In this document: piece after piece, positions 1 through 64,000 of the stretch | Position numbering within the stretch: position 1 is the first letter of the stretch | Layout: each line of letters begins with the position of its first letter | From: Pseudomonadales bacterium | Lineage (GTDB): Bacteria > Pseudomonadota > Gammaproteobacteria > Pseudomonadales > CAWVSB01 | Assembly (NCBI GenBank): GCA_046710535.1 | Contig: JBKEHH010000014.1 | Span: 13,927 to 77,926 of the forward strand | Direction: 5' to 3' | Length of the DNA stretch: 64,000 nucleotides | The notes under the pieces: generated by a model | Databases searched by the model: none | Seen by the model: the letters and a program-made list of their open reading frames with translations, nothing else | Told to the model about the DNA's origin: nothing | Program-made: the position numbers and the translations under genes

Positions 1-1311
1 TTCATCTTCTAACATGTCTTGCTGTCGGCTTAAGTCACCACTGCCATAGCCAAAACAGGGAAAGTAGATAACGTTTTTACCGTTGTTTTTCATCATTACG
101 TTATAGGCATATTCTGGCGGCGAAACACCAGCGGCTTTGGCCATAGCTGCAATGCTATCTTCAGGGCCTGGCTCGTAATTCGGCGGCGACCCTAATTCAT
201 ATAATTTGTCCCAACCGGCAATAATGGTATCCATAAAATCATCGCCCATTAATGGCGCTGCCTCTGCCAAAATAGCTTTGCGAAACTCTGGGTCATTTAA
301 GCGTACTAAACGATCCTTAGGTTCCATAATCGACAGCTCGGCAAAACATGGGTTAAAGCTAAACGGATGAACCGTACTTTCCCAGCTTAATAATAAATTC
401 ACTGGCCGCGCACCCACATGCGGAATCAAGCGAGCGCCTTGTTTGGCGGCTTCTTTCACATAAGCCAACTGCTGCACAACCTGCGTCCAGTCACTTTCGC
501 TGCGGAAGAATAAAATAAAATTGATTTGGCAATTGTTATCGATGGATAGTTTCTTCATCCAATCCATTTCTTGTTGCCAGTTGGTCCAATCAGACACTAC
601 GCCATAAATACCTTTGCCTAACTCACCAATCGCCTCACCAATACCCAGTAATTCACTTTCGTCAGCATAGGTGCCAGGCATAGCTTGGGCTAGGCGGGTA
701 GTATGCAGCTCGGTGCGTGATGTAGTAAAACCGAGTGCACCAGCATTGATGCCGTCTTTTACAATCTCTTTCATTTTGGTGACATCATCAGTAGTCGCTT
801 GTTCGTTATTAAGGCCTCGCTCGCCCATTACATAAGTACGAACAGCGCAATGTGGTACCTGCGCGCCGATATCAATAGCGCGGGGGAATTTTTCAAGTGC
901 ATTCAGGTATTCCGGGAAACTTTCCCACTCCCAAGTGATGCCTTCATGCAAAGCAGCACCGGGAATGTCTTCAACATCTTCACAAACTGATATCAGTTGA
1001 TCACGGGCCTCGGCAGTGGGCGCGCAAGGAGCAAAGCCAATACCGCAATTACCCATAATAATAGTAGTAATACCATGGTTGGCAGCAGGGCTGCATAAAG
1101 GGTCCCAGGTTGCTTGTCCGTCCATATGTGAATGCACATCAACCCAACCTGGAGCTATCAGTTGGCCCTTAGCATTAATTGTCTTAGTCGCTGCTGCAGA
1201 GATATCCCCTATCGCAGAAATCTTTCCATCCTTAATGGCTATATCGCCAATAAAGGCTGGCTTACCTGTGCCATCTACAATTTTGCCGTTTCGGATTATT
1301 AAGTCATTCAT
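1..1311 (-). CDS. N-acyl-D-amino-acid deacylase-family amidohydrolase (3-prime part runs off the window)
   Basis: Own minus-strand translation from the ATG at 1309-1311 (alternative ATG at 1315-1317): MNDLIIRNGKIVDGTGKPAFIGDIAIKDGKISAIG...APGWVDVHSHMDGQ...NHGITTIIMGNCG. The HxH metal motif and layout fit D-aminoacylase/amidohydrolase_3. The frame stays open to position 1. Plus-strand ORFs 799..990 and 1016..1339 are antisense artefacts. Confidence 0.7.
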   Translation of the reverse strand, partial: MNDLIIRNGKIVDGTGKPAFIGDIAIKDGKISAIGDISAAATKTINAKGQLIAPGWVDVHSHMDGQATWDPLCSPAANHGITTIIMGNCGIGFAPCAPTAEARDQLISVCEDVEDIPGAALHEGITWEWESFPEYLNALEKFPRAIDIGAQVPHCAVRTYVMGERGLNNEQATTDDVTKMKEIVKDGINAGALGFTTSRTELHTTRLAQAMPGTYADESELLGIGEAIGELGKGIYGVVSDWTNWQQEMDWMKKLSIDNNCQINFILFFRSESDWTQVVQQLAYVKEAAKQGARLIPHVGARPVNLLLSWESTVHPFSFNPCFAELSIMEPKDRLVRLNDPEFRKAILAEAAPLMGDDFMDTIIAGWDKLYELGSPPNYEPGPEDSIAAMAKAAGVSPPEYAYNVMMKNNGKNVIYFPCFGYGSGDLSRQQDMLEDE

Positions 1312-1567
1312 ACACATAGCCTCAAAATTGGAACCGTAGTTAGGTACTTGTTTTAAATCAGACCATTATCCTAACAAGAAAAGTAGGCGGCATTTATGTC
1401 AGTCAGTTAATGGAAATCAACTAACTGGCCTAATGTTTTTATTGCTAACAATAGATTTTTGATTGGAGCGCTGGTTTTACTAATTAAGCCATCGCTAGAT
1501 GCAATCCGTTCTGTTTAAATGTACGTATTGCTCTAGGTAATTAGTAGATCAAATTAGGAAGACAATA

Positions 1568-2134
1568 ATGAGAAATAACCCTTGGTTTGGACAGGTTATT
1601 GAAGGCATCAGCGCTGATGAGTATTTGTATTGGTTGCCAGAAATAGGTGTTATCTCTGTTTATGATGACAGCCTTTATGACCGCAGCGATTTAGATATAT
1701 TGTCGCCGGGTATGCGAAGCCATATAGCCCAATTTTTAAAACAGCATGGCTGTCATCAAAAGCGCGGCACTTGCATTACTGCGCCTGACTCAATAGGTCA
1801 TTTTTGGCTGTCTAAGCCGTCGGTACTGCTAGCTACGTCCCCTTATGACGCAACCCGTTACTTACCCCGCCAAGCAGGCGACGTTTACATTCTCACTCCC
1901 ACTCAGGCATCAGCGTATTTGCTCGATAATTTGCCCTTGCAGGCGGCCGTCGCCGCCGTTAAAGAGTTAGGGAAGCAACAACCAATGAACATTGGTAAGC
2001 TCGAAGACTACATGCCAGAAGACTTCAATAGCCCAGACTTGCGCGGCGCGTTTACCTATTTGCGCACACAGCAGAAAGCGGTGAGAGCGCAGCCTGGTAA
2101 GAAATTTAAACGTGCCCTTGGTAGTTTCTTTTAA
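1568..2134 (+). CDS. hypothetical protein (no family recognised); has a decayed paralogue at 3543-3830
   Basis: 188-aa ORF with ATG start. The existence of a recognisable paralogous remnant supports real coding. Confidence 0.5.
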   Translation: MRNNPWFGQVIEGISADEYLYWLPEIGVISVYDDSLYDRSDLDILSPGMRSHIAQFLKQHGCHQKRGTCITAPDSIGHFWLSKPSVLLATSPYDATRYLPRQAGDVYILTPTQASAYLLDNLPLQAAVAAVKELGKQQPMNIGKLEDYMPEDFNSPDLRGAFTYLRTQQKAVRAQPGKKFKRALGSFF

Positions 2135-2307
2135 GCTAGCACTGATAGAATTGTTATATTACTGAGGAAGTCTTGCGCTATGGTTGATGTTGAAACTATC
2201 GGCGATAATCAGCTGCACCCAAAATTATAATAATTGTATAAAAAGTTTTTTTGAAACGCTTTCTTTGGTTAATATTGCGCAGTTCCAATTTGTTGGATGC
2301 AGAGCTT

Positions 2308-3269
2308 ATGGTCTTAAAGTCTGAGATCAATAATCAAAACTGGTTTCCACTTCCAAAGCAAGACATGCGCTGAGCGGTGGTCGATAGCCTAATCTCACAA
2401 ATAGCTCAGTCGTATAGTTTTGAGCTTGTTGCTGATGATGATTCTAGGCGCAGCTCTGCAGGTGATATTCAAATTGGTATTGACCTAGTTGAAAAGGCCC
2501 AAATCGTTAAAGTGTCTGCACAGTGGAATAGCAGTAACGGTGCCAGCCATATTAGTAACCATAGCCTGAGCTACACGGCAAGCTTTACGATGAAATATAC
2601 AACACAATGGAACTGCTGGGACGTAATGCAGGCAGGAATATTCTTCAGCAAATCAATGATAAGAAAATAGTAAGAACAACGGACGAAGACGATAAGCTTA
2701 ATAAGATATTGGAAAATCAAGGTGATATATCTTCCGCTCTGAAGGCTTTAGAAGAAAATGATGATACTTATATAAATTTATTAAAACTAAAGCTTAGTTA
2801 TTTAAGTAGTGAGAGTCAGCAGGAAGAAATCATTAAGGAGTTTGACTTAGCTTCTAAGCAACAATTAGACTTGGCCGCTCGGTTAAAGAGAGAGGGGAAG
2901 TTTTAACAGGCCTATGCTAATTTACGAAGATTGTGGTCACGACCTGCATTAGATGAAGAGCTGAAAAGCTCTGTGTTTGAAGAGTTATATTTTACACTGC
3001 CAATTTATCAATTAGATATAGTGCTATCAAAGATTAGCGAGAACTCTCAGATTTGTCAGCAAGACAGTACTTTGTCGTCTCGAATAGCAAAGGTTCAAGC
3101 GAGATTAGAGGCCACGCTTAAACATAATGAACAAGATATGAATAAAAGTACTGAAATTAATCAGCGTTTAGATCAAATAATGATGGTGAGTACATATATC
3201 AGTCAAACTTTTAAGGCGCAGACCATTAGCCAGCTTTCTCCTTTGCGTATATATATCGATGACATATAA
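2308..3269 (+). pseudogene. decayed gene of unknown function (Lys/Glu/Gln-rich, coiled-coil-like pieces)
   Basis: ATG at 2308, in-frame TGA at 2371-2373, then ORF 2377..2670. The frame changes into the overlapping ORF 2607..2906, and a third piece is 2931..3269. The segment is AT-rich. Confidence 0.3.
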
Positions 3270-3542
3270 GGAAAGAGATAGTTATCCAGCGTCAGCTGAA
3301 TTAAAATAACAGATGGAATATTATGATATAGGTTTTGACGTTGAAGAAAAAACTTCAGTTAAAAACAAAGTGACCTATATTTTAAAAGAAGCGGATATGG
3401 CTAAAGCGACTATTCATGCTGACGGAGGAAAAGTAAAAGTTGAAGTGGAATAATGTTTTGGGGCAGCAAAGTTAACTGTGAGACCAAATATTAATTCCTT
3501 AGTTAACATCATCTAATATACTAATTACTCGCCTCACCATCT

Positions 3543-3830
3543 TATGATGCTCCCCGTTATAGTCCTCGCTAAGATGATAAATCTCATATTTTTTCACCCA
3601 CGCAAGCAGCTGCTAATTTATTCGACAACTTCCACTGCAAGCGGCTACTGCAGGTTACTGAAGAGTTAGTGGCACAGCAACTAATGAGCCTTGGCAAACT
3701 TGAAGATTACATGCCAGGAAATTTTGATAAGCCAGACAGTTGTGGTGCGTAACCCTATTTACAGACATTGAACACAGCAGTCACGGTATCTCCAGATAAG
3801 ACATTTAAACATACACTTGGTAGTTTTTTT
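3543..3830 (+). pseudogene. C-terminal remnant of a paralogue of ORF 1568..2134
   Basis: Translation YDAPRYSPR*DDKSHIFSPTQAAANLFDNF...LGKLEDYMPGNFDKPDSCGA*PYLQTLNTAVTVSPDKTFKHTLGSFF aligns with SPYDATRYLPRQAGDVYILTPTQASAYLLDNL...IGKLEDYMPEDFNSPDLRGAFTYLRTQQKAVRAQPGKKFKRALGSFF. In-frame TAA at 3570-3572 and 3750-3752. No 5-prime part is present. Confidence 0.7.
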
Positions 3831-3914
3831 AAGAAAGTCAGAGGGTCTGTAACGATTAACAAATATATATTGCGCCCCATTTAATATTGTTGTTAATTAA
3901 TTTTTAGTATTTGA

Positions 3915-4838
3915 TTAATGGGAGTGAAAGTGCGCGCCGTCATGTGAATGCTTTGCAAGTTTTTTATCTTGTTGTTGTTGTTGTTGTTGTTGTTCTTGTT
4001 GTTGTTCTTGTTGTTGTTCTTGTTGTTTATCTTGTGGCTCGGAAATAGGCGGTGCAATCGCAGCAATACTAGCTGGCTCTTGAGCGGCTTGAAATAGTTG
4101 TGGTGACGTTTTTGTTATACCTGCATGAACATGATGATGGTCATCTTGATTCAGCGGAAAAGTATCGGGATAAGTTGTGTGCTGGTAGCTATGTAACTGC
4201 ATTAATAATAGCAATCCACCGATTAGCATCAAGGCGACATTGGCAGCTTTGCTAAAACGATTAAATGATGCAGTTTTCTTCCATGCTAATAAAATAACTA
4301 GCATCACGCTTAGGGCAGTGATTTGCCCAACTTCAACCCCCATATTAAAAGCCAGTATGTTGAGTATTAGGTCGTCCTTACCTAGGGGTAATTGTTGAAG
4401 GCGTGTTGATAATCCAAAGCCATGAATTAAACCAAATATAAACACCACCCATGTCAAATTAGGCGATGGCGTTTGAAAATATTTTTTGAATCCATCCAAG
4501 TTATCAAAAGCTTTGTAACAGACGGTTAAGGCTATAACAGCATCAATCAAATAATGGTTCGCCTTTAGCGACAATAAAGTGGCGAACACCAGTGTTATTG
4601 AATGACCAATGGTGAAGGCAGTAATAAATTTAATAATATCGCGGAAACTGGTTAAGAAAAAAATCACGCCAAACAGAAACAATAAATGGTCGTAGCCCGA
4701 CAACATGTGGGTAGCGCCTAGGCGCATATATTCAACCGCCCCTGCATTTAATATGCTGGCTTGATCTTCGGCTGACATGCCATGAGAAAAGGCATTAGCG
4801 CTGAATAAACACACTAGGGTAATTGTTAGTAATTTCAT
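3915..4838 (-). CDS. HupE/UreJ-family metal (Ni/Co-type) transporter with a His- and Gln-rich C-terminal extension
   Basis: Signal peptide, HxxxGxDH-like motif (THMLSGYDHLLF) and multiple TM helices. The tail reads DDHHHVHAG...QQEQQQEQQQEQQQQQQQQ...HSHDGAHFHSH. Confidence 0.75.
   Translation of the reverse strand: MKLLTITLVCLFSANAFSHGMSAEDQASILNAGAVEYMRLGATHMLSGYDHLLFLFGVIFFLTSFRDIIKFITAFTIGHSITLVFATLLSLKANHYLIDAVIALTVCYKAFDNLDGFKKYFQTPSPNLTWVVFIFGLIHGFGLSTRLQQLPLGKDDLILNILAFNMGVEVGQITALSVMLVILLAWKKTASFNRFSKAANVALMLIGGLLLLMQLHSYQHTTYPDTFPLNQDDHHHVHAGITKTSPQLFQAAQEPASIAAIAPPISEPQDKQQEQQQEQQQEQQQQQQQQDKKLAKHSHDGAHFHSH
3969..4025. repeat. trinucleotide repeat inside the hupE-like gene: (TTG)8 TTC (TTG)3 TTC (TTG)3 TTC (TTG)2 on the + strand
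   Basis: Read directly. It encodes QQEQQQEQQQEQQQQQQQQ on the minus strand. Confidence 0.95.
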
Positions 4839-5050
4839 CGAGTAATACTCTAATAATATTTGGTTTGATACATTAATAAGAACGCCTAAATACCCATAGG
4901 TGACCTAGTATGGCATTATTATCAGGTTTTAAGTTCTAGCATATAGGCAATATATAGTAACAATGTTGGTTAAATAATGGCTGCGCACTGTCAGCCGTAG
5001 TGGATAACCGTCCCCGAGTTATCCGCAGAAAAATTACAGGCTAAACTGAA

Positions 5051-6040
5051 CTATTTTGACGACGAACGTTTGGCAATTTCTTCATCCAATATTTTAATCA
5101 GTCGCGCTCGATTAAACTCATGGGTTTGGCCATCGTTTAGTTCTAACATTTTGCTAAGTTGACGACGGATAACGCGGTCGGCTTGTGCCACTGTTTCAAT
5201 AACTAAATAACGGCTTTTGGGCGCATCACTGTGCATTGCATGTAACGCCGCTTTACCTACTGGGTCAGGGTCGGGCTGTAGATCCATTTTAGTCAGAGCG
5301 TCAAGCAGATAAGCGCGCTCTTGCGGATACGCGGTATCTTCGGTCCAGTAGTTATCGTCATCCATTAGTTTTTTCGCCGCTACACCGATGTTCGACTTAT
5401 AGGTGCTTGGCTCAATAATATGCACACTGACATCAAAACGTGCCATTTCCGTAGCCAGCGTGTCGGTGTATGCCTCAATGGCATGTTTGCTCATGCTGTA
5501 AGCGCCAAATACAGGAATAGTAACAATGCCCGCAACTGAACCGGTGGTAGCTATACGACCTTTACTTTCAATTATTAGTGGGGCAAATGCTTGAGTCACT
5601 CGCACTACGCCGTAAACGTTAACATCCATCTGGTAGTGTAGTTGCTCTACTGGTACTTCTAGTACTGGCCCAAAAACGTTAACTCCAGCATTGTTAATTA
5701 GGCCATATAAGCCCCTACCTTGTAATTTGACGAAGGTTACCGCGGCGTTAATTTCAGTTTGGCTTCGTACATCAAACTGAACGGCGGTAACGTTGTCCAT
5801 TTTGTTCATGGCAGCCATTTCATTTTTATGTAAAACCCCGGCATAAACGTAAAAACCATTTTGTGAAAGCTGCTGCGTCATCTTCAAACCGAGCCCAGAG
5901 TTAGCCCCTGTTACCAATACGGCTTTTTGAGTCGCGTTTGCTTCACCATTGTCCGCGGCCGTAAGAGATAAGCTCCCACATAGCGCTAGGGTAAGTAAAA
6001 TAAACTGAAATCGTCTCATATAGATTGCCTGGTGGGTCAT
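5051..6040 (-). CDS. SDR-family oxidoreductase with N-terminal signal/anchor
   Basis: VLVTGANSGLGLK (TGxxxGxG), NNAGV, YSMSKHAIEAY (YxxxK). Confidence 0.85.
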   Translation of the reverse strand: MTHQAIYMRRFQFILLTLALCGSLSLTAADNGEANATQKAVLVTGANSGLGLKMTQQLSQNGFYVYAGVLHKNEMAAMNKMDNVTAVQFDVRSQTEINAAVTFVKLQGRGLYGLINNAGVNVFGPVLEVPVEQLHYQMDVNVYGVVRVTQAFAPLIIESKGRIATTGSVAGIVTIPVFGAYSMSKHAIEAYTDTLATEMARFDVSVHIIEPSTYKSNIGVAAKKLMDDDNYWTEDTAYPQERAYLLDALTKMDLQPDPDPVGKAALHAMHSDAPKSRYLVIETVAQADRVIRRQLSKMLELNDGQTHEFNRARLIKILDEEIAKRSSSK

Positions 6041-6294
6041 TGTTGATGGTTACCGCGCTGATACTAACGGTTATTGCCTTAAAAAAGAGAGAAATCGTGT
6101 AGATATTTATAAAACGTTAACTGGTCAGAGTGAATATGGTTCGATCAAACGGTATACTAAGCCTTGCTGCAACAAACTAATAAGGCTATGCAAATAGTAG
6201 TTGTGTTGATCATATTGACTCAGTGACGAAATAATATTTTAAACGGACGCGGTTTTAATCTATAAGGGTTTTAGCCTGTTATATCAATCTTATT

Positions 6295-6501
6295 ATGGAG
6301 GACTATCAAATGTTTAAGTTATTCATCTTGATTATGTTGTTCTTTTTATCAGTTTTGATTGTGCGTGAGTTGAGAAAATATTTCACTCGCGATCAAAAAG
6401 AAGAGAAGTTACGTGATACCCTTATTAAAGGTGATTTAGTCGACATCGAGTTGGAAATTACTGGAGAAAAGCGCGTCAGCAAGATGTTCGTGCTGCAATG
6501 A
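6295..6501 (+). CDS. small single-TM hypothetical protein
   Basis: 68-aa ORF with one hydrophobic helix (FKLFILIMLFFLSVLIV). No family recognised. Confidence 0.3.
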   Translation: MEDYQMFKLFILIMLFFLSVLIVRELRKYFTRDQKEEKLRDTLIKGDLVDIELEITGEKRVSKMFVLQ

Positions 6502-6543
6502 ACGATCTGAAATCAGTAAATAACAATATCAAGGATAAAAGTA

Positions 6544-6899
6544 ATGACTAAAATTCCCGCTAAACTAATCGTATTATGAGTCTTGTTCGCAGCAACCTTG
6601 GTTGTACTTTTTATGGCGTTCGGTATCAATAATGCCGGTCACCGAACCGTGGTGAAGGTGACGGTGCCTATAAGCGTTTCGTAATCGAAGCGGATGGTGC
6701 GCTGGCGCAGAAACTAGAAACCTATGAGGCTGTGATGGGGCGCTTTGCAGCGGCTATCGAGAAACTAAAGAAGGTGCCTGAAGTGCAAATGGGCGGGGGC
6801 GCTGGTGCTGATGGCGGCTCAAACGCCATGACTCTGATTGAAATGATGAGCGTAAAAGCGGCTAAAGATTTGGCTTTGGACATGAGCGTCAATAAGTAG
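6544..6899 (+). pseudogene. SPFH/band-7 (prohibitin-like) gene remnant with a large internal deletion
   Basis: The N-terminus reads MTKIPAKLIVL*VLFAATLVVLFMAFGINNAGHRTVV (TGA at 6577-6579). It joins out of frame to a typical C-terminal tail GEGDGAYKRFVIEADGALAQKLETYEAV...GGGAGADGGSNAMTLIEMMSVKAAKDLALDMSVNK*. The central SPFH domain is missing. Confidence 0.5.
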
Positions 6900-6974
6900 A
6901 ACTAAGTGGTTTAGCAATAAGGGGTCAGAATGAATGATCCCATCAACTACCAATAGTAGTTTGAGGAATCGACA

Positions 6975-7421
6975 ATGGCTTCTGGAAAGAGAGAAACAAT
7001 ACTGACGTTTATTGCCGAGCCTACGTCGGCTAATTTTGCCGGCAACGTACACGGCGGCAGTGTAATCAAATGGCTGGATCACGCCGGTTATGCCTGCGCT
7101 GCCGGTTGGAGTGGGCGCTATTGCGTGACTGCTAATGTAGGTGGTATCTAGTTTCGCAAGCCTATACATATGGGTAACTTGGTTTGTGTTAGCGTAAAAA
7201 TTATCTACACCGGTACATCAAGTGTACATGTGCTTTTGGACGTGAGCGCCACCGATCCTAGAGAAGACAGCTACCAGTCTACAGCTCGTTGCATTCTGGT
7301 TTTTGTTGCCATGGGCGACGATAAAAAGTCGATGGCGGTTTAGGCTTGGGTTGCAGAAAAAAATGTTAAGGCATTGGCTGAAGCGGCAATGCGGTTAATG
7401 CACACTAGCCGAGCGATTTAG
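6975..7421 (+). pseudogene. hotdog-fold acyl-CoA thioesterase (YciA/Acot-like) inactivated by nonsense codons
   Basis: MASGKRETILTFIAEPTSANFAGNVHGGSVIKWLDHAGYACAAGWSGRYCVTANVGGI*FRKPIHMGNLVCVSVKIIYTGTSSVHVLLDV...DDKKSMAV*AWVAEKN... In-frame TAG at 7149-7151 and 7341-7343. The TAG at 7419-7421 may be the native stop. Confidence 0.75.
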
Positions 7422-7601
7422 GAGGATACTCGATCCGCAATAGTTGCTGGCTATGAGTAAATTGTTGGATGACCCAGATTAGTTTGATCCCATCAGTCAT
7501 TCCCGCTTAATCACAGTTTGGCTATTTGGCTAAGCAGAGATTCGGCTCAGTGACGCCCTAATAAACCGAGTTAACAATTTTTAAGCGATTTCGCAATTGA
7601 T

Positions 7602-8365
7602 GTGGAAACAAACGCATTAAAAAGATGGGCTTTATCCCTGACCAGTGGGAAGCAGCTATTGCCGACTGGCCAGTGATGCGGCGCTACCAAGGTGCAGACC
7701 ACGACGCGTTGCGAAATATGGCTTTTCGTTTTTTTGTGCGCAAAACTATTATCTCTGGCGTGGTTTTCAGTTTACTAATGATATATGCCTAAAAATAGCC
7801 ACTAAGGCATGTGTGCCTGTTCTACAGCTCGGCTTAGATTGTTATGACCGCATGTATACCATTATTGATTACGAAGGTGGGTTTATTCCCAATCGTCCTT
7901 ATTGCAGTGCGTATGGTGTTTTTCATACCAGAGGCCCTGGTTTAAGCGGCGAAGTCTGGCTGCATGGGCCGCTGATTTTGTCATGGGAAGTGGGAAGTGG
8001 TAAGTGCAACTGGTGCCCATGCGAGTGCTAATAAAGCCAGTAACGCGGTTATTCATGAGTTTGCACACAAGTTAGATATATTGCGCGATGGTGCCAACGG
8101 CGCTCCGCCTATGCATCCGGCTATGAAACCATGTGAATGGCATGATATTTTTACCGCGGCCTGGGAGCAATTACAGCGAGATATGCAAAACAGTAGGCCA
8201 TTACCCCTGGATGACTATGGGCTAACTAATCCGGCTGATTTTCTTGTTGTGTGCAGTGAGACATTTTTCGAGCACCCAGAAAGCATGAAACAACGCATGC
8301 CAGAGGTTTATCGACTGCAGTGTCAGTTCTATCGTCAACAGCCAGTCGCGGCGATTTACGTTTAA
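7602..8365 (+). pseudogene. mtfA: MtfA-type zinc peptidase (M90) with frameshifts
   Basis: Homology runs across frames. IPDQWEAAIADWPVMRRYQGADHDALRNMAFRFFVRK is in frame 2, which closes at 7790. GFQFTNDICLKIATKACVPVLQLGLDCYD...SGEVWLHGPLILSWEV is in frame 1. NAVIHEFAHKLDILRDGANGAPPMHP...YRLQCQFYRQQP returns to frame 2 and carries HExxH. Confidence 0.75.
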
Positions 8366-8628
8366 GATGATTTTTTAGAGGTAACTAGGTGTATAGTTAT
8401 GGCATATCTGTACAAAATGCATCCAATGTAATGCGTCATGCGGCCACAAGGTCTATAATAACCAACTGTTTAGTATGGTTTTTGCTTTCAGGCGTTGCGG
8501 TGATTGTTTTTAATCAATCATTACCCTTGGTCTAACTAGCAATAATACTTTAAAAACAATATACGCTGTGGCCAGATTAATTAGTGCGACGTATATTAAA
8601 ACAATAATTTTAAAAGGAGCACCTTGTA

Positions 8629-8895
8629 GTGCAAGAGAAAATTACCGTGGTAGTTGATTACCTAAATGAAGTGCAAACACGCTGCACCTTAAGTGCCGCG
8701 GCTGAAGCGATAGGGATTACATCCCAAGCGCTTAAAAAACAAATTGGTGAGCCGCGCCCGGAAGTTTCTTGGCTGGTTAGTCCAACCACTGGCGAGCCCA
8801 TTAATTACGCCGAAGGTGACAAACATCCTGAGCTTTATCGTACCAAGCGAATGATTACGTCTGCGACGGTTTTAAAACGTAACCTTGGCTTATAA
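8629..8895 (+). CDS. hypothetical protein, possible HTH
   Basis: 88-aa ORF with GTG start. Segment CTLSAAAEAIGITSQALKKQIG is HTH-like. Confidence 0.35.
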   Translation: MQEKITVVVDYLNEVQTRCTLSAAAEAIGITSQALKKQIGEPRPEVSWLVSPTTGEPINYAEGDKHPELYRTKRMITSATVLKRNLGL

Positions 8896-8929
8896 AGAGC
8901 TAATATGTTGTTAACAGCGGCCTGTTGCA

Positions 8930-9370
8930 GTGCGCTTTGACTTGGCGTTTAAGCAAATAGCGGAAGTTCAGAGAATAGGGCCATCTTGTGAAGTGCGATG
9001 GCCAGGTCATAAACACCCTAGCAACTGTTCAATACGAGTTCGAAATAATCTTGATATAGACGCTAGCCGTCAGGTTGTATGGGCGTGGTTGACTCATGCA
9101 ACACTTTGGCCTACTTGGTATGAGAATGCTGAAAATGTCTGTATTTTAGATGGTTCAGCGGTTGGCCTCGAAATTGGTTCTACTTTTCGCTGGAAAATCA
9201 TGGGAATCACCGTCAAATGCATGGTGGTCGAATACATCATTAATGAACGCCTGGCATGGAGTGGTCGAGCTTACGGTATTGATGTTTATCATTCTTGGGT
9301 TCTAGCGCCGTTAACTAGCGGTTGCAGTGTAATAACAGAGGAGACGCAGAGATGCTTGCTAGGCTCGTAA
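8930..9370 (+). CDS. SRPBCC (polyketide cyclase/dehydrase-like) family protein
   Basis: ASRQVVWAWLTHATLWPTWYENAENV...FRWKIMGITVKCMVVEY...RLAWSG is typical of SRPBCC domains. The start codon is uncertain. Confidence 0.5.
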   Translation: MRFDLAFKQIAEVQRIGPSCEVRWPGHKHPSNCSIRVRNNLDIDASRQVVWAWLTHATLWPTWYENAENVCILDGSAVGLEIGSTFRWKIMGITVKCMVVEYIINERLAWSGRAYGIDVYHSWVLAPLTSGCSVITEETQRCLLGS

Positions 9371-9555
9371 AGATGTATCTGCCTGCTAAAATGTATAGTA
9401 CACATCAACTATGGCAAGACTTTTTGCAAGCAAATGCGTGCAGTGGGCTTCCACCAGCAGCATAACTAAGAGCTGTTGCACTGTTGAAGCAGACGATTGT
9501 TAAACTACTTAAACTCATCAAAATATCTAATAATCTAGAGTTATAAATTGACATC

Positions 9556-10500
9556 ATGGCTAGAAAAACATTGTCTTTAAAAGTGAAAAGAAAACAAGAC
9601 GCTATAGTAGTAGATGAGATGGTTAAGACTGACACACCGGTTGACCCTCAGAAAGTTTTTTTAAATGGTATCGCAGTTCATCCTTATCAATGTATTCACC
9701 TAGAGTTAGGCTCTGCCCAACCCAGTATGCGAACCATGGATTTGATTACACCGATCGGTATGGGCCAGCGCGGTTTGATTGTTGCGCCGCCAGGCTGCGG
9801 TAAAACCACTATTTTGAAACATATTTGCCAGTCGGTTGGAGAAGCTTACCCCGAGATAAAACTTTATGCCTTGCTGATTGATGAGCGGCCAGAAGAAGTA
9901 ACTGACTTTAAGCGCAGCGTGCCAGCAGAAGTGCATGCGTCATCGTCGGACGAAGGCTATGCAAAACACGTGCGGGTTGCCAATAAGCTGCTTAGCAATG
10001 CTCAAAAGCAAGCTGGCGAAGGGCATGATGTAATGATTGTTATTGATTCATTGACTAGATTGTCACGCGTATACAATGCAACGCAAAAGGGCGGTGGCCG
10101 TACAATGACTGGAGGACTTGACTCTAGAGCAATGGAAATACCCCGTAAAATGTTTGGTGCTGCCAGAAAAATTGAAAACGGTGGCTCGCTTACTATTTTG
10201 GCGACTATACTTGTTGATACTGGCAGTCGAATGGACCAGGTAATCTTTGAGGAGTTTAAGGGCACCGGTAATATGGAAATCGTGTTATCGCGAGAGATCG
10301 CCGAGCAGCGTATTTTTCCCGCCATAGATATTGCTAAAAGTAGCACGCGCCGCGAAGAGCTGTTGTTAAATCCAAAAGATATTAAGAAGGTAACCGCTTT
10401 GCGCAGAGCGCTAACCGGTCTTCAGCCTATTGATGGTGCAAAAACATTACTTGAGCTAATAGAGCAGTACCCTACTAATGCAGAGCTGTTAAAGCATTAA
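9556..10500 (+). CDS. Rho-family RNA translocase/ATPase paralogue lacking the N-terminal RNA-binding domain
   Basis: IGMGQRGLIVAPPGCGKTT (Walker A), LLIDERPEEVTDF, DSLTRLSRVYN, GGRTMTGGLD, EEFKGTGNMEIVLSREIAEQRIFPAIDI. It is colinear with the C-terminal two thirds of E. coli Rho. Only about 45 non-homologous, Lys/Arg-rich residues precede it. Confidence 0.85.
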   Translation: MARKTLSLKVKRKQDAIVVDEMVKTDTPVDPQKVFLNGIAVHPYQCIHLELGSAQPSMRTMDLITPIGMGQRGLIVAPPGCGKTTILKHICQSVGEAYPEIKLYALLIDERPEEVTDFKRSVPAEVHASSSDEGYAKHVRVANKLLSNAQKQAGEGHDVMIVIDSLTRLSRVYNATQKGGGRTMTGGLDSRAMEIPRKMFGAARKIENGGSLTILATILVDTGSRMDQVIFEEFKGTGNMEIVLSREIAEQRIFPAIDIAKSSTRREELLLNPKDIKKVTALRRALTGLQPIDGAKTLLELIEQYPTNAELLKH

Positions 10501-10545
10501 CTACAGAAGTTGAACGACTGTTTATAAAAAAATATTAGGAAGAAT

Positions 10546-10995
10546 ATGGAAAACGCTTTTACTTATTTAATGCGTGTACGCTACGCTGACTGTGATGCAC
10601 AGCAAGTTGTCTTTAATGCAAAGTACGCTGAGTACATCGATGCTGCTGCTACGGAATACATCAGAGCAGTGTGGGGTAGTTTTAATACTTTGCTAGACAA
10701 AGGGTTTGATAACCAAGTAGTGAGTTTAAAAATCGATTGGAAAGCATCTGCGGTATTTGATGACGTAATCGGTATAAGAATGGATACTACTAATATTGGG
10801 AATAGCTCATATACGGTAGAGGCTGAGTTTTTTAATTATAAAACTAACAAAGTATTTGCCCTCGCCACCGTAGTGTATGTAATGGTGAATACGGCCGATT
10901 ATACCAAGATTACTATTCCTGATGAATTTAGGAAGACGATTGAAGTTGGTGCGCCTGGGGTCTTGGTCAATCATGCTGGAGTTGCTGTTAAGTAG
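10546..10995 (+). CDS. 4HBT/YbgC-type acyl-CoA thioesterase
   Basis: MRVRYADCDAQQVVFNAKYAEYID, a hotdog-fold thioesterase N-terminal signature. Confidence 0.7.
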   Translation: MENAFTYLMRVRYADCDAQQVVFNAKYAEYIDAAATEYIRAVWGSFNTLLDKGFDNQVVSLKIDWKASAVFDDVIGIRMDTTNIGNSSYTVEAEFFNYKTNKVFALATVVYVMVNTADYTKITIPDEFRKTIEVGAPGVLVNHAGVAVK

Positions 10996-12592
10996 TCGGT
11001 ATTGCTCCAATAAGTTTTTTTGTATATTCATGCTGAGGATTATTAAAAACATCCTCAGTATTATTCAATTCAATAATTTTTCCAGCATTCATAACTGCAG
11101 TGCGGTCACACAGATAACGAATAACTGACAAGTCGTGTGATACAAAAATAATCGATAACTGATATTTTTTAACCAAACCTAATAGCAATTTCATTATCTG
11201 CGCCTGAATAGTTACATCCAGCGCTGACACAGGCTCGTCGGCAATAATGACTTTTGGGCTTACTGCCAAGGCACGTGCTATCGCGATGCGTTGGCGTTGA
11301 CCGCCTGAAAATTCGTGTGGGTATTTACGGATATCGCTAGGTAATAGGCCAACTTCTTGCATTAGTTCAGCAATACGCTGATTCAGCGCCACTTTGTTTA
11401 AGTTTGAGTGTAATTTAAGTGGCTCTAATAACGCATCAAACACAGACATACGCGGATTTAGTGACGAGTAGGGGTCTTGGAAAATAATTTGTAAGTCTTT
11501 GCGAGTATTTTTAAGTGCGTGTTTGTTAAGTGTTGTTAGCTCGATGCCTTCTAATTTAATGCTGCCGCTAGTGGCTTTAACTAGCTGCAGTATCGTTTTT
11601 GATAGTGTCGATTTACCACAGCCCGACTCGCCAACTAAACCTAATATCTCACCTTTATGCAGCTTAAGGCTTACATCAATCACGGCATTCATAGTTTGTT
11701 TTTTACTAAAAAAACCGCCAGTGGTTGAATACTGAGTAGTTAGGTTTTGTATAGAGAGAACTTCTTCTTGGTTGTTATTAAATGCATATTCAGCTGGTTT
11801 AGCACTTGCGGGTATTGCCGCTAAAAGCTTGCGAGTGTAGTCGTGCTGAGTATTGTTAAAAATATCACTGGTGCTGCCTTGTTCGACAATTTCACCTTTG
11901 TTCATTACTAATACGCGGTCGGCAATTTGTGCGACTACTGCTAAGTCGTGAGTGACAAACAATATAGCGATGTTACGCTTTTTTTGTAATGCGCTTAGCA
12001 GCTCAAATATCTGTGCTTGTATGGTGACATCAAGCGCGGTGGTGGGCTCGTCAGCTATTAATAAATCCGGCTCTGTCATTAGCGCCATGGCGATCATTAC
12101 TCGCTGACGCATACCACCAGAGAATTCATGTGGGTATTGTTTTAGGCGCTGCGGCACATCACTTATGCCGACTTCTGTTAATGCATCTATCGCTTTTAGC
12201 TTGGCCTCTTTCTTACTAATGCTGCTATGGTTTTGCAGCGCTTCAATAAGCTGTGAGCCAATATTTAGGTAAGGATTTAGCGAGGTCATTGGGTCTTGAA
12301 AGATCATCGCGATACGGTTGCCACGGATATTTTGTAGTTCAGCTTTACTACATTGAAATAAGTCTTTGCCTTCGAAGATCGCTTTGCCGGCTGTAATTTC
12401 ACCAGGCGGAGTTGGCACTAAGCCCAGCAGTGAATAACAAGATACCGACTTACCAGAGCCAGACTCGCCAACAATGGCAACGGTTTCCCCGGCGTTTATT
12501 TCATAGCTGATGTTGTTAACCGCATTAACTATGCCATCACGGCTATGGAAGCTAATGCTTAAGTTTTCAACGCTTAACAATGCCATAGTCAC
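10988..12592 (-). CDS. peptide ABC transporter, fused double ATP-binding protein (DppD/DppF-like)
   Basis: Two Walker A motifs ([16 protein letters not shown]), two LSGGQ-type signatures ([16 protein letters not shown]) and two Walker B motifs. Confidence 0.9.
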
Positions 12593-13486
12593 TTAACCTT
12601 TCGATACGCGCGGGTCTAGCGCATCGCGCAGGCCGTCGCCTAAAAAGTTAAGTGCAAATAGGGTTAGCGACAAGGCTAACCCCGGGAAGACTAATAGCCA
12701 GGGGTATTCTTCCATGGTTTCAACGCCGTAAGATATAAGCAAGCCCCATGAGCTTTCGGGCGGTTGTATGCCTAAACCTAAAAAGCTTAAAAATGCTTCT
12801 AACAGCATCACGCTAGGAATCGTTAAGGTGACATAAACAATAATTGGCCCTAGTGCATTGGGGATGATATGCCGAGTGATAATTTGCCAAGGTGACAAGC
12901 CAATAACAACGGCAGCATCTACGAACTCTTGTTGGCGCAGTGTTAGTACTTGGCCGCGAACAATGCGAGCCATGGTTAGCCATTCAACGCAGCCGATGGC
13001 TAAAAACAATAACAAAATACTGCGACCAAACACGACCATGAGTAGAATAATAAAAATCATAAATGGTAGGGCGTAAAGAATATCGACAATGCGCATCATC
13101 ACTGCATCTGTTTTACCACCCACATAACCGGCAACAGCGCCCCAAAGCACGCCAATAAGTAATGCAACTGCGGTAGCGATAAAGCCAACAGCGAGTGAGA
13201 CTCTGCCGCCATACATTACGCGGGTTAGTAAGTCGCGGCCAAAGGTGTCGGTGCCAAACCAATGGGCAGCGGAGGGCGATGTTACACCTAGATCTAGATT
13301 TTGTGTCTCGTATGAATAAGGCGCGATAAATGGTGTTAGCAGAGCGACGACAACCATGAATAGCAAAAACCACAGCCCAGCCATGGCCAGTTTATTTTGA
13401 CGCAGCCGGTCGATAGCGTCTTGCCACAGTGAGCGACCTTGCACAGCTTGGTTTAGCAATTGCTCACTTTGCGGTTGGCTAATCAT
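12593..13486 (-). CDS. peptide ABC transporter permease (OppC/DppC-like)
   Basis: Multi-TM protein with a BPD_transp_1-like core. It abuts the ATPase gene. Confidence 0.9.
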   Translation of the reverse strand: MISQPQSEQLLNQAVQGRSLWQDAIDRLRQNKLAMAGLWFLLFMVVVALLTPFIAPYSYETQNLDLGVTSPSAAHWFGTDTFGRDLLTRVMYGGRVSLAVGFIATAVALLIGVLWGAVAGYVGGKTDAVMMRIVDILYALPFMIFIILLMVVFGRSILLLFLAIGCVEWLTMARIVRGQVLTLRQQEFVDAAVVIGLSPWQIITRHIIPNALGPIIVYVTLTIPSVMLLEAFLSFLGLGIQPPESSWGLLISYGVETMEEYPWLLVFPGLALSLTLFALNFLGDGLRDALDPRVSKG

Positions 13487-14415
13487 TGTGACTTACCGGT
13501 GTAGCTTAATCGTGGGTTAAGCCATACAGCCAAAATGTCTGATAAAAGGTTAAACACAATAATTAGCACCGAGAAGAATATTGTGGTGCCCATAATCATA
13601 GTGTAGTCGCGGTTGAATGCGGCCTGAACGTAAAAGCGGCCTAAGCCTGGTATTTGGAAAATGGTTTCGACTACAAACGAGCCAGACAATAAACCTGCAA
13701 TAGCCGGTCCTAAAAATGATACGACTGGCAATAAGCCGCCACGCAGCGCATGTTTAAAAACGATTTTGTACTCTGGTGTGCCTTTGGCGCGAGCTGTCCG
13801 AATATAGTCTTGCGAGAGCACTTCTAACATACCGCCACGAGTTAAACGCGCTATGTAGGCGGCATAAGTGGCGCCCAAAGTAATAGAGGGCAGTATTTTA
13901 TCACCAGCAGAATAGCCCCAGCCCGATACCGGCAGCCATTCAAGCCAAATGCCAAATAACAGTACTAATAATGGTCCTAACAAAAACGATGGCATACAAA
14001 TGCCTACCATTGCCGTCGAGATTGGAATGTAGTCTAAAGCTGTATTAGGCCGCAGTGATGCCAACAAGCCCGCGCCAATGCCAATAAACAACGCGACAAT
14101 GATGGCGTTTATGGCCAGCTCAAAGGTGACTGGCAGGCCGGTAAATATCATTTCAGACACGCTGCGGGTAGGGTATTTAAACGACGGGCCAAAATCGCCT
14201 TTTAATACATTACCTAGGTAGTCGATAAATTGTTCATGCACTGGCGCGTCAAGATTGTAACGCTCGTTGAGTTTTTCTAATACATAAGGTGATACGGTCT
14301 TTTCAGTATCAAACGGGCCACCCGGTGCTTGGCGAATGAGTACAAATGTTACCACCATAACAACCAGCAACACGGGTATGGCTTGGAGTAATCTTATGCA
14401 GATAAATTTCAGCAT
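13483..14415 (-). CDS. peptide ABC transporter permease (OppB/DppB-like)
   Basis: MLKFICIRLLQAIPVLLVV... is a typical OppB N-terminus. 4-nt overlap with the next gene. Confidence 0.9.
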   Translation of the reverse strand: MLKFICIRLLQAIPVLLVVMVVTFVLIRQAPGGPFDTEKTVSPYVLEKLNERYNLDAPVHEQFIDYLGNVLKGDFGPSFKYPTRSVSEMIFTGLPVTFELAINAIIVALFIGIGAGLLASLRPNTALDYIPISTAMVGICMPSFLLGPLLVLLFGIWLEWLPVSGWGYSAGDKILPSITLGATYAAYIARLTRGGMLEVLSQDYIRTARAKGTPEYKIVFKHALRGGLLPVVSFLGPAIAGLLSGSFVVETIFQIPGLGRFYVQAAFNRDYTMIMGTTIFFSVLIIVFNLLSDILAVWLNPRLSYTGKSQ

Positions 14416-14417
14416 TG

Positions 14418-16040
14418 TTAGTTTGCTTGTTTCTCTAAGTAGACATATTTATAGGGGTGATGGTCTAGGACATTGTCATACCAACCTGTAACTTCTGGTG
14501 CTTTTAGATATATTTTTGCATAAGTATAGATTGGCATTATTGGCACTTTATTAACTAATATCGCTTCGGCTTGTTGAAATAACTCATAACGCTCGCTTTG
14601 CTTGGTTGTTTTTGCAGCCTGACGAATAAGTTGGTCGTATCGGGAATTAGAAAAGCCCGTTTGATTGTTGCCGCCGCCGGTAACGAACATATCCAAAAAA
14701 GTATTAGGATCAACATAGTCACCAATCCAACTGGCGCGAGCTATCACATAGTCCATATTTTGAACGGTAAATAAGTAAGATTTCCAGTCTTGGTTGTATA
14801 AATTAACATTGATACCAAGGTTTGTTTTCCACATTTGCTGCAATGCGACTGCTATTTTTCGATGGCCTTCACTAGTGTTATACAAAATATCAAAGGCCGG
14901 AATTCCTGCGCCATTAGGATAGCCCGCATCTACCAAGAGTTGCTTGGCTTTATCTATATCGAATTCTATTTTTGCCCTAGGTGTATAGCCTAGTGTTCCA
15001 GCAGGGGTCAGGTTGTAGGCAGGAGATTGTCCGCCTTTTACTACCGCATCGATGATCTTTTGGCGATCAATAGACATAGCCAAGGCTTGTCTTACTCGGT
15101 AATCATCTAATGGCGGCTTGGTGGTATTAAAACGATAGAAATAGGTGCCTAGGTATGGCGATATAGTAAGTAGATGAGATTTATTGGCTTTATATTTAGC
15201 GATTTTGTTTTCCGCAAGCGAGTTAGTTAAGTGAAGCGCTTTTGCTCTAAACATCCTCTCTTCGGTCACAAGGTTATCAATTGGATAAAAGCGTATTTCT
15301 TTTAATCGTACTGTCTTTGCATCCCAGTAATACCGGTTAGGTTGTACCCGAATGATTCTGTTTAACGCCCATTCTGTCAGTTGAAAAGCACCGTTACCAA
15401 CGTAGTTGCCAGCTCTTGTCCATAAGCTTCCTGGATCGTCTATCGCGCCAAACTTCTCTATAGTTTTACGATGCACAGGAAAGGTGCTGTAGTGAGTTAG
15501 CATTGATAAGAAGTAGGGTGTAGGTGCGTTTAGTTTTACTTGAAAGGTTAGTTCGTCTAATGCTTTTGCGCCTACCTGAGCAAAGTCGTTAATCACGCCT
15601 TTATTGAAATCTTCAGCCCCAGTAACAATAAATAGCTGATACGCATATTCGGCCGCTAGGTCTGGCATTAACAACCGCTGCCAAGAGTAGACAAAATCAT
15701 TAGCGGTAACACTGTCGCCATTAGACCATTTGCCGTTTGGATTGAGGTGGAATGTATAGGTGGTTAAATCTTCAGAGATGTCCCAGCTACTAGCGGCACC
15801 AGGAAGTGGCGCTAAGGTTTCGGGATGTTCAGATATTAAGCCTTCTAGCAGCGTAGCAATTATATTGTGCTCAGTTACACCTGTGGCTAAATGTGGATCT
15901 AAGCCCTGAGGTTCGGTGCCATTGCCAGCATGAAATATCTGCTGCTCTGTACCGGTAGCAACATTATTGGCCATTTTACCGCAGCTGATAAGCAGTAAAG
16001 AGCAGCTAATAATGAATACTAATTGACTCACTATTTTCAT
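14418..16040 (-). CDS. family-5 peptide-binding periplasmic lipoprotein (OppA/DppA-like)
   Basis: Lipobox LLISC, 540 aa, family-5 SBP-like sequence. Confidence 0.9.
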   Translation of the reverse strand: MKIVSQLVFIISCSLLLISCGKMANNVATGTEQQIFHAGNGTEPQGLDPHLATGVTEHNIIATLLEGLISEHPETLAPLPGAASSWDISEDLTTYTFHLNPNGKWSNGDSVTANDFVYSWQRLLMPDLAAEYAYQLFIVTGAEDFNKGVINDFAQVGAKALDELTFQVKLNAPTPYFLSMLTHYSTFPVHRKTIEKFGAIDDPGSLWTRAGNYVGNGAFQLTEWALNRIIRVQPNRYYWDAKTVRLKEIRFYPIDNLVTEERMFRAKALHLTNSLAENKIAKYKANKSHLLTISPYLGTYFYRFNTTKPPLDDYRVRQALAMSIDRQKIIDAVVKGGQSPAYNLTPAGTLGYTPRAKIEFDIDKAKQLLVDAGYPNGAGIPAFDILYNTSEGHRKIAVALQQMWKTNLGINVNLYNQDWKSYLFTVQNMDYVIARASWIGDYVDPNTFLDMFVTGGGNNQTGFSNSRYDQLIRQAAKTTKQSERYELFQQAEAILVNKVPIMPIYTYAKIYLKAPEVTGWYDNVLDHHPYKYVYLEKQAN

Positions 16041-16042
16041 TG

Positions 16043-18070
16043 TTACTGATTTAGCCGTTCTATAAATGCATCAAAGTTACTGGGCCGGCCGAGGAAGTCA
16101 GTCACCAGATCTTTGGCGTCTTTTGATCCACCTGGCGCTAGCACTGTTTGTCGATAATGGTTAGCTAGCTCGGTGTTGCGCATTCCTTGCTTCTTAAACT
16201 CGCTTAGAATATCAGCGGCGATTACTTCAGACCACATGTAGGTGTAATAGGCAGCCGAATAGCCATAAAGATGCCCAAAACTTGCATAGAAGTGGGTGTC
16301 ATCAATGTAAGCAAATGGTGAGTATTGATTTTGTAGCTCTATCATTTTCTGTTTTAGGTTCAATTCGTCGGGCAATGTTTGATAGTAGTTTAACGATAAG
16401 GCGGCATAGAACATTTGGTTTTTAATATGGGTACCACGATTGAAGTCTCTTGCTTTACGCATTTTTTCCACTAGCTCTCTAGGGATTACTTCGCCGTTTT
16501 TATTGATTGCAAAAGTAGAAATTGAATCATAATCCCATATCCATTCCTCTAACATTTGTGACGGTGCTTCAACAAAATCTCTTTCCGTTGCAGTTCCTGC
16601 AAAACTAACCCAGCGCTGTTTACCACCGAAAATACTGTGGATCAGATGACCAAATTCATGAAGAAATGTTTCGACCTGCCTGTGTTCCATTAGACTGTTG
16701 TCATCGCCGCCTGGAAAATTACACACTAAAGCGGCTACCGGTAACTGCTGTCCGTCTATACCAGGCTGAAGACCAAACTGAGCGGCGTGTTTGAATTTGT
16801 CGTCTCGTGGATGCATATCGAGGTAAAAGCGACCAATAATACTTTCGCCTTCCCATATTTCAAACGCTTCAACGCTGTCATCCCAAACGTCAGTCTGCCA
16901 AGGCTTTATTTGGACCTGAAATAAGTCCTCTATTAATTGAAAAATACCGTGTTTAACTTTGTTGTACTCAAAGTATTGGCGAATTTCTTTGGTGTCTACT
17001 TCAAAGTCGTCTCGTCGTACCTTTTCTTCAATGTAAGCTTTTTGCCAGTTTTGAACTGAAGTTGCAGAGCTATCGATAGTCTTAAGTGTGCTCAGTAACT
17101 GGCTATAGTCGGCCTGCGCGCGGGGTTCTGCCATTGATGAAATACGTTCAATAAAGTCAGCGACAACCTGTGGATTTTTAACCATTAGTACTTCAGTCGC
17201 ATAGGTGGCGTAGTCTTTGTAGCCCAGCGTCTGCGCATAATCATGGCGGGTTGCAATAATTTGTTTTAACACCTGATCATTTTTGGGATAGGCGCGATTG
17301 AGAAACTGAGTATAGATAGCCTTTTTAGCATCATCATCATGGGCGTAGCGCACAAATGGGAAAAAATCTGGATAGTCGGTAGTTATCGTGATTTTGTCTT
17401 GTTCACTGGAGGTATGCGCTGCTATGTAATCTTCAGGTAAGCCGTCTAATTGCTTAGTAGAAGTTAGTTCAATTGAACGTACATCTTCTCTGATATTTTT
17501 AGAGAATTCTTGTCCCAGCGAGGTAAGCGTTTCGTTGATCTCGCGGATACGCTCGCGGGTATTATCATCTTGATCGACACCAGAACGTTTGAAATCACGA
17601 ATTAGATGGTTGTGAAACCGCTGGGTTTCTAGGTCGTCGTCGGTGGTATCGACTTGCTTGATACGCGAATAGAGCGGCTTTGACAGGCCTAGATTTGTAG
17701 ACAGCTTCGAGAAATCTTTAATGCATTGATCTGCCGCAGTTTGAACGGCCTTATCGGGATGAACACTGTTAAGTAGGTATGTTAATCCTGTCGCGTTATC
17801 TAACTCAATAAAAAGCTCATTTAACGGAGTTAATAGGGTCTCTGCAGTATAAGGAGCCGACGACTGCTCTAGTCTAGCCAAATCACTTTTCGCGCCGTCT
17901 AAGTTTTGCTGGCAGTTAATGGTTAGCTGCTCTGCTGTTAGGCTTTTATCAAAATAATAATGATTAGGGGTGGTGTATGGCGTAAGTTTCGTCTCTTGGG
18001 CTGATTCTAGTGATGGTTGGCATGAAACGATACAAACAGACGAGGTAAACGCCAAGGCGAGTTTACGCAT
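16043..18070 (-). CDS. M3-family zinc metallopeptidase (oligopeptidase/dipeptidyl-carboxypeptidase-like), probable lipoprotein
   Basis: FLHEFGHLIH (HExxH) plus downstream E. N-terminal CIVSC lipobox-like signal. First gene of the peptide operon. Confidence 0.9.
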   Translation of the reverse strand: MRKLALAFTSSVCIVSCQPSLESAQETKLTPYTTPNHYYFDKSLTAEQLTINCQQNLDGAKSDLARLEQSSAPYTAETLLTPLNELFIELDNATGLTYLLNSVHPDKAVQTAADQCIKDFSKLSTNLGLSKPLYSRIKQVDTTDDDLETQRFHNHLIRDFKRSGVDQDDNTRERIREINETLTSLGQEFSKNIREDVRSIELTSTKQLDGLPEDYIAAHTSSEQDKITITTDYPDFFPFVRYAHDDDAKKAIYTQFLNRAYPKNDQVLKQIIATRHDYAQTLGYKDYATYATEVLMVKNPQVVADFIERISSMAEPRAQADYSQLLSTLKTIDSSATSVQNWQKAYIEEKVRRDDFEVDTKEIRQYFEYNKVKHGIFQLIEDLFQVQIKPWQTDVWDDSVEAFEIWEGESIIGRFYLDMHPRDDKFKHAAQFGLQPGIDGQQLPVAALVCNFPGGDDNSLMEHRQVETFLHEFGHLIHSIFGGKQRWVSFAGTATERDFVEAPSQMLEEWIWDYDSISTFAINKNGEVIPRELVEKMRKARDFNRGTHIKNQMFYAALSLNYYQTLPDELNLKQKMIELQNQYSPFAYIDDTHFYASFGHLYGYSAAYYTYMWSEVIAADILSEFKKQGMRNTELANHYRQTVLAPGGSKDAKDLVTDFLGRPSNFDAFIERLNQ

Positions 18071-18166
18071 TGATAAGATCCTAAAAGTTAGTTGTAAAAA
18101 CAGACATCCAATTAATAAAGTGGCTTAACTTACCATTAAGTACAGAACTAGCAAAGCGGCGTTTAC

Positions 18167-19645
18167 TCAGCTTGTCTTACTAACATCCACATACAAGGTT
18201 AGGCGTTGGCCCGGTTTTAAAACATTGAGTTTGTTCAGGCCATTCCAACGTTTCAAATCTGACACCGTGACTTTGAATTTAGTTGCAATTCGTGACAAAG
18301 AATCGCCACTGCGAACTGAATAATTGAGTTTTCTTATGTAATTGGCGCTGTCGATGCTGTTTAGGCTGGCAGGCATTGCTGAGCCAAGTGACAGCTTTTG
18401 GCCTATTTTAAGTGTTGAATTGGACTTGATATTGTTCCAGGCGGCAAGTTTACTCACGCTAGTTTTGTGCTTTCTGGCGATGCCCCATAAGTTATCCCCA
18501 TTTTCAACCACATAAAAGTTACTGAGGTCTTGCGGGTTGTTGGTGAGGACATACAAGTTTGCTTTAATTTGAGCCGATTTTCCCACTGGCCAAAGCAAAG
18601 TGTATGGTCCTTCCGGGTCGGTTTGGGTGCGGTTAAAACCAGGGTTTAGCAGTCGTAGCTGTCCCATTGTGATACCACCTAGTTCGGCCGCTTTCTTCAG
18701 GCTTACCTGTTGGGTGAGGGCAATGGTTTCAAAATAAGCAGTATCTGGCGTCGTGGCCCAACTCACGCCGTATTGATCCGGATTCTTAATAAGTCTTGAT
18801 AAAGCTATTAACTTTGGGACGTAAGCCCTTGTTTCACTTGGTAATTTTAGTGACCAAAAGTCGGTGTCTTTATTGGCTTTGACGTTTTTACGGATCTCTC
18901 TATCAACGCGGCCCATACCACTGTTATACGCGGCCAAGGCTAACAACCAGTCACCGTCATAACGCTTAGCAAGCATAGATAGGTATTCGATAGCCGCACG
19001 GGTAGATTCCACCACATCACGGCGGCCGTCATACCACCAGGTTTGTTTTAAGCCCATTTGCTTGCCAGTATCAGGTATAAACTGCCACATTCCCGAAGCA
19101 AGCCCAGGTGAATAAGCGAAAGGGTCAAACGCGCTTTCTACTATTGGCAGCAACGCTATATCCTGGGGAATATTGTGCTTTTCCAGCTCACCGACAATGT
19201 AGTAAATATAGGGGCGGGCGCGGCTATTAACTCTGGCGAGATATTCTGGGTGATTTTTGAACCAATTAATGTGGTCGTCAATTCGTTTGTGGTCGGCATG
19301 AGTGTCTAAAACTATGCCATCGCGGACTCTATCCCATACGTCGGTTGAATTATGATCAATGTAACCTTCACCAGATTCTGAATGGCAGTGGGTGTTAGTG
19401 GTGATAATTCCGTCAATTATTTCATCTATTGACAGCTTATTAAGGGTTGCTTCAATCGGTTCCATCGACACTGTTTGTTGCTGGCTACTGCAGCCTGCGA
19501 GCAGCAGAGCAAAAAGCAGTGCCAGTGAGCGTGTAAAACGGATGGATTTATAGTTGGCGATTGAACGTATTGAAGCTGACAAAAATACACCAATTGGCTG
19601 AGGGTAGTGTTGCGCCAAGTCTAGTTGGCTAGACTGACAAGTCAA
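18167..19645 (-). CDS. mltD: membrane-bound lytic murein transglycosylase D-like (SLT domain plus LysM repeats)
   Basis: Lipobox LLLAGCSS; ESAFDPFAYSPGLASGMWQF (SLT catalytic region); two clear LysM repeats at the C-terminus. The true start is probably downstream of 19645. Confidence 0.85.
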   Translation of the reverse strand: MTCQSSQLDLAQHYPQPIGVFLSASIRSIANYKSIRFTRSLALLFALLLAGCSSQQQTVSMEPIEATLNKLSIDEIIDGIITTNTHCHSESGEGYIDHNSTDVWDRVRDGIVLDTHADHKRIDDHINWFKNHPEYLARVNSRARPYIYYIVGELEKHNIPQDIALLPIVESAFDPFAYSPGLASGMWQFIPDTGKQMGLKQTWWYDGRRDVVESTRAAIEYLSMLAKRYDGDWLLALAAYNSGMGRVDREIRKNVKANKDTDFWSLKLPSETRAYVPKLIALSRLIKNPDQYGVSWATTPDTAYFETIALTQQVSLKKAAELGGITMGQLRLLNPGFNRTQTDPEGPYTLLWPVGKSAQIKANLYVLTNNPQDLSNFYVVENGDNLWGIARKHKTSVSKLAAWNNIKSNSTLKIGQKLSLGSAMPASLNSIDSANYIRKLNYSVRSGDSLSRIATKFKVTVSDLKRWNGLNKLNVLKPGQRLTLYVDVSKTS

Positions 19646-19683
19646 GGCGCGGCAGGGTATTAACTGATAAATGTGAGGTATGT

Positions 19684-20457
19684 TTAGAAATTGTTTTTCC
19701 AGTGGCGAATTTCGGTAAACACGTCGTCTTCATCATTAGAGCAGCTAGGGTTTTTAGTTTGTGCGGCACTGACAACCGCAGGCTGGTCGCTGCGCATAAA
19801 CGGGTTGGTTGTTAGCTCATCGTTAATTGTTGATGGTACCGTAGATTTGTCATCTTGGCGCAGCTGCTGGCAGTGTTTAATGCGTTGAGTTAACGCTTCA
19901 TTACTGGGCTCAACTGCTGCCGCAAAGGCTAGATTTGCTAACGTGTATTCGTGGGCACAGTAGACTTTAGTAGCAGGGGGCAATGAGGCCAGCTTACTCA
20001 ACGAGGCTCTCATCATTGGTGCAGTGCCTTCAAATACGCGACCACAGCCACCAGCAAACAAAGTATCGCCACACAGTAAAATTTCACCGATGGGTGATTC
20101 GCTGCAGTAATAGGCAATGTGGTCTAAGGTATGCCCAGGGACTTCTATCACACTAAAATTACAGCCTAAGACTTCTATTGAGTCGCCATCACGCATAGTT
20201 TTCGTGATATTAATGAAGTGTGCCGATTCAGGACCGGGAATAACTAACTGGGGATATTGACTACGCAGTTGTTCAACGCCACCAGTGTGATCAAAATGAT
20301 GATGGGTGATTATGATGCCCTCTAACTCAAGACCTTTCGCTGCCAGTTTAGCAATGACCGGTTGGGCATCGCCGGGGTCTACTACCCACGCTTTTTTATT
20401 GTTATGCAGTAACCAGATATAGTTGTCACTAAAGGCTTTAATGGCTTCGATTTGCAT
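19684..20457 (-). CDS. gloB: hydroxyacylglutathione hydrolase (glyoxalase II)
   Basis: ITHHHFDHTGG metallo-beta-lactamase motif and the conserved position next to mltD. Confidence 0.9.
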   Translation of the reverse strand: MQIEAIKAFSDNYIWLLHNNKKAWVVDPGDAQPVIAKLAAKGLELEGIIITHHHFDHTGGVEQLRSQYPQLVIPGPESAHFINITKTMRDGDSIEVLGCNFSVIEVPGHTLDHIAYYCSESPIGEILLCGDTLFAGGCGRVFEGTAPMMRASLSKLASLPPATKVYCAHEYTLANLAFAAAVEPSNEALTQRIKHCQQLRQDDKSTVPSTINDELTTNPFMRSDQPAVVSAAQTKNPSCSNDEDDVFTEIRHWKNNF

Positions 20458-20512
20458 GGTTTGATCCTGAGGATTTTTGTACTAATGAGGTAAATCATAC
20501 CTTGTACTGTGT

Positions 20513-21319
20513 TTGATCCCAACGGTATTATCTACTTTTACGAATTTCAATATTATTATGCCAATGTTAGAGTTTAATCAGCAGAGCGAATTATTAGGTC
20601 AGTGGTTTAAAACGCCACTAGGCGCGGCGATGCTACAAGCTGAAGAACGTTTGATAATGCGCCGCTTAGAGCATTGCTTTGGCGACCGGCTTTTGCAAAT
20701 GAGCATTAATGATGAACTAGATATTTGTGTTGGTAATCGACTCCAGCACGCTTTTACGCTAAGCCCAGACGCCGGCGCTAAACGTGCTCAAGCCAGTTGT
20801 AAATTTGAGGCATTAGCATTGCCCGAAGATTCAATAGATGTAGTGGTACTTCATCATGTATTGGAATTTTGCGCCGATCCCCACCAAGTTTTACGCGAGG
20901 TAAAGCGGGTATTAATACCCAACGGTAAATTATTTGTTATTAGTATCAATCCGTTTAGTGCTTTAGCAGCGAGGTTTACGTTGGCTAGCATAGCCGGTAA
21001 ACAACATTTTTCACGTCAATCAATTGGCTCGCATCGTTTGCATGACTGGCTAGAGCTATTAGAAATGTCAACACTGGGTGCTCAGAGTGGTTTTCACCAA
21101 CTGCCGATCAACAATGATAGTTTTCTCAATTGGCAGTCTAGGCTTGCCAATTTCGCGCAAAAGCATTCTATGCCAATGGGTGGCGTGTTTATGCTCGAGG
21201 CGGTGAAGCAAATTCACGGCATGACGGCTATTAAACCTAAGCGAATGGCTTGGCGCCCTGAACTGGGCGGTCTGCGGCCATCTTCAATGCCTGCGCCATC
21301 GACGAAAACCATTCATTAG
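20513..21319 (+). CDS. class I SAM-dependent methyltransferase (yafS-like)
   Basis: VVLHHVLEFCADPHQVLREVKRVLIPNGKLFV. It sits between gloB and rnhA. An alternative start is the ATG at 20558. Confidence 0.75.
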   Translation: MIPTVLSTFTNFNIIMPMLEFNQQSELLGQWFKTPLGAAMLQAEERLIMRRLEHCFGDRLLQMSINDELDICVGNRLQHAFTLSPDAGAKRAQASCKFEALALPEDSIDVVVLHHVLEFCADPHQVLREVKRVLIPNGKLFVISINPFSALAARFTLASIAGKQHFSRQSIGSHRLHDWLELLEMSTLGAQSGFHQLPINNDSFLNWQSRLANFAQKHSMPMGGVFMLEAVKQIHGMTAIKPKRMAWRPELGGLRPSSMPAPSTKTIH

Positions 21320-21382
21320 CGCTATGAACTGCACTGATAAATAAGTTGTTACTAACAAAATAAATCTAATTAAAGGTTGTAG

Positions 21383-21826
21383 ATGAAACAAGTTGAATTA
21401 TTTACTGATGGTGCTTGCCGCGGTAATCCTGGTCCGGGTGGTTGGGGCGCTTTAATACATTTTGGCGATGCCAAGAAAGAACTTTGTGGTGGTGAACCCG
21501 ATACCACCAATAATAGGATGGAACTTACCGCTGCTATTGAAGGCTTAAAAATTTTAAGTGAAGAGTGCGAGGTGAATCTTTACACCGACTCCAAGTATGT
21601 ATTAAAAGGCATTACTGAATGGATAGATGGATGGAAGGCAAAGGGTTGGAAAACCGCAGCTAAAAAGCCAGTGAAAAACGCCGATTTATGGCAGCAGCTT
21701 GATACCGCTAACAGCTCACACAAGGTGAACTGGATATGGGTTAAGGGTCATAGTGGTCATGCTGGTAATGAAAAAGCCGATGAGTTAGCCAATAAGGGTA
21801 TCGACGACATGATGGTGCAAGGATAA
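21383..21826 (+). CDS. rnhA: ribonuclease HI
   Basis: [19 protein letters not shown]...[13 protein letters not shown]...TDSKYV...[15 protein letters not shown]. Confidence 0.95.
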
Positions 21827-21829
21827 GCA

Positions 21830-22603
21830 ATGAGACAAATTGTATTAGATACGGAAACTACCGGCTTAGACCCTCTGCAAGGCCACAAGATTATTGAAAT
21901 TGGTTGTGTAGAGCTTATCGACAGGCGGTTAACTGGCAGGCACTACCATCAATACATTCAACCACAGCGCGAGATAGATGCTGGGGCGATGGAAGTTCAT
22001 GGTATTACTCAGGAATTCTTGAAGGAAAAGCCGATATTTGGGCACATAGCCCAAGAATTTATGGATTTCGTTAAAGGCGCTGAACTGATCATTCACAACG
22101 CCCCGTTTGATATTGGCTTTTTGAATGCGGAGCTAAGTAAGCTGCCCCATTCATTAGGTATTATGAAAGATCATTGTACGGTGCTGGACACCTTGGTAAT
22201 GGCCAGAAACATGCATCCGGGCCGCAGAAATAGTTTGGATGCCTTATGTGACCGCTATGATATAGACAATACCAGTCGTGATTTACACGGTGCATTACTT
22301 GATTCTGAGATTTTGGCAGATGTATACATCGCCATGACATCGGGTCAAACAGACTTAGCCTTAGGCGGGCAGCTTGCTGGTGGCAATAGTCTAACTCAGC
22401 ATATAGAAGAAATTATTCGCTTAGATAGTGGCAGAGCTAAGCTGCCAGTAATTGCAGCCAACGCGGAAGAAATTGAACGTCATCGAGAGTGGTTGGCCGA
22501 ACATCGCGCCGAAGATCAGCCCGATGTTTGGCCCGGCGACAGGCTAAAGCCCATGGACGGGCTAAAGCTCCACGATGAGCTAAAGGATCAGCTATTACAG
22601 TAA
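21830..22603 (+). CDS. dnaQ: DNA polymerase III epsilon subunit (proofreading exonuclease)
   Basis: IVLDTETTGL, IIHNAPFDIGFL, HGALLDSEILADVY (ExoI-III motifs). Confidence 0.95.
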   Translation: MRQIVLDTETTGLDPLQGHKIIEIGCVELIDRRLTGRHYHQYIQPQREIDAGAMEVHGITQEFLKEKPIFGHIAQEFMDFVKGAELIIHNAPFDIGFLNAELSKLPHSLGIMKDHCTVLDTLVMARNMHPGRRNSLDALCDRYDIDNTSRDLHGALLDSEILADVYIAMTSGQTDLALGGQLAGGNSLTQHIEEIIRLDSGRAKLPVIAANAEEIERHREWLAEHRAEDQPDVWPGDRLKPMDGLKLHDELKDQLLQ

Positions 22604-24099
22604 GTACATTACTGGCAAAAAGCCTGTGGTAGACATAGTGATGGTTTAGGGCAGAGCCATAAATACCATTCGACCGTAAGACAAGCGCAGCAATGGCGCG
22701 ATAGCCGAGGTTAGCAAAAACAAAAACGCTGCTTGGCCATTGGGTGTCGCCATACTAGGAGTGTTAGTTCCGGTATTGATCGCAATTGCTAAGGTATTAA
22801 AGTGCTCGCAGGTAATGTCGCCGGCGTCTAGTGCAGCCTTCACTTCATTGATGTATACCGTTGCTACAAATACGTTATCGCTAATCATCGATAAGAATCC
22901 GTTAGCTAAGAAAAATACCGGTGCCTGTATTTCGATATTTTCCATGGTCAAAACCATGTGGATAATAGGCGTGAATAGATGCTGTTCGTGAATAACAGCC
23001 ACAATGGAAAAGAACACCACCAATAACTCAGTAAAGGGTAGAGCCTCTTCAAAAGCGTGGCCAATTTGATGCTCTTCAATGATGCCGTTAAAGGCGGTGA
23101 GTAGGACAATAACGGTTAGGCCTATCAGACCAACAGCTGCCCAATGTTGTGCTAGTGCTATAACTAAGAATATAGCGGTGACAGCAGATACCACTAACAC
23201 TGCTTTTTGTTTAGCGCTGCGGCTCTCTGTTCGTAAATCATCGAAGTCTTGTAATACCGTACGTACACTTTCTGGCAGCTTACTGCCATAACTAAAAATG
23301 CCTAAATACTCTAAAGCTTCATAGGTGGTTAAGCCTACGGCTAGTACAGGCATAGTAATTGGGGTCATACGTAAGAAAAACTCGATAAAGTCCCAATCTG
23401 CAGTAATAGCAATTAATAAATTTCGTGGTTCACCAACCAGAGTACAGACACCTCCAAGTGCTGTACCTACCGCGCCGTGCATTAACAAACTGCGTAAAAA
23501 AGCCCGAAACTCTTCTAAATCTTCGCAACGAATCGCAACTACTTCGGTGTCGCCGCTGTGGTCGTGGTCGTGATGTACTGTTTTACCGGATGCAACCTTG
23601 TGATAAACAGAATAAAACCCAACATCAACGCTAATTAATACCGCTGTTACTGTTAATGCATCTAAGAATGCCGATGAGGCGGCGGCCATGATTGAGAATA
23701 ACAAAGACAAGAAATGCTTAGATTTTACTTTGAGTAACACTTTGGTAAAGGCAAATAGTAATAAGTCCTTCATAAAATAAATGCCGGCTACCATAAACAT
23801 AAGTAGCAAAACGACCTTAAACAGACTCAATGTTTCTACATAGACGGCGTCTGGGGTAGTGAGGCCTATAAGAACGGCCTCGATAGCAAATAAGCCACCT
23901 GGTTGTAATGGTAGCATTTTAACGCTAAGGCTAAAGTAAAGATAAACTGGCCAATTAAAGCCCAACCATTCACAAATGGGCCTGTAACAGCTAGTAAAAC
24001 GGGATTGAGTATTAAAAATCCTATAATCGTTAATTTGTACCAGCTAGGCGCGTTACCCAAAAAGTTATTGGCCATGCCGCGAGAAAACGTTTGTTGCAT
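22598..24099 (-). pseudogene. nhaB: Na+/H+ antiporter NhaB, inactivated (frameshift plus nonsense)
   Basis: The N-terminal piece [33 protein letters not shown]...[12 protein letters not shown] continues in another frame as [16 protein letters not shown]..., a 1-nt loss in a C run near 23910-23912. An in-frame TAA at 22646-22648 stands where homologues have Tyr (MALP*TITMSTTGF versus MALPYTLVLTLVG). Confidence 0.85.
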
Positions 24100-24253
24100 A
24101 AATTTGTTCCTCATTTTAGTTATTAGTTGCCAGGTATTTGAGGAATAACCCCTGAAATAGTATGGTAAAAAAGCTAACTTTTTATTTAGCTGCTTTGTAA
24201 GCAAATAAAAACAATTCATATACGCACTCATCAGCAAGTATACTAAGCTAAAA

Positions 24254-24919
24254 GTGACAAACTATAAGGACAGCTTTGTGGAACCCTCAATGTTAGTTGA
24301 CCATCTTTATGTTATCGCCGCAGTTATTGGTGGGATTGGATTGTTTATGTTTAGTCGACTTAAATTTATACCTAAATGGATAAGAGCACCATTTGGATTG
24401 ATATTAGTAGCGGTTGCGGCAATAGCTGGTGGCTTGGGCTATGAGTTGAGTGCATATGGTCACCCTGATACCAACTTAATGATCGGCAGAGTCGGGTTTA
24501 CCGAACTGAAGCCTCAACAATATGTTGCCATGGTGCATTTAGGAGACAAAACTTCTTATTATGAGTTAAGCGGTGATCAGTGGCAGATTGACGCGCGAGT
24601 GTTATCTTGGCGGGGAATGTTTACTCCTAGCTCATCGTATAGATTTAATCGAATTAGCGGTCGTTATGTAGATATTATTGATGAAACTAGTCGTCCACGC
24701 TCGGTTTATGAAATTGACCAAGTGAAAAGCTATGTCGATGTGTGGCAAATAGTGCGGTCTAACGACACATTAGCGCAGTGGGTAAGTGCCGACCAAGGTA
24801 GTAGCGTATTTATGCCAATGGCCGATAAAGCGTTGTATTCGATTTCATTGGGCCAACATGGTTTAATTGCGCGCGCTGGAAATTTAGCGGCCCGCCAAGC
24901 TATCTTAAACTGGCAATAA
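24254..24919 (+). CDS. hypothetical membrane-anchored protein
   Basis: 221-aa ORF with GTG start and two N-terminal TM helices. No family recognised. Confidence 0.5.
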   Translation: MTNYKDSFVEPSMLVDHLYVIAAVIGGIGLFMFSRLKFIPKWIRAPFGLILVAVAAIAGGLGYELSAYGHPDTNLMIGRVGFTELKPQQYVAMVHLGDKTSYYELSGDQWQIDARVLSWRGMFTPSSSYRFNRISGRYVDIIDETSRPRSVYEIDQVKSYVDVWQIVRSNDTLAQWVSADQGSSVFMPMADKALYSISLGQHGLIARAGNLAARQAILNWQ

Positions 24920-24963
24920 GCAATTATTTTTAGTCGTTAGTCTTTAGTTTATGGAGTTAAATT

Positions 24964-26022
24964 GTGATCGAGTTTTTTGCCACCTACGGCATGTTTCTAT
25001 TGAAAACGCTTACCCTAGTTGTAGCGTTAGGTTTGGCTGTGGCTATCGTTATGTCGGCAAGTGGAAAAGGTCATGCCAGTGAAATCGGTAGTATCGAGGT
25101 TAAATCGCTTAACGATCGTTATATCAATATGCGCGAAACGTTAGAAGATGCGGTGTTAGATGAAGCCAGTTTAAAAAAACTAGCCAAAGATGAGAAGCAG
25201 AAGTTAAAGAAAGAAAAAGCCGAACAAAAAAAAGCTAGCAAGGCTGGAGACAAGGGCGAAACGAAAAAACGTGTGTTTGTATTAAATTTTGACGGCGATA
25301 TTAGGGCTCAAGCTGTTGACAATATGCGTGAAGAAATTACTGCCATTTTAACTATCGCCACTGAGAGTGACGAGGTTGTGCTGAAGCTAGAGAGCGGCGG
25401 AGGTGTTGTTCATGGTTATGGTTTGGCTGCTTCGCAGTTATGTAGAATTAAAGACAAGTCAATTCCGTTAACTATTTGTGTTGATAAAGTAGCTGCTAGC
25501 GGTGGTTATATGATGGCTTGTATCGGTAGTAAAATTCTTGCTGCTCCGTTTGCTATGTTAGGTTCTATTGGCGTCGTTGCTCAGGTTCCAAATTTTCACA
25601 AAATTCTTCAAAAGAACGATGTTGATTATGAATTGTTTACTGCCGGGGAATATAAACGTACGGTAACAATGTTTGGTGAAAATACTGACAAAGCTCGAGA
25701 GAAATTTAGTCTTGAATTAGAAGAAACTCATGATCTATTTAAAGCTTTTGTTTCGCTGCATAGGCCATCAATTGACATCCCTAAAGTTGCCACTGGTGAA
25801 GTATGGTTTGGTCAGCAAGCGGTTGATTTAGATCTAATTGATGAGTTGGGTACTTCTGATCAGTACTTGATGGAAGCAAGCGCTGCTGCCGAGGTTTATT
25901 CTGTAACTTATAAAACCAAGAAAACCTTACAGGAAAAATTAGGAATTGGGGTAGAAAATGCCTTGGTAAAAACGTTTGATAGAGCGTTTAAGGAGCTTCG
26001 CGACAATAAGTTTATCTCATAA
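24964..26022 (+). CDS. sohB: S49-family inner-membrane peptidase SohB
   Basis: N-terminal TM, Lys-rich linker, VAASGGYMMACIGSKILAAPFAMLGSIGVV. Confidence 0.85.
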   Translation: MIEFFATYGMFLLKTLTLVVALGLAVAIVMSASGKGHASEIGSIEVKSLNDRYINMRETLEDAVLDEASLKKLAKDEKQKLKKEKAEQKKASKAGDKGETKKRVFVLNFDGDIRAQAVDNMREEITAILTIATESDEVVLKLESGGGVVHGYGLAASQLCRIKDKSIPLTICVDKVAASGGYMMACIGSKILAAPFAMLGSIGVVAQVPNFHKILQKNDVDYELFTAGEYKRTVTMFGENTDKAREKFSLELEETHDLFKAFVSLHRPSIDIPKVATGEVWFGQQAVDLDLIDELGTSDQYLMEASAAAEVYSVTYKTKKTLQEKLGIGVENALVKTFDRAFKELRDNKFIS

Positions 26023-26059
26023 AGAAAGCGAAATTGTTACTTGTTCGCTTTTGTATTAC

Positions 26060-26341
26060 TTATTGTCTAGCATCAAGTTCCGTTTGTTCAATAATCATTG
26101 CCGCTATTTCTTCTGGAAATATCGCATTCAAAGCATCATAAGTCTCTTGGCAATTTGTTCTAAGCACTACAATTTCAGCATCAGGAGTTAAGCTTATATT
26201 TTCTTGTAAGCATTGCATATAAGCCGAAAGAGCATCGTTTACTGGGTCTGCTAAAGTATTTTGTCCGAAAGTGAGACAAACACCCAAAAATGCAATGCGG
26301 CTAAATTTTCGCACTGTTTCCTTAGTCTTTATAGTTGACAT
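26060..26341 (-). CDS. small secreted hypothetical protein
   Basis: The likely start gives MSTIKTKETVRKFSRIAFLGVCLTFGQNTLA, a signal peptide. The full ORF extends to 26377. Confidence 0.4.
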   Translation of the reverse strand: MSTIKTKETVRKFSRIAFLGVCLTFGQNTLADPVNDALSAYMQCLQENISLTPDAEIVVLRTNCQETYDALNAIFPEEIAAMIIEQTELDARQ

Positions 26342-26587
26342 ATATCTGTAAAAGCCTAAATATTTGATACTTATCATTCGTCCCTACTATTCAGTCCGTT
26401 GAATTCAGCCCTTTCCCTTGATGTCTCAGTATAGCCTGTATTGGAGAAAAGTCTTTTCTTTTACAATAACTTACGGTGACAAGCACTAGTCGTTGCCAAA
26501 CCGTAATTTTTTGACTGACATAAAATAATAAATAATCAGGCAAAATACAGTTGTTTTTCTATCTCGATAACAACAGCAGGATCAAAA

Positions 26588-28084
26588 ATGTCGTCAGCTA
26601 AAAAATATAGTCCTAGCAATCCTAAAAAATTAATAGATGTTATCAGCTGGGATATTACTACTGATGTAGCGGTAGTTGGTTTTGGCGGAGCAGGTGCTTG
26701 CGCCGCGTTAGAAGCAAGTGCCACTGGCGCAAATGTAAGTATTTTTGAGCTAGCTAGCACTTATGGAGGTTCAACCGCATTGTCTAGTGCAGAGATTTAC
26801 ATGGGCGGCAGTGGCGGTACACGTGTGCAACAAGCCTGTGGTTATGCTGACGACAGTGAAGATATGTATAACTACATGATGATGTCTAGTGGTCCGCAAG
26901 CGGATGCTAATAAAGTGCGTGCTTACGTAGATGGCAGTGCGGCACACTTCGATTGGTTGGTTGAAAAAGGCGTACCTTACAAAAATAGCGAATACAAAGA
27001 GCGCGCTATTATGGCAATGACAGACGATTGTATTTTGTATACCGGTAGCGAAAAAGCGTGGCCATATATTGATGCCGCAAAACCTTGTCCACGCGGTCAT
27101 AACGTTGAAGTTGAAGGTGACCATGGTGGCCCATTACTGATGAAAATACTGAGTTCACAAGTAGCTGAGCAGGAAAATATTGATGTGTATTACGACACAC
27201 GCGTAATCTGCTTAATCAAAGATGATGACAATGTAGTACATGGTTTAGTGATAAGAAGAGACCAACAAGAGCTAAATGTAAAAACTAGTCAGGGGGTTAT
27301 TTTATGTGCCGGCGGGTTTGTCATGAACGACGAAATGTTACAAAAATATGCCCCTGCATTACTAAAGGCCAATACGAAACTTGGTAACCCTGGCGATACC
27401 GGAGCAGGGATTCAGATGGGGATGTCTGTTGGTGGAGCCGCTATTAATATGCATGAAGGGTTTGTGACGATGCCATATTATCCGCCAGCGTCTTTAACCA
27501 AAGGTATTTTGATTAACGCGCAAGGGCAGCGTTTTATAAATGAAGACTGCTACCACGGTAGGGTAGGTCACCATGTACTGCAGCAGCAAGGCGATAGAGT
27601 ATATTTAATCTTTAACGCCGACGACTTTGGTGAGTATCAAAAAGTCAGTTATTTAAATGCTGATATTGCAGGTACTGGCGATACGATAGCTGAGTTAGAA
27701 CAGGAATTAGACTTTGTAGAAGGAAGCTTACAGCAGACGGTTGAGTTTTATAATAGCCATGCGAGGCAGGGTAATGATCCGAAGTTTCATAAAAGCGCAG
27801 ATTGGTTGTCTGCGATCGAGCCGCCTTATGCAGCATTGGATTGCACGCCAGGGCGCGGCGCATTTTTCCCATACTTTACTCTTGGCGGCTTAGACACTAA
27901 ACCTACCGGCGAGGTTGTCGATTCTGACGGTAATGTGATCGCAGGTTTATACGCAGCGGGGCGCACTACCGCTGGTATTTGCCGTACAGGTTCTGGTTAT
28001 AGTAGTGGTATGTCAGTTGGTGATGCGACCTATTTTGGCCGTCTGGCCGGTATTAGCGCAGCAACTGTTTCTAAGCGCGAATAA
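26588..28084 (+). CDS. FAD-dependent oxidoreductase (fumarate reductase/3-ketosteroid dehydrogenase-like flavoprotein)
   Basis: DVAVVGFGGAGACAALEA (GxGxxG) and C-terminal GLYAAGRTTAG. Confidence 0.8.
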   Translation: MSSAKKYSPSNPKKLIDVISWDITTDVAVVGFGGAGACAALEASATGANVSIFELASTYGGSTALSSAEIYMGGSGGTRVQQACGYADDSEDMYNYMMMSSGPQADANKVRAYVDGSAAHFDWLVEKGVPYKNSEYKERAIMAMTDDCILYTGSEKAWPYIDAAKPCPRGHNVEVEGDHGGPLLMKILSSQVAEQENIDVYYDTRVICLIKDDDNVVHGLVIRRDQQELNVKTSQGVILCAGGFVMNDEMLQKYAPALLKANTKLGNPGDTGAGIQMGMSVGGAAINMHEGFVTMPYYPPASLTKGILINAQGQRFINEDCYHGRVGHHVLQQQGDRVYLIFNADDFGEYQKVSYLNADIAGTGDTIAELEQELDFVEGSLQQTVEFYNSHARQGNDPKFHKSADWLSAIEPPYAALDCTPGRGAFFPYFTLGGLDTKPTGEVVDSDGNVIAGLYAAGRTTAGICRTGSGYSSGMSVGDATYFGRLAGISAATVSKRE

Positions 28085-28163
28085 ATAGACTATTATCACC
28101 GTCAATTTTGCTAGGGCCAAAGCCTTGGTGCTAATTTTATTATTAATTTAGGCTCCTTTTGTT

Positions 28164-30221
28164 ATGCGCAATACCAGCAATTTAATTAGGTTAACGGTTT
28201 TATCATCTTTTATCGCTTCTACTAATATGGCCATTGCGGCAACGAGTCCCAGTCTTGAAACCGTTGTTGTGACGGCTTCTCGGCGCGCTGATGATAGCCG
28301 TACGCTGGCCGCAAGTATTGCTGTTATTGATGCCCAGGCGATAAAAATGACTGCTCATAGTCATATTAACGAAGTTGTTAATCAGGTTGCGGGTGCTTGG
28401 ATAAGTCGCGGTAATGGGCAGGAGCATTTAACGGCTATTCGCTCTCCTTCATATACCGGCGCGGGTGCTTGCGGTGAGTTTTTGATGGCAGAAAATGGCG
28501 TGCCATTGCGAGCGACGGGATTTTGTAACGTTAACCAGTTGTTTGAAGTTAACTCAGAGCAAGCCGAGCGTATTGAAATACTAAAAGGTCCCGGTTATGC
28601 CTTTCATGGCTCAAATGCTGTGCATGGAGTAATCAATGTCATCACTATGCCCAGCACCATTGAAGAGGGTGGCAGCATAGGCCTTGAATTAGGCCCCCAT
28701 AGTTATACCCGCGGGAGCCTAGATTTAGGCACTGTGAGTGGTGCTCACTCACTGCAATTGAAGTTACACAGCGAATATGACGGCGGCTATAAAGATAGCT
28801 CCGACTATCATCAGTCCAAGTTAAATCTTGCGCATATCTATGAAGGCAGCGATTGGCAAGTCAGTAGTATGTTAAGTGCGACTGATTTAGACCAAGAAAC
28901 TGCTGGCTACCTCGAAGGTTTTGAAGCGTATAAAGACGAAGATATCAAAAACGATAACCCTAATCCTAACGCTTATCGAAAAGCTAGCAGTGTTCGGTTT
29001 AGCTCTAGTTTCGTAACGGTTAATGACAGTAATACTCAATGGACAATAACGCCGTATTTACGACATTCTGATATGGAGTTCTTACAGCATTTTTTACCTT
29101 GGCAGCCGCTCGAAAAAAACGGCCATGTTAGCGCTGGCGTACAAACAGCATCTTACACTCAGCTTAACGACTCTCTAGAGCTGAAAGCCGGGCTGGATAT
29201 TGAATACGCCAGCGGCTGGCTAGAACAGTTTCAAGCGGAGCCAGACCCTTTTAATAATCCAACAAGACCGCAGGGCTTTCATTATGACTATGAGGTAACC
29301 GCTTATACCGCGGCGCCATTTATCGCATTGAATGCAAAGCTAAGTGATACGCTGTCGTTAAATGTTGGTCTGCGTAATGAATCGACGCGTTATGATTATA
29401 ATAACAAGTTGAGTGATGGTAGCGCCTGCGACGCTAGCGTGCCTAATTGCCGATACACCCGTCCTGCAGACAGTGAAGATAGTTTTAATGACTGGTCACC
29501 CAGTGCAGACTTTACTTACAGTTATGCACCTAGCCACATGGCATATGTGAAAGTAGCCAACGGTTTTAGAGCGCCGCAAACCACTGAGCTATATCGATTA
29601 CAGCAAGGCCAAAACCTAGCCAACATCGATTCAGTTGAATTAAATAGCCGTGAAATAGGTTTTAAAGGCAGCTGGGAAATGCTGCAGTACGATGTAGCTA
29701 TTTTTGATATGGATAAATCGAATTTCATTTTTCAAGATTCCGACCGTAATAATATTGATGGCGGTGAAAGTACTCATACCGGTATTGAACTAGCCGCGAC
29801 GGTTACCTTTAACCCAATAGTTGATTTGGCAATAGCTGGCACAATTGTTAAGCACCAGTATGACAATGATATTAATATCAGTTCGGTTAACATCAAAGGC
29901 AATGACATTGTTACTGCGCCGCGTAAAACCGCCAATGTCCAGTTGGGCATTAATACTAGTGCTAACAGCAGAGTAGTTGTCGAGCTAGTGCATATGGGCG
30001 AGTACTATTTAGACGCTGAAAACTTGGAGGAATATAGCGGTCACAATCTATTGAATATTAGAGCCATGTGGCAGGCCTCTGATCAACTTGGATTTAGTGC
30101 CAGACTAATTAATGCTAGTGATGAAGACTACGCTGAACGAGCGCGATTTAATTTTGGCGACTACCAATACTTTGTGGGCCAGCCGCGAGGCTTATATTTG
30201 GGTGCTGATTATAGTTTCTAA
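28164..30221 (+). CDS. TonB-dependent outer-membrane receptor
   Basis: Signal peptide, ETVVVTASRR plug start, C-terminal ...GADYSF. Confidence 0.9.
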   Translation: MRNTSNLIRLTVLSSFIASTNMAIAATSPSLETVVVTASRRADDSRTLAASIAVIDAQAIKMTAHSHINEVVNQVAGAWISRGNGQEHLTAIRSPSYTGAGACGEFLMAENGVPLRATGFCNVNQLFEVNSEQAERIEILKGPGYAFHGSNAVHGVINVITMPSTIEEGGSIGLELGPHSYTRGSLDLGTVSGAHSLQLKLHSEYDGGYKDSSDYHQSKLNLAHIYEGSDWQVSSMLSATDLDQETAGYLEGFEAYKDEDIKNDNPNPNAYRKASSVRFSSSFVTVNDSNTQWTITPYLRHSDMEFLQHFLPWQPLEKNGHVSAGVQTASYTQLNDSLELKAGLDIEYASGWLEQFQAEPDPFNNPTRPQGFHYDYEVTAYTAAPFIALNAKLSDTLSLNVGLRNESTRYDYNNKLSDGSACDASVPNCRYTRPADSEDSFNDWSPSADFTYSYAPSHMAYVKVANGFRAPQTTELYRLQQGQNLANIDSVELNSREIGFKGSWEMLQYDVAIFDMDKSNFIFQDSDRNNIDGGESTHTGIELAATVTFNPIVDLAIAGTIVKHQYDNDINISSVNIKGNDIVTAPRKTANVQLGINTSANSRVVVELVHMGEYYLDAENLEEYSGHNLLNIRAMWQASDQLGFSARLINASDEDYAERARFNFGDYQYFVGQPRGLYLGADYSF

Positions 30222-30230
30222 GCCATAAGA

Positions 30231-30264
30231 CTATGACGATCCTTAACTGATCTGATCGTCATAG
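30231..30264. terminator. perfect 11-bp-stem hairpin between convergent genes (bidirectional terminator candidate)
   Basis: CTATGACGATC-N12-GATCGTCATAG lies between the TonB-receptor stop (30221) and the RND stop (30268). Confidence 0.6.
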
Positions 30265-30267
30265 CTT

Positions 30268-33200
30268 TTAACTTGTAGTCTTGCCTAGGCCTAGGCGCTG
30301 TTTCAATTTTTCCCGGGTGGTTTGTATCAGTACATAAAAGCCGGGAATCAATACCGTACCGATCAGCAAGATTGTAAGCATTCCGCTAAGTACCGTTACC
30401 CCCAGTGATACTTGGCTATACATGCCCGCACCGCTGGCAAATACCAGTGGCAGTATCCCCAGAATAAAGCTTATCGCGGTCATATTGACCGCCCGAAAAC
30501 GCAGTGCAGCGGCTTTTTTAGCAGCAGTGCTAATAGTTTCTCCATTTTCATGAAGCTGTTTGGCAAATTCAACAATAAGAATAGCGTTTTTGGCGGCCAA
30601 GCCGATTATTAGCACTATGCCTATCTGAGCATAGAGATCGAGGGTTAAGAATGAGAAAAAATGGATACTGGCAATGGCGCCCAGAATAGCGATAGGTACC
30701 ACCAGTAATATAGCCAGCGGAATAGACCAGCTTTCATAGAGGGCAACTAAGAATAGATAAATAAATACAAAGGCCGCGGCGAAGGCATAGACAGCTAAAT
30801 TACCGGCTGCTATTTCCTGGTAAGTCATACCTGTCCATTCAATTTGATAACTGTCGGGTAAGCTTGTCGCTGCAAGCTCTTCAACCACTTTGATAGATTG
30901 CCCGCTACTGTAACCATCGCCAACACTAGCGCGCACGGTCGCCGACCGATACAAGTTATAGCGTTCGGCTACATCAGGCCCGAGTATTGGCTCGGTGGTG
31001 ATAAACGTGGAAATAGGGATCATTTCGCCACTGTTTGAGCGGACATAGAATGTATCAAGGCTACTTAAGTCAGCGCGATAAGACGCTTTAGCCTGCATAA
31101 TAACTCGATAGGTTTGGCCAAATTTATTAAAGTCGTTGATATACAGAGAACCTAAATTAGCCTGCATTGTGCTAAATATTTCAGTTAACGGTACACCTAA
31201 GCTTTTAGCTTTTTCTCTGTCGATGTCAATAAAATACTGGGGGACATTGGCTCGAAATGAGGTAAACATATTACTCAATTCAGGCTTGCTGCCTGCGGCT
31301 GCAATAAAGCCATTAACCACTGACGCTAGCTGTTTGTGAGGCCTTGCTAGCTTATCTTGCACAATCATCTCTAAGCCATCATTAATACCCATGCCAGGTA
31401 CTGCTGGTGGCGCTAGTGCGAAGATCTGTGCTTCTGGAATATTAAAGTAGGCGCTAGTGTTAATTTTTTGAGTAATAGCAAATACGCTATTTTCTTTCCC
31501 GGGCCGGTCGTCCCAGTGGTCCAGCACTACAAATAAAGTGCCAGAATTACTTTGTGCTGCGCCGCTTAAAATACTATAGCCCGATACAGAGGTGACGCTT
31601 TCAACCCCATCAATGGCGTTAACTAAATTGACTGCTCTGGCCACAGTTGTGTCGGTTCTTTGTAGTGACGCTGCATCAGGTAACTGAATATTAACCAGCA
31701 GCATGCCTTTATCTTCAGATGGTACAAAAGCAGTAGGCGCTGTTATAAACCCTACCGCTGTAGCTATTAACACACCCACAGAAATGAATATAATTATCGT
31801 GTAGCGCCTGACAAACCAAGCAACACCGACATTGTATTTTTCACTGATCTTATCGAATATCTGATTGAACTTAATAAACCATTTCGGCGATGCTTTTTTC
31901 TCTGATGAAAGAATTAACGAAGCAAGCGCAGGGCTTAACGTTAAGGCATTAAGCGAAGAGAAAAGAACCGCGACACAAATAGTAATAGAAAACTGTTGGT
32001 ACATTTGGCCAGTAATGCCTGGCAATAATGCCACTGGAATAAAGACGGCAAGTAATACCAGTGTAGTAGAGACAATCGGGCCGCTAACTTCTTCCATGGT
32101 GATAAGCGTTGCTTGTTTAACCGACATATCCGGCGACTCGTTCAAATGCCGATCGATATTTTCTACTACTAGTATTGCGTCATCGACCACAATACCAATA
32201 GCTAGTACTAAGCCGAACAAGGTGACGATATTGATCGACATACCCATGGCCAGTAGTATCGCAAAGCTAGAGATAAGTGACACCGGAATTGCTATGGCCG
32301 GGATTATTGTCATGCGAATATTACCCAAGAAAATATAGGTAATTAATATAACTAAGGCGACAGCCTGAACTAGACTAGTAATCACCTGTGAGATCGCTAC
32401 CGATACATAACGGGTGGTATCGTAGCCAATCGAATAATCCAAGCCTGGCGGAAAGCTAGCTGATAGCGCTGTAAGTTCTGCTTTTATTGCAGCACCTGTA
32501 GCGAGTGCATTGGCATCAGGCAATAAATAGACTCCCATATTTGCCGACGGCTTGTTGTCCAGTTCACCGGTTACGCTGTAGTCAATCTGGCCTAATTCAA
32601 GTGATGCAACATCTTTTAAATAAACCGCGGTGCCATCAGTGTTACCTCTTAGAATTATCTGTTCAAACTCTTCTGGATCAGATAAACGACCTTTTGTTTG
32701 CAAGGTATATTGAGTTTGTAAATTGCCGTCAAAAGGAGGGGTGCCAACACGGCCTGCAGCAACCTGAATATTCTGTTCTTTTAATGCGTTGTATATATCG
32801 TTAACAGTAATACCTAGATTGCTCATGCGACTTGGATCTAGCCATATCCGCATTGAATAGTCGGCGGCGCCGAATATAGACGCCTGTGACACGCCAGTAA
32901 TACGCTTTAGATTATTTTGAATATTTATTTTTACATAGTTAGATAAAAAGGCGTAATCCAACGATTGATCGGGAGAGTTGAAGCTGATAACCATTAAAAT
33001 ATCTGGCGATACTTTGTCAATACTCAAACCCGTGGCTCTAACTTCGCTAGGAAGTTTTGGTTCTGCTAATTTAGCAAGGTTTTGTACTCGGGTTAGGGCT
33101 GCTTCAACATCAGTACCTAATGCGAAAGTAATGGTGAGGGAATAGCTGCCATCATTGGCACTTTTTGATGACATATAAATACTATCTTCTACGCCGTTAA

Positions 33201-33408
33201 GTGTTTCTTCTAGCGGGCCACCAACTGTTTGCTCTACTACCTCCGCAGATGCTCCGGCATAATTAGCGACAACTTTTATTTGCGGCGGTGCTACCGGCGG
33301 GAATTCAGCAACCGGTAATAAATTAATTGCAATAGAGCCCATGAGTGTAAGAACAATAGCGATGACCATTGCAAACTTGGGGCGCTCGATAAAAAAGGCA
33401 CTAAACAT
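30268..33408 (-). CDS. RND (HAE1/AcrB-type) efflux permease
   Basis: 1046 aa with a 12-TM/large-loop architecture. The N-terminus [24 protein letters not shown] is typical. Confidence 0.95.
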
Positions 33409-33440
33409 TTTCGCTTCCTGTTATTTCTATTTATTAGACA

Positions 33441-34661
33441 CTATGATTTAGAAGAGGGGGCTACTGGGCTTTCTTCCTGTTCTTTGTTATTTGATGGTTG
33501 CGAATCACTTTGCTGAATTGACGATTCTGGCTCTGACACTACTTGGTCCCTTGCTCTAACAGTTTGCCCGATGCGAACTTTTTGGATGCCTTGCAGAATC
33601 AACCTTTGACCTTCAGATAAACCGTCTATCACGATAACTTTTTCGTCGACTCGCTCGCCTAATTCAACCTCTGCTCGGTTAACCACATTGTTAGGACTGA
33701 CGACCAAAACGAAATTACCTAATTGATCAGATTGAACAGTGGCCTGCGGAATCATTAATGCAGCCACGCTCTCAGCCGCTTGCACAATTACTCGCACGTA
33801 TTGGCCATGCCTTAAATAGCCATCTGGGTTTGGAATAATAGCGGTTACCCGCACTGTACCGGTAGCTTCATCAATACGATTATCTAAAAAGTCTAAAGCG
33901 CCTTTATGCGGATAAATTGAATCATCAGATAACTCTATCAGTACTTCGACGTCGGTTACTGTCGGTAAATCTTCTTCATTAATGTTTGATTGATGAATTA
34001 GCAACAGCATCTTTTGATTAATTGAAAAAACTGCATTGACTGTTTGAGTGTTAACGATGGTTGTAAGCTCGCCTGATTCAGGGTTAACCAAATCGCCGAC
34101 ATAATATTTACTGCGGCCGATTTGCCCGCTAATCGGTGCCGTAATAATTGTGTCGTTAAAGTTAATTAAGGCTTTATCATAAATGGCTTCAGCCGCTTTA
34201 AGAGCGGCAATGGCTTCAAAATAAGTACCTTCTAGCTCATCCATCTGAGAGGCTGATATAACGCCACTGGTAACTAATTGTTCGCCGCGTTGATAGTTAC
34301 GTGTGGCTACTTTTACTTTAGCTTTGCCGCTCTCAATTTCTGCTTCTGCTTGTTCTTTGCTGGCCTCAAAAGTTGCTGGATCAATAGCATAGAGCTTAGC
34401 GCCTTTACTGATATGTTGGCCTTCAGCAAAAAAGCGTTGTTTCAAATAGCCACTCACTTTAGCCTGTATGGTGACGTCTTGGGCGGCTTCTAATCGTCCG
34501 ACATAACTATTACGTCGCTGATACGGCAGTAGCTGTACATCGGTGACAACCACTTCTATCGCTGGGGGAGCTTGATCATCTTCGCCTGAACAGGCAGATA
34601 GTATTAACAACGCAGACAAAAGGGCAACAAGGGATCTGGTTTTCAAGTTTGGCTCCAACAA
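33441..34661 (-). CDS. RND periplasmic adaptor (membrane fusion) lipoprotein
   Basis: Lipobox LILSACSG, coiled-coil hairpin, beta-barrel region. Non-ATG start; the second in-frame TTG (MKTRSLVALL...) is plausible. Confidence 0.9.
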   Translation of the reverse strand: MLEPNLKTRSLVALLSALLILSACSGEDDQAPPAIEVVVTDVQLLPYQRRNSYVGRLEAAQDVTIQAKVSGYLKQRFFAEGQHISKGAKLYAIDPATFEASKEQAEAEIESGKAKVKVATRNYQRGEQLVTSGVISASQMDELEGTYFEAIAALKAAEAIYDKALINFNDTIITAPISGQIGRSKYYVGDLVNPESGELTTIVNTQTVNAVFSINQKMLLLIHQSNINEEDLPTVTDVEVLIELSDDSIYPHKGALDFLDNRIDEATGTVRVTAIIPNPDGYLRHGQYVRVIVQAAESVAALMIPQATVQSDQLGNFVLVVSPNNVVNRAEVELGERVDEKVIVIDGLSEGQRLILQGIQKVRIGQTVRARDQVVSEPESSIQQSDSQPSNNKEQEESPVAPSSKS

Positions 34662-34879
34662 AGCGGTTTATTTGATTTTTAACGAGTCGGTACTTTAAAT
34701 AGCTGGGAGTAGTATACCGACAGACACTTAGATACCAAAGAAAACCTTTTAATTACAAGGCTTTCAGGCGTTTTATTAAGTTGGGATACAAAATTTGAAA
34801 TGGCCCTCTGCCAGAGGTAGTCTATGCGCCAGTAATTTAGTTTAACCAAATAGTCTTTTTACCATTACGGATACAAATT

Positions 34880-35305
34880 ATGCCCTTTCAGTTGTTTGTT
34901 GGCACTGCATTAATATCGATAACAGTTATTTTACAGGTGGTTTTTATTACCGTCGCTATACGTATGTTGACTAGAAACGAGCACTGGATGAAAACACCAC
35001 CTTTAGCGCTCAAGACGACTGTTGCTCTGGTGTTCGTTTTGTTTTGGTTACTGGCAGCAATAACGACCAGTGTTTGGTTGTGGGCGCATGTATTTATTTA
35101 TTTGGAGATTTTTGTTGAACTGGAAGAGGCTGTCTATTTTTCTACTGTAACATTTACCAGTCTTGGTTATGGCGACATCGTGCTAGATGATCAGTGGCGC
35201 ATTCTATCGAGCTTAACAGCGGTTAATGGCCTAATTGTATTTGGTGTGAGTACTGCATTTCTAGTTGAGTTTATCCGTTCGGTCAATATTGCTCAGAAGC
35301 ATTGA
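34880..35305 (+). CDS. small two/three-TM potassium channel (Ion_trans_2-type)
   Basis: Selectivity filter TFTSLGYGD. Confidence 0.8.
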   Translation: MPFQLFVGTALISITVILQVVFITVAIRMLTRNEHWMKTPPLALKTTVALVFVLFWLLAAITTSVWLWAHVFIYLEIFVELEEAVYFSTVTFTSLGYGDIVLDDQWRILSSLTAVNGLIVFGVSTAFLVEFIRSVNIAQKH

Positions 35306-35314
35306 TGACAAAAC

Positions 35315-35338
35315 GGGTGAGGCACTGCTGCCTCACCC
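35315..35338. terminator. GC-rich 10-bp-stem hairpin between convergent genes
   Basis: GGGTGAGGCA-CTGC-TGCCTCACCC lies between the K+ channel stop and the sat stop. Confidence 0.65.
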
Positions 35339-35370
35339 CTCATGATTCGGTTGCTCAATACAACGATGAT

Positions 35371-36561
35371 TTAGCTATCAAGAGTTTGATAGTAATCCAT
35401 GAGGATTTTTGCGCACTCTGGACGCGAGAATTCAGGTGGAGGTGCAATACCGTTACCTAGCATTTCTCTTACCTTGGTGCCTGATAGCAAAATGAAATCG
35501 TCTTTTTCGTGATCTGGTGCATCTTTCATCATAATAACTTTATCTAGCTTTTTAGAATAAGCCGTGTGATCTGCGCGGTATATTTCAATTTCTAAAGAAC
35601 CTGCGGGTACTTTTTCATCGAAAATAGTTTGCGCATCGAAGCCGCCGTAATAGTCCCCAACCCCTGCGTGGTCACGCCCAACGATTAGGTGAGTACAACC
35701 ACAGTTTTGTCGGAATACCGCATGTAACACAGCTTCACGTGGACCTGCATATAGCATGTCAAAGCCATAGCCTGTCACCATTACGGTGTTTTCTGGGAAG
35801 TAGATATCTACCATAGTGCGAATACAGTCATCGCGCACGTCAGCAGGAATATCGCCAGCTTTCAGCTTGCCCAACAACATATGAATTAATATGCCGTCGG
35901 TTTGTAAGTCCTGTTGCGCCATACGGCATAACTCTTCGTGCGCACGGTGCATAGGGTTGCGAGTTTGAAAAGCGACAACTTTATTCCAGCCACGATCAGC
36001 CATTTCATTGCGAATTTCATAAGCTGTACGGAAGGTATCAGGGAAGTCTTTTTGGAAGTAGCTGTAGTTAAGCACTTGAATAGGGCCAGACAATAAGGTG
36101 TTACCTTGGCCTTTAAATGCAGCCACGCCAGGGTGGTTATCATCTAAGTTACCAAAGATGTTTTCAGCCATGAAGTCAATCTGCTCAGCCGAGACTTCCT
36201 CGATTGCTTCAATGTCCATAATTGCAAGTACTGGGTTACCGTCAACATTAGGGTCGCGCAAGGCTATGCGCTTAGCATCGCCAATGGCGCTAATGTCGTT
36301 GCTCAGGTTAACAATGGGCACAGGCCAGAATAAGCCGTCGACAGTATGTAGGTTTTCGGCCACTGCCAAAGAGTCAGCTAAATTCATATAACCGGTTAAG
36401 GGGTTAAAGTAGCCAGCGCCAAGCATTACTGCGTTTGCCGCCGCAGCAGAGCTAACTAGTAGAGATGGCAGTGATTCAGCTTCTGTTGTTAAAGCTAGGT
36501 TTTTAGCCGCATCGGCCACAAACAGCGGGTTTAGTTCGTTAGAACCATAAGGTTTGATCAT
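35371..36561 (-). CDS. sat: sulfate adenylyltransferase, homo-oligomeric Sat type
   Basis: FQTRNPMHRAHEEL and VGRDHAGVG motifs. Confidence 0.9.
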   Translation of the reverse strand: MIKPYGSNELNPLFVADAAKNLALTTEAESLPSLLVSSAAAANAVMLGAGYFNPLTGYMNLADSLAVAENLHTVDGLFWPVPIVNLSNDISAIGDAKRIALRDPNVDGNPVLAIMDIEAIEEVSAEQIDFMAENIFGNLDDNHPGVAAFKGQGNTLLSGPIQVLNYSYFQKDFPDTFRTAYEIRNEMADRGWNKVVAFQTRNPMHRAHEELCRMAQQDLQTDGILIHMLLGKLKAGDIPADVRDDCIRTMVDIYFPENTVMVTGYGFDMLYAGPREAVLHAVFRQNCGCTHLIVGRDHAGVGDYYGGFDAQTIFDEKVPAGSLEIEIYRADHTAYSKKLDKVIMMKDAPDHEKDDFILLSGTKVREMLGNGIAPPPEFSRPECAKILMDYYQTLDS

Positions 36562-36589
36562 TCTATTTTCCTTGAATTCTTAAAAGGGT

Positions 36590-37207
36590 TTAAACCGACA
36601 ATAAGCCGCGTGCTTCCAATATGCTCAGTAGCGCTGCTACTTCATCTTCTAATGACATCTCATGGCTGTTTAATACTACTTCAGCATTGAGTGGCTCTTC
36701 ATATGGGTCTGAAATACCTGTGAAGTTTGGTATCTCGCCGGCACGAGCTTTTTTGTATAAGCCTTTAGGGTCACGCTCTTCAGCAACGCTTAACGGTACA
36801 TCAACAAATACTTCAATAAATTGCATGCCAGCGTCTTCGTGCAGCGTGCGCACTAAATCGCGATCTGCACGATAAGGGCTAACAAAGCTAGACAAGGTAA
36901 TGATACCGACATCGACAAATAGCTTTGATATTTCACCAATGCGGCGAATATTTTCGGTGCGGTCTTCAGCACTAAAACCGAGGTTTTTGTTGATACCTAA
37001 ACGAATATTATCGCCATCTAAGCGGTAGGTAAGTTTGCCTTTAGCTGCCAGCGCTTGCTCTAGCGCCACTGCAACAGTACTTTTACCGCTACCTGATAAG
37101 CCGGTAAACCATAGAGTTGCTCCTTTTTGGCCTAAAATTCCATGCCTATCGTCACGGGTAACTTCACCGTCATGCCATGTAACATTTGTCGCTTTTTGTT
37201 CGACCAT
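36590..37207 (-). CDS. cysC: adenylyl-sulfate (APS) kinase
   Basis: WFTGLSGSGKST P-loop, LDGDNIR. Confidence 0.95.
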   Translation of the reverse strand: MVEQKATNVTWHDGEVTRDDRHGILGQKGATLWFTGLSGSGKSTVAVALEQALAAKGKLTYRLDGDNIRLGINKNLGFSAEDRTENIRRIGEISKLFVDVGIITLSSFVSPYRADRDLVRTLHEDAGMQFIEVFVDVPLSVAEERDPKGLYKKARAGEIPNFTGISDPYEEPLNAEVVLNSHEMSLEDEVAALLSILEARGLLSV

Positions 37208-37246
37208 TTATTAAATCCTTAAGTTTTGCTAAAAAATGCAGGAGAG

Positions 37247-37333
37247 TACTTATTAATCAGCGCATTCTACGCGCGTATCATCTATTTGTTAAATCAATTA
37301 TATTTATAGATACTATCGATTTTACTTATTAAT
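37247..37333. promoter_or_regulatory. 11-bp direct repeat TACTTATTAAT (37247-37257 and 37323-37333) in the cysC / LysR divergent intergenic region
   Basis: Read directly. It is located between divergent start codons 37207 and 37352. Confidence 0.35.
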
Positions 37334-37351
37334 AATCCAGGCATAAAAACG

Positions 37352-38227
37352 ATGAAATATACCCTGCGCCAGTTAGAAATATTTTTGGAAGTGGCAAAGC
37401 AAGAGAACATGAGTAACGCGGCCAAAACCCTATTCATGTCTCAGTCTGCGGTTAGCGCTGCATTACAATCAATGGAGAGTAACTATCAAACACGCCTATT
37501 TGACCGCATTGGTAAAAGCCTAAAGCTAAGTGGAATAGGGCAGGCGCTCAGGCCCCAAGCTCAGCAGTTACTAATCTACGCCCAGCAATTTGATCAAGCG
37601 TTATTACAACAGGGCGATGCCGGTAATATCAGAGTAGGGGCCAGCCTAACCATAGGTAACTATTTGGCAGTCGAGTATTTAACTCAATACAGAACCAGTA
37701 ACCCGGATGCCAAAGTAGACTTTGAAGTGGCAAGCACCCCCGAAATAGTTAATAAGGTACTCAACTTTGATGCAGACGTTGGTTTAGTTGAGGCCGAAGT
37801 TAGTCATGCCGATTTAGATGTTACGCCTTGGCGCGATGACAGAATGATTGTGTTCTGCAGTAAAAACCACCCCTTAGCCAATAGTAAGAGTCTAGGCAAA
37901 GCTGATATTAGTAATGCCAACTGGGTTTTACGTGAGCCAAGCTCAGGTGCGAGGCAGACCTTTGACCTTGCGATCAAAAAACTAAAGACCCCGATTAATA
38001 TTTATCTAGAGCTGACCCATAATGAAGCAATTATGCGAGCGGTGGAGACGGGTATTGGTATTGGCTGTCTATCTGAAATTGCCTTGGAAGGCGCTTTAAA
38101 AAGAGGAGATTTGGTGGAACTTACGCTGCCAAAAGTTGATATGAGGCGGACTTTTTACTTTATCAAACGCAAGGATAGTTATCCCAGCGATGCTGTATCC
38201 CAATGGGTAGCGCTATGTACCCGCTAA
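37352..38227 (+). CDS. LysR-family transcriptional regulator
   Basis: N-terminal HTH MSNAAKTLFMSQSAVSAALQSME plus a LysR substrate-binding domain. Confidence 0.9.
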   Translation: MKYTLRQLEIFLEVAKQENMSNAAKTLFMSQSAVSAALQSMESNYQTRLFDRIGKSLKLSGIGQALRPQAQQLLIYAQQFDQALLQQGDAGNIRVGASLTIGNYLAVEYLTQYRTSNPDAKVDFEVASTPEIVNKVLNFDADVGLVEAEVSHADLDVTPWRDDRMIVFCSKNHPLANSKSLGKADISNANWVLREPSSGARQTFDLAIKKLKTPINIYLELTHNEAIMRAVETGIGIGCLSEIALEGALKRGDLVELTLPKVDMRRTFYFIKRKDSYPSDAVSQWVALCTR

Positions 38228-38278
38228 ATCTGAGTGAGTGATATAGCGAATCTTTATGGTGGGAAATCACTATAAAAA

Positions 38279-38335
38279 ATATCGGCAGTCAGCTTAGTTA
38301 ATATCGGATAGGGCTCATAGCGGGTATGATATCGG
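38279..38335. promoter_or_regulatory. three direct copies of ATATCGG (38279, 38301, 38329) upstream of the NMO gene
   Basis: Read directly. Spacing is 22 and 28 bp, ending 49 bp before the ATG at 38384. Confidence 0.35.
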
Positions 38336-38383
38336 CCGTTAAAATCTATTACCCATTCTAATAACTAAGAATAAGGCTAAGAC

Positions 38384-39355
38384 ATGAAGACTCGTATTAC
38401 GGAATTATTTGGTATTGAACATCCTATTATCCAAGGCGGCATGCATTTTGTCGGCTTAGCAGAGTTAGCTGCAGCTGTTTCTAACGCAGGCGGTTTAGGC
38501 ATAATTACTGGTTTAACGCAGGGAACTCCAGAGAAGCTTAAAGCTGAGATCGAACGCTGTAAAACAATGACTGACAAGCCTTTTGGCGTGAACATTACCT
38601 TTTTGCCGACGCTTAACGCACCTGACTACCCAGCTTTATTCCAAGTAATTATTGACTGCGGCATTAGCGTTGTTGAGACAGCTGGTAACAACCCAGCCAA
38701 ATACATGCCTATGCTTAAAGAAGCTGGTATTAAAGTTATTCATAAATGTACCGCCGTGCGTCATGCACTTAAAGCGCAATCGATTGGCTGTGATGCAGTA
38801 TCTGTAGACGGTTTTGAGTGTGGCGGTCATCCCGGTGAAGACGATATCCCTAACTTTATTTTGTTACCCCGCGCAGCTGATGAACTGACTATTCCGTTTG
38901 TAGCATCAGGTGGCATGGCCGATGGCCGCAGCCTTGTTGGCGCTTTAGCTATGGGCGCTGATGGTATCAATATGGGAACACGCTTCATTGCTACCCAAGA
39001 AGCACCTGTTCACCAAAATGTTAAAGATGCCATTGTTGCTGCAAGTGAATTGGATACCCGTTTAGTTATGCGCCCATTACGCAATACCGAGCGTGTAATG
39101 ACTAACCCAGCCGTGGAGCGCTTACTTGAGAAAGAAAAAGCGCTGGGCGCAGACCTTAAGTTTGAAGACATTATTGAAGAAGTAGCCGGCGTTTACCCAA
39201 AAATCATGCAAAACGGTGATATGGATGCAGGTGCATGGTCTTGCGGTATGGTTGCAGGTTTGATCAATGATATACCTACTTGCCAGCAGCTTATCGACAA
39301 TATTATGAGCGAAGCTGAAGACATTATAAACAAGCGCTTAGTTGGGTTTTTATAA
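38384..39355 (+). CDS. nitronate monooxygenase (NMO/2-nitropropane dioxygenase-like FMN enzyme)
   Basis: IIQGGMHFVGLAELAAAVSNAGGLGIIT and VASGGMADGRS. Confidence 0.85.
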   Translation: MKTRITELFGIEHPIIQGGMHFVGLAELAAAVSNAGGLGIITGLTQGTPEKLKAEIERCKTMTDKPFGVNITFLPTLNAPDYPALFQVIIDCGISVVETAGNNPAKYMPMLKEAGIKVIHKCTAVRHALKAQSIGCDAVSVDGFECGGHPGEDDIPNFILLPRAADELTIPFVASGGMADGRSLVGALAMGADGINMGTRFIATQEAPVHQNVKDAIVAASELDTRLVMRPLRNTERVMTNPAVERLLEKEKALGADLKFEDIIEEVAGVYPKIMQNGDMDAGAWSCGMVAGLINDIPTCQQLIDNIMSEAEDIINKRLVGFL

Positions 39356-39413
39356 TAGAATTTACTTTATTAAACCTTTATAAGTTAATGATTTATAATA
39401 CTATAGGAATTAT

Positions 39414-40058
39414 ATGATTACGCTGCATGGCAATTCTGTTTCTCCCTATGTACGTAAAGTACTAGCGGTTTTACAGCTTAAAAAACTCGCTTTTGAGCAG
39501 ACTCAGCAGATGCCGTTTTCGGCTGATGAAGAGTTTAAAAAAATCAGCCCGCTGGGAAAAATCCCAGCTCTGCAAGATGGCGATACTTCAATCTGCGATT
39601 CAACGGTTATTTGCGAGTATTTGGACGACGCTTATCCCCAGTGTCCGGTTTATCCGTCCGACCCTAAAGACAAAGCGCACGCTAGATGGATTGAAGAGCT
39701 GTGCGGTAATCAAATAACTGAGCAAGCCGCTGGAATCTTTTTCCAGCGGTTTATGCGCCCAATGGTATTAAAGCAGGAAACCGACGAAGAGCTTGTTGAA
39801 AAAATCATCAACAAGCGCTTGCCGCCATTATTGAACTATATGGAAACCCAAGTACCTGCAGAGGGGTATTTATTTGGTAAAGACATTGGTGTTGCTGATA
39901 TTAGTATTGTTACGCCCTTTGTTAATGCCGGTTACGCGGGTTATGAAGTTGATAGTACTACCTGGCCTAAATTGGCTAGCTTTATGGCACGAGTAAAAGA
40001 ACACCCAGTAATGGCTGAGCTGTTAAAAGCTGAAGCAGTAATGATGGGGCGCGGCTAG
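39414..40058 (+). CDS. glutathione S-transferase family protein
   Basis: N-terminal thioredoxin-like GST fold (SPYVRKV...GKIPALQDGD...ICDSTVICEYL). Confidence 0.85.
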   Translation: MITLHGNSVSPYVRKVLAVLQLKKLAFEQTQQMPFSADEEFKKISPLGKIPALQDGDTSICDSTVICEYLDDAYPQCPVYPSDPKDKAHARWIEELCGNQITEQAAGIFFQRFMRPMVLKQETDEELVEKIINKRLPPLLNYMETQVPAEGYLFGKDIGVADISIVTPFVNAGYAGYEVDSTTWPKLASFMARVKEHPVMAELLKAEAVMMGRG

Positions 40059-40101
40059 AGCTGCTTTTAAACAACTAAAAACATTGATAGGAACATAAGT
40101 T

Positions 40102-40866
40102 ATGGCTACAAATTTATTTGATCTAACTGGCAGGGTTGCATTGGTTACCGGCGCCAGCCGCGGTATCGGCGAAGAGATAGCTAAGCTGCTAGCTGAGCAG
40201 GGCGCTCATGTGATTGTTTCAAGCCGTAAAATAGATGGCTGCCAAGTTGTGGCTGAGGCAATTATTGCCAGCGGTAATAAAGCAGAGGCCTTTGCCTGCC
40301 ATGTTGGCAATATGGACGACATTAAAGCGGTGTTTGAACATATTGAGGCGACTCACGGTAAATTGGACATATTGGTAAATAATGCAGCGACCAATCCATA
40401 TTTTGGCGATATTTTGGATACCGACTTGGCCGCGTACAACAAAACCGTAGACGTTAATATTCGCGGTTACTTTTTTATGTCTGCTGAGGCTGGCAAGATA
40501 ATGGTGAAAAACGGCGGCGGCGCGATAGTAAACACTGCATCAGTCAATGCTTTACAACCTGGGCCATTTCAGGGAATTTATTCCATTACTAAAGCAGCGG
40601 TGGTCAATATGACTAAAGCATTTGCTAAAGAATGTGGCGGTCGTGGTATTCGTGTTAACGCACTATTGCCAGGTTTAACCAAAACAGCTTTTGCTGGCGC
40701 ACTTTTCGCTAATGAAGAAATTCTAGCGGAAGCGATGAAAGAGATTCCAATGGGGCGACATGCTGAGCCATCCGAAATGGCCGGCACGGTATTGTATTTA
40801 GTATCTGATGCGGCTAGCTACACTAATGGTGAGTGCATTGTGGTCGATGGCGGTTTGACTATCTAA
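40102..40866 (+). CDS. SDR-family oxidoreductase
   Basis: ALVTGASRGIGEEIA, NNAA, YSITKAAVVNM. Confidence 0.9.
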   Translation: MATNLFDLTGRVALVTGASRGIGEEIAKLLAEQGAHVIVSSRKIDGCQVVAEAIIASGNKAEAFACHVGNMDDIKAVFEHIEATHGKLDILVNNAATNPYFGDILDTDLAAYNKTVDVNIRGYFFMSAEAGKIMVKNGGGAIVNTASVNALQPGPFQGIYSITKAAVVNMTKAFAKECGGRGIRVNALLPGLTKTAFAGALFANEEILAEAMKEIPMGRHAEPSEMAGTVLYLVSDAASYTNGECIVVDGGLTI

Positions 40867-41660
40867 GCGCTTTTGGCTCTAGTGATGAATTTTGAAACTC
40901 AAATAACGGTGTGTTCGCCGATATAACATCCTCAAGTGCGTTATAACTTCGCAACATTGGATAGGATCCACCATTAATATTGAACATGCTAGTTGCGCCA
41001 GACGGGGTAATATCAAGGTTAGTCTTAGGCTCGTTCGATTTGTCAAACGGACGGGTAAATACTGCGACCATATAATGTTTATTACCCCAAGGTAAACTCG
41101 CTCCTTCGGGAACATACGGCGACAATACGCGTGAGCCTAAAATGAGTAAGTCTTGTTCAGATTTAAAAGAGGTAATCCCTTGAGTTACTATGTTTTGACG
41201 CAAATATCTATGTAGGCTAAGAATTGCAGCGGTATCAGGCTCTGGCAATAACAAATTGCTAGGGCTAAAGTTAATCAGATCTTTCAGGCTTACCGTTGAC
41301 AGTATGTTTAGCTCACTGTCTAACAATGCTGTATGGCTAAGACCTTTAACCTGACTGCTCAGCTGATAAGAGAATTCAATAAAAACTGGCTTCTAATGCG
41401 TGTTTTCTGGATTGGTTTTCCTTCTCTAGCGCAAGGCCAAAGCCCTGACTTTATTCTCCAGCTTTACTCAGTGCAGAGTCGATTTCAGATACCGCTTTCT
41501 CTACATTAAGCAGGGCAATCTTTAAGGCGAACTTAGTCCTATCAATTTCAGTCAAACGACTTTGATCGAATAATATTTTCCAAGAGCCCATCGCCATTAA
41601 GATCACTATCACCAAAATAACGAGCACTAACGTTAAAATAATTCGTTTCTGAAATCGCAT
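40859..41660 (-). pseudogene. 5-prime remnant of a membrane sensor (TM helix plus periplasmic domain), disrupted and truncated
   Basis: MRFQKRIILTLVLVILVIVILMAMG... with a stop at 41451. It continues in other frames (…KPVFIEFSYQLSSQVKGLSHTALLDSELNIL…SPYVPEGASLPWGNKHYMVAVFTRPF…). No second TM or output domain is present. It ends overlapping the SDR gene's 3-prime end. Confidence 0.35.
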
Positions 41661-42728
41661 TACTTGTTGTTATCTTCCATTATTTTAAAATTTGTTTTGG
41701 CAGGAAATACAAGCCACTGTCGCAGTCTCAATGCCGCTGATAATAAATGGGGCTTAGGATAGCTTCTTGCCATTACCTCTAAGCTAGAGTTTACCTCTTT
41801 ATCTTCAAAAAATTCGTCGGAAAGGTGGGCGAGCGCAGCGTTATTGGTAGGCGAGTGCCACACCTCTAGTGAATTTTTTCGCAGCCACTTTGCTATCGTT
41901 TAGATGAGACAGAAATTATATCGCTAACTGTGATGAATTATTAGTCTTAGGAATTGCCCAGCAATCTACCCGCAATGGCATCCCTTCTTTGGGCGCAACA
42001 TACTTGCATTCTGTCTGCCCGATGGTTTCAGCTATTTCTTCGGCATTGCCGTTAAAAGCCATTACAATAACGATATCACTTAGTTCACCTTTTGTTCGGC
42101 GTAAGTCATGCCCAGACTATAATCTTTAATGTAGGGCATTTGTTGTTTTAACAACTCCAAGGCCTGTCTGAAATCATCGATATTTTCAGAGGCCATATCT
42201 TTTCCTATAGCAAGCAACAACACTGAGATTGTACCAAAGTCATCGAGTGGCAATATTATGCGTTTGCCCACTTCAGCAGGGGGATTAAACAATTGGGTCC
42301 AGCTGGTGATTTCTTCTTTGATAATTGACGTACGGTAGATAATCCCATTACTACCCCAAGCATAGAGCACACCATAAGGCCCACAAGTATCAATATATTT
42401 CTGCGTCTGATTCTATAGCTCAGTAACGTTTAACTCAGTAATGTTCTGTAGTAGCCCACTCTCACCAAAGAGATCTCCCGTCTGAATCCAGTATAAAAAT
42501 ATCGTAGTTAATAGCATTTGCAGAAAGAATGTTTCTGTTGCGATCACCTTCATTATCGTAATGGGCCTCGCGAATTTTATGCCCGGTTTTGTTTTCAAAT
42601 AGAGCATCAGTGTCGGCACCCAAATTTCTCGCCCAGTTATAGATTAACAATTCGTCAGCGACTACCACGCAGGTGACAGGCATGAGTATTAGCGCTACTA
42701 GCAATTTATTAACTTTAGATAATAACAA
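41660..42728 (-). pseudogene. PotD/NspS-like polyamine-type periplasmic binding protein, multiply disrupted
   Basis: The pieces in order are: ELLIYNWARNLGADTDALFENKTGHKIREAHYDNEGDRNRNILSANAINYDIFILDSDG; DLFGESGLLQNITELNV; YGVLYAWGSNGIIYRTSIIKEEITSWTQLFNP...; GDIVIVMAFNGNAEEIAETIGQTECKYVAPKEGMPLRVDCWAIPK. They lie in at least 3 frames and are separated by stops. Confidence 0.65.
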
Positions 42729-42891
42729 TATAACTTATCCATTTATGCAGCTATGACAGCCAATTAGCAGTTTAGCTTAAGTTGGCCATTGGCTAACCGG
42801 TTCAGCATAGCTGATTTTCCGATAGCGCTATCGATTTAGCTGTTAAATACTCGACCTTTTGGGAGTGCTAGAATGAAATATTCCGGCGACG

Positions 42892-43368
42892 CTAGAATAT
42901 TTCAATTACTGAGAAATGCTTGCGCTCATTGCCTAGCACTATACTAATTTCGTCATCAACAGCGGTACCAATCAGCACTCTTCCCATTGGTGTTTGAGGC
43001 GAAACAGTGAGTATCGATAAGCCGTTTATTGCTAGTTTCATCCCGCCGGCGCTGGGGCCGATAAAGAGTATTTGAGAGTGATCCTTGTTATCATTAATTG
43101 TTACTGTACTGCCAACTTGGACAGTTGTGTGGCTAGTGGTAGTGGCTGAGTCTAATCGTCGATATTGTGCGATAGACCCTTGTAGCTCAGCAATTCTGAC
43201 CGATTGGCCGTGGGCCAAATATGCTGCCTCAACGGCTAAAGTATCATACTTATTTTCCGCTACATTCTCTTTATGGGTAGCGCTGGCGTGTGCTTGTTCA
43301 CTGGCTTTGGTCGCTGTTGCTAGCTCCTGAGCTAGACGCTCGATTATGGCATTAATAATTGTGTTCAC
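42892..43368 (-). CDS. GreA/GreB-family (Rnk-like) transcription factor
   Basis: N-terminal coiled coil plus a C-terminal GreA/B domain (VQVGSTVTIND...SPQTPMGRVLIGTAVDDEISI). Confidence 0.65.
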   Translation of the reverse strand: MNTIINAIIERLAQELATATKASEQAHASATHKENVAENKYDTLAVEAAYLAHGQSVRIAELQGSIAQYRRLDSATTTSHTTVQVGSTVTINDNKDHSQILFIGPSAGGMKLAINGLSILTVSPQTPMGRVLIGTAVDDEISIVLGNERKHFSVIEIF

Positions 43369-43687
43369 AGGCGGTATAAGCCTATAGATGCAATAGGGTT
43401 GATGTGTTTATATAAATGCATTGCGATGTCGCCTTAAGATTTAAACCAATAACCGTAGTTAAGCGTATGTATTCGGTTGTAGCTGATATATTTAGAGATC
43501 TATTGTGCCGCATTCAGCCGTAATTGAACAAAAATCAGCTAATATATGGTGCTAATTTGGTGCACTGACAACTTTCTGTACGGTAGATCAAAAAAAGAGT
43601 TATTTTTGCGAAAAATTGGTATCAGTATTCTAAAGCATAGTGCTAGATTAGACTTCATTGTAAACCCTTCGTTTAGGACCTAATAAA

Positions 43688-45163
43688 TTGATATTGTTGT
43701 TAGACACCGAGAAAAAACTAAAATTTGTCTGCGATCAGGCAAATTCATATGACGAATGGTTAGAAGCCGCGACTGCCTATGACGATAAGCTAGGCCATTC
43801 CCGCTGGAAGGTTTATGATCAGTCAACCCAATATGACTTCGTATCTATTCGCCAGCGCCTAGATGAGTTGCGATCACTGCGGGCAAGACATGACCATAGA
43901 GGCCTACTATTTACCTTGAATGAAGGTATTCACGGCAATATGGGCGGCATGGGTAAGGCGTTGCTGTATGGCCGCGCTATGTTAGGAACGAAACAGTTAA
44001 TTATCGACTATGTTGACGAAATTGTTGATGCACTAGAGTTAATAGCCAGTGACGAAGTCGTTGATATTTCGTTCGAAGAAAAACTGGATTTTTTCCGTCG
44101 CGCCCATCACTGTTTTGGTAGTTCAGCATTTATGATGAGTGGTTCGGGTTTATTACTGTTTTTTCATGTTGGTGTTGTGAAAGCGCTATCAGAACAGGGC
44201 TTATTGCCAAACATTATATCGGGTGCCAGTGGCGGATCTATAGTAGGCAGCTTAGTTTGTACGCACACGGACAAAGAACTTAAAAAATTACTAAACCCGG
44301 AATACTTCGCGAAATTGATCTTGAGCACGCCTGAGATTGAAGAAAAAGCAAATCGTATGATTCCTCCATTGATAGAAATTGAAGAGATTCATGTGATTGT
44401 TAAGCGGCTGATTCCCGATATGACCTTCAAAGAATCATTTGAGAAAACAGGGCGTGTTCTTAATATATCTGTGGCTCCCGCAGAAACACATCAAACATCA
44501 CGTTTGCTGAACTCAACGACAACGCCAAATGTGTTAATTCGCCAGTCAGTTTTAGCGTCAGCTGCAGTTCCCGGTATATATCCACCGGTGACATTAGAAG
44601 CTAGAGATAGCTATGGCCAACGTAAGGCGTATTTGCCGTCGCGTAAATGGGTTGATGGTTCGGTCAGTGATGATATGCCTACTAAGCGCCTAGCTAGGCT
44701 ATATGGTGTTAATCACTTCATTGTTAGTCAAACCAATCCGGCAGTATTACCGTTTGTATCGGACAGTCTGCGTCCTAGTGGCAACCGTGCCATTATTAGA
44801 AGCACCGTAGCGAGAACGGGCCGAGAATGGGTTAATGCTGCAGCAACAATTGCGCGTAAACCATTACAGCGTAACCCCAGCTTACATCGAGCATCTAATT
44901 TATTTTTATCGCTACTGAATCAAAATTATTTAGGCGACATTAATCTGGTACCTAAAAATCGCTTTCCAAATCCTTTTACCTTATTGGCGTATCCCTCGGC
45001 GGAAAAGATTGCCCGCATGATGAAAGACGGTGAAAAGTCTACCTGGGGACGAATGGAAATGGTTCGTAACCAGACAAAAATTAGTCGTACTCTTGATGCT
45101 ATTGTTAGAGATTACGAAGAAGACTTTATGAACATTCATAAAGATAAGGTCCAAGCCGGATAA
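43688..45163 (+). CDS. patatin-like phospholipase (DUF3336-type N-terminus)
   Basis: GASGGSIVG (GxSxG) and VDGSVSDD (catalytic DG). Non-ATG start as listed. Confidence 0.85.
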   Translation: MILLLDTEKKLKFVCDQANSYDEWLEAATAYDDKLGHSRWKVYDQSTQYDFVSIRQRLDELRSLRARHDHRGLLFTLNEGIHGNMGGMGKALLYGRAMLGTKQLIIDYVDEIVDALELIASDEVVDISFEEKLDFFRRAHHCFGSSAFMMSGSGLLLFFHVGVVKALSEQGLLPNIISGASGGSIVGSLVCTHTDKELKKLLNPEYFAKLILSTPEIEEKANRMIPPLIEIEEIHVIVKRLIPDMTFKESFEKTGRVLNISVAPAETHQTSRLLNSTTTPNVLIRQSVLASAAVPGIYPPVTLEARDSYGQRKAYLPSRKWVDGSVSDDMPTKRLARLYGVNHFIVSQTNPAVLPFVSDSLRPSGNRAIIRSTVARTGREWVNAAATIARKPLQRNPSLHRASNLFLSLLNQNYLGDINLVPKNRFPNPFTLLAYPSAEKIARMMKDGEKSTWGRMEMVRNQTKISRTLDAIVRDYEEDFMNIHKDKVQAG

Positions 45164-45169
45164 TACCAA

Positions 45170-45799
45170 ATGGCTTTAGCCAATACGGTTGTCGTACTCG
45201 ATTTTGAAACCACAGGCTTATCACCAGACGAAGGGGATAGGGCTATCGAAATTGGTGCAGTGCGTCTTGTCGACGGTGAAATTGTTGACCACTTTCAAGA
45301 ATTAATGGACCCAGGCAGGCGCGTCAGTGGTTTCATCGAAGACTACACCGGTATTACCAACTCTATGCTTAGTGGCGCCGATTCTTGCGCAGCGGTGATG
45401 AGGCGTTTCAGTGATTTTATCCAAGACGATAATTTAGTTGCCCATAATGCCTCATTTGATAAGCGCTTTTTAGACGCTGAATTTAGTCGTATTTCAACAA
45501 CATATCGTGGCGAGTTCTCATGTTCACTGTTGGCAACACGACGTATCTTTCAAGCAGCGCCTAATCACCAGCTTGGCACCTTAGTTAAATACAATAATAT
45601 AGAAAGCAGTGGTGGGTTTCACCGCGCGTTATATGACAGTGAAATGACTGCTCATGTGTGGAATAAAATGCTGCTATCTTTAGCGCAACATTATTCGCTA
45701 GGTGAAGTATCGTTTGAGCTTATTCAAAAGATAAACAAAACACCTAAGAAGCAGATTCATAAATTTTTAACAAAGCACGCGCAAGACTTGCAGAATTAA
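45170..45799 (+). CDS. DEDDh 3-prime-5-prime exonuclease (DnaQ/epsilon-like)
   Basis: VVLDFETTGL, LVAHNASFDKRFL, HRALYDSEMTA. Confidence 0.85.
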   Translation: MALANTVVVLDFETTGLSPDEGDRAIEIGAVRLVDGEIVDHFQELMDPGRRVSGFIEDYTGITNSMLSGADSCAAVMRRFSDFIQDDNLVAHNASFDKRFLDAEFSRISTTYRGEFSCSLLATRRIFQAAPNHQLGTLVKYNNIESSGGFHRALYDSEMTAHVWNKMLLSLAQHYSLGEVSFELIQKINKTPKKQIHKFLTKHAQDLQN

Positions 45800-45823
45800 C
45801 AGGCTATGTCGACGCCGATATAA

Positions 45824-46333
45824 CTACTTTGGCTTTACTGTTAAATGGTTATTTGCATCTCGGCTGCTAATAATTAACGCATCATTAGTCTCAATGTCAG
45901 CCTTGGCCAGCCTGTCATACAACACAACATTAACCGTAGCCGCCAAATTTAGGCAGCCCACAGTGGGTATATAAACAACGTCATCAGCCTGATCGATAAT
46001 GGCCTGGCTAATGCTGCCATCTTCGGGGCCAAAAACATAATGTGCATTACGCGGATGAACGTAAGAGGGCAGAGGTATTGCGCCTTCAACCAGCTCTACA
46101 CAGATAATCTTTGTGTCTTTAGCCAATTCATCAAGTACCGAGTCTTTATGGATTAAAGGGATATTACCAGCATTTTTTTGGGTGTCGGTATTAAAAGGTA
46201 AAGCGCGGTTAAGTCTATTACCCGAATAGGAAATACTACTTACTCCAAAGCAACCCGACGCTCGTAAAACCGCCCCAACATTAGTTGGACTTTTAGGGTT
46301 AATAAGGCCAATTGATAGTTTGGGCGCTGGCAT
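45824..46333 (-). CDS. SpoU/TrmH-family RNA 2-prime-O-methyltransferase
   Basis: NVGAVLRASGCFG, FGPEDGSIS, CLNLAATVNVVLYD. Confidence 0.8.
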   Translation of the reverse strand: MPAPKLSIGLINPKSPTNVGAVLRASGCFGVSSISYSGNRLNRALPFNTDTQKNAGNIPLIHKDSVLDELAKDTKIICVELVEGAIPLPSYVHPRNAHYVFGPEDGSISQAIIDQADDVVYIPTVGCLNLAATVNVVLYDRLAKADIETNDALIISSRDANNHLTVKPK

Positions 46334-46426
46334 AAACAGTTAGTCTCGCTACAGTTTTTGCATTTAGTTTATCATCTATAGCGAATAACTGGCATATCAA
46401 TGGATCGGCAGAAGACCTTGTAGCTG

Positions 46427-46693
46427 TCATTGCTCCGCCAGTATTAGGTTAAATTTCGTATAAAAATCTTCTAATGAGCGTTTGTCTGGTGAATCTACTT
46501 TAAATTTATTATGGAAGTACAAATATAACGTTGAGTCTCTATTTGAAATCATCAATGTGTAGCCGTCGAAAGAGCTTTCCGCCTGCAGCCCTTGGTAGAA
46601 TTTACCACCGTCTTGAGCTTCACCATGAGTATATATGGTATTAAACACTGCCATGATATCTCGCGGCGCTAACTTTCTCTCATCAGTTTTCAT
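46427..46693 (-). CDS. hypothetical protein (intact copy of a duplicated small gene)
   Basis: 88-aa ORF. A decayed paralogue at 48227-48436 supports real coding. Confidence 0.45.
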   Translation of the reverse strand: MKTDERKLAPRDIMAVFNTIYTHGEAQDGGKFYQGLQAESSFDGYTLMISNRDSTLYLYFHNKFKVDSPDKRSLEDFYTKFNLILAEQ

Positions 46694-46987
46694 ATTTCTC
46701 TATGACTCTCTTGGTGAGCAAACTTACGTGCCATTATACCAAACAGATTGGAGACGAAACGATAAAGGTAATATCGGCCGAAAAGTAAACGTAGATTTGA
46801 CCATGGCTGTTAAGTCATTAAAGTAAGAGTTTTTTCGATTACTCTCGACAGATCTTAAAAGCTTCATCAATAATTCGAGCGCCGGCATCACTGTGTGTTC
46901 ATCCCATTATATGCTTCCCCTTCGCTATTAACCAGTGGTGACTAACACATACGCCAAAGCTCGCATGACCCACGTCAAATAATAATT

Positions 46988-48124
46988 CTATTTTTCCTCA
47001 AAAGTAACATTAGGCTCATTTTGATCAACATAAGCTTCTGTTAAATAGTCTCGGAAGCTTTCGTCATTTTGTAAAAAAGTTTTAAAAAATGCGACACCGT
47101 AAACGTTTTGTATGCGAAGAGACTCATCAACTGAAAACACATCAGGTGCACAAGTGTTTTCATAAATTGCTTGCAAAGGCGCTGCCGCCGGGACTAATGC
47201 AACCAGTTCATCAAAGCTGGGAAAAAATTCTAATGCGGCCTTTGCGATGTCGCAGGAGGTGGTGAAATGGTTATGACCAGCACCGACTATTTCAATATTA
47301 TAGACTGGCGATTTATCAACCTTAGCAAACGCTTCTCTGTTGGTTTCAATCGGCACACTAGTATCCAAGGTACCGCCAAGAAGTAGGGTAGGAATAGCTA
47401 GGCTTTTGTATTGTCCATCAGTGATCGGGGCGGCGGGGACAAAAAACCATCCTGCCACCGGCATACTGGCGGTTACGCGAGGATCTGCAGGTGCATCACC
47501 AAAACCGACAGCCATCCCCAGGGTCGTTACACCACCAAAAGAATGCCCTGTTACGCCAACGCTGTCTGGTAGGATCGTGCCTTCAAATCTGTCGCCGCTA
47601 GTACTGCTCATTATTAACATCTGATCGATAACAAATGACATATCTGCTGCACGATTTGCAACCTGCACAGCTAATTCATCGCCATTATCGCCATTTGCAT
47701 TACCGGCATGAGTTGGTGCAGCGACAATAAAACCCTGAGTAGCTAGCGCTTCCATCATCGAATAAGCCTGATTGCTCAAACCACCACTTCCGTGTGAAAA
47801 CACAATCAAATTACGGTCAGGTTTCTGTGACACCGGTAAAACTTCGCCGGCAATTTCAGATGTAATACCAATGCCATTTCCTAAATCATAAACCGCAGCC
47901 GGATCAGCCAAAAAGTCGATATCATCAACTGGATACCATATATCTACTTCCAGTTGTCTGTTGTCTCTCGTTGAATCAGTTATTGTAAATTTATCATAAC
48001 CAACACCAGAGGTGCCTTTTATTGACGGCAACTCTAACGGGAGAACCACTGATCTATCGCTTCCGCCGCCGTCACAAGCCGACAACAATGTAACTAGACC
48101 AGTTATTAAAACGAAACGCAGCAT
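46988..48124 (-). CDS. alpha/beta-hydrolase lipoprotein (PAF-acetylhydrolase/lipase-like)
   Basis: Lipobox LLSAC, nucleophile elbow VTGHSFGG, second motif FSHGSGG. Confidence 0.75.
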   Translation of the reverse strand: MLRFVLITGLVTLLSACDGGGSDRSVVLPLELPSIKGTSGVGYDKFTITDSTRDNRQLEVDIWYPVDDIDFLADPAAVYDLGNGIGITSEIAGEVLPVSQKPDRNLIVFSHGSGGLSNQAYSMMEALATQGFIVAAPTHAGNANGDNGDELAVQVANRAADMSFVIDQMLIMSSTSGDRFEGTILPDSVGVTGHSFGGVTTLGMAVGFGDAPADPRVTASMPVAGWFFVPAAPITDGQYKSLAIPTLLLGGTLDTSVPIETNREAFAKVDKSPVYNIEIVGAGHNHFTTSCDIAKAALEFFPSFDELVALVPAAAPLQAIYENTCAPDVFSVDESLRIQNVYGVAFFKTFLQNDESFRDYLTEAYVDQNEPNVTFEEK

Positions 48125-48226
48125 AGTAGATTCCTTTTTACTTATAATTTGGTTGGTTGTTTAAAGTACCGCACAGATACTAATGCAGAGTAGGGGTTCA
48201 ACCTAGAAATCACGTAATCTTCAATA

Positions 48227-48436
48227 TTAAATTAAATTCAGTATAAAAGCATTATTATGAACGAGTGTGAGTTCTCCAAATTTGAATTTATTATGCAAGT
48301 CTATATATGCAGCTGAGTCTCTATTTCAAATTATCAAGGCATAGTCATCTACAGAACTAGCGTCAGCATGAGTATAAATAGCACTCAACACCGGCATGAT
48401 ATCTCCTGGTGTAAGCTTTCTCTGGTCATTATACAT
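48227..48436 (-). pseudogene. decayed paralogue of ORF 46427..46693
   Basis: MYNDQRKLTPGDIMPVLSAIYTHADASSVDDYALII*NRDSAAYIDLHNKFKF... compares with MKTDERKLAPRDIMAVFNTIYTHGEAQDGGKFYQGLQAESSFDGYTLMISNRDSTLYLYFHNKFKV. There is an internal deletion and an in-frame TGA. Similarity extends into the 5-prime leader. Confidence 0.65.
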
Positions 48437-48802
48437 AATGCGTAATACGTATTTTTATTTTAGGCTGACTGAAGCGACTAAACGGACGTATTATTACGCC
48501 AAATAGATTAAAACAAAGGGGAATTAAAACTACTAGTTTGCCAAGAACTGAACTCTAGTTTTTATCATTGGATTTTAGAAATCGTGTTAAAGCAGAGCTG
48601 CAAATTACTTACTCAATACAGTTTTTACCACCAGAATATTCTTGATAAATCAGTGATGTCTTTTTTGGGCTACGCCAAATTTTTACTCAAAGCAGTAATA
48701 TCACATATTGTCTTTTACTAAAAGTACATAAGTACTAATAAATATTATCAATAGATAGGGATGCCGATCCAACCACACGCACCCTATCTTTTCTTGATAA
48801 AG

Positions 48803-49597
48803 CTATTTCTTTGCTAGTTTCACAGGACGACGCAATTGCATATTGTACAATCTCGCAACGTTGCAATGTACTATATCACCAAAAATTTGGCGGGCTTTCA
48901 TGACACCGCCACCTGTGCCATAGGCGTCAAAGGCATTGCCAAAATCAACATAATTCGTATAGCCCTGAACCATTTTAAAATCAAAATCCACATCACCGCC
49001 ACCAAAAGCAGGCCAGAGAGTAAGCATAGGGCCGGTAATACCTTTGTTAGTTAAATAGTCACCCCAAATAGTTAAGGCAGCACCTGCGTCGGCAGGTGTT
49101 TTACCTTCGGCAATTTTGCAATCAGCAAAGGTCATTACCGCAGTATCAGGTGTTTCTACCGGACCTGCAGTTATTACATTAACTGCGAAGCTAGCATGTT
49201 GTGGGCAGTTCATGACCTTAAAGAAATCCTTAGTAGCATCTTGGCCTTTTTTGGACATCGTTTTTTCTATAGCTGCTCCCATTGATTTGCCGTCAGGCCA
49301 AAATCCCATCCAGACCACATCCATGTTCACACCAGGATCATTGAACATCGGTGTGAGTGTTATGCCTAAATAGTCATGCTGTTTTGTTTTATCCATCCAA
49401 GAGTTCCACTTGGCGGTCGCCTTATTTACTCCGCTAATATTTTGACCGTCTTTGTAGTTACATAAAAATATCTCTGCGGGTGAAAATTTCGGACCTTGAT
49501 GATTATCTGCCATTGCTGGACCACTGACTAACAGTGCTGCAAAAAGTGAGATAGTGGTTGAAACTAATTTTAAGGTTTTTATTGGTTTTATTAACAT
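48803..49597 (-). CDS. secreted hypothetical protein with apparent internal two-domain duplication
   Basis: Signal peptide ...LLVSGPAMA. Two halves of about 100 aa share a C..W..(W/Y)..L.P.F...G.A...G...F..(V/I)..C pattern. Confidence 0.5.
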   Translation of the reverse strand: MLIKPIKTLKLVSTTISLFAALLVSGPAMADNHQGPKFSPAEIFLCNYKDGQNISGVNKATAKWNSWMDKTKQHDYLGITLTPMFNDPGVNMDVVWMGFWPDGKSMGAAIEKTMSKKGQDATKDFFKVMNCPQHASFAVNVITAGPVETPDTAVMTFADCKIAEGKTPADAGAALTIWGDYLTNKGITGPMLTLWPAFGGGDVDFDFKMVQGYTNYVDFGNAFDAYGTGGGVMKARQIFGDIVHCNVARLYNMQLRRPVKLAKK

Positions 49598-49875
49598 ATC
49601 AATCTCTCCTTGAAGTGAAGAGCAAGTGTATGGGTCGTACCAAAAGTAGCAATGTGCTGTTTATACTCTATTTGTCTAAAGATTATTTTTTTCAGAACTT
49701 GCTAACATTTCATTCCATTTTATATTACTAAATAATTTACTAGCTTGCTTATCTGAGCGAGAAATCAAGCAGCGCTAGACTACTAAATATATTTGTTGTG
49801 CCAAGGAACAAAGCCTATGGTTTGTAATTGAGTTTGTGAAATGGGCTGAGTAATTGTTGAAAGCGTTTTACTAAC

Positions 49876-50047
49876 ACCAGCTTTGCCAGCTAATTTCCTC
49901 ATTAGAGTTATATAGGGAATGTCTAAAGAAAGGCATAACAATTACGCCAGGGTCTTTATTTACATCGCAAGGTAATTACCTGAATTTTTACAGCTTAGCT
50001 ACGCACATCCATGGAATGCTCAGCGAACAGATGGACGACCAAGCTAA
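49876..50047 (+). pseudogene. 3-prime remnant of a MocR/GntR-aminotransferase-like (PLP fold-type I) gene
   Basis: ...LELYRECLKKGITITPGSLFTSQGNYLNF, then after a 1-nt shift, LQLSYAHPWNAQ... This is the typical C-terminal PG..F....LRLSYA.PW pattern. There is no upstream part. Confidence 0.4.
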
Positions 50048-50163
50048 GTATCTATACTAAAATCAATATTTAAGTTGGAAATTAGTAGATTTATTCTTGA
50101 TATCCAGTCATCTAATTATGAAATAGATTAATATCCAACTTATTTATACTCTTCCAAGATAAA

Positions 50164-50237
50164 TGTGATTTTAGTTGACCACTATAATAGTTAACGCAGG
50201 AATTTGGAGTTCACCCTGTAATAAAGTTTAAATGGCG
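50164..50237. repeat. candidate Tn7-like left-end repeats: TGTG terminus-like start followed by four abutting A/T-rich-AGTT units
   Basis: TGTGATTTTAGTTGACCAC / TATAATAGTTAACGCAGG / AATTTGGAGTTCACCC / TGTAATAAAGTTTAAATGGCG, with AGTT at 50173, 50189, 50208 and 50225. The units recall Tn7 TnsB-site cores (AATAAAGTCTTAAAC, AAAATAGTTGG; from memory). They end 24 bp from the tniQ stop. Confidence 0.4.
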
Positions 50238-50260
50238 TTACTAAGAGATTAACCAAAACC

Positions 50261-51820
50261 CTAGAATTTTGCGTAATGTCGAAATTCATAGGGGGAATTA
50301 AACGGGAATGACTTTAGTCTATGCTCAAGATAATCATTGAATTCTTCTGTGAGTGCTTTGTATTGATGCCAAGGAAATTGAATAGTATCTATGAATTCAT
50401 AAAAAAATAATGATTCAAGAGGGTAGTGTTTTTTATGGTACCTAGTGAATTTCTCGCATATTTTATGATCATTACGCCTAGTCTGTATCTGATAACCATC
50501 TAACGGATAAACCACGTCCTTTAAGAATACTCTTAATTTACCCTCTTTAATCTCACAACTGTAATATTGATAATTATGAGGCCTTTCTTTATAAGGTGCA
50601 TAAAGCGTATCTGTTGTGAGGATTGATTCTTTGTTTACTTTTTCCCCAATATTATTCACTAATCTTTCTACTCGCTCGAATATATCGATAAAGCAGATTT
50701 CTAAGCTTCGTTGATAGAACCATTCAATAAAACGCTCTTCATAATTTAGATATCCTTCAATTATTAAAGGATGAAAGAATTGGAAAGGGTGATAAAAATT
50801 CCTATTATTTTCACTGTTTATCAAAAAAGGATAGTCTCTTATGGTTATAAAATTATGGATTTTTAGTGAATAGTTGAAACTTTCTACGTAGAAAAAATAC
50901 ACACTCAAAGCGGTACAAAATTTACATGATTTGGGTGCTTTTAAAAGATCTTTTAGACGTATAGATTTTAATGTGAATACTTTTGATCGATGCCCCTTAG
51001 GACATTGTTTTGCAATCCATCGTAAAATTCTGGTTAATGTTAGATATTTGACTCTCGCCATTTTAGCGATGAGTTTAGGTGAATAATTATTGATGAAAAA
51101 ATCTTCTCCTTCATATATCGGATTGATTTTTTCATATTTATTAAAAATGATAACCCGTACAGGTGAGATGGGAATTTTTAGAGATTGTAAGAGTTTATGA
51201 GTTACTTTTTTGTCTTTGATAGTGAGAATCGTTGGGTAATACCTGTCTTTTGGCGATATTTCATACCAGCCATCACCAAAAGATGGAATTGATCTCTGCT
51301 GAGAGAGATTTTCTTCTAAATAGTAGTAGTTTTTAGTCAACCAGTCTCTAAAAAGGTTGTCTAGTTTTTTTATAATTTTAAAATCGACATCTGTAAGAAC
51401 TAATTCAGGCTCTGAAGTAATATTTTGGGCACTATAGTCAATTGTCCCATCTTTTTTCGTGTTATCATCAAGACAAACTACAGAGGGAATTTCAGCGGTT
51501 AATTTACAGTGATGTATAGGGCAATGGGTTATCCAAGGTATATTAAAGATATCTGTATGGAAAATTATCTGTGCACATTTAGGACAAAATTTAAATTCTC
51601 CTATTAGTTGCGTAGCAATTTGATTGGAACTTTCAAACCCTTGATATGCGAGCACTCTCTGTTTGAACCCTGTAATCTCAGGAAATATGGTTTTCAAATA
51701 TTTATCAATAAATATTTGTGATAGTCCCCGATTTGCTACCATAAATCTCGTTATGCAGGAGAGCTCGCTTTCGTGAGGTCTCTTAAAATAGTCACCTGAG
51801 TTAAAATGTAGTCCCATCAC
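50261..51820 (-). CDS. tniQ: TniQ/TnsD-family target-selection protein
   Basis: TniQ-like N-terminus (PHESELSCITRFMVANRG) with a Cys/His cluster (FCPKC...WITHCPIHHC). 519 aa, comparable with Tn7 TnsD. 4-nt overlap with tnsC. Confidence 0.8.
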   Translation of the reverse strand: MMGLHFNSGDYFKRPHESELSCITRFMVANRGLSQIFIDKYLKTIFPEITGFKQRVLAYQGFESSNQIATQLIGEFKFCPKCAQIIFHTDIFNIPWITHCPIHHCKLTAEIPSVVCLDDNTKKDGTIDYSAQNITSEPELVLTDVDFKIIKKLDNLFRDWLTKNYYYLEENLSQQRSIPSFGDGWYEISPKDRYYPTILTIKDKKVTHKLLQSLKIPISPVRVIIFNKYEKINPIYEGEDFFINNYSPKLIAKMARVKYLTLTRILRWIAKQCPKGHRSKVFTLKSIRLKDLLKAPKSCKFCTALSVYFFYVESFNYSLKIHNFITIRDYPFLINSENNRNFYHPFQFFHPLIIEGYLNYEERFIEWFYQRSLEICFIDIFERVERLVNNIGEKVNKESILTTDTLYAPYKERPHNYQYYSCEIKEGKLRVFLKDVVYPLDGYQIQTRRNDHKICEKFTRYHKKHYPLESLFFYEFIDTIQFPWHQYKALTEEFNDYLEHRLKSFPFNSPYEFRHYAKF

Positions 51821-52764
51821 ACAGCCTTTATATTTTCTGGCACGAAGCCAGTGGCATCTAATGCACGCTCTACCATTTCTTCAGAGAGATGATCAACTCC
51901 GTAATGAGGCAAAAAATCAGTTAATAAAACATTCACCATTGATATAAAGTACTGCATACCCCAAGAATCAATCTGATATGCTTTTTGATAACGGGTGAAA
52001 GTACCCCATAATAAAGATGCCGCATCACTTAAGCGCCAATTATCATTAAACGCCTGTGGTAAAAAGAACTCTGTATAAACTGGACCGTCTTCTTTGGGAA
52101 AACGCAGTGAGTCGTATTGAGCAAGACACGCTTTGACATCAGCTTTATTTCGAAGGCCATAGAAGTTATAGATATTTATGAAAAATCGACCATGGATATG
52201 ACGATATTGTTTCTTTCTGATGACATGTAATAAAGACTCCGCCTCATCGCTATTCACCACAAGGAATACATGTAATTGGATTTTGTATTTCTCACGTAAA
52301 ATGTCATAGATTTGGCAAAAGACTCCACATTGCTCTGGTGATAATCGCTGTGCTTCATCGGCAAAGATAATAAACTGACGGCTCTTTTTCTCAGCCAAAC
52401 TATCGAGAATATAGCAGAGGAGATTATTCAGCATAGGTTCTACTCGCATGGTATTGGTAACAGGTAAATCCACGCTAACCAATAATGTTCTATAAAGAGC
52501 ATTTACTGTTTTTCGGTCAAGGGTAGGAACGGTCAGAAAGTGAGAAGGGATGATTTCGCCACGACGATTTTTCAGATTATCTCTAATGTAATCGAGCGCT
52601 GTAGTTTTTCCATGGCGCGCCTGCCCTTGTATCACTGCACCAGTGATGCCGTTCCAGAGCAGCTGTGTTAACTGGTCTTCAAGTAACTGAATAGCAGGTG
52701 TTCGTATGATGAGATCATAAGGATGGAACACGGGGTGATCGTAGTAATCAATGTTTTGTTGCAT
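51817..52764 (-). CDS. tnsC: TnsC/TniB-family AAA+ ATPase
   Basis: Walker A GQARHGKTT and Walker B FIIFADEAQRL. 315 aa, which is TniB-sized. Confidence 0.85.
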   Translation of the reverse strand: MQQNIDYYDHPVFHPYDLIIRTPAIQLLEDQLTQLLWNGITGAVIQGQARHGKTTALDYIRDNLKNRRGEIIPSHFLTVPTLDRKTVNALYRTLLVSVDLPVTNTMRVEPMLNNLLCYILDSLAEKKSRQFIIFADEAQRLSPEQCGVFCQIYDILREKYKIQLHVFLVVNSDEAESLLHVIRKKQYRHIHGRFFINIYNFYGLRNKADVKACLAQYDSLRFPKEDGPVYTEFFLPQAFNDNWRLSDAASLLWGTFTRYQKAYQIDSWGMQYFISMVNVLLTDFLPHYGVDHLSEEMVERALDATGFVPENIKAV

Positions 52765-54646
52765 GATTCGATACCATGAGTTTAGTGGATAGGGAAGTAC
52801 TCCAAGGTTTGATCTTCAGTGTAGTTTGGTCAACAGCTATCGCATCATATGAATGATCTTGAGATGGCTTTAATATAAGAGGTTCATCACCAGAATCCGT
52901 AAATTCATCATATATTTTAAGAATTTTCAGATTATCTTCAGAGTTACCTTTATGTTCCAATAAGTACCTAAAATAGCCTGCCAGTAAATCGGTAGCATGA
53001 AATGCATGAGCTTTCACTAGATTGTGAATATGTTTACGGGTTGCCAGGCTGTGTTTAAATCTACGCCACGATCTTGAAGCTAGTAATGTCCCTAATGCGG
53101 CACCGCCTGTCGTAAAAACACTTAATTCCCGAATGTCGCGTATATCGTATTCGACAGTTACGTAACTATCGTCTCTTAGAGCTGTATATAATTCTTGATG
53201 ACTTGAGGTATAGCGGACATAGAAGAAATTTACGTGGGGCTGTCTATTTTCTTTTTTTAGCCACTTAATCGGTAAATTTACTCGCCGCGTAAATGGTGAC
53301 CAGCGCTCTCTAAGGATCTCTGGAGTGTATCTCACATAATGATTCTGATGATGGTCAAGAAACAACGATAGAGGTGTTGTTGCGCCAAGGTGTGATTTCG
53401 GAGTCACATTATCTTGAGTCAATATAATACTGAGCGCCTCTTCTAATGTTCGCAGGGTAATCAACGGCACTTTTTTATTGTTTTTTCGTGATTCTTTTTT
53501 TGGGTCTTTAGGGTGTGATCCTGTAGTCGAGTTAGCACGATGACTAAAATTTATGTTGATATAGTTAAAGGCAGCTTCAATCCAGTTCCGTGTTTGGGGA
53601 ACAGCTGGGGGGCCAAAACTTAGAGTGGCTGACCGTTGTATACATATGACATCACGCACGCTATGGGAAAAATGGGATAAAGCATTATCCAGCTGTAAGG
53701 TATTAAAATTGATGTCTGTAATTGCTGGGTGACCTGATGGAAACATTGCTCCTGGTTCATATTGAAACCCCGGTGTTGTTAACTGTAATGGTTGCCAAGG
53801 TTTTATACATTTATCGAACAACATGAGAATGTCTTGTTGGTTAGGAGTTTTTGTATAGGCTATTGCAAAACCTAATTTGCAATTAGTATCGACGTCCATT
53901 GCCAATAAGAGGTTGATCCGTTTGATGCGAAGCGGAATCAACTCCTCATTGAGTTGAAGGTGGATACTAGTATGTAAATCCATGGTTTGTTCGTCAATTT
54001 GAATAGTTCTTAAAGCCCGCTGTGCTGGAAGATCGGAAATATACTTATGTGCTTTTTGATCGTGTATCCTCTTTAACTCATTACTGCGCTTGTGGAGATA
54101 TTGTCGTACTGATTCATAAGCCACACTTTGCGTGTTGTAGGGATAACAGTCGGTTGGATGATTAGCCTCTCTAAGCACATTCTTAAACTCACCATGAAAT
54201 ACCTTGGGCGTGAGATTTTGACTATAGGGCTTATCACTTTGGTATGCCTTAATCATGCTATCCAGACGACTTTCCATATATGGAACATGATTCAATAGCC
54301 ACTGAAAGCTATAATTCTGCCCACTAGTCATATCCATTGGTTGACGGCGTTCGCCTTTATTTAAGCGTTTATCAGGAATCAGCCCCTGAGTTAAAGGCGG
54401 AGGCTCATTCTCATCGCCACTCAAGCACCGATTGAGAATGTGGCTAACAAAAGAAGTGGAAACCTGATGAACTGTTGCTGTGTGCTTGATTGAGACGCCT
54501 TTTAGAACCGATAGAGCGATCTGCTGATTACGAATAAACCGTTTGCGTTTGGATTTATGTAAATTCGACACATCCACATAAGGCCATTCAGCAAGCTGCC
54601 GTAACCGAGGCTCTCTATCTAGGCGAACTGACCAATTGATCTGCAT
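52748..54646 (-). CDS. tnsB: TnsB-type DDE (Mu/retroviral-integrase-like) transposase
   Basis: N-terminal HTH region. DDE candidates are IQIDEQT, LQLDNALSH and WIEAAFNY. A C-terminal Mu-transposase-like beta domain is present. 632 aa. Confidence 0.9.
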   Translation of the reverse strand: MQINWSVRLDREPRLRQLAEWPYVDVSNLHKSKRKRFIRNQQIALSVLKGVSIKHTATVHQVSTSFVSHILNRCLSGDENEPPPLTQGLIPDKRLNKGERRQPMDMTSGQNYSFQWLLNHVPYMESRLDSMIKAYQSDKPYSQNLTPKVFHGEFKNVLREANHPTDCYPYNTQSVAYESVRQYLHKRSNELKRIHDQKAHKYISDLPAQRALRTIQIDEQTMDLHTSIHLQLNEELIPLRIKRINLLLAMDVDTNCKLGFAIAYTKTPNQQDILMLFDKCIKPWQPLQLTTPGFQYEPGAMFPSGHPAITDINFNTLQLDNALSHFSHSVRDVICIQRSATLSFGPPAVPQTRNWIEAAFNYININFSHRANSTTGSHPKDPKKESRKNNKKVPLITLRTLEEALSIILTQDNVTPKSHLGATTPLSLFLDHHQNHYVRYTPEILRERWSPFTRRVNLPIKWLKKENRQPHVNFFYVRYTSSHQELYTALRDDSYVTVEYDIRDIRELSVFTTGGAALGTLLASRSWRRFKHSLATRKHIHNLVKAHAFHATDLLAGYFRYLLEHKGNSEDNLKILKIYDEFTDSGDEPLILKPSQDHSYDAIAVDQTTLKIKPWSTSLSTKLMVSNHATKH

Positions 54647-55326
54647 GATTGAAACCGTGTAGGAAAGTCTAAGGGTGCTTCATTAAGATTGGCGCGAAAT
54701 TGCCCGTGATACAAGAGACGAAAAAGACCAATCTCGCGCTGATAGGTGCGCTCCCGATCCCCTCTATCAACAATATCACCCAGATAAAAGCAGTCTGTCA
54801 CGGTGCCAAATTCACCCAACAAATCAATCTCTGCTTGGTGAGTATCAATATCTACTGCTTGATGCAGCGTATGGACAATCATCAGCCAGTTCTCAGCGGC
54901 TAATTGCTGCTCAAACACAGTCTCATTAGCAAGTGTGCCGAAGCTCATTTGACGTAAAGCAAAGAATTGCTTGAGGGCCTCCACTTGGTTTTCATCAAAT
55001 TTACCCTCAGGTTTGAGTTCTAACACCTGCTGATCACCGTTTGCTTCAACGTAGATATCAGGTGTGTAGAAACCTCCAAAGACTTTTAACCGATACGGTT
55101 GCGGCACATAACGACGTACGGTGGGGTCACCTTCTAGCAAGGCAACATGGAGCAATTCGGCCAGTGAGTGAAATTCAGAAATTCCGGGGTGTTTCAGTAG
55201 GCAGCATTGAAAAAAATTTGTAGATTTCTTGAAATTCGGCCTAGTAGGCTGTTGTACCGGTTCAAGTGTATCGGCCCAGACATGCCTTGCCATGTCATAT
55301 CGAGAATGGAGTAACTGCTGGCTCAT
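54619..55326 (-). CDS. tnsA: TnsA endonuclease
   Basis: Restriction-endonuclease-like triad context: SLAELLHVALLEGDPTVRRYVPQP, YTPDIYVE, QVLELKPEG. Confidence 0.85.
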   Translation of the reverse strand: MSQQLLHSRYDMARHVWADTLEPVQQPTRPNFKKSTNFFQCCLLKHPGISEFHSLAELLHVALLEGDPTVRRYVPQPYRLKVFGGFYTPDIYVEANGDQQVLELKPEGKFDENQVEALKQFFALRQMSFGTLANETVFEQQLAAENWLMIVHTLHQAVDIDTHQAEIDLLGEFGTVTDCFYLGDIVDRGDRERTYQREIGLFRLLYHGQFRANLNEAPLDFPTRFQSCRSIGQFA

Positions 55327-55394
55327 GGCTTTCCCCCAGTAAAATGAAGAGACAAACGCTATCAGAAACAGGGATGCTTTAATACGCGGAGCTT

Positions 55395-55445
55395 TGCACC
55401 AATTATATATAGTTTGGTGCAGGTATAAAAACGCCTATTTTTATA
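55395..55445. promoter_or_regulatory. two adjacent perfect palindromes in the tnsA / recombinase divergent region
   Basis: TGCACCAA-N11-TTGGTGCA at 55395-55421 and TATAAAAA-CGCCTA-TTTTTATA at 55424-55445. A third TGCACCA lies at 55508-55514, just before the recombinase ATG. Confidence 0.5.
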
Positions 55446-55528
55446 GACAAATACGCTTAAAAGGCGGTTATGTCACCCACTTAAGCGGTTTATAATACCT
55501 CTCAATATGCACCAGAGTACAAGGGCAA

Positions 55529-56263
55529 ATGGTACAAACACATTACACAGACCATGAATTTTCGCCAACGCGCAGGCGCAACCTCTTTGCACCTATCGAA
55601 CGTCCTGCCGTCACGTTCCCGATACAGTCTGTCGTTATCGATTGGGATCGCCTGCAAGCCAAACGTGCCATCGTGCTAGAAACCGCCGACACCATGCCAG
55701 CTTACCTGCTGAAGCCCGAAATCAATCTCCTACTTGATGCGGAAAAAGATCCAATTTATCGCCTCATCTATGACTTAATGTGGACAACAGGAGCACGGGT
55801 ATCTGAAGTCCTCGCGTTAACCCCTGAACGCTTTACCAATGACGGCTACGATTACGGTGTTATTTTAAAAACACTCAAACAAGGGTCAGGACGACCAACT
55901 AAAAAGTCCTTACTTCGATCGAAAAAGCGCTATGTGCCCATCGTTGATCGGGGCGTACAAGATAGAATTCAAAGCTATTTATACACAGGACATTTTAGAA
56001 AGACTGAACACATATTTACCATGAAACGACAAACCGTTTGGCGACATATTCAGCGATTAGTGGAGAGAGTAGGGGGCGCACCATTTTCGATATCTACAAA
56101 GACCTTTAGGCATTCTTTCGCTGTTCATCTCATATTACATGGCAGGCCTTTAAAGATTGTCAGCAAACTCCTAGGACACGCATCGATACAAACGACAGAA
56201 ATTTACACCAACGTCCTAACGGTAGACGCTGGGCATTTTTTAGAAGGGGTGGATTTTCATTAG
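55529..56263 (+). CDS. short tyrosine recombinase (catalytic domain only; FimB/XerC-like)
   Basis: TGARVSEVLAL (Arg I), FRHSFAVHL (Arg II; the first His of HxxR is replaced by Lys: KTFRH), LLGHASIQTTEIYTNV (His/Tyr nucleophile). 244 aa with no recognisable N-terminal core-binding domain. Confidence 0.85.
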   Translation: MVQTHYTDHEFSPTRRRNLFAPIERPAVTFPIQSVVIDWDRLQAKRAIVLETADTMPAYLLKPEINLLLDAEKDPIYRLIYDLMWTTGARVSEVLALTPERFTNDGYDYGVILKTLKQGSGRPTKKSLLRSKKRYVPIVDRGVQDRIQSYLYTGHFRKTEHIFTMKRQTVWRHIQRLVERVGGAPFSISTKTFRHSFAVHLILHGRPLKIVSKLLGHASIQTTEIYTNVLTVDAGHFLEGVDFH

Positions 56264-56807
56264 AGAAAGGATATTAATAGCTCGGTGTATGTTGAAGACT
56301 GCCCGCTTAAAGGATTCATGATTACGTTTAATGCAGTTGCCTAGTAACTATGTTAAGTGTCTAGTAAAGTCTGGGAAGTTCAGGGAGTCCGAGTTCAAGA
56401 GATAGGTAGCCCTTTTTTACATTTCTTTTCTTCTTCCACGCGCCAGAGACTTTTTTCAAATTCTCGGTTTTTCTTTGGTATGGGGTCATTGGTGTTGCCT
56501 GTGGCAAATACCATTGTGCTCTTCTCGAAGCTGGCGGACTCATTTGTCCATGATAAATTTTCTAACTCCCAATGCTTTCTCTGTTTTGCGAATAGAAACA
56601 TCTTAGATTCACAACTAGACGTGCTGCCTGTAATCTAAATTCTGGGTTTTATGTCGGTCTCACTCGTCTGTTCATTGATCCGTAAGTAGTTATGAGATGA
56701 TAATGTCACCTTTTAATCAGGTGGTCAGCTTCACTATTACACTATCTACTACTTAACAGCCTATAAATGGATTATTCAGTTCGCATTTAGTGCTGTCAAA
56801 AGGCGAG

Positions 56808-57275
56808 TCATTTAGTTTGAATGGTTATTGTGGCGCTAACATTCCCAGGTTGCTTTCCTTTATTTAATGTTAATGACGTTATCTTGGTGCTTTTTGAGGA
56901 AGTATTTAATGCCCCGATAAGCGCTATGGTTTTACTATAAAGCGCATCATTGGTAGAGATAAGTACGCCTCCATCTGTTTTCGGTTGTATTCGATCCAAT
57001 GTAATTTCGTATTCGGCGGCAATTTTCGCGAGATCACTAATGGTAACTTCGTCAGTTCCAGTTCGAGTTCCATGATTGCTTTCTATCAGAGTATTTTTAT
57101 TTATCTGCATCCATGATAACAGCGACTTTTTTTCCGTATATCCATTTATAGCTTTTAGCTTCAGGGTATTGATAGAAGGCAAAATGACAAGCGAAAGAAT
57201 GATAGCTACCAAGGCAATAGCGTGACGCGGGTGTGATTTAGCATTGGTTTTAATTTGTTCTACGAGTTCATTCAT
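56808..57275 (-). CDS. gspM: T2SS GspM-like protein
   Basis: 155 aa with a single N-terminal TM (HAIALVAIILSLVILP) and a periplasmic ferredoxin-like-sized domain. It sits directly after the gspL-like gene. Confidence 0.55.
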   Translation of the reverse strand: MNELVEQIKTNAKSHPRHAIALVAIILSLVILPSINTLKLKAINGYTEKKSLLSWMQINKNTLIESNHGTRTGTDEVTISDLAKIAAEYEITLDRIQPKTDGGVLISTNDALYSKTIALIGALNTSSKSTKITSLTLNKGKQPGNVSATITIQTK

Positions 57276-57290
57276 ATTTTACTTGTGAGT

Positions 57291-58505
57291 CTATAAAGTG
57301 ACTTGTATTTTTGCACTGATAGTAGATTTTTGCTGATCTGCATTTAGTAATTTGGCTTTTGCACCATTTTCTTCAATCAATTTCACATATCGTTGTATTG
57401 CATCATGACTGGTGGCCTTAATATCTATAGTAAGACCGTTACTAGGCTGAAATCTCAACGATTGTATGTCAACTACATCCGCTGGTTTTAAAGCGCTTAC
57501 CAGCAACTGCTGAAGATTATTATTTGTTGCTGAACTAGTGTTATTGATATGTTGTTTAAGTTGTCTTTTAAGACTAATTATTCGTTTGTCTTGAGGATAT
57601 ATTTCCTTGTATAAGGCGACAGCTTGATCTTGGTATTCTTTTTCTTGTGACGAGTAGTAAAGCCACGACACGGTATTAATAACAACAACCATCAGAAGTA
57701 CAGCCGCTGCACTAATAGCAAATAACGGTTTTTTAATGAGATCGTATAACTCGTGTTTGATGTCTTTACGCTTATTGGGTAAAACGTCCCAGTATTCCAG
57801 TTCCGCTGAATGGTCTACTAACCATTGTTCGATCGGTACTGCTATTGAGGAATAGTCATAGCGGGCGTGTACCATATTACTGTCTATAGTCGGCTCACCG
57901 AAATGATGGTGAACTATGGAGTGGTCATCAGTACGTTCTCTTATAATACTTTCTAAAAATACAGTTAAATTTTTATAATCACAGGCGTAGGTGTTTGTTT
58001 GATCAAGGTTAATCAATACCATTGATTCGTCGCTGACAATTGTAATTGTCCTATTTGTTGATGAAATTAAGTGAGTATCTAAGATGGTTTTGCTGATGGG
58101 CACATGTTGTTTAGCTAAGAATGCGAGCCATTGGCTGGATAGCTGTTTATGTATGGCAACAGCTTTCCATTGATTTTCATCAAATGGGTGGCAGGTGATA
58201 GTGAATGCGTCAATATCTTCAAGAGCGTATTCTTCAAGATGATATTTGATGGTGTTGGAAATATGCTGGGATTTGTTATCTGTGTTAGGTAAATCGATGC
58301 AATCACAAATGGTGTGCATCGCTGGCCATACCAAAATACACTCATCCTCATCCTCATCCTCATCGTCGTTGATGACGGATATTAGCTGCGCGCCCGCTAT
58401 GAGTATTGCATCAACGCCTATTTCTTTCTGGTAGGCCTTAATACCTCCCCAAGTAGGGGTGCTGTTTATTGCCTGTTGATCAATAAATAGAAAATACCTA
58501 GTCAT
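57291..58505 (-). CDS. gspL: T2SS GspL-like protein
   Basis: 404 aa: about 250-aa cytoplasmic domain, one TM (LFAISAAAVLLMVVVINTVSWLYY) and a periplasmic domain. 8-nt overlap with gspE. Confidence 0.6.
   Translation of the reverse strand: MTRYFLFIDQQAINSTPTWGGIKAYQKEIGVDAILIAGAQLISVINDDEDEDEDECILVWPAMHTICDCIDLPNTDNKSQHISNTIKYHLEEYALEDIDAFTITCHPFDENQWKAVAIHKQLSSQWLAFLAKQHVPISKTILDTHLISSTNRTITIVSDESMVLINLDQTNTYACDYKNLTVFLESIIRERTDDHSIVHHHFGEPTIDSNMVHARYDYSSIAVPIEQWLVDHSAELEYWDVLPNKRKDIKHELYDLIKKPLFAISAAAVLLMVVVINTVSWLYYSSQEKEYQDQAVALYKEIYPQDKRIISLKRQLKQHINNTSSATNNNLQQLLVSALKPADVVDIQSLRFQPSNGLTIDIKATSHDAIQRYVKLIEENGAKAKLLNADQQKSTISAKIQVTL
58341..58364. repeat. hexanucleotide repeat (CTCATC)4 inside gspL-like gene, encoding DEDEDEDE
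   Basis: Read directly. Confidence 0.95.
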
Positions 58506-60000
58506 TGGGTTGCTCGACAGCGAGGCGAAGTACTTCTTCGATATTGGTTTCTAGATTTGATACTTTTTCTAGCCCTGAAGTTACCAGCGATCGATGGTCG
58601 TTGGGCAGTTGCTGCGCAATGACTTGCTCGCTTTCAGCTTTCGTAATGAGGTGTTTGAGTTTGTCGTCAATAATTACGAGTTCATATACAGCACTGCGGC
58701 CATAAAACCCTGTGTTGTTACACTCTGCGCATCCCTCTGGATGGGCTAGTTCTTGTGGTGGTTTAAGTTTATAGGTATTGAAGATATCGATTTCGTGCAC
58801 TGTGATTGGACGAATAATTTTGCAGTTATCACAAAGCTTTCGCACCAGTCTCTGAGCCATTACAGCGCTTAGACTGGAAGCTAGCAAATAGGATTCGACC
58901 CCCATATTGGTTAAGCGAGTAATCGCCCCAACAGCAGTATTTGTATGAAGCGTTGATAGGACGAGGTGGCCAGTGAGGCTAGCCTGTACGCCTATAGATG
59001 CCGTCTCGTTGTCTCGTATTTCCCCTATCAATATAACGTCTGGGTCTTGTCTAAGCATTGATCTTAAGCCGCTGGCAAATGTCATGCCAGATTTTTCATT
59101 GACTTGTGTTTGAGAGATGCCTTCTATATCGTATTCGATTGGGTCCTCAATAGTCAGGATATTACGTCGTAGCATGTCGATCGATTGGAGTGCTGCATAT
59201 AGTGTTGTGGTTTTGCCCGAACCTGTCGGGCCTGTCACTAGAATAATACCGTGCGGTTGAGCAATAAGCTTTTTGATGCTGCCCAGTAGTTGAGCATCCA
59301 TGCCTAAATTCGTTAGTTCGTAATTATTAGCGCCGTGAGCAAGTAAACGCATAACGATACGCTCACTTCTTTTTGTCGGCAGTGAAGATACTCGTACATC
59401 CATATCCGTGCCTAGTAATTGCATGGAGAAGCGGCCGTCTTGAGGTTTTCTCTTTTCAGCAATATCCATTTTCGACATCACTTTAATGCGCGATAATAAA
59501 AGATGGCCAATACTTCGATGCACCGATGCTGCTGACTGCAATACCCCGTCTACACGATAGCGAATCGTTAACTTGTCTTTACTGGTATCAATATGAATGT
59601 CTGACGCACGGCGTTTTAATGCTTCAACAAGCATAGCATTGACGAGTCTGATAACTGGAGCTGCATCCTCGCTATCTAGTAAATCAACTTTGTTGCCAAT
59701 ATCTAGCAGCGCATCACTTAACCCTTCGTTACCTGATAATGTATTTGCATCGGCAAATTCCTTACTTTTAGTATCTTCGTAAGTTTCGTAAGTTAGCTTT
59801 GCTATGTCTTCTTGACTCAGCAATTCTAGCTTTATTGACTTGTCTAAAAAACGCCTAACTTCCGCTAGTGCAGCTATTGGCGTTTTGTCTGAATATGACA
59901 CACACGGTTGTTGGTCTAACGTGTTGACGACGATATCAAAGCGTTTAGCCCACTGAATAGGGATACTATTCATCTTCTGGGGTTTCGCTGGGCTGTTCAT
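58498..60000 (-). CDS. gspE: T2SS ATPase GspE
   Basis: DLLDSEDAAPVIRLVNAMLVEALKRRASDIHI, Walker A GPTGSGKTT, Asp/His boxes and the tetracysteine motif CDNC...CAECNNTGFYGR. Confidence 0.95.
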   Translation of the reverse strand: MNSPAKPQKMNSIPIQWAKRFDIVVNTLDQQPCVSYSDKTPIAALAEVRRFLDKSIKLELLSQEDIAKLTYETYEDTKSKEFADANTLSGNEGLSDALLDIGNKVDLLDSEDAAPVIRLVNAMLVEALKRRASDIHIDTSKDKLTIRYRVDGVLQSAASVHRSIGHLLLSRIKVMSKMDIAEKRKPQDGRFSMQLLGTDMDVRVSSLPTKRSERIVMRLLAHGANNYELTNLGMDAQLLGSIKKLIAQPHGIILVTGPTGSGKTTTLYAALQSIDMLRRNILTIEDPIEYDIEGISQTQVNEKSGMTFASGLRSMLRQDPDVILIGEIRDNETASIGVQASLTGHLVLSTLHTNTAVGAITRLTNMGVESYLLASSLSAVMAQRLVRKLCDNCKIIRPITVHEIDIFNTYKLKPPQELAHPEGCAECNNTGFYGRSAVYELVIIDDKLKHLITKAESEQVIAQQLPNDHRSLVTSGLEKVSNLETNIEEVLRLAVEQPND

Positions 60001-61936
60001 TAACTTCTGAGGGCTGTTTGTTGGCAGCCCTATTTTGCTCTATAAATTCTTCTAACACTGAACCTGAACCAGGCAGTAAGAAATTATCAAGATCTTCATT
60101 CATGTCGTACTGATTTAGCTGCATTTGTTTGTAACGCTTTTTCGTCACTAAGTTGTTATCACTTTCTGTGTACAATATTTTTGGGTGTAAAAATACCATC
60201 AGGTTTTTCTTGACGATTTTATCGGAGGTGCTTTTAAATAGGCGCCCCAAATATGGAATATCACCGAGCAAGGGGATTTTACTTTCCGTCTGAGTGATCT
60301 CATCGCGAATTAATCCGCCTAATACTAAAATCGCATCATCATCAATTAACACATGAGTATTGATAGCACGCTTGTTGGTGACGATATCAGCTGTGGTAGC
60401 AGAGGTATCCGAGATGCTTTCTACAGTCTGATTGACTTCGAGATTAATTGAACCGTCATTATTAATACGCGGTTTAACTTTAAGCGTGACACCAATATCT
60501 TGGCGCTGAATAGTTTGAAATGGATTGTCGGTTGAAGATGATGCATTGGTAGATTGTCCGGTAATAAACGGTACGTTTTCTCCGACCAATATTTCAGCCT
60601 CTTCATTGTCTAGCACAACAATGGTTGGTGTAGATAACACGTTCGCAGCCGTATCGTTTTCGAGTGCGCGTATCATGGCGCGTAACTGGTCGTCTTTAAA
60701 CAACCCCAATGTTAGTCCTGACGCTATGGTAGGAGGGGATATGATATTGATATTCTTGGTGATAGTGTTTTGCCCTGCAAATACACCGTCGCTAGGAACA
60801 TCGGTTTGCCATTGTATTCCTAAATCTTTTAGTCGTTCTTCGTTAACCTCGACAATCAGAGCTTCCACAAGTACTTGCGCTCTGCGAATATCCAATTGAT
60901 CGATAATAGCGCGAAGCGACTTGATAATGTCGGGTGAGCCGGTGATAACCAGTGAGTTGGTTTGTTCATTGATTTCTATGGTAGTTTCGATGCGCTCACC
61001 AGGAGAGCTAACATTGCTTCGTAGCCCTGTGGCAACAGCTCGTAATGTCGGCATAAGTTTTGCGGCTTCAACATAATTGAGAAAAATAACTTGCGCATTT
61101 CCCTGGGTGTCTTGTGGGTTATCTAGCCTTCCTATGAGTATGCGCAACTGTCTTTTTTCAGACGAATTTCCAGCGATCAATATGCTATTAGTTCTTGGCT
61201 CCGCCACAATGGTGATTTTGCTATTCGCCGATGATTTTTGCTTAGCAGTTATTTTATTCAGTATGTCGACAATCTTGCCGGCATCTGCATAGTTAATAGC
61301 AATAATCTCTGCGTCAACATCACTGGTAATGTCGAGCTTGCTAATGATCGTAAGCAAATGTTCAATTTGTTGGTAGCGGCCAGAAATTATCAACGAATTC
61401 GTGCTGGGTTCAGCAATCAGCGAGCTGCCTTTGGCCGCGAGAGGTTTTACCAGATTGATGGTCTCGCTGGCATCAATATGCTTTAGACGAACTATTTTGG
61501 TGATGTTGTTTTCACTGGCTTGTGAAGATGACTTCTCATCAATCAGGGGGCTAGTGGGTTCAGTACCATTTGGAATTATTTTGATGACATCATCAAGCTC
61601 AATGGCTGAATAGCCGTGAACTTCTAATGTTGATAAGAAAACGTCATAAGCTTCTTTCTTGCTCATCGGATCACCCGCCAAAATAGTGACCTGACCGCTA
61701 ACCGACGGATGAATGACGATATTTTTGGTTACCAGAGTTGATGCCCAACGAATAAGTTCGCGAATATCGCCTTGCTCCATAGAAATCGAGATATTTCTTT
61801 CTTGGGATTGTTCAGCTGTAATGGCGTCAGTGGGTATGACTACTAGCACTGTGGTCAAAAAAATCATGACAAAGCTGTTGAGCCTATGGTTAACCCTTGA
61901 CGCAAACGCTTTTTTAATTGATGGGGTAAACAGCAT
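59966..61936 (-). CDS. gspD: T2SS secretin GspD
   Basis: N0-N3 domains (DIRELIRWASTLVTKNIVIHPSVSGQVTI...) and a secretin core (VPFITGQS...IPLLGDIPYLGRLFKS...NLMVFLHPKIL). Confidence 0.95.
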   Translation of the reverse strand: MLFTPSIKKAFASRVNHRLNSFVMIFLTTVLVVIPTDAITAEQSQERNISISMEQGDIRELIRWASTLVTKNIVIHPSVSGQVTILAGDPMSKKEAYDVFLSTLEVHGYSAIELDDVIKIIPNGTEPTSPLIDEKSSSQASENNITKIVRLKHIDASETINLVKPLAAKGSSLIAEPSTNSLIISGRYQQIEHLLTIISKLDITSDVDAEIIAINYADAGKIVDILNKITAKQKSSANSKITIVAEPRTNSILIAGNSSEKRQLRILIGRLDNPQDTQGNAQVIFLNYVEAAKLMPTLRAVATGLRSNVSSPGERIETTIEINEQTNSLVITGSPDIIKSLRAIIDQLDIRRAQVLVEALIVEVNEERLKDLGIQWQTDVPSDGVFAGQNTITKNINIISPPTIASGLTLGLFKDDQLRAMIRALENDTAANVLSTPTIVVLDNEEAEILVGENVPFITGQSTNASSSTDNPFQTIQRQDIGVTLKVKPRINNDGSINLEVNQTVESISDTSATTADIVTNKRAINTHVLIDDDAILVLGGLIRDEITQTESKIPLLGDIPYLGRLFKSTSDKIVKKNLMVFLHPKILYTESDNNLVTKKRYKQMQLNQYDMNEDLDNFLLPGSGSVLEEFIEQNRAANKQPSEVNEQPSETPEDE

Positions 61937-61951
61937 AAAATGAAAAATCCT

Positions 61952-62599
61952 TTATTGATCTCTTTTGGCGCGAAGTTTTCCCAGTCGATCACTAAGTTGG
62001 GAATAATTCTCTGAACTTCGCCTTACCAGCGGCTGCTGTTGCAGAGATGTATTTCGACCTAGGTTTTCGGCAGGCGTTGATACGGTTGGTTGATTGGTTG
62101 GCGTGGTGTAATGTGCATTATTATTTTTGTTAGACGCTAGCGCTTTTGCAGTAGGAAGCAACAGTGTTTCAAAGGCATCATCGCGTTTGATAGTGACTCG
62201 GTCGCTAAAGACCTCATGTAATGTCACGCCATCGGCGATGGTATCTTGTGTTAAAAACAGTTTTGCAGTGTTACGGGCGATAGCTATCAGCGCAGAGGAG
62301 TTTTCAGAGTTCTTTTTTACAAAGGTCGCAACTAAGCGTAGATCAAGATTTGTGGTCGGCAGGGCTTTAGGTGCCTTTATTGTTTTAACTGATTCGGCTT
62401 TTCCAAAAGGATGCAGGTCTGCAATCGAACTCAGTTTTAAGGCAGTACTATTTTGAGCGCTTGTTGTAAGTTCTGTTAATGCCAAATCGTATGCTACCGG
62501 GGTAGATAGCGCAGGCGCCAAATTGGCTATTAGAGTATAGCCAATCATGACGGTGGCGAGGATTATCGCACTTGCTGTTGTGGTCGTCGAAGATGACAT
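61952..62599 (-). CDS. gspC: T2SS GspC-like protein without PDZ domain
   Basis: N-terminal TM, an HR-like region (LHPFGKA...LDLRLVATFV...SSALIAI...LHEVFSDRVTIKRDDAFETLLLP) and a polar/basic C-terminal tail instead of PDZ. Confidence 0.55.
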   Translation of the reverse strand: MSSSTTTTASAIILATVMIGYTLIANLAPALSTPVAYDLALTELTTSAQNSTALKLSSIADLHPFGKAESVKTIKAPKALPTTNLDLRLVATFVKKNSENSSALIAIARNTAKLFLTQDTIADGVTLHEVFSDRVTIKRDDAFETLLLPTAKALASNKNNNAHYTTPTNQPTVSTPAENLGRNTSLQQQPLVRRSSENYSQLSDRLGKLRAKRDQ

Positions 62600-62794
62600 T
62601 CGATGGTCTAGTCCATTAAATTACGCTAGTAACAGTATTCATTCCTGCAACAGATCGTTACAATCAGCTGCTTAGTATAATTTACCCTAAGATAAGTTCG
62701 CTATCGTAATCTTTTCAGACTTGACTCACAAGGATAGCTTCGAGGGTAGTAGGTTGTTGTCCTACTTAAAGGAACAGGAGTTAAATAAGGGAAA

Positions 62795-64000
62795 ATGCCT
62801 CGTTATCGTTATAAAGCCATAGATGTGAATGGTGCCTTGCTCAATGGTGAGCTTGAAGGAGTAAGCGAGAGAGAAGCGCGGCAGAGCCTGCGCGACACGG
62901 CGTTAAAACCCGTTGAAATATGGCAGATCAAAGAGTATCGACAATTCACTGATTATTTTAGTCGCCATAGCAACGCGCCCCCCAAGCTAAATTCTGCAGA
63001 TCTTGCTGAAATCACGCGTCAACTAGCAACATTATTAGGTTCTGGTATGTCGCTAGATCAATCGCTCGGTGCGATTGCGTTATCCAGTGAGAATACTGCC
63101 AAGTCAGTGATCAACGAACTTAAAGTGTCAGTATTGGAGGGGCAAAGTTTAGCAAATAGTATGATGCGCTTTCCCAAAGCGTTTCCAACAATGTATAGCG
63201 CGATGATTGCATCAGCGGAACAATCAGGAAATTTAGAGTCAGTTTTAGAAGAGCTGGCTGATTACACGCAAGAACAGCATGACAATACACGTAAGATTCA
63301 AACCGCATTGATTTATCCTGTCATGTTAGTGGTGTTGGCGATTGTGATTGTCGCTGCGCTGTTAACGTGGGTGGTTCCAGATATTGTCGCGGTGTTTGAC
63401 GAGCAAGGGCAGAGTTTGCCATGGATGACCAAGGCGTTAATGGCCGTTAGTTACTTTTTTAGTCACTATTGGTTTTTGATGCTTGTTGGCATTATTTTAG
63501 TAGTTGTTCTAATACGTCTTTTGCTGCGTAAAACTGAATATCGATTACGGTGGGATAAAGCATTCCTATCGCTTCCTTTGTTTGGCGATTTATCGCGCGG
63601 AATAAATTTAAGCCGCTTTGTTAATACCTTGCATAATTTGGTTGCCAGCGGCGTGCCTTTGGTTGATAGCTTAAGTATTGCTTGTGAAGTGTTGACCAAC
63701 CAGCATTTAAAATTTCATATTTTAGCAGCTGCAATAAACGTGCAAGAAGGTGAAAGCTTGCATGTGGCGCTTAACAACACACAAGAGTTTCCGTCATTGA
63801 TGATTCATATGATTCATAACGGCGAGGTGTCAGGAGAGCTGCAGCGCATGCTGGCAAAAGCAGCGCTATTACAGCAGCGTAAAGTGGATCAAACATTGGC
63901 GACCGCAATTAGCCTATTTGAACCTGTTGCATTGTTAGTGATGGGCGTGATGGTGATGGCAATTGTTGTGGCTATATTGCAGCCGATTTTTGGATTGAAT
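62795..64000 (+). CDS. gspF: T2SS inner-membrane platform protein GspF (3-prime end just beyond window)
   Basis: Own translation from the ATG at 62795: MPRYRYKAIDVNGALLNGELEGVSEREARQSLRDTALKPVEI...LATLLGSGMSLDQSL...MIASAEQSGNLESVLEELA...LFEPVALLVMGVMVMAIVVAILQPIFGLN. 402 codons are open to the window end. Confidence 0.9.
   Translation, partial: MPRYRYKAIDVNGALLNGELEGVSEREARQSLRDTALKPVEIWQIKEYRQFTDYFSRHSNAPPKLNSADLAEITRQLATLLGSGMSLDQSLGAIALSSENTAKSVINELKVSVLEGQSLANSMMRFPKAFPTMYSAMIASAEQSGNLESVLEELADYTQEQHDNTRKIQTALIYPVMLVVLAIVIVAALLTWVVPDIVAVFDEQGQSLPWMTKALMAVSYFFSHYWFLMLVGIILVVVLIRLLLRKTEYRLRWDKAFLSLPLFGDLSRGINLSRFVNTLHNLVASGVPLVDSLSIACEVLTNQHLKFHILAAAINVQEGESLHVALNNTQEFPSLMIHMIHNGEVSGELQRMLAKAALLQQRKVDQTLATAISLFEPVALLVMGVMVMAIVVAILQPIFGLN

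Follow-up and report, generated by a model that had tools for sequence, protein, structure and literature searches.

Recently broken genes in a 64-kb genomic window from an uncultured marine Porticoccus-like gammaproteobacterium

About one-fifth of the loci in a 64-kb window from the metagenome-assembled genome of an uncultured marine Porticoccus-like gammaproteobacterium (the window being the whole stretch of DNA analysed) are recently broken genes. This raises the questions of whether these loci are true pseudogenes, and whether they reflect decay of the entire genome or a peculiarity of this stretch. The first-pass annotation had read ten decayed loci and called their density unusually high. 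All ten proved to be gene remnants, with coordinates exact or very near, and two loci that it had missed were added (an SRPBCC gene at 9032–9465 and, probably, a small ORF at 6295–6546), giving 12 decayed and 49 intact loci, 61 in total; the density had, if anything, been slightly understated. The decayed loci represent ~20% of the loci and 12% of the window DNA, and intact coding sequence covers 78.6% of the window (50.3 kb, 49 genes), or 90.6% if pseudogene DNA is counted as coding, a reduction in functional coding density of the kind looked for in early reductive evolution. The usual pseudogene share in free-living prokaryotes is 1–5% (Liu et al. 2004, as quoted in PMC11078800); assuming a rate of 5%, the top of that range, the binomial P is 4e-5 for 12 of 61 loci and 7e-4 for the 10 of 60 originally reported.

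Identity and lesions of the decayed loci

Every one of the 12 loci shows homology to a full-length gene or protein family. For ten of them (psi1, psi3–psi9, psi11 and psi12), an intact full-length syntenic ortholog was found in sister Porticoccus-like metagenome contigs, which are ~85–96% identical to the window at the nucleotide level; of the other two, psi2 matches a paralog inside the window and psi10 matches Aminotran_1_2 proteins. The loci are given below, with the first-pass coordinates in brackets where these differ.

2251–3453, plus strand: psi1, decayed hypothetical gene, 401–423 aa in relatives (2308–3269)
3525–3833, plus strand: psi2, relic of a gene paralogous to the 188-aa gene at 1568–2134 (3543–3830)
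6295–6546, plus strand: psi12 (probable), small membrane ORF, aligned to L173 14107–14331
6544–6899, plus strand: psi3, Band_7/SPFH gene remnant; intact 415-aa gene at L173 14324–15571
6975–7463, plus strand: psi4, 4HBT acyl-CoA thioesterase; intact 162-aa gene at L173 15646–16134 (6975–7421)
~7577–8365, plus strand: psi5, MtfA/Peptidase_M90; intact 260-aa gene at L173 16252–17034 (7602–8365)
9032–9465, plus strand: psi11, SRPBCC/Polyketide_cyc2; intact 145-aa gene at L173 17701–18138
22598–24099, minus strand: psi6, Na+/H+ antiporter NhaB; intact 501-aa orthologs P0001–P0005, aligned to L083
40872–41660, minus strand: psi8, GGDEF-EAL sensor, 776 aa in relatives (40859–41660)
41660–42728, minus strand: psi7, periplasmic solute-binding protein of 356 aa that shares an operon with psi8
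~48170–48445, minus strand: psi9, decayed DUF3081 gene, positional ortholog of L001 13961–14227 by blastn and alignments (48227–48436)
49876–50047, plus strand: psi10, 3' remnant of a class I/II aminotransferase gene, ~65 codons, 5' part gone

The lesions of psi1 were called by nucleotide alignment to intact orthologs (L168 7624–8895 and L169 2373–3578; intact homologs P0121–P0124), and comprise stop codons at 2371 (TCA>TGA), 2904 (GAG>TAA) and 3307 (GAA>TAA) as well as deletions of one nucleotide at 2572 and two at 3248. The neighboring psi2 retains only the C-terminal residues 87–188 (102 codons), interrupted by two in-frame stops, and shares 50% protein identity with the 188-aa paralog over 102 aa (tblastn, E 7e-30). 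As the same relic is found in L169 and L170 (it is deleted in L168 and L173), psi2 is old rather than recent.

In psi12, loss of one nucleotide in an A-run at 6467 alters the last ~27 codons of an ORF that in L173 overlaps with the beginning of the Band_7 gene. The Band_7 gene itself (psi3) carries a stop at 6577 (GGA>TGA) and has lost 883 bp from its interior between CGTGGTG repeats, which also shifts the frame. Of its 415 codons, only ~37 N-terminal and 83 C-terminal ones are left; homologs P0125–P0152 align to the C-terminus only, and the N-terminal part was aligned to L173 separately. In psi4, TAG has replaced CAG at 7149, 7341 and 7419, and 3 bp are deleted at 7360; the original stop lies at 7463, and a stop separates the two halves of the Pfam 4HBT match (profile 2–34 and 40–77). 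The MtfA gene psi5 has a TGG>TGA change at 7598, a 1-nt deletion at 7760 and a 7-nt tandem duplication (TGGGAAG) at 7984, placing Pfam profile positions 40–134 and 140–243 in different frames. In psi11, the start codon ATG has become ATA, and the loss of 4 bp at 9353 frameshifts the last 38 codons; the Pfam match spans only profile positions 2–103 of 142.

Further along the window, the NhaB gene psi6, which adjoins dnaQ/rnhA, is disrupted at codon 63 by a 1-nt deletion within a CCC run (23911) and at codon 485 of 501 by TAC>TAA (22648). The sensor gene psi8 (aligned to L002 5325–7655 and L001 5640–7970) contains TAT>TAA at 41453, a 1-nt insertion at 41385 and a 1-nt deletion at 40893; its GGDEF and EAL domains have been lost in a 1542-bp deletion between CTAGTG repeats. 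Its operon partner psi7 (aligned to L002 7655–8725 and L001 7970–9040) has a 2-nt deletion at 42481, a TAG at 42415, a 1-nt deletion at 42093, a TAA at 41918 and a 1-nt insertion at 41879. In psi9, a 39-bp deletion, a 1-nt deletion, one TGA and two TAA were found, and a second DUF3081 copy at 46427–46693 is intact (Pfam DUF3081 match); psi2 and psi9 are both redundant paralog copies, and their decay therefore entails no functional loss. The aminotransferase remnant psi10 is frameshifted near 49985–50000, as seen from a two-frame tblastn match, and is 68% identical to P0153 at P0153 residues 224–267 (E 9e-10), where P0153, P0154 and P0156 are Aminotran_1_2 proteins. It adjoins a low-GC mobile region, no close intact ortholog of it was found, and it may have been broken already on arrival with the mobile DNA.

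Altogether, ~36 disabling lesions were mapped, piled up at 2–5 per locus, with none in the 49 intact genes (50.3 kb of coding sequence). They bear out the mixture of lesion types described in the first-pass annotation: at least 16 nonsense substitutions, to TAA, TAG and TGA, frameshifts of 1–7 nt, and large deletions of 883 and 1542 bp between 6–7-nt direct repeats. The small indels (~16) are biased towards deletions (~13 vs 3 insertions), and about a quarter to a third (4 of ~16) lie in runs of at least four A or T, with one more in a CCC run. We consider it highly probable (roughly 0.85) that the 12 loci are true pseudogenes which accumulated on the window lineage after its split from the sister lineages. 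With the exception of psi2, the decay is lineage-specific and recent.

Sequencing error and recoding

Pseudogenes in a metagenome draft of low quality could simply be sequencing or assembly errors, and both the metagenomic source of the window and the indels in A/T runs and the CCC run fit such an explanation. The lesions are, however, neither mostly single homopolymer indels nor evenly spread over the genes: at least 16 are nonsense substitutions, the two large deletions have clean microhomology junctions, lesions are stacked within loci vs none in ~50 kb of intact coding sequence, and nonsynonymous divergence is raised at the decayed loci only. Furthermore, Logan assemblies of SRR28961167 (L081, L174 and L175) are 100% identical to the window over 22.1 kb, in which psi1, psi2 and psi6 of the 12 loci lie, and the split NhaB gene is identically present (100%) in the independent contig L081; as these contigs may share reads with the metagenome-assembled genome, the identity rules out an error of the assembler, though not effects at the level of the reads or of a population consensus. 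Clustered lesions, substitutions, kb-scale deletions and an identical independent assembly thus largely refute the artefact explanation, which we regard as very improbable, and the earlier view that no single mode of sequencing error explains the lesions holds.

The loci could also remain functional through stop-codon reassignment, readthrough or programmed frameshifting. The stops of psi4 would suit reassignment, being three TAG codons only, each in place of CAG. On the other hand, each of the three stop codons ends some of the intact genes (TAA 25, TAG 15, TGA 7; n=47), in agreement with the initial dismissal of reassignment, and in-frame stops occur only at loci that are otherwise damaged too. 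At most loci, stop codons of more than one kind occur together with frameshifts and deletions, and substitution at the decayed loci is near-neutral, which leaves recoding a negligible prospect.

Selection and the extent of decay

The substitution patterns make it evident that the decayed copies have escaped purifying selection. On the window branch, with assignments to branches blurred by the recombination that a mosaic dS among genes (0.05–0.75) implies, the ratio of nonsynonymous to synonymous changes (N:S) in psi1, psi7 and psi8 is 59:30, compared with 34:46 for the same loci on the sister branch (p = 0.002) and 5:40 for intact genes on the window branch (Fisher p = 5e-10). Pairwise dN/dS of the pseudogenes relative to the nearest sister contig is 0.23–0.54, and that of intact genes ~0.03–0.3 with a median near 0.09. 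The intact-gene test comprised a small sample (six genes, 45 window-branch changes), in which N:S was 5:40 on the window branch and 9:28 on the sister branch; the retained genes are under normal purifying selection on the window branch. The relaxed selection proposed from the first reading thus stands for the decayed loci, and the tests run (intact N:S and dN/dS) gave no sign of the bottleneck or general relaxation proposed with it. The pseudogene DNA has a slight AT shift (GC 0.408 vs 0.419), and intact syntenic blocks have none relative to the sister lineages (GC 0.433 vs 0.437 and 0.442 vs 0.440).

If the organism had recently undergone host restriction or a bottleneck, the window would be a fair sample of genome-wide reductive evolution with about one-fifth of all genes decaying. 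A local density so far above the usual range, the functional coding density of only 78.6%, and the deletion-biased indels and large deletions would agree with this, as would the presence of pseudogenes in the conserved backbone beside housekeeping genes (NhaB and the sensor operon), the loss of environmental sensing and ion homeostasis, and the few pseudogenes that sister lineages have of their own. We nevertheless find such a process unlikely. The intact genes lack a nonsynonymous excess and their blocks an AT shift, and the genes for the T2SS, RND efflux, a TonB receptor and peptide transport are intact with full domain coverage. No IS elements or transposases, and so no IS proliferation, were found among the ORFs of the 64-kb window, where mobile DNA consists of a single divergent Tn7-like module plus one integrase. 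The sequence covered was the 64 kb plus ~7 kb of flanks from this one metagenome-assembled genome, and no broken genes were found in the flanks. There is also no evidence of a host: our literature search found no work linking Porticoccus with pseudogenes or symbiosis, and our search for SRR28961167 and the JGI sample ids found no metadata or paper.

Alternatively, the window may be an outlier, combining a variable accessory stretch with the border of a mobile element in a genome of otherwise ordinary pseudogene load. Seven of the 12 decayed loci fall within one 7-kb stretch (2.2–9.5 kb) whose content varies among relatives: HupE and psi2 are missing from L168 and L173, only L173 has a 1.57-kb segment that contains a beta-lactamase remnant, an amidohydrolase gene is broken or fragmented in L168 and L173, so that the sister lineages have pseudogenes of their own here, and more distant relatives share the SDR gene alone. 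In addition, psi9 and psi10 adjoin a region of low GC content (0.35) that contains Tn7-like genes, and the flanks beyond the window are clean. Against this, psi6, psi7 and psi8 lie in well-conserved syntenic backbone, and without the first cluster 5 of ~50 loci are decayed, a share that even so reaches or exceeds the top of the usual range. We put forward a local hotspot as a tentative possibility.

Gene loss in comparison with known systems

What is seen in the window looks like ordinary selective gene loss, rather than demonstrated genome-wide decay. The genes were broken by point mutations creating stops of all three kinds, by slippage indels, partly in A/T runs of at least four and once in a CCC run, by a 7-bp tandem duplication, and by deletions of 0.9–1.5 kb between 6–7-nt direct repeats, with microhomology at the junctions. 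Once inactive, the copies evolved near-neutrally, with a bias towards deletions and AT. The losses affect dispensable accessory functions, namely a c-di-GMP sensor and its binding protein, NhaB, MtfA, the thioesterase, an SRPBCC protein, an SPFH protein together with its small partner ORF, and a hypothetical gene specific to the clade; the remaining loci are the two redundant paralog copies and one fragment adjoining a mobile element. Because the retained genes are under purifying selection, we favor gene-by-gene loss of unneeded functions over genome-wide drift as an inference from the pattern.

With recently host-restricted bacteria rich in pseudogenes, such as Sodalis glossinidius, Mycobacterium leprae and Shigella (see the review PMC11078800), the window shares numerous multi-lesion pseudogenes beside intact genes, deletion-biased indels, a lowered functional coding density, and losses in sensing and transport. 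Unlike in these bacteria, there is in the 64 kb examined neither IS proliferation nor relaxed selection on retained genes nor an AT shift in intact DNA, and no host is known. Free-living prokaryotes display the same lesion types and mutational mechanisms; their pseudogenes also gather in accessory or variable regions and beside mobile DNA, and redundant paralogs decay in them as psi2 and psi9 have done here, but the density in the window (12 of 61 loci) exceeds the top of their 1–5% range (Liu et al. 2004) about four-fold. The closest comparison is with the sister Porticoccus-like lineages (L002/L168, L173, L082–L084, L001 and L169), which have the same gene order at 85–96% nucleotide identity and occasional pseudogenes as well (the fragmented amidohydrolase and the beta-lactamase remnant). 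By rough counts, ~2–3 loci are decayed in the sister lineages vs 11 in the window at shared loci (Fisher p = 0.014), and the sisters keep intact copies of ten of the window's broken genes.

Genomic setting and sister contigs

The window (GC content 42%) is a portion of a MAG from a Porticoccus-like marine gammaproteobacterium. When its patatin-like protein (43688-45163) was compared to species-representative genomes, the nearest were uncultured Cellvibrionales/Porticoccus MAGs, and the best relatives were encoded by the metagenome contigs L001 (95% aa identity) and L002 ('Porticoccus sp. 3300046534_32'; 93% aa identity). A metagenome scan with the SDR protein returned top relatives of just 80% identity, with synteny absent outside the SDR gene, and an exact-protein look-up of this gene gave no record, probably reflecting a different start codon picked by the gene caller. 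Scanning for tRNAs and Rfam families gave no rRNA, tRNA or other Rfam match anywhere in the window, and its ORF-poor stretches are therefore not RNA genes. Four syntenic sets of sister contigs served as controls, jointly spanning 11 of the 12 decayed loci.

Sister contig sets (window region covered; nucleotide identity)
L169 and L170: 1-6156; ~90%
L168 and L173: 1-12596; ~93%
L082-L084: 18126-34108; 93.8%
L002 and L001: 35262-48041; 91-96% and ~83-85%, respectively

Relative to the nearest sister contigs, synonymous divergence is mosaic, at ~0.05-0.15 for most genes and 0.3-0.75 for those encoding NMO, patatin, exonuclease, TrmH-like, MltD and RND pump proteins (38384-39355 and 43688-46333 vs L002; 18167-19645 and 30268-33408 vs L083), which suggests homologous recombination among lineages. 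Between its exonuclease and TrmH-like genes, L002 carries a 4.6-kb insertion (11807-16257) encoding three proteins (451, 714 and 314 aa), which is missing in both the window and L001.

Two further modules lie towards the right end of the window. On the minus strand (50261-56263), four genes in Tn7-like order, encoding TnsA-like (235 aa), TnsB-like (632 aa), AAA_22 TnsC-like (315 aa) and TniQ-like (519 aa) proteins, are followed by a tyrosine recombinase. Apart from AAA_22 and Phage_integrase, the Pfam matches fell under the gathering score, the TnsB-like protein lacked a detectable rve domain, and a repeat search for Tn7-like ends found no convincing terminal repeats; the adjoining 48.4-52 kb has a GC content of only 35%. 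A type II secretion cluster (56808-64000, continued on the identical contig L175) consists of a minus-strand unit, gspC-D-E-L-M, and a divergent plus-strand unit, gspF-G-H-I-J(-K), and every gene is intact.

Decayed loci and their lesions

The first-pass annotation had flagged ten decayed loci at unusually high density. All ten were confirmed, with remarkably accurate coordinates, and two more (psi11 and psi12) were found, giving 12 decayed against 49 intact loci.

Decayed loci (window coordinates; identity; lesions)
psi1, 2251-3453: TCA>TGA at 2371, -1 at 2572, GAG>TAA at 2904, -2 at 3248 and GAA>TAA at 3307, relative to L168 and L169
psi2, 3525-3833: aligns to residues 87-188 of the adjoining 188-aa gene (50% identity); two in-frame stops
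psi3, 6544-6899: GGA>TGA at codon 12 (6577) and an 883-bp deletion with its junction in a CGTGGTG direct repeat
psi4, 6975-7463: three CAG>TAG and a 3-bp deletion, relative to L173
psi5, 7577-8365: TGG>TGA at 7598, -1 at 7760 and a 7-bp tandem duplication at 7984, relative to L173
psi6, 22598-24099: nhaB; 1-nt deletion in a CCC run at codon 63, TAC>TAA at codon 485 of 501
psi7, 41660-42728: 356-aa binding protein; five lesions in the window copy
psi8, 40872-41660: 776-aa GGDEF-EAL sensor; four lesions in the window copy
psi9, ~48170-48445: decayed positional ortholog of the L001 DUF3081 gene
psi10, 49876-50047: matches the last ~65 residues of class I/II aminotransferases in two frames
psi11, 9032-9465: SRPBCC; ATG now ATA and a 4-bp deletion at 9353, relative to L173
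psi12 (probable), small ORF overlapping the SPFH gene start: 1-nt deletion in an A-run at 6467

The psi1 gene has four intact homologs (384-423 aa), all within the clade, and its remains reach the ancestral stop at 3453, past the end at 3269 initially assigned. The psi2 relic is old and not lineage-specific, because L169 and L170 carry the same one. The final 83 codons of psi3 match SPFH/HflC-like proteins, the L173 gene encoding 415 aa; synteny with the window was not seen in the contexts of the SPFH homologs P0134 and P0131. In psi4 a single 4HBT domain is cut into two halves by a stop, and its three stops (7149, 7341 and 7419) are all transitions, with no frameshift, an unusually uniform set for one small gene. 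Successive portions of Peptidase_M90 fall in different frames in psi5, and Pfam coverage of psi11 is confined to profile positions 2-103 of 142.

The database record MFQ3324802.1 ('NhaB family antiporter') is 100% identical to a 423-aa piece of the broken nhaB gene, and this piece is also present in the Logan assembly of run SRR28961167. The psi7 and psi8 genes form one operon, of which L001 and L002 each carry intact versions; in the window, psi8 has lost its catalytic domains through a deletion of 1542 bp between CTAGTG repeats. A second, intact DUF3081 copy is found at 46427-46693; with the positional ortholog psi9 decayed, this gene was apparently moved or replaced rather than lost. The intact copy lies on a ~560-bp segment (within 46388-46974) that is absent at this position from L001 and L002. 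The aminotransferase matches of psi10 came from an exhaustive HMMER search; comparing the fragments by tblastn to a first set of retrieved loci gave no match, and NCBIfam and PDB searches with psi1, psi3 and psi10 returned nothing informative.

In the short Rho paralog (9556-10500, 314 aa) the Rho match starts at model position 127, without the N-terminal RNA-binding domain, and the protein scores under the NCBIfam 'paralog_Rho2' cut-off; a truncated pseudogene was considered and rejected, as L173 has an intact 314-aa gene (dN/dS 0.11). The HupE/UreJ-like gene closes with an extended Q/E-rich triplet repeat (3915-4070), in which (QQE)n gives way to poly-Q, and an independent short-read Logan contig breaks exactly at this repeat (window position 3905).

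Authenticity, timing and density of the decay

Against a sequencing or assembly artefact, lesions number 2-5 per decayed locus vs zero across 50 kb of intact CDS, and no fewer than 16 of them are nonsense substitutions and two are clean deletions at microhomologies. Moreover, three independently assembled Logan contigs from run SRR28961167, which may share their reads with the MAG, are 100% identical to the window over 22.1 kb covering psi1, psi2 and psi6. Stop-codon reassignment is contradicted by the intact genes, which are terminated by TAA (25), TAG (15) and TGA (7). Artefact and recoding are thus excluded as causes, and the earlier view that the mixed lesions reflect neither one error mode nor recoding holds.

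Pairwise dN/dS was ~0.03-0.3 for intact genes (median near 0.09) and 0.23-0.54 for pseudogenes compared to the nearest sister contig. With an outgroup, the ratio of nonsynonymous to synonymous changes (N:S) in psi1, psi7 and psi8 was 59:30 on the window lineage's own branch vs 34:46 on the sister branch (p = 0.002). Six intact genes gave 5:40 on the window branch (p = 5e-10 vs pseudogenes) and 9:28 on the sister branch, showing no nonsynonymous excess on the former. From dN/dS and N:S we infer that the inactivations were staggered, falling about 0.2-0.8 of the way along the branch that followed the split, which argues for an ongoing process rather than one event. Small indels comprise ~13 deletions and 3 insertions, and pseudogene DNA is slightly AT-shifted (0.408 vs 0.419) while intact blocks are unshifted.

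Intact CDS make up 78.6% of the window, pseudogene DNA 12.0% and the remainder 9.3%; the other genes either matched sister-gene lengths or had fully covered Pfam domains. Among 17 intergenic gaps of at least 150 bp, hidden relics were rejected for 10, which match intergenic DNA of relatives; the other seven (at 34.7 kb and several in 46.7-62.8 kb) had no match among the fetched loci, so that 12 decayed loci may be an undercount. Pseudogenes are given as 1-5% in most prokaryotes (Liu et al. 2004, cited via PMC11078800). At 5% per locus, at least 12 decayed of 61 would be expected with P = 4e-5, and the 10 of 60 in the first-pass annotation with P = 7e-4. The sister contigs provide a more direct density control: at shared loci, ten of the window's decayed genes are intact there, and their own decayed loci number just 2-3. 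At these positions the window either has an intact gene or no longer has the DNA. The amidohydrolase, intact at window 1-1365 and extending past its edge, is broken in L168 (5444-6749) and L173 (7821-9126), with 3-4 ORFs, a 339-bp deletion and a branch N:S of 14:8, and L173 retains a 78-aa beta-lactamase remnant (12672-12908) in a 1.57-kb segment missing from the window.

Extent and meaning of the gene loss

The pattern had initially been ascribed to relaxed selection or a recent bottleneck, as in early host restriction. This reading is supported only in part. The decay itself is real, but a general relaxation or bottleneck is not borne out: kept genes show no nonsynonymous excess (5:40 vs 9:28), intact blocks show no AT shift, the suggested check of IS load found no IS element in the window, and the flanks are clean, with no decayed genes found in ~7 kb past both window ends. 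Furthermore, seven of the 12 loci lie within one 7-kb stretch of variable content among relatives, two are redundant copies, and psi7 with psi8 and psi12 with psi3 each represent a single functional unit; independent functional losses are therefore nearer 6-7. The pattern is best read as real and recent loss, specific to this lineage, of accessory functions that were dispensable, via ordinary mutational routes.

Porticoccaceae are otherwise regarded as free-living marine heterotrophs. It is conceivable, though in our view improbable, that this lineage has only just begun to shift its lifestyle (for example towards dependence on an algal or animal host, or on a narrow niche), with genome-wide shedding of sensing, ion-homeostasis and accessory functions, too early for relaxed selection in kept genes or IS expansion. 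If so, the family would gain its first example of this kind, with sister lineages from the same sample series as near-isogenic controls. Neither Porticoccus pseudogenes nor the samples turned up in a literature search, and sample metadata were not found; a host-associated source, or the same density elsewhere in the MAG, would make the finding more interesting.

If local, the loss of accessory functions is still a clean example of accessory operon decay, in which a unit takes one hit and its partner then decays (sensor/binding protein; SPFH/small ORF), with large deletions between 6-7-nt direct repeats. It also calls for caution in annotation, as several ORFs called in the MAG are pseudogene fragments (the 423-aa 'NhaB' and 'hypothetical proteins' of 99, 112 and 46 aa). 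If the density is genome-wide, the lineage and its intact sisters (~4-15% DNA divergence, related samples) would form a natural pair for which the very first steps towards gene loss in a marine heterotroph could be dated and ordered, a stage that to our knowledge has rarely been caught except in insect symbionts and pathogens.

Follow-up and report, generated by a model that had tools for sequence, protein, structure and literature searches.

A probable left end of a highly divergent Tn7-like transposon beside tniQ in a Pseudomonadales genome

The ends of Tn7 start with TGT, and its left end consists of three spaced 22-bp TnsB sites with a 5′-TGT terminus. For other Tn7-like elements, ends that do not start with TGT have been predicted (PMC9881144). 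Tandem insertions of Tn7-like elements are also known (PMC8649781), and some clades are associated with tyrosine resolvases (Benler et al. 2021, PMC8649781, clade 2). Tn6022 has a XerC-like recombinase together with a hybrid dif-like site (PMC11014353).

Here we analysed a stretch of 64,000 nucleotides from a Pseudomonadales MAG (the window), whose TnsB has its closest relative at only 51% identity. Our analysis indicates, with a probability of about 0.8, that the repeat block past tniQ forms the inner portion of the left end of a Tn7-like transposon that is highly divergent and comprises tnsA, tnsB, tnsC, tniQ and an Xer-like recombinase gene (rec). An earlier note on this DNA had also placed a transposon end past tniQ. 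The DNA is an end as proposed, but it begins at 50032, that is, 132 bases to the left of the terminus at 50164 given there, and it is built from another repeat.

Gene content of the element

Four overlapping ORFs on the minus strand (55326-50261) follow the order tnsA-tnsB-tnsC-tniQ and form one operon, and the same order was found in all relatives. Curated protein models barely detect these genes, and among TnsA, TnsB, TnsC and TniQ only AAA_22 exceeds its cut-off (Table 1). The TnsA-like protein gave 19.4 bits with Pfam TnsA_N (cut-off 26.5) and 19.7 with NCBIfam TnsA_like (cut-off 110), and the TniQ-like protein gave 18.8 bits with Pfam TniQ, under the cut-off of 27. The window TnsB alone was below threshold against Pfam, with Mu-transpos_C at 15.4 bits. 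The family alignments rescued the assignment of TnsB through invariant residues and a profile match, and invariant residues make the assignments of TnsA and TniQ plausible. In the PDB, the TnsB family profile matched TnsB chains of CRISPR-associated transposons at E = 3.4e-5 and 8.5e-4, and the TnsC family profile weakly matched ShTnsC (E = 0.047). No TnsA chain was matched there by the TnsA family profile, and the TniQ family profile had no PDB match. In the TnsC-like protein, Walker A (GxxGxGKT) and the DE residues are conserved, and CxxC...CxxH is invariant in the TniQ family.

The rec family profile matched XerC-like and XerD structures at 2e-18 to 1e-14 (XerC-like at 2e-18). The catalytic residues R90, R194, H217 and Y226 are invariant, and the window copy has K for the first H of HxxR.

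By analogy with Tn7 and Mu, we infer that the TnsB-like DDE transposase would bind the left-end sites, building a transpososome, and would cut at the 5′-TG terminus. The TnsA-like nuclease, in which the PD-ExK residues are kept, would cut the other strand.

Two other features of the neighbourhood were observed. A decayed second copy of a DUF3081 gene, ~75% identical, lies 1.8 kb away from the first (window 46427-46693 and 48222-48437). The type II secretion genes form two separate groups, gspC-D-E-L-M and a divergent gspF-G-H-I set (window 56808-62599, L007 1-2481).

Table 1. Features of the transposon locus, with positions in the window
Feature	Position	Strand	Description
Left-end terminus motif TGGACGACCAA	50032..50042	+	Element begins at T50032; flank ...GAACAGA to the left
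Terminal TnsB-type site L1 GACCAAGCTAAGTATCTATACT	50037..50058	+	Rank 2 of 128,000 with the relatives' weight matrix, 12.0 bits
Inverted site A TTCCAACTTAAATATTGATTTT	50059..50080	-	Abuts L1; matrix rank 1 of 128,000, 14.4 bits; arm of inverted repeat I5
14-nt leader AAATAGATTAATAT and site B ATCCAACTTATTTATACTCTT	50121..50153	+	Inverted copy of 50066-50092, 78% over 27 nt
Site C TTCCAAGATAAATGTGATTTTAG	50152..50174	+	~24-nt alignment to site A, one 1-nt gap
Spacer from last supported site to tniQ stop	50175..50260		Without repeat support
tniQ-like target selector	50261..51820	-	519 aa; stop at 50261-50263; fourth operon position in all relatives
tnsC-like AAA+ ATPase	51817..52764	-	315 aa; Pfam AAA_22 36.5 bits (cut-off 27)
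tnsB-like DDE transposase	52748..54646	-	632 aa; family profile matches TnsB chains; D218, D320 and E357 invariant
tnsA-like endonuclease	54619..55326	-	235 aa; weak NCBIfam and Pfam TnsA matches; PD...ExK residues D90, E103 and K105 invariant
Palindrome TGCACCA-N13-TGGTGCA	55395..55421		27 bp; between tnsA and rec; putative rec crossover site
Single half-site TGCACCA	55508..55514		15 nt before rec ATG
rec, Xer-like tyrosine recombinase	55529..56263	+	244 aa; Pfam Phage_integrase 6.8e-20; divergent from tnsA
rec-gspM interval	56264..56807		545 bp; neither right end nor cargo recognisable; gspM ends at 56808

The probable left end in the window and ends in relatives

The left end opens with 5′-TGGACGACCAAG, whose terminus lies 229 bp past the tniQ stop and points inward. 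Among the window's 128,000 strand positions, the only exact match to TGGRCGNCCAM is at 50032 (+). The background of this motif in ~2 Mb of fetched loci is ~1 per 100,000 strand positions, and about half of these occurrences are the ends themselves. A weight matrix was built solely from seven end sites of the related elements L002 and L004 and scanned over the 128,000 window positions; its top two positions were 50080(-) and 50037(+), corresponding to sites A and L1.

At least four copies of a ~20-bp site of the form CCAA(C/G)nTAAAT... were identified in the left end, in the order L1 (+), A (-), a 28-bp spacer, B (+, from 50133) and C (+). When the window was scanned with the core of site A (TCCAACTTAAATAT), up to 3 mismatches being allowed, 12 matches were obtained, and three of these, at 50066-50079(-), 50134-50147(+) and 50153-50166(+), all lie within 100 bp. 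Site B has 2 mismatches in 14 to site A, and site C has 3 in 14 to its core. The 27-nt inverted repeat I5 pairs 50066-50092 with 50121-50147 around the 28-bp spacer. Sites B and C score poorly with the relatives' matrix (-1.1 for C) and are linked to the end through their likeness to site A only. Based on the terminal motif, the matrix ranks and the copies of site A at 50133 and 50152, the supported left end extends from 50032 to 50174. An inverted site beside the terminal site was absent from the relatives' ends, and so was the 27-nt inverted repeat of A and B. One Logan contig from this organism breaks off exactly at 50061. The region 49770-50060 was considered as an aminotransferase pseudogene and dropped, as Pfam gave no support.

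Loci of relatives were collected by TnsB alignment (6 genome loci), by exact protein (10 contigs) and by rec alignment (80 metagenome loci). Generic repeat searches in them were dominated by AT-rich noise. The family end plan is TGGRCGNCCA(A/C), then two or three 19-23-bp CCA(A/C)... sites, the sequence of which is particular to each element. The 11-mer TGGRCGNCCAM begins nine ends in seven relatives, and conservation starts exactly at its T. When 10 ends were aligned, the 20 flank columns were unconserved, and all 10 ends open with TGG. Since conservation in this alignment begins exactly at TGGRCGNCCA, the family terminus is taken to be 5′-TGG.

In L002 (Microbulbifer), the rec side carries TGGACGTCC, then three abutting sites of 20-23 bp, CCAACTAAAGTACTTAATTTTTG, CCAACTAAAACACTTAATTT and CCAACTAAAACACTTAATCG, and the consensus of these three right-end copies is CCAACTAAA(A/G)(C/T)ACTTAAT. 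Past the tniQ stop of the same element, an inverted copy, TGGGCGCCCAAGTTGAACACTTAATTT, ends at a distance of 120 bp. L004 has three spaced sites with the same consensus as L002, ending 225 bp past tniQ, and the left end of L023 lies 490 bp past tniQ. Right ends with three abutting sites were found in L014, L044, L063 and L085. Both ends were located in L002 and L014. As in Tn7, the relatives have closely packed sites on the right and spaced ones on the left. The Kangiella elements L005 and L006 share 79% identity from tnsA up to ~115-130 bp past tniQ, where their relationship ends, and this break is independent support for a boundary past tniQ. No 5-bp target duplication was found at the ends of L002 (CTGTG vs TTCGG) or L014 (CCCGC vs GTAAC), so that the termini rest on where conservation starts and not on target duplications.

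Other genes and repeats were seen around these ends. An inverted pair of integrase-like genes (~420 aa) flanks the L002 element (121-1407 and 14517-15803), and in L004 an integrase-like gene of ~420 aa (5638-6891) starts just outside the left end; these genes could be the target. A nine-copy tandem array of GGATTCCA lies between the right end of L002 and the second integrase (1726-1797).

The terminus proposed in the earlier note was TGTG at 50164, followed up to 50235 by four abutting TnsB sites of 16-19 bp, each an A/T-rich stretch plus AGTT. All of its strings are present as given: TGTG at 50164, AGTT at 50173, 50189, 50208 and 50225, TGTAATAAAGTTTAAATGG at 50217 and ATGAAATAGATTAATATCC at 50118. 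AGT also lies within the site consensus of some relatives (AAAGTACTTAA in L002 and L004), and a TGT start is established for Tn7 ends. However, the periodicity of AGTT is at chance level, as the string occurs 365 times in the window, where runs of four in 52 nt number 2 on the plus strand against ~1.2 expected. The TGTG itself is inside site C, and the inverted copy, site A, reads TATTGATTTTAGT at the same place; the terminus of the family is TGG, not TGT, and is present at 50032. The actual repeat unit is the 19-23-bp CCAA... site rather than the A/T-rich stretch with AGTT. Part of the proposed block survives in this form, in that the string at 50118 is the leader plus the start of site B and the first unit is the 3′ half of site C, but units 2-4 (50180-50235) matched nothing in the self-comparison or the matrix scans. 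A left end starting at TGTG is therefore considered very improbable.

It was also considered whether there is no transposon end here at all, the matches having arisen by chance in AT-rich intergenic DNA or in a terminator hairpin past tniQ. The G+C content of the region is 31%, the partner end is missing from the window, and repeats are overall no more frequent than in shuffles, with 18 matches at ≥11/14 in an unbiased self-comparison of 50040-50262 against 14.9 ± 7.9. But a matrix derived from other genomes places its top two of 128,000 scores in this region, the one exact terminal motif of the window lies here in the correct orientation, and no terminator or stable fold was found past tniQ (fold z = -0.9). 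This makes an origin by chance improbable. We judge it quite improbable, in turn, that two ends stand back to back, site A and its leader (50056-50092, leftward) being the end of a second, decayed element and the tns element starting from ~50121. Such an arrangement would agree with the same 14-nt leader of A and B diverging from the 28-bp spacer, with the decayed gene copies (D1-D4) in the DNA to the left, and with the known tandem insertions of Tn7-like elements (PMC8649781). Against it, the family terminal motif precedes neither A nor B, the sole motif at 50032 points right, and no tns or rec remnants were found leftward. The preferred reading thus remains a single left end opening at 50032.

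The right side, cargo and the palindrome beside rec

Searches from rec to the end of the window detected no right end, whether by the terminal motif with up to 3 mismatches in 17 nt, by a window-specific matrix or by alignment with the right ends of five relatives. The 545 bp between rec and gspM had no match in any of 98 loci. Alignment of the block with the DNA beyond tnsA (55327-55530 and 56264-56810, reverse-complemented), which the earlier note had proposed as a check, gave nothing above shuffles, and the same was true of local alignment and k-mer sharing between 49950-50300 and reverse-complemented 55327-55530 and 56264-56900. The number of 22-mer inverted repeats between 38000-50262 and 55327-64000 equalled the direct-orientation control.

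Several candidates for the partner end were rejected. The inverted repeat I2 (50061-50090/56744-56773, 73%) is at noise level and in the wrong orientation, a 17-nt match at 62574 is inside the gspC coding sequence, and a match at 55888 encodes the conserved GRPTK of rec and is in the wrong orientation. A right end between the palindrome and tnsA was rejected because only ~65 bp of promoter-like DNA are available there and the right ends of four relatives (L002, L014, L044 and L063) lie beyond rec and cargo.

As no right end was found in the window, this copy looks one-ended, and it is probably truncated and immobile. Less likely than truncation, the secretion genes could be cargo, with a right end outside the window. 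Searches for an empty site were negative; the exact GspM and the 264-aa neighbour were found only on contigs of this organism, and a search of 5.8 billion proteins returned no relatives of GspM.

Between tniQ and the terminus, the window has no ORF and leaves no space for cargo, so the earlier inference that no cargo lies past tniQ holds for this copy. It does not hold for the family, as L014 carries 3.1 kb of defence genes between tniQ and the left end (a ubiquitin-like system and BrxR) and 1.5 kb of cargo probably lies there in L044. The placing of the recombinase and cargo on the tnsA side was borne out by the family layout, in which the defence-type cargo genes and the Xer-like rec occupy the DNA from tnsA to the right end. 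In L002, L014, L044 and L063, rec and the right end are 3.6-7.8 kb apart; cargo on the tnsA side is therefore the normal layout of the family, not an exclusive one. Genes found downstream of rec in relatives, in the same direction, encode an OLD-family ATPase with a UvrD helicase, a HEPN protein, and a 1787-aa NTPase.

The rec gene is more conserved across elements than the tns genes (61-71% vs 33-51% identity). Its last 30 nt (window 56234-56263) are conserved at the DNA level across elements, and identity ends at the stop codon, where cargo begins. A second small integrase, int7 (~256 aa), often adjoins the right end (L002 2111-2881, L003 49-717, L009 351-1124); it is visibly near-identical across these three loci and absent from the window.

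The palindrome and the half-site beside rec (Table 1) are conserved in position in all loci examined, including ~20 with rec and cargo but without tns genes. Loci with rec, its sites and defence cargo in which tns genes are absent comprise L020, L031, L073, L078, L085 and ~15 others, and in L085 a perfect three-site right end lies 6.4 kb after rec. Homology between elements breaks at or inside the palindrome in three comparisons, L040/L046, L019/L035 and L086/L005. L019 and L035 occupy the same chromosomal site and have tns genes that are ~95% identical, and their rec and cargo are different. From these breakpoints, the simplest reading would be that rec recombines at the palindrome, swapping rec-plus-cargo modules in a way similar to res sites in Tn3-family hybrids. 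We see an even chance that the palindrome is the rec crossover site, that modules of rec and defence cargo are exchanged between Tn7-like elements, and that the units lacking tns genes have their own right end. If so, a site-specific platform for cargo swapping would be built into the tnsA side of this transposon family, and module swapping at the palindrome would explain why the cargo is on the 'wrong' side.

Comparison with known systems

The feature is best read as the left end of a Tn7-like transposon, a new and divergent member of that group, and the end itself is routine for such elements. It provides a working end definition (TGGRCGNCCA plus CCA(A/C) sites) for a Tn7-like lineage barely visible to curated protein models, whose members, with their defence cargo, can now be delimited in genomes of marine gammaproteobacteria. 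The module of recombinase and palindrome is the part worth specialist attention and may matter more than the left end.

Like the left end of Tn7, the end described here has an array of ~20-bp direct repeats beside a 5′-TG terminus and is the end distal to tnsA. Unlike Tn7, whose terminus is TGT, the family has TGG, although the TG of DDE elements is kept. The site sequence is unrelated to that of Tn7 apart from an A-rich stretch and an AGT core, and the presumed resemblance is weak. The window end further differs in having one site inverted and no cargo between the selector gene and the end, and relatives of the window element show no target duplication.

The overall architecture is a variant of something known, given the clades with tyrosine resolvases (PMC8649781) and the Xer-like recombinase of Tn6022 (PMC11014353). 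As in clade 2 of Benler et al., core tns genes are accompanied by a conserved tyrosine recombinase, which behaves like a component of the element and not like cargo; those branches, however, were discussed as lacking tnsA (PMC8649781), whereas the window has a TnsA-like protein with an intact PD-ExK. With Tn6022 it shares an Xer-type recombinase and a palindromic site in a Tn7-like element, for which island diversification by site-specific recombination has been proposed (PMC11014353). The recombinase of the window is nevertheless different (244 aa, with a short N-terminus), its site is in the tnsA-rec promoter region, and modules of this family also occur without tns genes. The arrangement is also like that of Tn3-family res and Tn4430 TnpI-IRS, where the recombinase is divergent from the transposition genes with the site in between, and where hybrid elements break at that site. 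In contrast to those elements, the machinery of the window is Tn7-like, and since TnsA predicts cut-and-paste transposition, cointegrate resolution would not obviously be needed.

Follow-up and report, generated by a model that had tools for sequence, protein, structure and literature searches.

A block of four overlapping genes resembling tnsA, tnsB, tnsC and tniQ raises two questions: whether it is a Tn7-type transposition module, and whether the copy that carries it can still move. A sequence-only reading had described the block as an intact, recent or active element with a single target selector. Analysis of the window, that is the whole 64-kb stretch of DNA in which the genes lie, together with related genomic and metagenomic loci leads to a different view, to which we assign a probability of roughly 70%: the genes belong to the core of a divergent Tn7-like family that is accompanied by a recombinase module, referred to here as YR1/S1, and the window copy is one-ended and immobilised.

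Gene organization of the locus

The four same-strand ORFs, with overlaps of 28, 17 and 4 nt, were borne out by an ORF check (Table 1); tnsA lies immediately upstream of tnsB and shares the 28-nt overlap with it. All four genes, and the YR1 gene that is transcribed divergently from tnsA, are uninterrupted. The unit had been placed at 50261-55326, where the core genes are indeed found, but it is larger than this interval, as YR1 and its palindromic site (55395-56263) fall outside it; the element begins at the L end (50032) and reaches at least as far as the YR1 stop codon at 56263. The earlier description of a tnsA-tnsB-tnsC-tniQ core with one TniQ-type gene and without tnsE or CRISPR-Cas is supported, TnsA and TnsB having been matched by fold. 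No CRISPR array, Rfam match or tRNA was detected in the 64-kb window, and no tandem array was found. The short element contains nothing that resembles a cas or tnsE ORF; tniQ is followed by no further ORF before the L end, and the four tns/tniQ genes are the only ORFs between the L end and YR1. The GC content is 0.31-0.34 at tniQ versus about 0.43 elsewhere, and no switch in GC skew was seen in the window. The T2SS genes adjoining the element are intact and form a complete host system, and are therefore not cargo; no cargo was found in the window copy.

Table 1. Features of the Tn7-like locus, in positions of the window
Feature	Position	Strand	Remarks
Left (tniQ-side) transposon end, L end	50032-50186	none	terminal motif and repeats
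tniQ/tnsD-like target-selector gene	50261-51820	minus	519 aa, GTG start
tnsC-like AAA+ ATPase gene	51817-52764	minus	315 aa
tnsB-like DDE transposase gene	52748-54646	minus	632 aa
tnsA-like PD-(D/E)xK endonuclease gene	54619-55326	minus	235 aa
S1 palindrome, TGCACCA-N13-TGGTGCA	55395-55421	none	between tnsA and YR1
S1b imperfect palindrome, TGCACCA-N15-TGGTACA	55508-55536	none	overlaps YR1 start codon
YR1, small Xer-like tyrosine recombinase gene	55529-56263	plus	244 aa, catalytic domain only
545-bp gap, YR1 stop to stop codon of host gspM	56264-56807	none	nothing recognisable

Identity of the transposition proteins

Profile searches had been proposed as the check on the gene assignments, and those with Pfam recovered TnsC alone: AAA_22 matches it at 7e-9, while TnsA (Pfam TnsA_N, E = 0.0016) and TniQ (Pfam TniQ, E = 0.0027) score below the gathering thresholds and TnsB has no Pfam match at all, rve included. 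The catalytic and nucleotide-binding motifs that had been read from TnsA, TnsB and TnsC, and the Cys/His residues of TniQ, were all found and are conserved in family alignments. In TnsA, D90 and E103 are invariant and K105 is present in eight of nine aligned sequences, giving a PD-(D/E)xK motif. The NCBIfam TnsA_like score (4.6e-4) is likewise under the cut-off; the AlphaFold model (pLDDT 93) finds its best PDB matches in Tn7 TnsA (9bw1_M, 1t0f and 1f1z, E = 4e-7 to 7e-6), and the identity of TnsA is confirmed by this predicted fold. TnsB matches the PHROG 310 transposase profile (3e-11), and its D218, D320 and E357 are invariant among 28 homologues. Structures of TnsB are matched by its family profile at 6.7e-5 to 5e-4, with the PseTnsAB fusion (6.7e-5) as the nearest solved sequence, and the AlphaFold model (pLDDT 81) matches ShCAST TnsB (2e-14), Tn7 TnsB (2e-12) and MuA (2e-12), so that for TnsB, too, the modelled fold confirms the identity.

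TnsC carries intact GQARHGKTT (Walker A) and DEAQ (Walker B) motifs, whose residues G47, G52, K53, D136 and E137 show no variation across the family alignment. The family profile matches ORC1/Cdc6 at 2e-4, and its link to solved TnsC proteins is weak (VchTnsC 0.017, ShTnsC 0.031). A TnsC of 315 aa beside a TnsA had been regarded as an odd pairing, yet it is ordinary: VchTnsC, from Tn6677, has 330 aa and ShTnsC 276 aa, and Tn6677 also encodes TnsA. At columns that are invariant in all other family members, private changes of the window proteins affect 0 of 25 positions in TnsB, 3 of 35 in TnsC and 3 of 33 in TnsA; those in TnsC and TnsA are mild, and the three proteins appear to be free of relaxed constraint. 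The four genes make up a genuine, though highly divergent, transposition module of the Tn7 type. If the proteins behave as their Tn7 homologues do, TnsB would bind the end repeats and then cut and join the 3′ ends, TnsA would cut the 5′ strands to give cut-and-paste movement, and TnsC would couple the transposase to a target marked by TniQ.

The assignment of the fourth gene as a TniQ-type selector is weaker, and is suggested by a CCCH zinc finger (C79, C82, C100 and H103, invariant in the family), by gene position and by weak profile matches. The Pfam TniQ match covers residues 75-107 only (33 aa), and this model scores in 3 of 10 family members; the TniQ family profile matches Tn7 TnsD weakly (E = 0.46), in the zinc-finger region. 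A second zinc ribbon (CxxC...CxxC) is kept in 25 of 25 relatives, and the window protein is alone among the 26 members in being without it, a deletion of about 14 aa having taken out its four Cys residues. The window TniQ thus represents a damaged target selector that has lost its zinc ribbon.

The YR1 recombinase and its palindromic site

YR1 matches Pfam Phage_integrase (7e-20) and NCBIfam XerD (3e-26), the latter at model positions 97-275, and its family profile matches XerC-like and XerD structures in the PDB at 2e-18 and 2e-16. The residues R90, K117, R194, H217 and Y226 are invariant. A comparison of 10 loci shows YR1 and the palindromic site adjoining tnsA in 7 of them, and about 27 metagenome loci have this arrangement as well. 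S1 lies some 125 bp upstream of YR1 and is conserved in 41 loci, whether or not these have tns genes; the relative layout of its core and S1b is likewise constant in 41 loci, S1b being found at the same position in most loci. S1 overlaps a promoter-like site (55429-55402, minus strand) that faces tnsA.

YR1 and S1 make up a separable unit of about 860 bp. At least 20 loci with more than 3 kb of upstream sequence have the two but no tns genes at all, and a Tn3-family transposase adjoins YR1 in locus L048, with a homologue at the same position in L041, L050 and L052. Homology between L023 and L032 begins exactly at S1 and is confined to the stretch from there through the YR1 stop codon, and directly after this stop the cargo is swapped between near-identical elements (L022/L037 and L109/L111), which places homology breakpoints at S1 and at the YR1 stop. 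The layout of a small recombinase, an inverted-repeat core and further motifs on the gene-proximal side corresponds, as an arrangement only, to that of TnpI/IRS. Judged from this arrangement, YR1 would act at S1 as a resolution and exchange module of the TnpI/IRS type and would regulate the two divergent promoters; an exchange role of this kind would explain why different cargo directly follows YR1 in elements that are otherwise near-identical.

Architecture of related elements

The family comprises 73 TnsB homologue clusters and nine genome loci, coming mostly from marine gammaproteobacteria and metagenomes. The full order in relatives is R end, sometimes YR2, variable anti-phage cargo, YR1, S1, tnsA-tnsB-tnsC-tniQ, sometimes further cargo, and L end, in which the succession of YR1 and tnsABC-tniQ is conserved. 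The R end consists of three to four tandem repeats that are putative TnsB sites, and YR2, a second small recombinase, borders the cargo on the side away from YR1 in L002, L003, L006 and L010. Among the genes carried behind YR1 are a CBASS-type nucleotidyltransferase accompanied by E1/E2-like genes, an OLD-family ATPase paired with a UvrD helicase, STAND-type NTPases, a type I restriction-modification system and SNIPE nucleases.

The occurrence of YR1 with S1 but without tns genes also fits a scheme in which the tns and YR1 modules are two separate elements. The Tn7-like transposon would then reach from tnsA to the L end and measure just some 5.3 kb, with its right end between S1 and tnsA, and would home to recombinase-bound sites such as S1 in the manner of Tn5053-type res hunters, YR1 and the cargo being part of the target. 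The greater conservation of YR1 (62-82% identity across loci versus 30-51% for the Tns proteins) is compatible with such a scheme, as are the strong DNA homology of the Kangiella loci L008 and L009, which begins just upstream of tnsA, and the constant orientation of tnsA, which always faces S1. We consider it very improbable, however, for repeats with the L-end terminal motif are located beyond the cargo, and not beside tnsA, in L002, L006, L045, L046 and L063, and in Marinobacter the cargo, YR1 and tns genes as a whole share 99.98% identity between two different contexts that have unrelated left flanks. Moreover, S1 and tnsA can be as close as about 70 bp or more than 3 kb apart, and the window has no end-like motif between the two. 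The preferred reading remains that of a Tn7-like core together with the YR1/S1 module.

Transposon ends and mobility of the window copy

The terminal motif of the L end, 5′-TGGACGACCAAGCTAAGT, lies at 50032-50049, with its terminus at 50032, and is followed by about four more repeats of the CCAA(G/C)NTAA type in both orientations. This 18-mer is unique in the window, where 0.03 matches are expected by chance, and the terminus resembles the TTGG(N)CG(N)CCA termini of L002, L004, L005, L006, L026, L045, L046 and L063. The sole cluster of site-like repeats in the 64 kb is at 50039-50164; no R end, no inverted partner of the L-end motif and no second site cluster were found in the whole 64 kb. L002 and L006 have two inverted ends with several repeats, as do, in part, L045, L046 and L063, while the window has only the tniQ-side end. 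Inspection of the proposed termini of L002 and L006 revealed no matching 5-mers that would represent a 5-bp target duplication. No empty site was found, the host having no sampled relatives. Where the window has the 545-bp gap, relatives carry the R end, defence cargo and, in some cases, YR2; in the window the gap shows no end-like or tandem repeats, no homology to any related locus and no YR2, and the same YR1-gap-gspM junction is found, 100% identical, in a second assembly (L105).

With one detectable end, a gap devoid of end-like repeats and a TniQ without its zinc ribbon, the designation of this element as intact and recent or active is doubtful. Because it has a single recognisable end and a damaged target-selector gene, the window copy is probably stuck, and we infer from its sequence that it is most likely a one-ended, immobilised element whose tnsABC genes have not yet decayed. 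The absence of any sign of relaxation in tnsABC and the uninterrupted state of all four ORFs suggest that mobility was lost very recently or that function continues.

The uninterrupted state of the four ORFs and YR1, and the retention of every family-invariant catalytic residue in TnsABC, would also be expected of a complete and currently mobile Tn7-like element that has an unrecognised right end and in which the unusual TniQ is a working variant directed to a new target; this we judge to be unlikely. Candidate locations for the right end would be the 545 bp that follow YR1 and the stretch of approximately 70 bp between S1 and tnsA. End motifs are elusive in several relatives (motif searches located none in L010, L102, L104 and L109), and because they diverge between members and are missed in many relatives, a strongly diverged R end is possible in the 545-bp gap. 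Positions 50061-50090 do show a weak inverted match of 30 nt (73%) to 56744-56773, some 35 bp beyond the gspM stop, but the match involves the interior of the L end and not its terminus, and it is without TTGG(N)CG(N)CCA. The confinement of the terminal motif and repeat cluster to 50032-50186, the lack of tandem repeats in the gap and the loss of a zinc ribbon that all relatives retain argue likewise for the one-ended, immobilised copy.

Association with dif

In L006, L046 and L063 the R terminus is positioned 35-36 bp from a dif site that has two to three mismatches to E. coli dif; no dif-like site (with up to six mismatches) is present in the 64-kb window. A more far-reaching reading, which we put forward only tentatively, is that of a dif-homing Tn7-like lineage in which Xer-like recombinases swap cargo and of which the window holds an off-target or rearranged copy. 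TniQ would direct insertion to 35-36 bp from dif by reading either the dif sequence or XerCD-bound dif, as a tyrosine-recombinase counterpart of the res hunting of Tn5053. Anti-phage cassettes would be inserted into and removed from one fixed slot by YR1 and YR2, which would also exchange them with Tn3-family elements and dif-adjacent islands. The window copy would represent an off-target or rearranged insertion that has lost its right end and is losing its selector. If the adjacency holds, dif would be an attachment site not found in two broad Tn7 surveys or in a literature search.

Relationship to known elements

The element resembles Tn7 in its heteromeric TnsA and TnsB (by fold), its AAA+ TnsC and its putative zinc-finger selector of the TnsD/TniQ type. 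In relatives the resemblance extends to multiple end repeats, to a terminus related to the TGTGGGCGG of Tn7 and, in three of them, to a constant spacing between the R end and a conserved chromosomal site. Unlike Tn7 (tnsABCDE), the window element lacks tnsE, its TnsC has 315 aa compared with about 555 aa in Tn7, its TnsB is of such low identity that Pfam rve fails to score, and an Xer-like recombinase and its site stand beside tnsA. In addition, relatives carry most of their cargo on the side of tnsA, and the putative attachment site in three relatives is dif, whereas that of Tn7 is attTn7 at glmS.

Tn6677 and other type I-F3 CAST elements likewise combine TnsA, a TnsC of about 300-330 aa and TniQ, and PseTnsAB is the closest solved match of TnsB. 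The present element differs in having no cas genes or CRISPR array, a TniQ of TnsD length (519 aa) and the YR1 module; membership in the CAST group was rejected, there being no cas genes, tandem array, Rfam match or extra ORF from the L end to YR1. The Tn5053/Tn402 elements (tniA-tniB-tniQ-tniR) are res hunters without tnsA that encode a serine resolvase, TniR, with a res site. Here the likeness consists of a small TniB-sized ATPase, a TniQ-type protein and a site-specific recombinase that has its site close by, and targeting beside recombinase-bound sites is analogous to the dif adjacency in relatives. Membership in this group was rejected as well, since TnsA is present and the adjacent recombinase is of the tyrosine and not the serine type; the gene order is also different.

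TnpI/IRS of Tn4430, a Tn3-family transposon, also places a small tyrosine recombinase beside its own site, which has an inverted-repeat core and further motifs on the gene-proximal side (PMC2847244), and YR1 stands beside Tn3-family transposases in four loci. The partner of YR1, in contrast, is a Tn7-like core of the presumed cut-and-paste type. Tyrosine-recombinase-derived proteins and dif-like sites have been associated with Tn7-like elements in the case of Tn6022 TnsF and an XerC-like/dif-like system (PMC10293859, PMC11014353). TnsF is a protein of about 480 aa with zinc fingers and an inactivated catalytic domain that is encoded downstream of tniQ and targets comM (PMC10293859), whereas YR1 is encoded upstream of tnsA, has 244 aa and keeps the R-K-R-H-Y residues, and comM is not involved. 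With no ORF from tniQ to the L end and with the catalytic residues of YR1 retained, assignment to the Tn6022 type was rejected.

Tyrosine resolvases named tnsR occur in Tn7-like clades 2 and 3 of the survey by Benler et al. 2021 (PMC8649781), in which resolvases typically go with the loss of tnsA and predicted replicative transposition. These elements share with the present family a Tn7-like core, a recombinase of the tyrosine superfamily and defence genes as cargo; they differ in that tnsA is present here, its active site being intact. The TnsB seeds of that survey were Pfam rve and CAST-derived alignments (PMC8649781), and because rve does not score the TnsB of the present family, the survey may have overlooked it.

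Implications

The core of the element is of the known Tn7 type; what is new is a divergent variant with a YR1/S1 module. A gap in detection is thereby exposed, as a whole Tn7-like family slips past the usual profiles, with no rve match for TnsB and sub-threshold scores for TnsA and TniQ. The window copy is probably stranded and should therefore not be read as evidence of an active transposon. The pairing of an apparently active TnsA with an Xer-like recombinase module is unexpected, given that such resolvases were tied to tnsA loss in the published survey. Since cargo differs after YR1 in near-identical elements, and since the YR1 module is also found beside Tn3-family transposases, the evidence points to a shared cargo-exchange module that would work across transposon families.

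The transposition core

The sequence-only reading had taken this locus for an intact, recent or active Tn7-like module with a TniB-sized TnsC; the identification stands, while the claims on activity, on what the size of TnsC means and on how far the unit extends do not. The positions and quoted motifs that it gave for the tnsA, tnsB, tnsC and tniQ ORFs were all recovered, as were their successive overlaps of 28, 17 and 4 nt, and it was right in describing a Tn7-like core without tnsE and without CRISPR-Cas: tniQ is the last ORF before the element end, which leaves neither a tnsE nor a cas gene. The 64-kb window contains no tRNA, Rfam family or tandem array.

The profile matches that had been anticipated were obtained in part. 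The sole profile matching TnsC was the generic AAA_22 (7e-9), and the matches of TnsA (Pfam TnsA_N, E = 0.0016; NCBIfam, 4.6e-4; both under the cut-off) and of TniQ (Pfam, 0.0027, covering 33 residues only) were marginal; TnsB matched no Pfam or NCBIfam profile. Since standard profiles barely detect the four proteins, family alignments were made from homologues. The homologues of TnsB form 73 clusters, the closest non-self sequence having 51% identity, and residues D218, D320 and E357 are invariant. The TnsB family profile retrieves PseTnsAB (6.7e-5) and ShCAST TnsB (5e-4), and the AlphaFold model (pLDDT 81) matches ShCAST TnsB, Tn7 TnsB and MuA at 2e-14 to 2e-12. TnsA has an invariant D90 and E103 and a conserved K105, and the four top PDB matches of its model (pLDDT 93) are all Tn7 TnsA (E = 4e-7 to 7e-6). 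The Walker A and Walker B motifs of TnsC are invariant across the family, whose profile has weak specific links only, to VchTnsC (0.017) and ShTnsC (0.031). The 315-aa length of TnsC is not remarkable, as solved TnsCs have 330 aa (Tn6677) and 276 aa (ShCAST). The putative TniQ, with a CCCH finger invariant across the family and a marginal match to Tn7 TnsD over the zinc-finger region, is the weakest assignment within the core. The evidence from folds, motifs and profiles therefore shows the core to be a true Tn7-like module, although a deeply divergent one.

Features of the window and of compared loci (L numbers; drawn from genomes and metagenomes)
Feature	Sequence	Position	Strand	Description
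tniQ	window	50261-51820	minus	519 aa ORF, GTG start
tnsC	window	51817-52764	minus	315 aa ORF
tnsB	window	52748-54646	minus	632 aa ORF
tnsA	window	54619-55326	minus	235 aa ORF
S1	window	55395-55421		palindrome TGCACCA-N13-TGGTGCA, between YR1 and tnsA
S1b	window	55508-55536		second palindrome copy, over YR1 start codon
YR1	window	55529-56263	plus	tyrosine recombinase, 244 aa, divergently transcribed from tnsA
Inverted repeat	window	50066-50092 / 50121-50147		27 nt (78%), inside left end
Terminal-motif look-alike	window	55889-55906		within YR1, codes GRPTKK
DUF3081 gene and second copy	window	46427-46693 / 48222-48437		~75% identical, 1.8 kb apart
Large tyrosine recombinase	L002	121-1407		one of two inverted copies, one outside each end
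Large tyrosine recombinase	L004	5638-6891		just outside tniQ-side end
Large tyrosine recombinase	L002	14472-15803		one of two inverted copies, one outside each end
Toxin-antitoxin pair, integrase and two ~500-aa genes	L018	8002-9000, 12861-15947		pair and integrase (340 aa) upstream of tnsA; ~500-aa genes after tnsC
Serine resolvase	L103	6375-6944		in place of YR1
dif site	L006	3205-3232		by right end (Alcanivorax sp. S6407)
dif site	L046	13617-13644		by right end
dif site	L063	18566-18593		by right end
dif-like site	L023	11394-11421		by YR2
dif-like site	L033	15280-15307		by YR2
dif-like site	L066	8455-8482		by YR2
dif-like site	L079			by YR2
dif-like site	L044			by YR2

YR1, S1 and the extent of the unit

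The unit had been confined to the four genes and was thereby drawn too narrowly, with the small Xer-like recombinase YR1 and its palindrome S1 falling outside it. YR1 adjoins tnsA in 7/10 loci (the window and nine genome loci) and likewise in many assembly loci, and it is 62-82% identical across loci, as against 30-51% for the Tns proteins. Its alignment to XerD covers the catalytic domain only, in which the catalytic R, K, R, H and Y are invariant. The positions of S1 and S1b are constant in 41 loci, and in the window a promoter-like site facing tnsA overlaps S1. The substitution H191K in YR1 was considered as a mark of inactivation and dropped, K being found at that position in L042 also. 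An apparent mosaic in L100 (TnsA 98%, YR1 56%) was an artefact of different query sequences, and this locus has no DNA similarity to the window.

Some family members are without YR1 and have other genes in the region. In L018 a toxin-antitoxin pair and an integrase are found, and tnsC is followed by two successive genes of ~500 aa, the first being the one included in the TniQ family alignment; L103 instead carries a serine resolvase gene.

A separable module and a probable cargo-exchange slot

Scanning metagenomes with YR1 gave 80 loci. In about 27 of them tnsABC-tniQ adjoins YR1, and the core is absent from at least 20 whose upstream sequence exceeds 3 kb. A common large ORF lies ~2.3-5.4 kb upstream of YR1 in the related loci L041, L048, L050 and L052; a Pfam scan, made for L048 alone, identifies it there as a Tn3-family transposase (DDE_Tnp_Tn3, 1037 aa). 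This transposase and a helicase adjoin the YR1 module of L048 where tnsABC-tniQ would stand, and each of the other three loci has homologues of the two ORFs in matching positions. The homology between L023 and L032 is limited to ~860 bp, from S1 through the YR1 stop. By these comparisons YR1/S1 is a separable module.

L023 and L033 have the YR1 block and that of YR2, a second small recombinase with its own palindrome S2, in common, with different cargo between them. The near-identical pairs L022/L037 (95-99%) and L109/L111 (98%) diverge directly past the YR1 stop and regain homology further on. In these elements the unrelated cargo begins only a few bases from the YR1 stop codon, which points to a fixed and repeatedly exchanged cargo slot. 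A similar arrangement is that of the TnpI/IRS module of Tn4430, in which a core inverted repeat is combined with gene-proximal accessory motifs, and YR1 would act at S1 in resolution or exchange, together with autoregulation. In the survey of Tn7-like elements by Benler et al. (2021, PMC8649781), tyrosine resolvases go with loss of tnsA; the present family differs from those elements in that tnsA is present and predicted to be active.

Cargo and ends in relatives

The anti-phage cargo that follows YR1 varies among relatives, and includes a CBASS-type nucleotidyltransferase with E1/E2-like genes, an OLD-family ATPase with a UvrD helicase, STAND-type NTPases, a DUF4365-TPR protein, a type I restriction-modification system and SNIPE nucleases. 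In L002, L003, L006 and L010 the cargo is closed by YR2. In L002 and L006 the right end consists of the terminal motif 5'-TG(TG)GACG(A/T)CCAA(C/G)T(A/T)AAG followed by two or three further repeats, and L045, L046 and L063 have a comparable version of it. This terminal motif is also borne by the tniQ-side end in L002, L004, L005, L015 and L026; no further end motifs were found within 10 kb in L102-L104 and L106-L113. In Marinobacter, cargo, YR1 and tnsABC-tniQ are 99.98% identical in two contigs despite unrelated left flanks, and YR1 and cargo therefore travel inside the transposon.

Inspection of L002 and L006 revealed no 5-bp target duplication; in L002 the search is complicated by a large recombinase gene that is present on both sides in inverted copies. 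L002 and L004 each have a large tyrosine recombinase (417-443 aa) immediately beyond the tniQ-side end. In L002 a second, inverted copy (85% identical) adjoins the other end, so that this element lies between two recombinase genes in opposite orientation.

The copy in the window

The left end, on the tniQ side, is marked by TGGACGACCAAGCTAAGT at 50032, which is unique in the window (0.03 chance matches expected) and stands at the head of the one site-like repeat cluster found there. The end-type repeats of this left end run in both orientations, unlike the one-directional arrays of L002 and L006. No inverted copy of the terminal motif occurs across the whole window. Its sole look-alike, GGACGACCAACTAAAAAG, lies within the YR1 coding sequence in the orientation of the left end; over its first 15 nt (GGACGACCAACTAAA) it matches the right-end sequence of L063 exactly, and the resemblance may be a coincidence from coding constraint. 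Neither repeats nor YR2 nor any stretch homologous to relatives occur in the 545 bp from the YR1 stop to the gspM stop; tblastn, tblastx and blastn detected no remnant of YR2 or cargo after YR1 in the window, and across the window S2-like half-sites are no more frequent than by chance. An inverted repeat (50061-50090 / 56744-56773) was rejected as the pair of ends, its right arm being without the terminal motif recognised at 50032.

The adjacent type II secretion system (T2SS) was also rejected as cargo, because a second assembly (L105, run SRR28961167), 100% identical to the window over 12 kb, shows a complete host system of two divergent operons, gspF, G, H, I, J and gspC, D, E, L, M (L105:2-3745, window 56808-62599). 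Given this split, gspL seems to follow gspE directly in the window. No empty site was found: a protein search with gspM matched only itself and a metagenome scan with gspL matched nothing. The host is without sampled relatives.

Among 26 family members, the TniQ of the window alone is missing the second CxxC...CxxC zinc ribbon, with ~14 residues deleted. At columns that do not vary among the other members, the private changes of TnsB, TnsC and TnsA are absent or mild. The GC content over tniQ and the start of tnsC (50001-52000) is 0.31-0.34 versus ~0.43 elsewhere; the window is richest in AT here, over the very gene from which conserved residues are missing. The claim of activity is not supported, as no right end was found and TniQ is without its zinc ribbon. 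The copy may have a strongly diverged right end; most likely, it is one-ended and immobile, with core genes still undecayed. Elsewhere in the window, a DUF3081 gene and its second copy, the latter with no listed ORF of at least 60 aa, flank an alpha/beta-hydrolase gene.

Association with dif

A canonical dif site of 28 bp lies 35-36 bp outside the right terminus in three independent loci (L006, L046 and L063), with 2-3 mismatches to the E. coli dif (GGTGCGCATAATGTATATTATGTTAAAT); in L063 its orientation is reversed. Loci that carry YR1, cargo and YR2 without Tns genes have dif-like sites as well, 63-84 bp upstream of YR2 in L023, L033 and L066, which suggests that they are dif-adjacent defence islands made of the same recombinase modules. 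The association is not universal in the family: dif is missing at the right ends of L002 and L045, no additional dif sites occur within 10 kb in L102-L104 and L106-L113, and the window has neither a dif-like site nor a switch in GC skew. In the target-selector survey of Faure et al. dif goes unmentioned, and a full-text literature search on Tn7-like elements with dif, XerC and TniQ found only the dif-like system of Tn6022.

Placement of the family

The element in the window fails a defining feature each of CAST, of Tn5053-type elements and of Tn6022/TnsF elements, and is therefore none of these; it would work in the manner of Tn7 and of TnsA-bearing I-F3-type elements. The interest lies mainly in the family, with its recombinase-linked cargo slot and its adjacency to dif, and less in the probably stranded copy of the window.

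Follow-up and report, generated by a model that had tools for sequence, protein, structure and literature searches.

A recombinase gene lies divergent to a Tn7-like operon

The window (the whole 64,000-nucleotide stretch analysed here) carries int, a gene for a small Xer-like tyrosine recombinase, which is divergent from a tnsA-tnsB-tnsC-tniQ operon and separated from tnsA by a 202-bp spacer (Table 1). This arrangement agrees with the initial annotation, which had described both reading frames. A TnsB profile built from 18 homologues matched solved TnsB chains (E 2e-8 to 7e-8), with D218, D320 and E357 invariant. In TnsA, all 18 homologues share E65, and at least 90% of them retain D90, E103 and K105; the protein is apparently catalytically intact. 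In 28-32 related loci tniQ closes the tnsA-B-C-Q operon, and its products are only 20-34% identical among loci. Judged by sequence, the operon next to int is a Tn7-like core in which TnsA, TnsB, TnsC and TniQ are all present.

Table 1 Features at the tnsA-int locus of the window
Feature	Position	Strand	Description
tniQ-like target selector (519 aa)	50261-51820	-	weak Pfam TniQ match, E 0.003
tnsC-like AAA+ regulator (315 aa)	51817-52764	-	Pfam AAA_22, E 7e-9; operon position conserved
tnsB-like DDE transposase (632 aa)	52748-54646	-	no Pfam or NCBIfam match from the single sequence
tnsA-like endonuclease (235 aa)	54619-55326	-	weak Pfam Tn7_TnsA-like_N and NCBIfam TnsA_like matches
Site 1	55395-55421	.	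27-bp palindrome TGCACCAATTATATATAGTTTGGTGCA with perfect 8-nt arms, TGCACCAA-N11-TTGGTGCA; proposed Int core/crossover site (res/IRS-like)
tnsA-directed promoter-like site	55402-55429	-	-35 TTTATA 55429-55424, 16 nt, -10 TATAAT 55407-55402; consensus scan 10/12
Second palindrome	55424-55445	.	TATAAAAA-N6-TTTTTATA; perfect in the window; lineage-specific
Conserved non-coding block	55454-55495	+	likely int -10 TATAAT at 55490-55495; near-identical in L087
Site 2	55508-55536	.	29-bp imperfect palindrome TGCACCA-N15-TGGTACA over the RBS and int ATG (55529); proposed accessory/autoregulatory Int site
int	55529-56263	+	ATG start; 244-aa Xer-like tyrosine recombinase; catalytic domain and short conserved N-terminal segment
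Conserved stretch 3' of the int stop	56264-56291	+	~28 nt shared with nearest relative L087; homology ends there
Solo right inverted repeat of an IS3-family IS (IS scar)	56353-56382	+	exact 26-mer in three metagenome contigs

Int keeps the tyrosine recombinase catalytic residues

Int matched PF00589 over residues 62-229 (72 bits against a cut-off of 27.1, E 7e-20). Residues 1-61 had no Pfam match and a core-binding domain is absent, in keeping with the catalytic-domain-only architecture proposed at first. The catalytic set comprises R90 (in GARVSE), R194, H217 and Y226, and the motif KTFRH (K191-x-x-R194-H195) carries lysine in place of the HxxR histidine, both as originally read. A search for homologues returned 296 proteins at E≤1e-5; the best 120 of these are ~65-80% identical, vary little in length and come from many gammaproteobacterial genera. 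No aligned homologue deviates at R194, H195, H217 or Y226, and R90 is almost invariant; position 191 is histidine in 23 of 25 and lysine only in the window copy and its nearest relative (80% identical). Comparison with this relative, which shares K191, gave a dN/dS of 0.066 for int, indicating that purifying selection on the gene remains strong in the K191 lineage. Type IB topoisomerases have lysine at the equivalent position, so K191 is not necessarily a bar to catalysis.

The solved structures closest to Int were XerA-type 4a8e, XerD and IntI4, and its best partial model matches were XerD, XerA, XerC and IntI, with all NCBIfam scores under their cut-offs. The XerD model scored 92.5 bits (cut-off 329.6) and the XerC model 73.8 bits (cut-off 335), and the Xer models aligned to Int only over model positions ~97-277, their first ~95 residues having no counterpart. 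By score and by two-domain architecture, Int therefore falls outside the XerC/XerD chromosome-dimer resolvases. The integrase_gron model matched the C-terminal part only (62 bits, cut-off 265), and Int does not group with IntI, as no attI/attC cassette array was found and the cargo downstream of int in relatives consists of whole defence operons. No FimB/FimE model appeared among the NCBIfam matches of Int at E≤0.01; the earlier likening of Int to FimB/FimE holds for its size only. An AlphaFold2 model of Int had a pLDDT of 45 and was too poor for use.

The control region contains two putative Int sites

Both perfect 8-nt inverted repeats noted in the spacer by the initial annotation are present, at 55395-55402/55414-55421 and 55424-55431/55438-55445. 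First-order Markov resampling predicts 0.08 such repeats in 202 bp, with P(≥2)=0.014. Conservation across loci separates the two. Site 1 recurs as a 27-bp layout at -123 to -145 in 36 related loci, with the consensus TTTGCACCAtTTACnnnGTATtTTGGTGCA and a single copy per locus; in Marinobacter its position reads TTGACn-N13-CGTCAA. The right half is near-invariant and contiguous with int, and the left half is much less conserved, keeping a short half-site motif alone or, in L039 and L072, nothing. Pattern and weight-matrix searches found no second copy of site 1 within ±10 kb of any locus, and half-site matches elsewhere in the window (57357, 10428 and 43552) were at chance level.

The second palindrome had been likened, for its 8-6-8 layout, to a recombinase core site. 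This does not hold up: of 33 distinct loci, only 3 have an inverted repeat of 6 nt or longer at the TATAAAAA/TTTTTATA position. Many loci share a T5 run 17-22 nt past site 1, and the T-run is the only part of the second palindrome that is widely shared. The third TGCACCA motif of the initial annotation is indeed found at 55508, and we now read it as one half of the 29-bp site 2. An equivalent layout lies at -21 in many loci, the int start codon falling in the right half-site. In Marinobacter it reads TTGACA-N15-TGTCAA with the start codon within it (ATGTCAA), and in L029, L034 and L052, as read from the sequence, the half-site is GGTGCA and int apparently starts at its GTG. Sites 1 and 2 covary in Marinobacter, where both have TTGAC-type half-sites. 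The two sites lie 113 bp apart and differ in spacer length (13 nt in site 1 versus 15 nt in site 2).

In the window copy the predicted tnsA -10 element falls within the spacer of site 1; this -10 element is not conserved across loci. A TATAAT/TATAAC/TATACT box precedes int at an equal offset in most loci, and the likely int -10 box of the window was missed by the promoter scan because its -35 element is poor. The order site 1, TATAAT, site 2, ATG is constant in ~65 loci, and the segment is colinear and in a single orientation. This constancy bears on an inversion switch acting on tnsA, one of the readings first offered, in which sites 1 and 2 would flank a 113-bp promoter segment that Int, acting like FimB/FimE, would flip to direct expression to either int or tnsA. 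Two quasi-palindromic sites that bracket a TATAAT box, a small recombinase and divergent genes would suit such a switch. We consider it highly improbable, however, given the identical order and colinear homology, the unequal spacers, the persistence of the structure in loci with nothing conserved leftward, and the absence of FimB/FimE from the NCBIfam matches listed.

Int identity does not follow TnsB across loci

Divergent tnsA-B-C-tniQ genes lie beside int in 35 of the 68 loci with a close Int homologue, and 7 more have a truncated tnsA. The distance from the tnsA start to site 1 is typically 60-75 bp. In about one third of the loci int is present with no trace of tns genes; in the other direction, L089 has a close tns module (TnsA 50%, TnsB 46% identical) with neither int nor site 1. 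The pairing of int with tnsA, whose breakdown in other genomes the initial annotation had named as grounds for refuting its own reading, is therefore frequent and not obligatory either way, and Int is thus an accessory, exchangeable module. The identities of Int and TnsB were correlated with a Spearman coefficient of 0.46, versus 0.83 for TnsB and TnsC. In some pairs Int is 93-98% identical where TnsB is 32-35% identical (for example, Int 98% against TnsB 33%), and Int tracks the host genus rather than TnsB.

Comparison of locus pairs revealed jumps from ~25% to ~93% identity at the centre of site 1. L043 and L045 are 94% identical from -129 to +10640, with TnsB proteins 32% identical, and their ungapped identity is 0.31 to the left of -129 and 0.93 to the right. 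For L072 and L043, ungapped identity at the site 1 centre is 0.20 to the left and 0.94 to the right, and the homology of L039 and L040 breaks at -128. At least three independent comparisons place the breakpoint of natural mosaics at the centre of site 1. The left partner at these breaks is a different tns module or non-transposon DNA, and the right partner is int with everything after it. The left half of site 1 itself differs between L043 and L045.

Relatives carry int inside an element that ends near dif

The element in L021 is bounded by a left end at -5374 and by a right end at +7570, which enclose tniQ...tnsA, site 1 and int; right-end repeats were found beyond int in 17-18 loci. Since Tn7-like left and right ends flank int in relatives, int lies inside the element. 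Together with the 35 loci that have divergent tns genes, this supports the earlier suggestion that Int belongs to the Tn7-like element; the layout fits a res-like site for resolution or recombination. The other suggestion, that Int is the integrase of an older island into which the transposon inserted, is not supported. The ends of relatives consist of three ~20-bp repeats and a ...GTCGTCCA tip; the 5-mers flanking the L021 element, where a 5-bp target duplication would be expected, do not match each other. In relatives, 34-38 bp separate the right end of the element from dif, and defence cargo lies between int and a second recombinase gene, int2. The unit from int to int2, with site B, is found with and without tns genes. 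Its far boundary has a different palindrome, which belongs to int2, and in L019 no Tn7 end separates the unit from dif, which it directly adjoins. The homology of L043 and L045 continues beyond site B. In locus pairs other than the window and L087, homology mostly extends no further than the int stop codon, ending at +730 to +739 in 1509 of 1861 pairs; examined as an Int2 half-site or attachment site, the stop codon showed a weak resemblance and no more.

The recurrence of this unit with and without tns genes would also fit another origin for int. Int could be the integrase of a separate integrative cassette, made up of int, the defence cargo and the second recombinase, that inserts in a site-specific manner immediately upstream of tnsA and sometimes elsewhere. 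Site 1 would then be an attL-type hybrid, its right half derived from the cassette and its left half from the target, as the near-invariant right half and the short or missing left half (L039, L072) would lead one to expect. The L019 unit next to dif and the close tns module of L089, entirely free of the unit, are also consistent with a cassette. Nevertheless, the attR expected of it, a second site 1-like sequence, was not found within 10 kb at any locus by pattern or weight matrix, the far boundary has the different palindrome of int2, and L043 and L045 remain homologous past site B. On balance, we judge a cassette integrase to be unlikely.

A further alternative is that Int and its site are resident DNA at which Tn7-like elements home, with TniQ recognising the Int-bound site, much as the 'res hunters' of the Tn5053 family recognise res sites occupied by resolvase. 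Int does follow host genus and not TnsB, int does occur without any tns trace in about one third of the loci, and the junctions do lie at a fixed point beside int. The tnsA-proximal Tn7 end, however, lies beyond int and int2 and not between tnsA and int, where the short distance from the tnsA start to site 1 holds no TnsB-type repeats in the window locus. Moreover, occupied loci contain a full site 1. Its left half is not the same in L043 as in L045, even though the remainder of the 'target' has 94% identity, and the distance that is fixed in relatives is the one to dif. These points make homing to an Int-bound site very unlikely.

The window copy is probably stranded

Tn7 end arrays were not found in the window by inverted-repeat searches over its full length, 8-mer co-clustering, local alignment of the two candidate flanks against shuffles, a repeat-cluster finder or the end motifs of relatives, no signal exceeding chance, and the transposon membership of the window copy therefore rests on its relatives. 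Unlike these, the window copy has no downstream cargo and no second recombinase, and is not at dif; it is probably stranded. The segment 56338-56382 was rejected as a right Tn7 end after a metagenome scan showed it to be the right inverted repeat of an IS3-family element, and this scar lies 90 bp downstream of int. In the metagenome contigs the 26-mer sits directly 3' of an ORF in which IS3-type OrfB motifs can be read, and the flanks of the repeat diverge past ...GTTCA. A 13-nt inverted match (10984/56748) was rejected as an end pair because it falls in coding sequence. An empty-site comparison via GspM yielded no close GspM homologue in the database, and searches for RNA genes around the element found no Rfam family and no tRNA.

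A copy with neither partner site nor cargo might have kept Int for regulation alone. In the window copy, or in the K191 lineage, Int would then do no more than bind DNA and repress tnsA and its own gene, with no strand exchange. The replacement of the HxxR histidine only in the window and its nearest relative, the overlap of the sites with the tnsA-directed promoter-like element and the int start codon, and the persisting purifying selection would be consistent with such a repressor. Against it, the remaining catalytic residues, including Y226, are all present, a lysine at this position is compatible with catalysis in type IB topoisomerases, and the family-wide breakpoints fall at the site centre. 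A purely regulatory Int thus appears quite unlikely to us.

A candidate recombination and autoregulation module

Taken together, these comparisons make it about as probable as not that int and its two upstream palindromes form one accessory recombination and autoregulation module of this Tn7-like family, resembling res or IRS and allowing the exchange of modules. The module would lie within the element, between tnsA and the tnsA-proximal end. As in a transposon-borne resolution module, the recombinase gene appears to adjoin its own multi-part putative site inside the transposon. Int dimers would bind sites 1 and 2, with site 1 serving as the crossover site and site 2 as an accessory and autoregulatory site. 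Their occupancy would switch off int and, in the window copy, the tnsA promoter whose -10 element lies in the site 1 spacer. Recombination between copies of site 1 on different elements or replicons would resolve cointegrates or tandem copies and, as a by-product, may shuffle transposition modules and cargo.

Several observations count against such a module. Each locus has a single site 1 within ±10 kb and no partner in cis, and the weak left half of site 1 also fits an attL-type hybrid. The tnsA -10 element in site 1 is peculiar to the window copy, in which K191 also replaces the HxxR histidine. In addition, TnsA looks intact and cut-and-paste transposition should rarely yield cointegrates, so a resolvase is not obviously needed.

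A broader proposal is more tentative, and we think it possible though rather doubtful. Here, int would mark an undescribed Tn7-like family that homes to a point 34-38 bp from dif and carries, in the part from the right end to tnsA, a defence bay between two different minimal tyrosine recombinases, each with a palindromic site of its own. Crossover by Int at site 1 would allow elements meeting at dif to swap transposition modules against cargo modules. If this were true, Int and the cargo would remain in a host lineage through successive changes of transposition machinery. A right end so close to dif would represent a new target class, and a second recombinase closing the defence bay a new island architecture; both ideas are testable.

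Tn7-like elements attract study for the precision of their targeting and as tools for genome engineering, and the genes they carry form a major reservoir of defence systems. For the turnover of this cargo, a compact, putatively self-regulating recombinase with a 27-bp site at the joint between transposition genes and cargo is a candidate mechanism of module exchange. Should it prove active, recombinase and site would moreover make a very small pair that might find practical use.

Comparison with known systems

The closest parallels to the proposed module come from the Tn3 family. In Tn3 and gamma-delta, res lies in the shared control region of the divergent tnpA and tnpR genes and consists of several imperfect palindromes with differing spacers. 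The crossover point is the centre of whichever site lies closest to the transposase gene, TnpR represses both genes, and res crossovers give rise to mosaic transposons. The int locus likewise has divergent transposition and recombinase genes and a candidate recombination site in their shared control region, with imperfect palindromes of different spacers. TnpR, however, is a serine recombinase acting at three subsites, whereas Int is a tyrosine recombinase with two sites seen.

TnpI of Tn4430 and Tn5401, also of the Tn3 family, is a tyrosine recombinase of ~284-306 aa encoded beside its own internal resolution site (IRS). The IRS has an inverted-repeat core and, on the side of the gene, additional repeats bound by the recombinase; because the IRS also extends over the promoter region, TnpI regulates expression as well. 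The int gene similarly adjoins a candidate site with an inverted-repeat core, further repeats toward the gene and promoter overlap. Two differences stand out: TnpI serves a replicative transposon that needs resolution, whereas int resides in a Tn7-like element whose TnsA appears intact, and int has as its second site an inverted, not a direct, repeat placed over the start codon. Int is also shorter.

FimB and FimE share with Int a small size and the lack of a separate core-binding domain. The best partial matches of Int, however, are to Xer and IntI, and no invertible segment was seen in ~65 loci. Another Tn7-like element carries an Xer-type recombinase with its own site, proposed, as here, to drive diversification through recombination between elements and plasmids. 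In that case the recombinase is a full-length, XerC-like protein that works with host XerD on a half-dif site downstream of its gene. Int, in contrast, is N-terminally minimal, the palindrome upstream of its gene is symmetric and not a dif sequence, and there is no sign of a host partner.

Neither a divergent tnsA-int layout nor a dif-homing Tn7-like element was found described in the literature searched. The view of the initial annotation that the layout was not a known one is nonetheless only partly true, as tyrosine and serine resolvases named TnsR have been reported, at survey level, in Tn7-like clades 2 and 3 (Benler et al. 2021, PMC8649781). In the parts of that survey consulted, TnsR is read as transposition machinery and not cargo, and occurs mainly in branches without tnsA, where transposition is replicative (PMC8649781). 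Like tyrosine TnsR, Int is a tyrosine-superfamily recombinase recurrently linked to Tn7-like core genes; unlike it, int has an active-looking TnsA beside it, and the same parts of the survey do not describe sites, layout or module exchange for TnsR (PMC8649781).

Finally, TnsF of Tn6022-like elements is a protein derived from a tyrosine recombinase and encoded in a Tn7-like element. Some 480-500 aa long, it combines N-terminal zinc fingers with tandem core-binding-like domains (Faure et al. 2023, PMC10293859). Its catalytic pocket is missing, its gene is in an operon with tniQ, and its target is comM (PMC10293859). Int has 244 aa and a complete catalytic set, and is encoded divergently from tnsA, ~3.7 kb from tniQ and on the other strand. 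With a TniQ present as well, the TnsF-type target selector considered at first is not supported.

A minimal tyrosine recombinase diverges from a Tn7-like core

The four minus-strand ORFs tniQ, tnsC, tnsB and tnsA overlap or abut one another, and a 202-bp spacer separates the tnsA ORF from the start of int, which encodes a tyrosine recombinase (Int). Searched as a single sequence against Pfam and NCBIfam, the TnsB-like protein gave no match. When 18 homologues were combined in a profile, it matched solved TnsB transposases (E 2e-8); the alignment keeps D218, D320 and E357 without exception. In the TnsA-like protein, every sequence has E65, and at least 90% of them have D90, E103 and K105. Judged from sequence, the minus-strand ORFs are a Tn7-like core. 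The G+C content is 0.31-0.40 across window 48000-53000, against ~0.42-0.45 around it; the dip spans tniQ, tnsC and two ORFs upstream, including an unannotated 264-aa protein.

Features of the int locus and its surroundings (window coordinates)
Feature	Position	Strand	Basis or remark
Unannotated protein, 264 aa	48803-49597		Within the low-G+C dip
tniQ-like, 519 aa	50261-51820	-	Weak TniQ match
tnsC-like, 315 aa	51817-52764	-	AAA_22 ATPase
tnsB-like, 632 aa	52748-54646	-	Profile of homologues vs solved TnsB
tnsA-like, 235 aa	54619-55326	-	TnsA acidic and lysine positions kept
Site 1	55395-55421		27-bp palindrome
T5 run	55433-55445		17-22 nt past site 1
Site 2	55508-55536		29-bp imperfect palindrome over int ATG
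int, 244 aa	55529-56263	+	PF00589, residues 62-229
Solo right inverted repeat	56353-56382		IS3 family
Type II secretion genes	56808-62599		gspC-D-E-L-M on one strand

The Pfam match of Int is limited to the tyrosine recombinase catalytic domain, with R90, K191-x-x-R194, H217 and Y226 as the catalytic set. Its best solved or curated relatives are XerA, XerD, XerC and IntI, with no FimB/FimE model among the NCBIfam matches listed, and the FimB/FimE likeness put forward in the initial annotation extends to size alone; only the C-terminal domain aligned, and scores against models of these four types fell far under the family cut-offs. We found 296 homologues at E<=1e-5, the best 120 of which are nearly all 240-250 aa long, ~65-80% identical and spread over many gammaproteobacterial genera; a one-genome-per-species scan returned 288 stretches matching Int. 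R194, H195, H217 and Y226 are invariant, and the N-terminal segment FPIQSVxIDWDRL... and the extreme C-terminus GHFLEGVDFH are highly conserved. At position 191 the family consensus is His, and Lys occurs only in the window protein and its 80%-identical relative. The dN/dS of 0.066 between these two indicates that the Lys form is a maintained protein. Type IB topoisomerases carry Lys at the equivalent position, so K191 need not abolish catalysis.

The recombinase is an accessory module of the transposon family

We sought tns genes within 10 kb of int at 68 loci with a close Int. A divergent tnsA-tnsB-tnsC-tniQ operon in the same geometry was present at 35 of the 68, and a truncated tnsA stood in the place of tnsA at a further 7. 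At L020 the tns operon lay in the opposite orientation with its end adjoining int, and the remaining loci had no tns gene within 10 kb. Decisive for the membership of int in the transposon were the right flanks of relatives, in which a variable set of defence genes (Gabija-like, CBASS E1/E2/JAB, YobI, type I RM, NACHT, UvrD-nuclease), 4-9 kb in all, follows int. A classical Tn7-type end lies 0.4-1.2 kb past a second small recombinase gene, int2, unrelated to int; the end carries a ~20-bp direct repeat in triplicate (TTTAGtACTTTgtGTGG) and has a ...GTCGTCCA tip. L021, whose TnsB is the second closest to that of the window among the genome-scan loci, has a matching left end directly past tniQ; together with the right end past int2, this places int, cargo and int2 within the element. 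The 5-mers at its left (-5374 bp from the int start) and right (+7570) tips differ, CCGAA vs CACAG, so the two ends may not stem from a single insertion, which an exchange of halves would lead one to expect.

Several loci without tns genes keep the Tn7-type right end (L044 also left-end-like sites) and, by their sequence, are tns-less derivatives. L089, whose tns module is among the closest to that of the window (TnsA 50%, TnsB 46%), lacks both int and site 1, the palindrome near tnsA. Because int lies within the element in relatives and is missing from L089, its distribution indicates that Int is an accessory module of this Tn7-like family rather than a core gene or an older integrase unrelated to it. 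The suggestion that int belongs to the transposon was thus borne out by the ends flanking it in relatives, and an obligatory pairing was not, given int without tns and L089. The alternative that int is the integrase of an older island is not supported. An Xre-like-HTH/ParS_C antitoxin-type gene recurs beside the tns modules of L089, L006, L088 and L090, and at L089 it sits upstream of tnsA, at the place of int.

We looked for cargo and a second recombinase in the window copy and found none; the 64-kb window contained no dif, and Tn7 ends could not be identified in it. The nearest relative is homologous up to 28 bp past the int stop, and ~90 bp past that stop lies the solo IS3-family repeat. 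In three metagenome contigs a 26-mer identical to part of this repeat stands at the end of an ORF in which we read IS3-type OrfB motifs. Most simply, the right part of the element would have been lost in an IS-associated deletion. To the right of int, a type II secretion cluster runs past the window edge; its genes, as seen in the window and L086, are split, with gspF-G and the next gene divergent, past the window end.

Two palindromic sites share the control region

The two perfect 8-nt palindromes and third TGCACCA reported between tnsA and int were found where the initial annotation had placed them; two such palindromes would arise by chance in 202 bp with P ~0.014. We lined up 330 bp upstream of int from 65 loci. 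Site 1 has the consensus TTTGCACCAtTTACnnnGTATtTTGGTGCA (27 bp, outer base to outer base) and in 36 loci occupies positions -123 to -145, with one copy per locus within +/-10 kb. Site 2 is TGCACCA-N15-TGGTaCA at -21, and its right half is the int start codon region, where ATGGTACAA encodes Met-Val-Gln. This overlap explains why MVQ is conserved and the residues after it vary. Three loci have GGTGCA as the half-site, and we read its GTG as the start codon. The Marinobacter clade has TTGACn-N13-CGTCAA at site 1 and TTGACA-N15-TGTCAA at site 2, with the start ATGTCAAAA. Since both sites switch half-site together with the protein clade, they are best explained as predicted targets of one protein, most simply Int. 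The 8-6-8 palindrome TATAAAAA-N6-TTTTTATA, formerly proposed as a core site, is kept as a palindrome in only 3 of 33 distinct loci and is rejected in that role.

In the window, TTTATA-16-TATAAT resembles a minus-strand promoter directed at tnsA, its -10 within the site 1 spacer, and a TATAAT box toward int is conserved across loci between the two sites. The T5 run past site 1 is common among loci and in some follows a hairpin (GC-rich in L007, AT-rich in L017 and the window), resembling a terminator between two divergent genes.

Homology breaks at the centre of site 1

Across 27 loci, mean identity was 0.68 for Int and 0.36 for TnsB, with a Spearman correlation of 0.46 for Int-TnsB vs 0.83 for TnsB-TnsC; in Marinobacter, Int is 93-98% identical while TnsB is 32-35%. 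Int identity does not follow that of TnsB, so int and tns modules have undergone recombination. From -129 to at least +10640, L043 and L045 match at 94%, and leftward they are unrelated; ungapped identity over 100 bp is 0.31 left and 0.93 right of -129. For L072/L043 the values are 0.20 and 0.94, and homology in L039/L040 ends at -128. Site 1 has its centre at -129, and the rightward sequence opens with an invariant TA(G/T)TT-half-site. To the left, the half-site motif alone is kept, and it is absent in L039 and L072. Independent comparisons place the break in the middle of a palindromic site, the trace expected of site-specific strand exchange. The unequal conservation of the two halves of site 1 would be accounted for equally well by a cassette that integrates upstream of tnsA, except that a search within +/-10 kb of the loci gave no second junction site.

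A second sharp boundary coincides with the int stop codon in 1509 of 1861 pairs; L022 and L023, for example, are ~89% identical over int up to +730 and unrelated after. No special site is needed here, since such a boundary would also be the product of homologous exchange in which conserved genes on either side take part. A small conserved stem-loop (TGGACnnCTTTCGaCCCAAAGCgGACA) lies within a few bases of the int stop at eight loci from different genera (L007, L008, L011, L018, L022, L030, L041, L049).

A second recombinase closes a defence bay near dif

int2 encodes a ~256-aa PF00589 protein, 21% identical to Int, and is convergent with int. It closes the defence bay at +4.6 to +10.4 kb from int (L007, L008, L011, L018, L021, L022, L036, L039, L042, L043, L045, L052, L053, L058 and others), with a conserved upstream palindrome, CAATAATCCGT-N-ACGGATTATTG. 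We found dif in 17 fetched loci. The canonical chromosomal dif (GCGCATAATGTATATTATGTTAAAT) lies, in either orientation, 34-38 bp past the Tn7-like right-end tip in L001, L007, L011, L013, L036, L042, L044, L052, L053 and L055, and at 53 bp in L039. This pattern suggests dif as the homing target of the transposon family. The 36 bp separating right tip and dif at L044 (+3670 to +3705) are taken up by an int2-type palindrome, and at L019 (+7530 to +7580) int2 and its palindrome lie 10 bp from dif without an intervening Tn7 end. The flank of dif looks like a layered hot spot.

Proposed mechanism

The genes tnsA and int are transcribed apart, and their shared control region holds imperfect palindromes with unequal spacers; the break point is at the centre of the one nearest tnsA, and the other covers the int start. 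The res/TnpR systems of Tn3 and gamma-delta and the IRS/TnpI systems of Tn4430 and Tn5401 follow the same divergent-gene, crossover-palindrome logic. From this match we propose that Int is a self-regulating recombinase acting at site 1. Int would bind sites 1 and 2, exchange strands at site 1 and repress its own gene and, in the window copy, tnsA; the sequence features are observed, and binding, catalysis and regulation are what we infer from them. The output would be recombination of site 1 in one element or replicon with site 1 in another, which would resolve rare cointegrates or tandem copies, with exchange of module and cargo following. The main difficulty for a resolvase is the intact look of TnsA, which leaves no obvious need for resolution.

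The divergent recombinase-tnsA pair with its palindromes was confirmed as an observation, and its first interpretation is partly supported. What holds is that int belongs to the element and that its site is res-like; a TnsF-type selector does not fit a 244-aa protein that keeps its catalytic set, and the segment between the two sites, in a single orientation at ~65 loci, argues against an inversion switch.

Comparison with known systems

The relatives of the window element reveal a wider and more novel system. Full-text searches of the literature collection used here returned no account of the int module or of dif-homing Tn7-like elements. One survey reported 'tnsR' resolvases of the tyrosine and serine types in Tn7-like clades, for the most part in the absence of tnsA (PMC8649781), whereas the int module has an intact-looking tnsA. 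Tn6022 elements can carry a full-length XerC-like protein and a hybrid dif-like site (PMC11014353); Int, in contrast, is minimal and has a two-palindrome site. TnsF, a target selector derived from a recombinase, is inactivated (PMC10293859), whereas Int appears active by its residues. None of these matches the int module, a minimal recombinase divergent from an intact tnsA across a two-palindrome control and crossover region.
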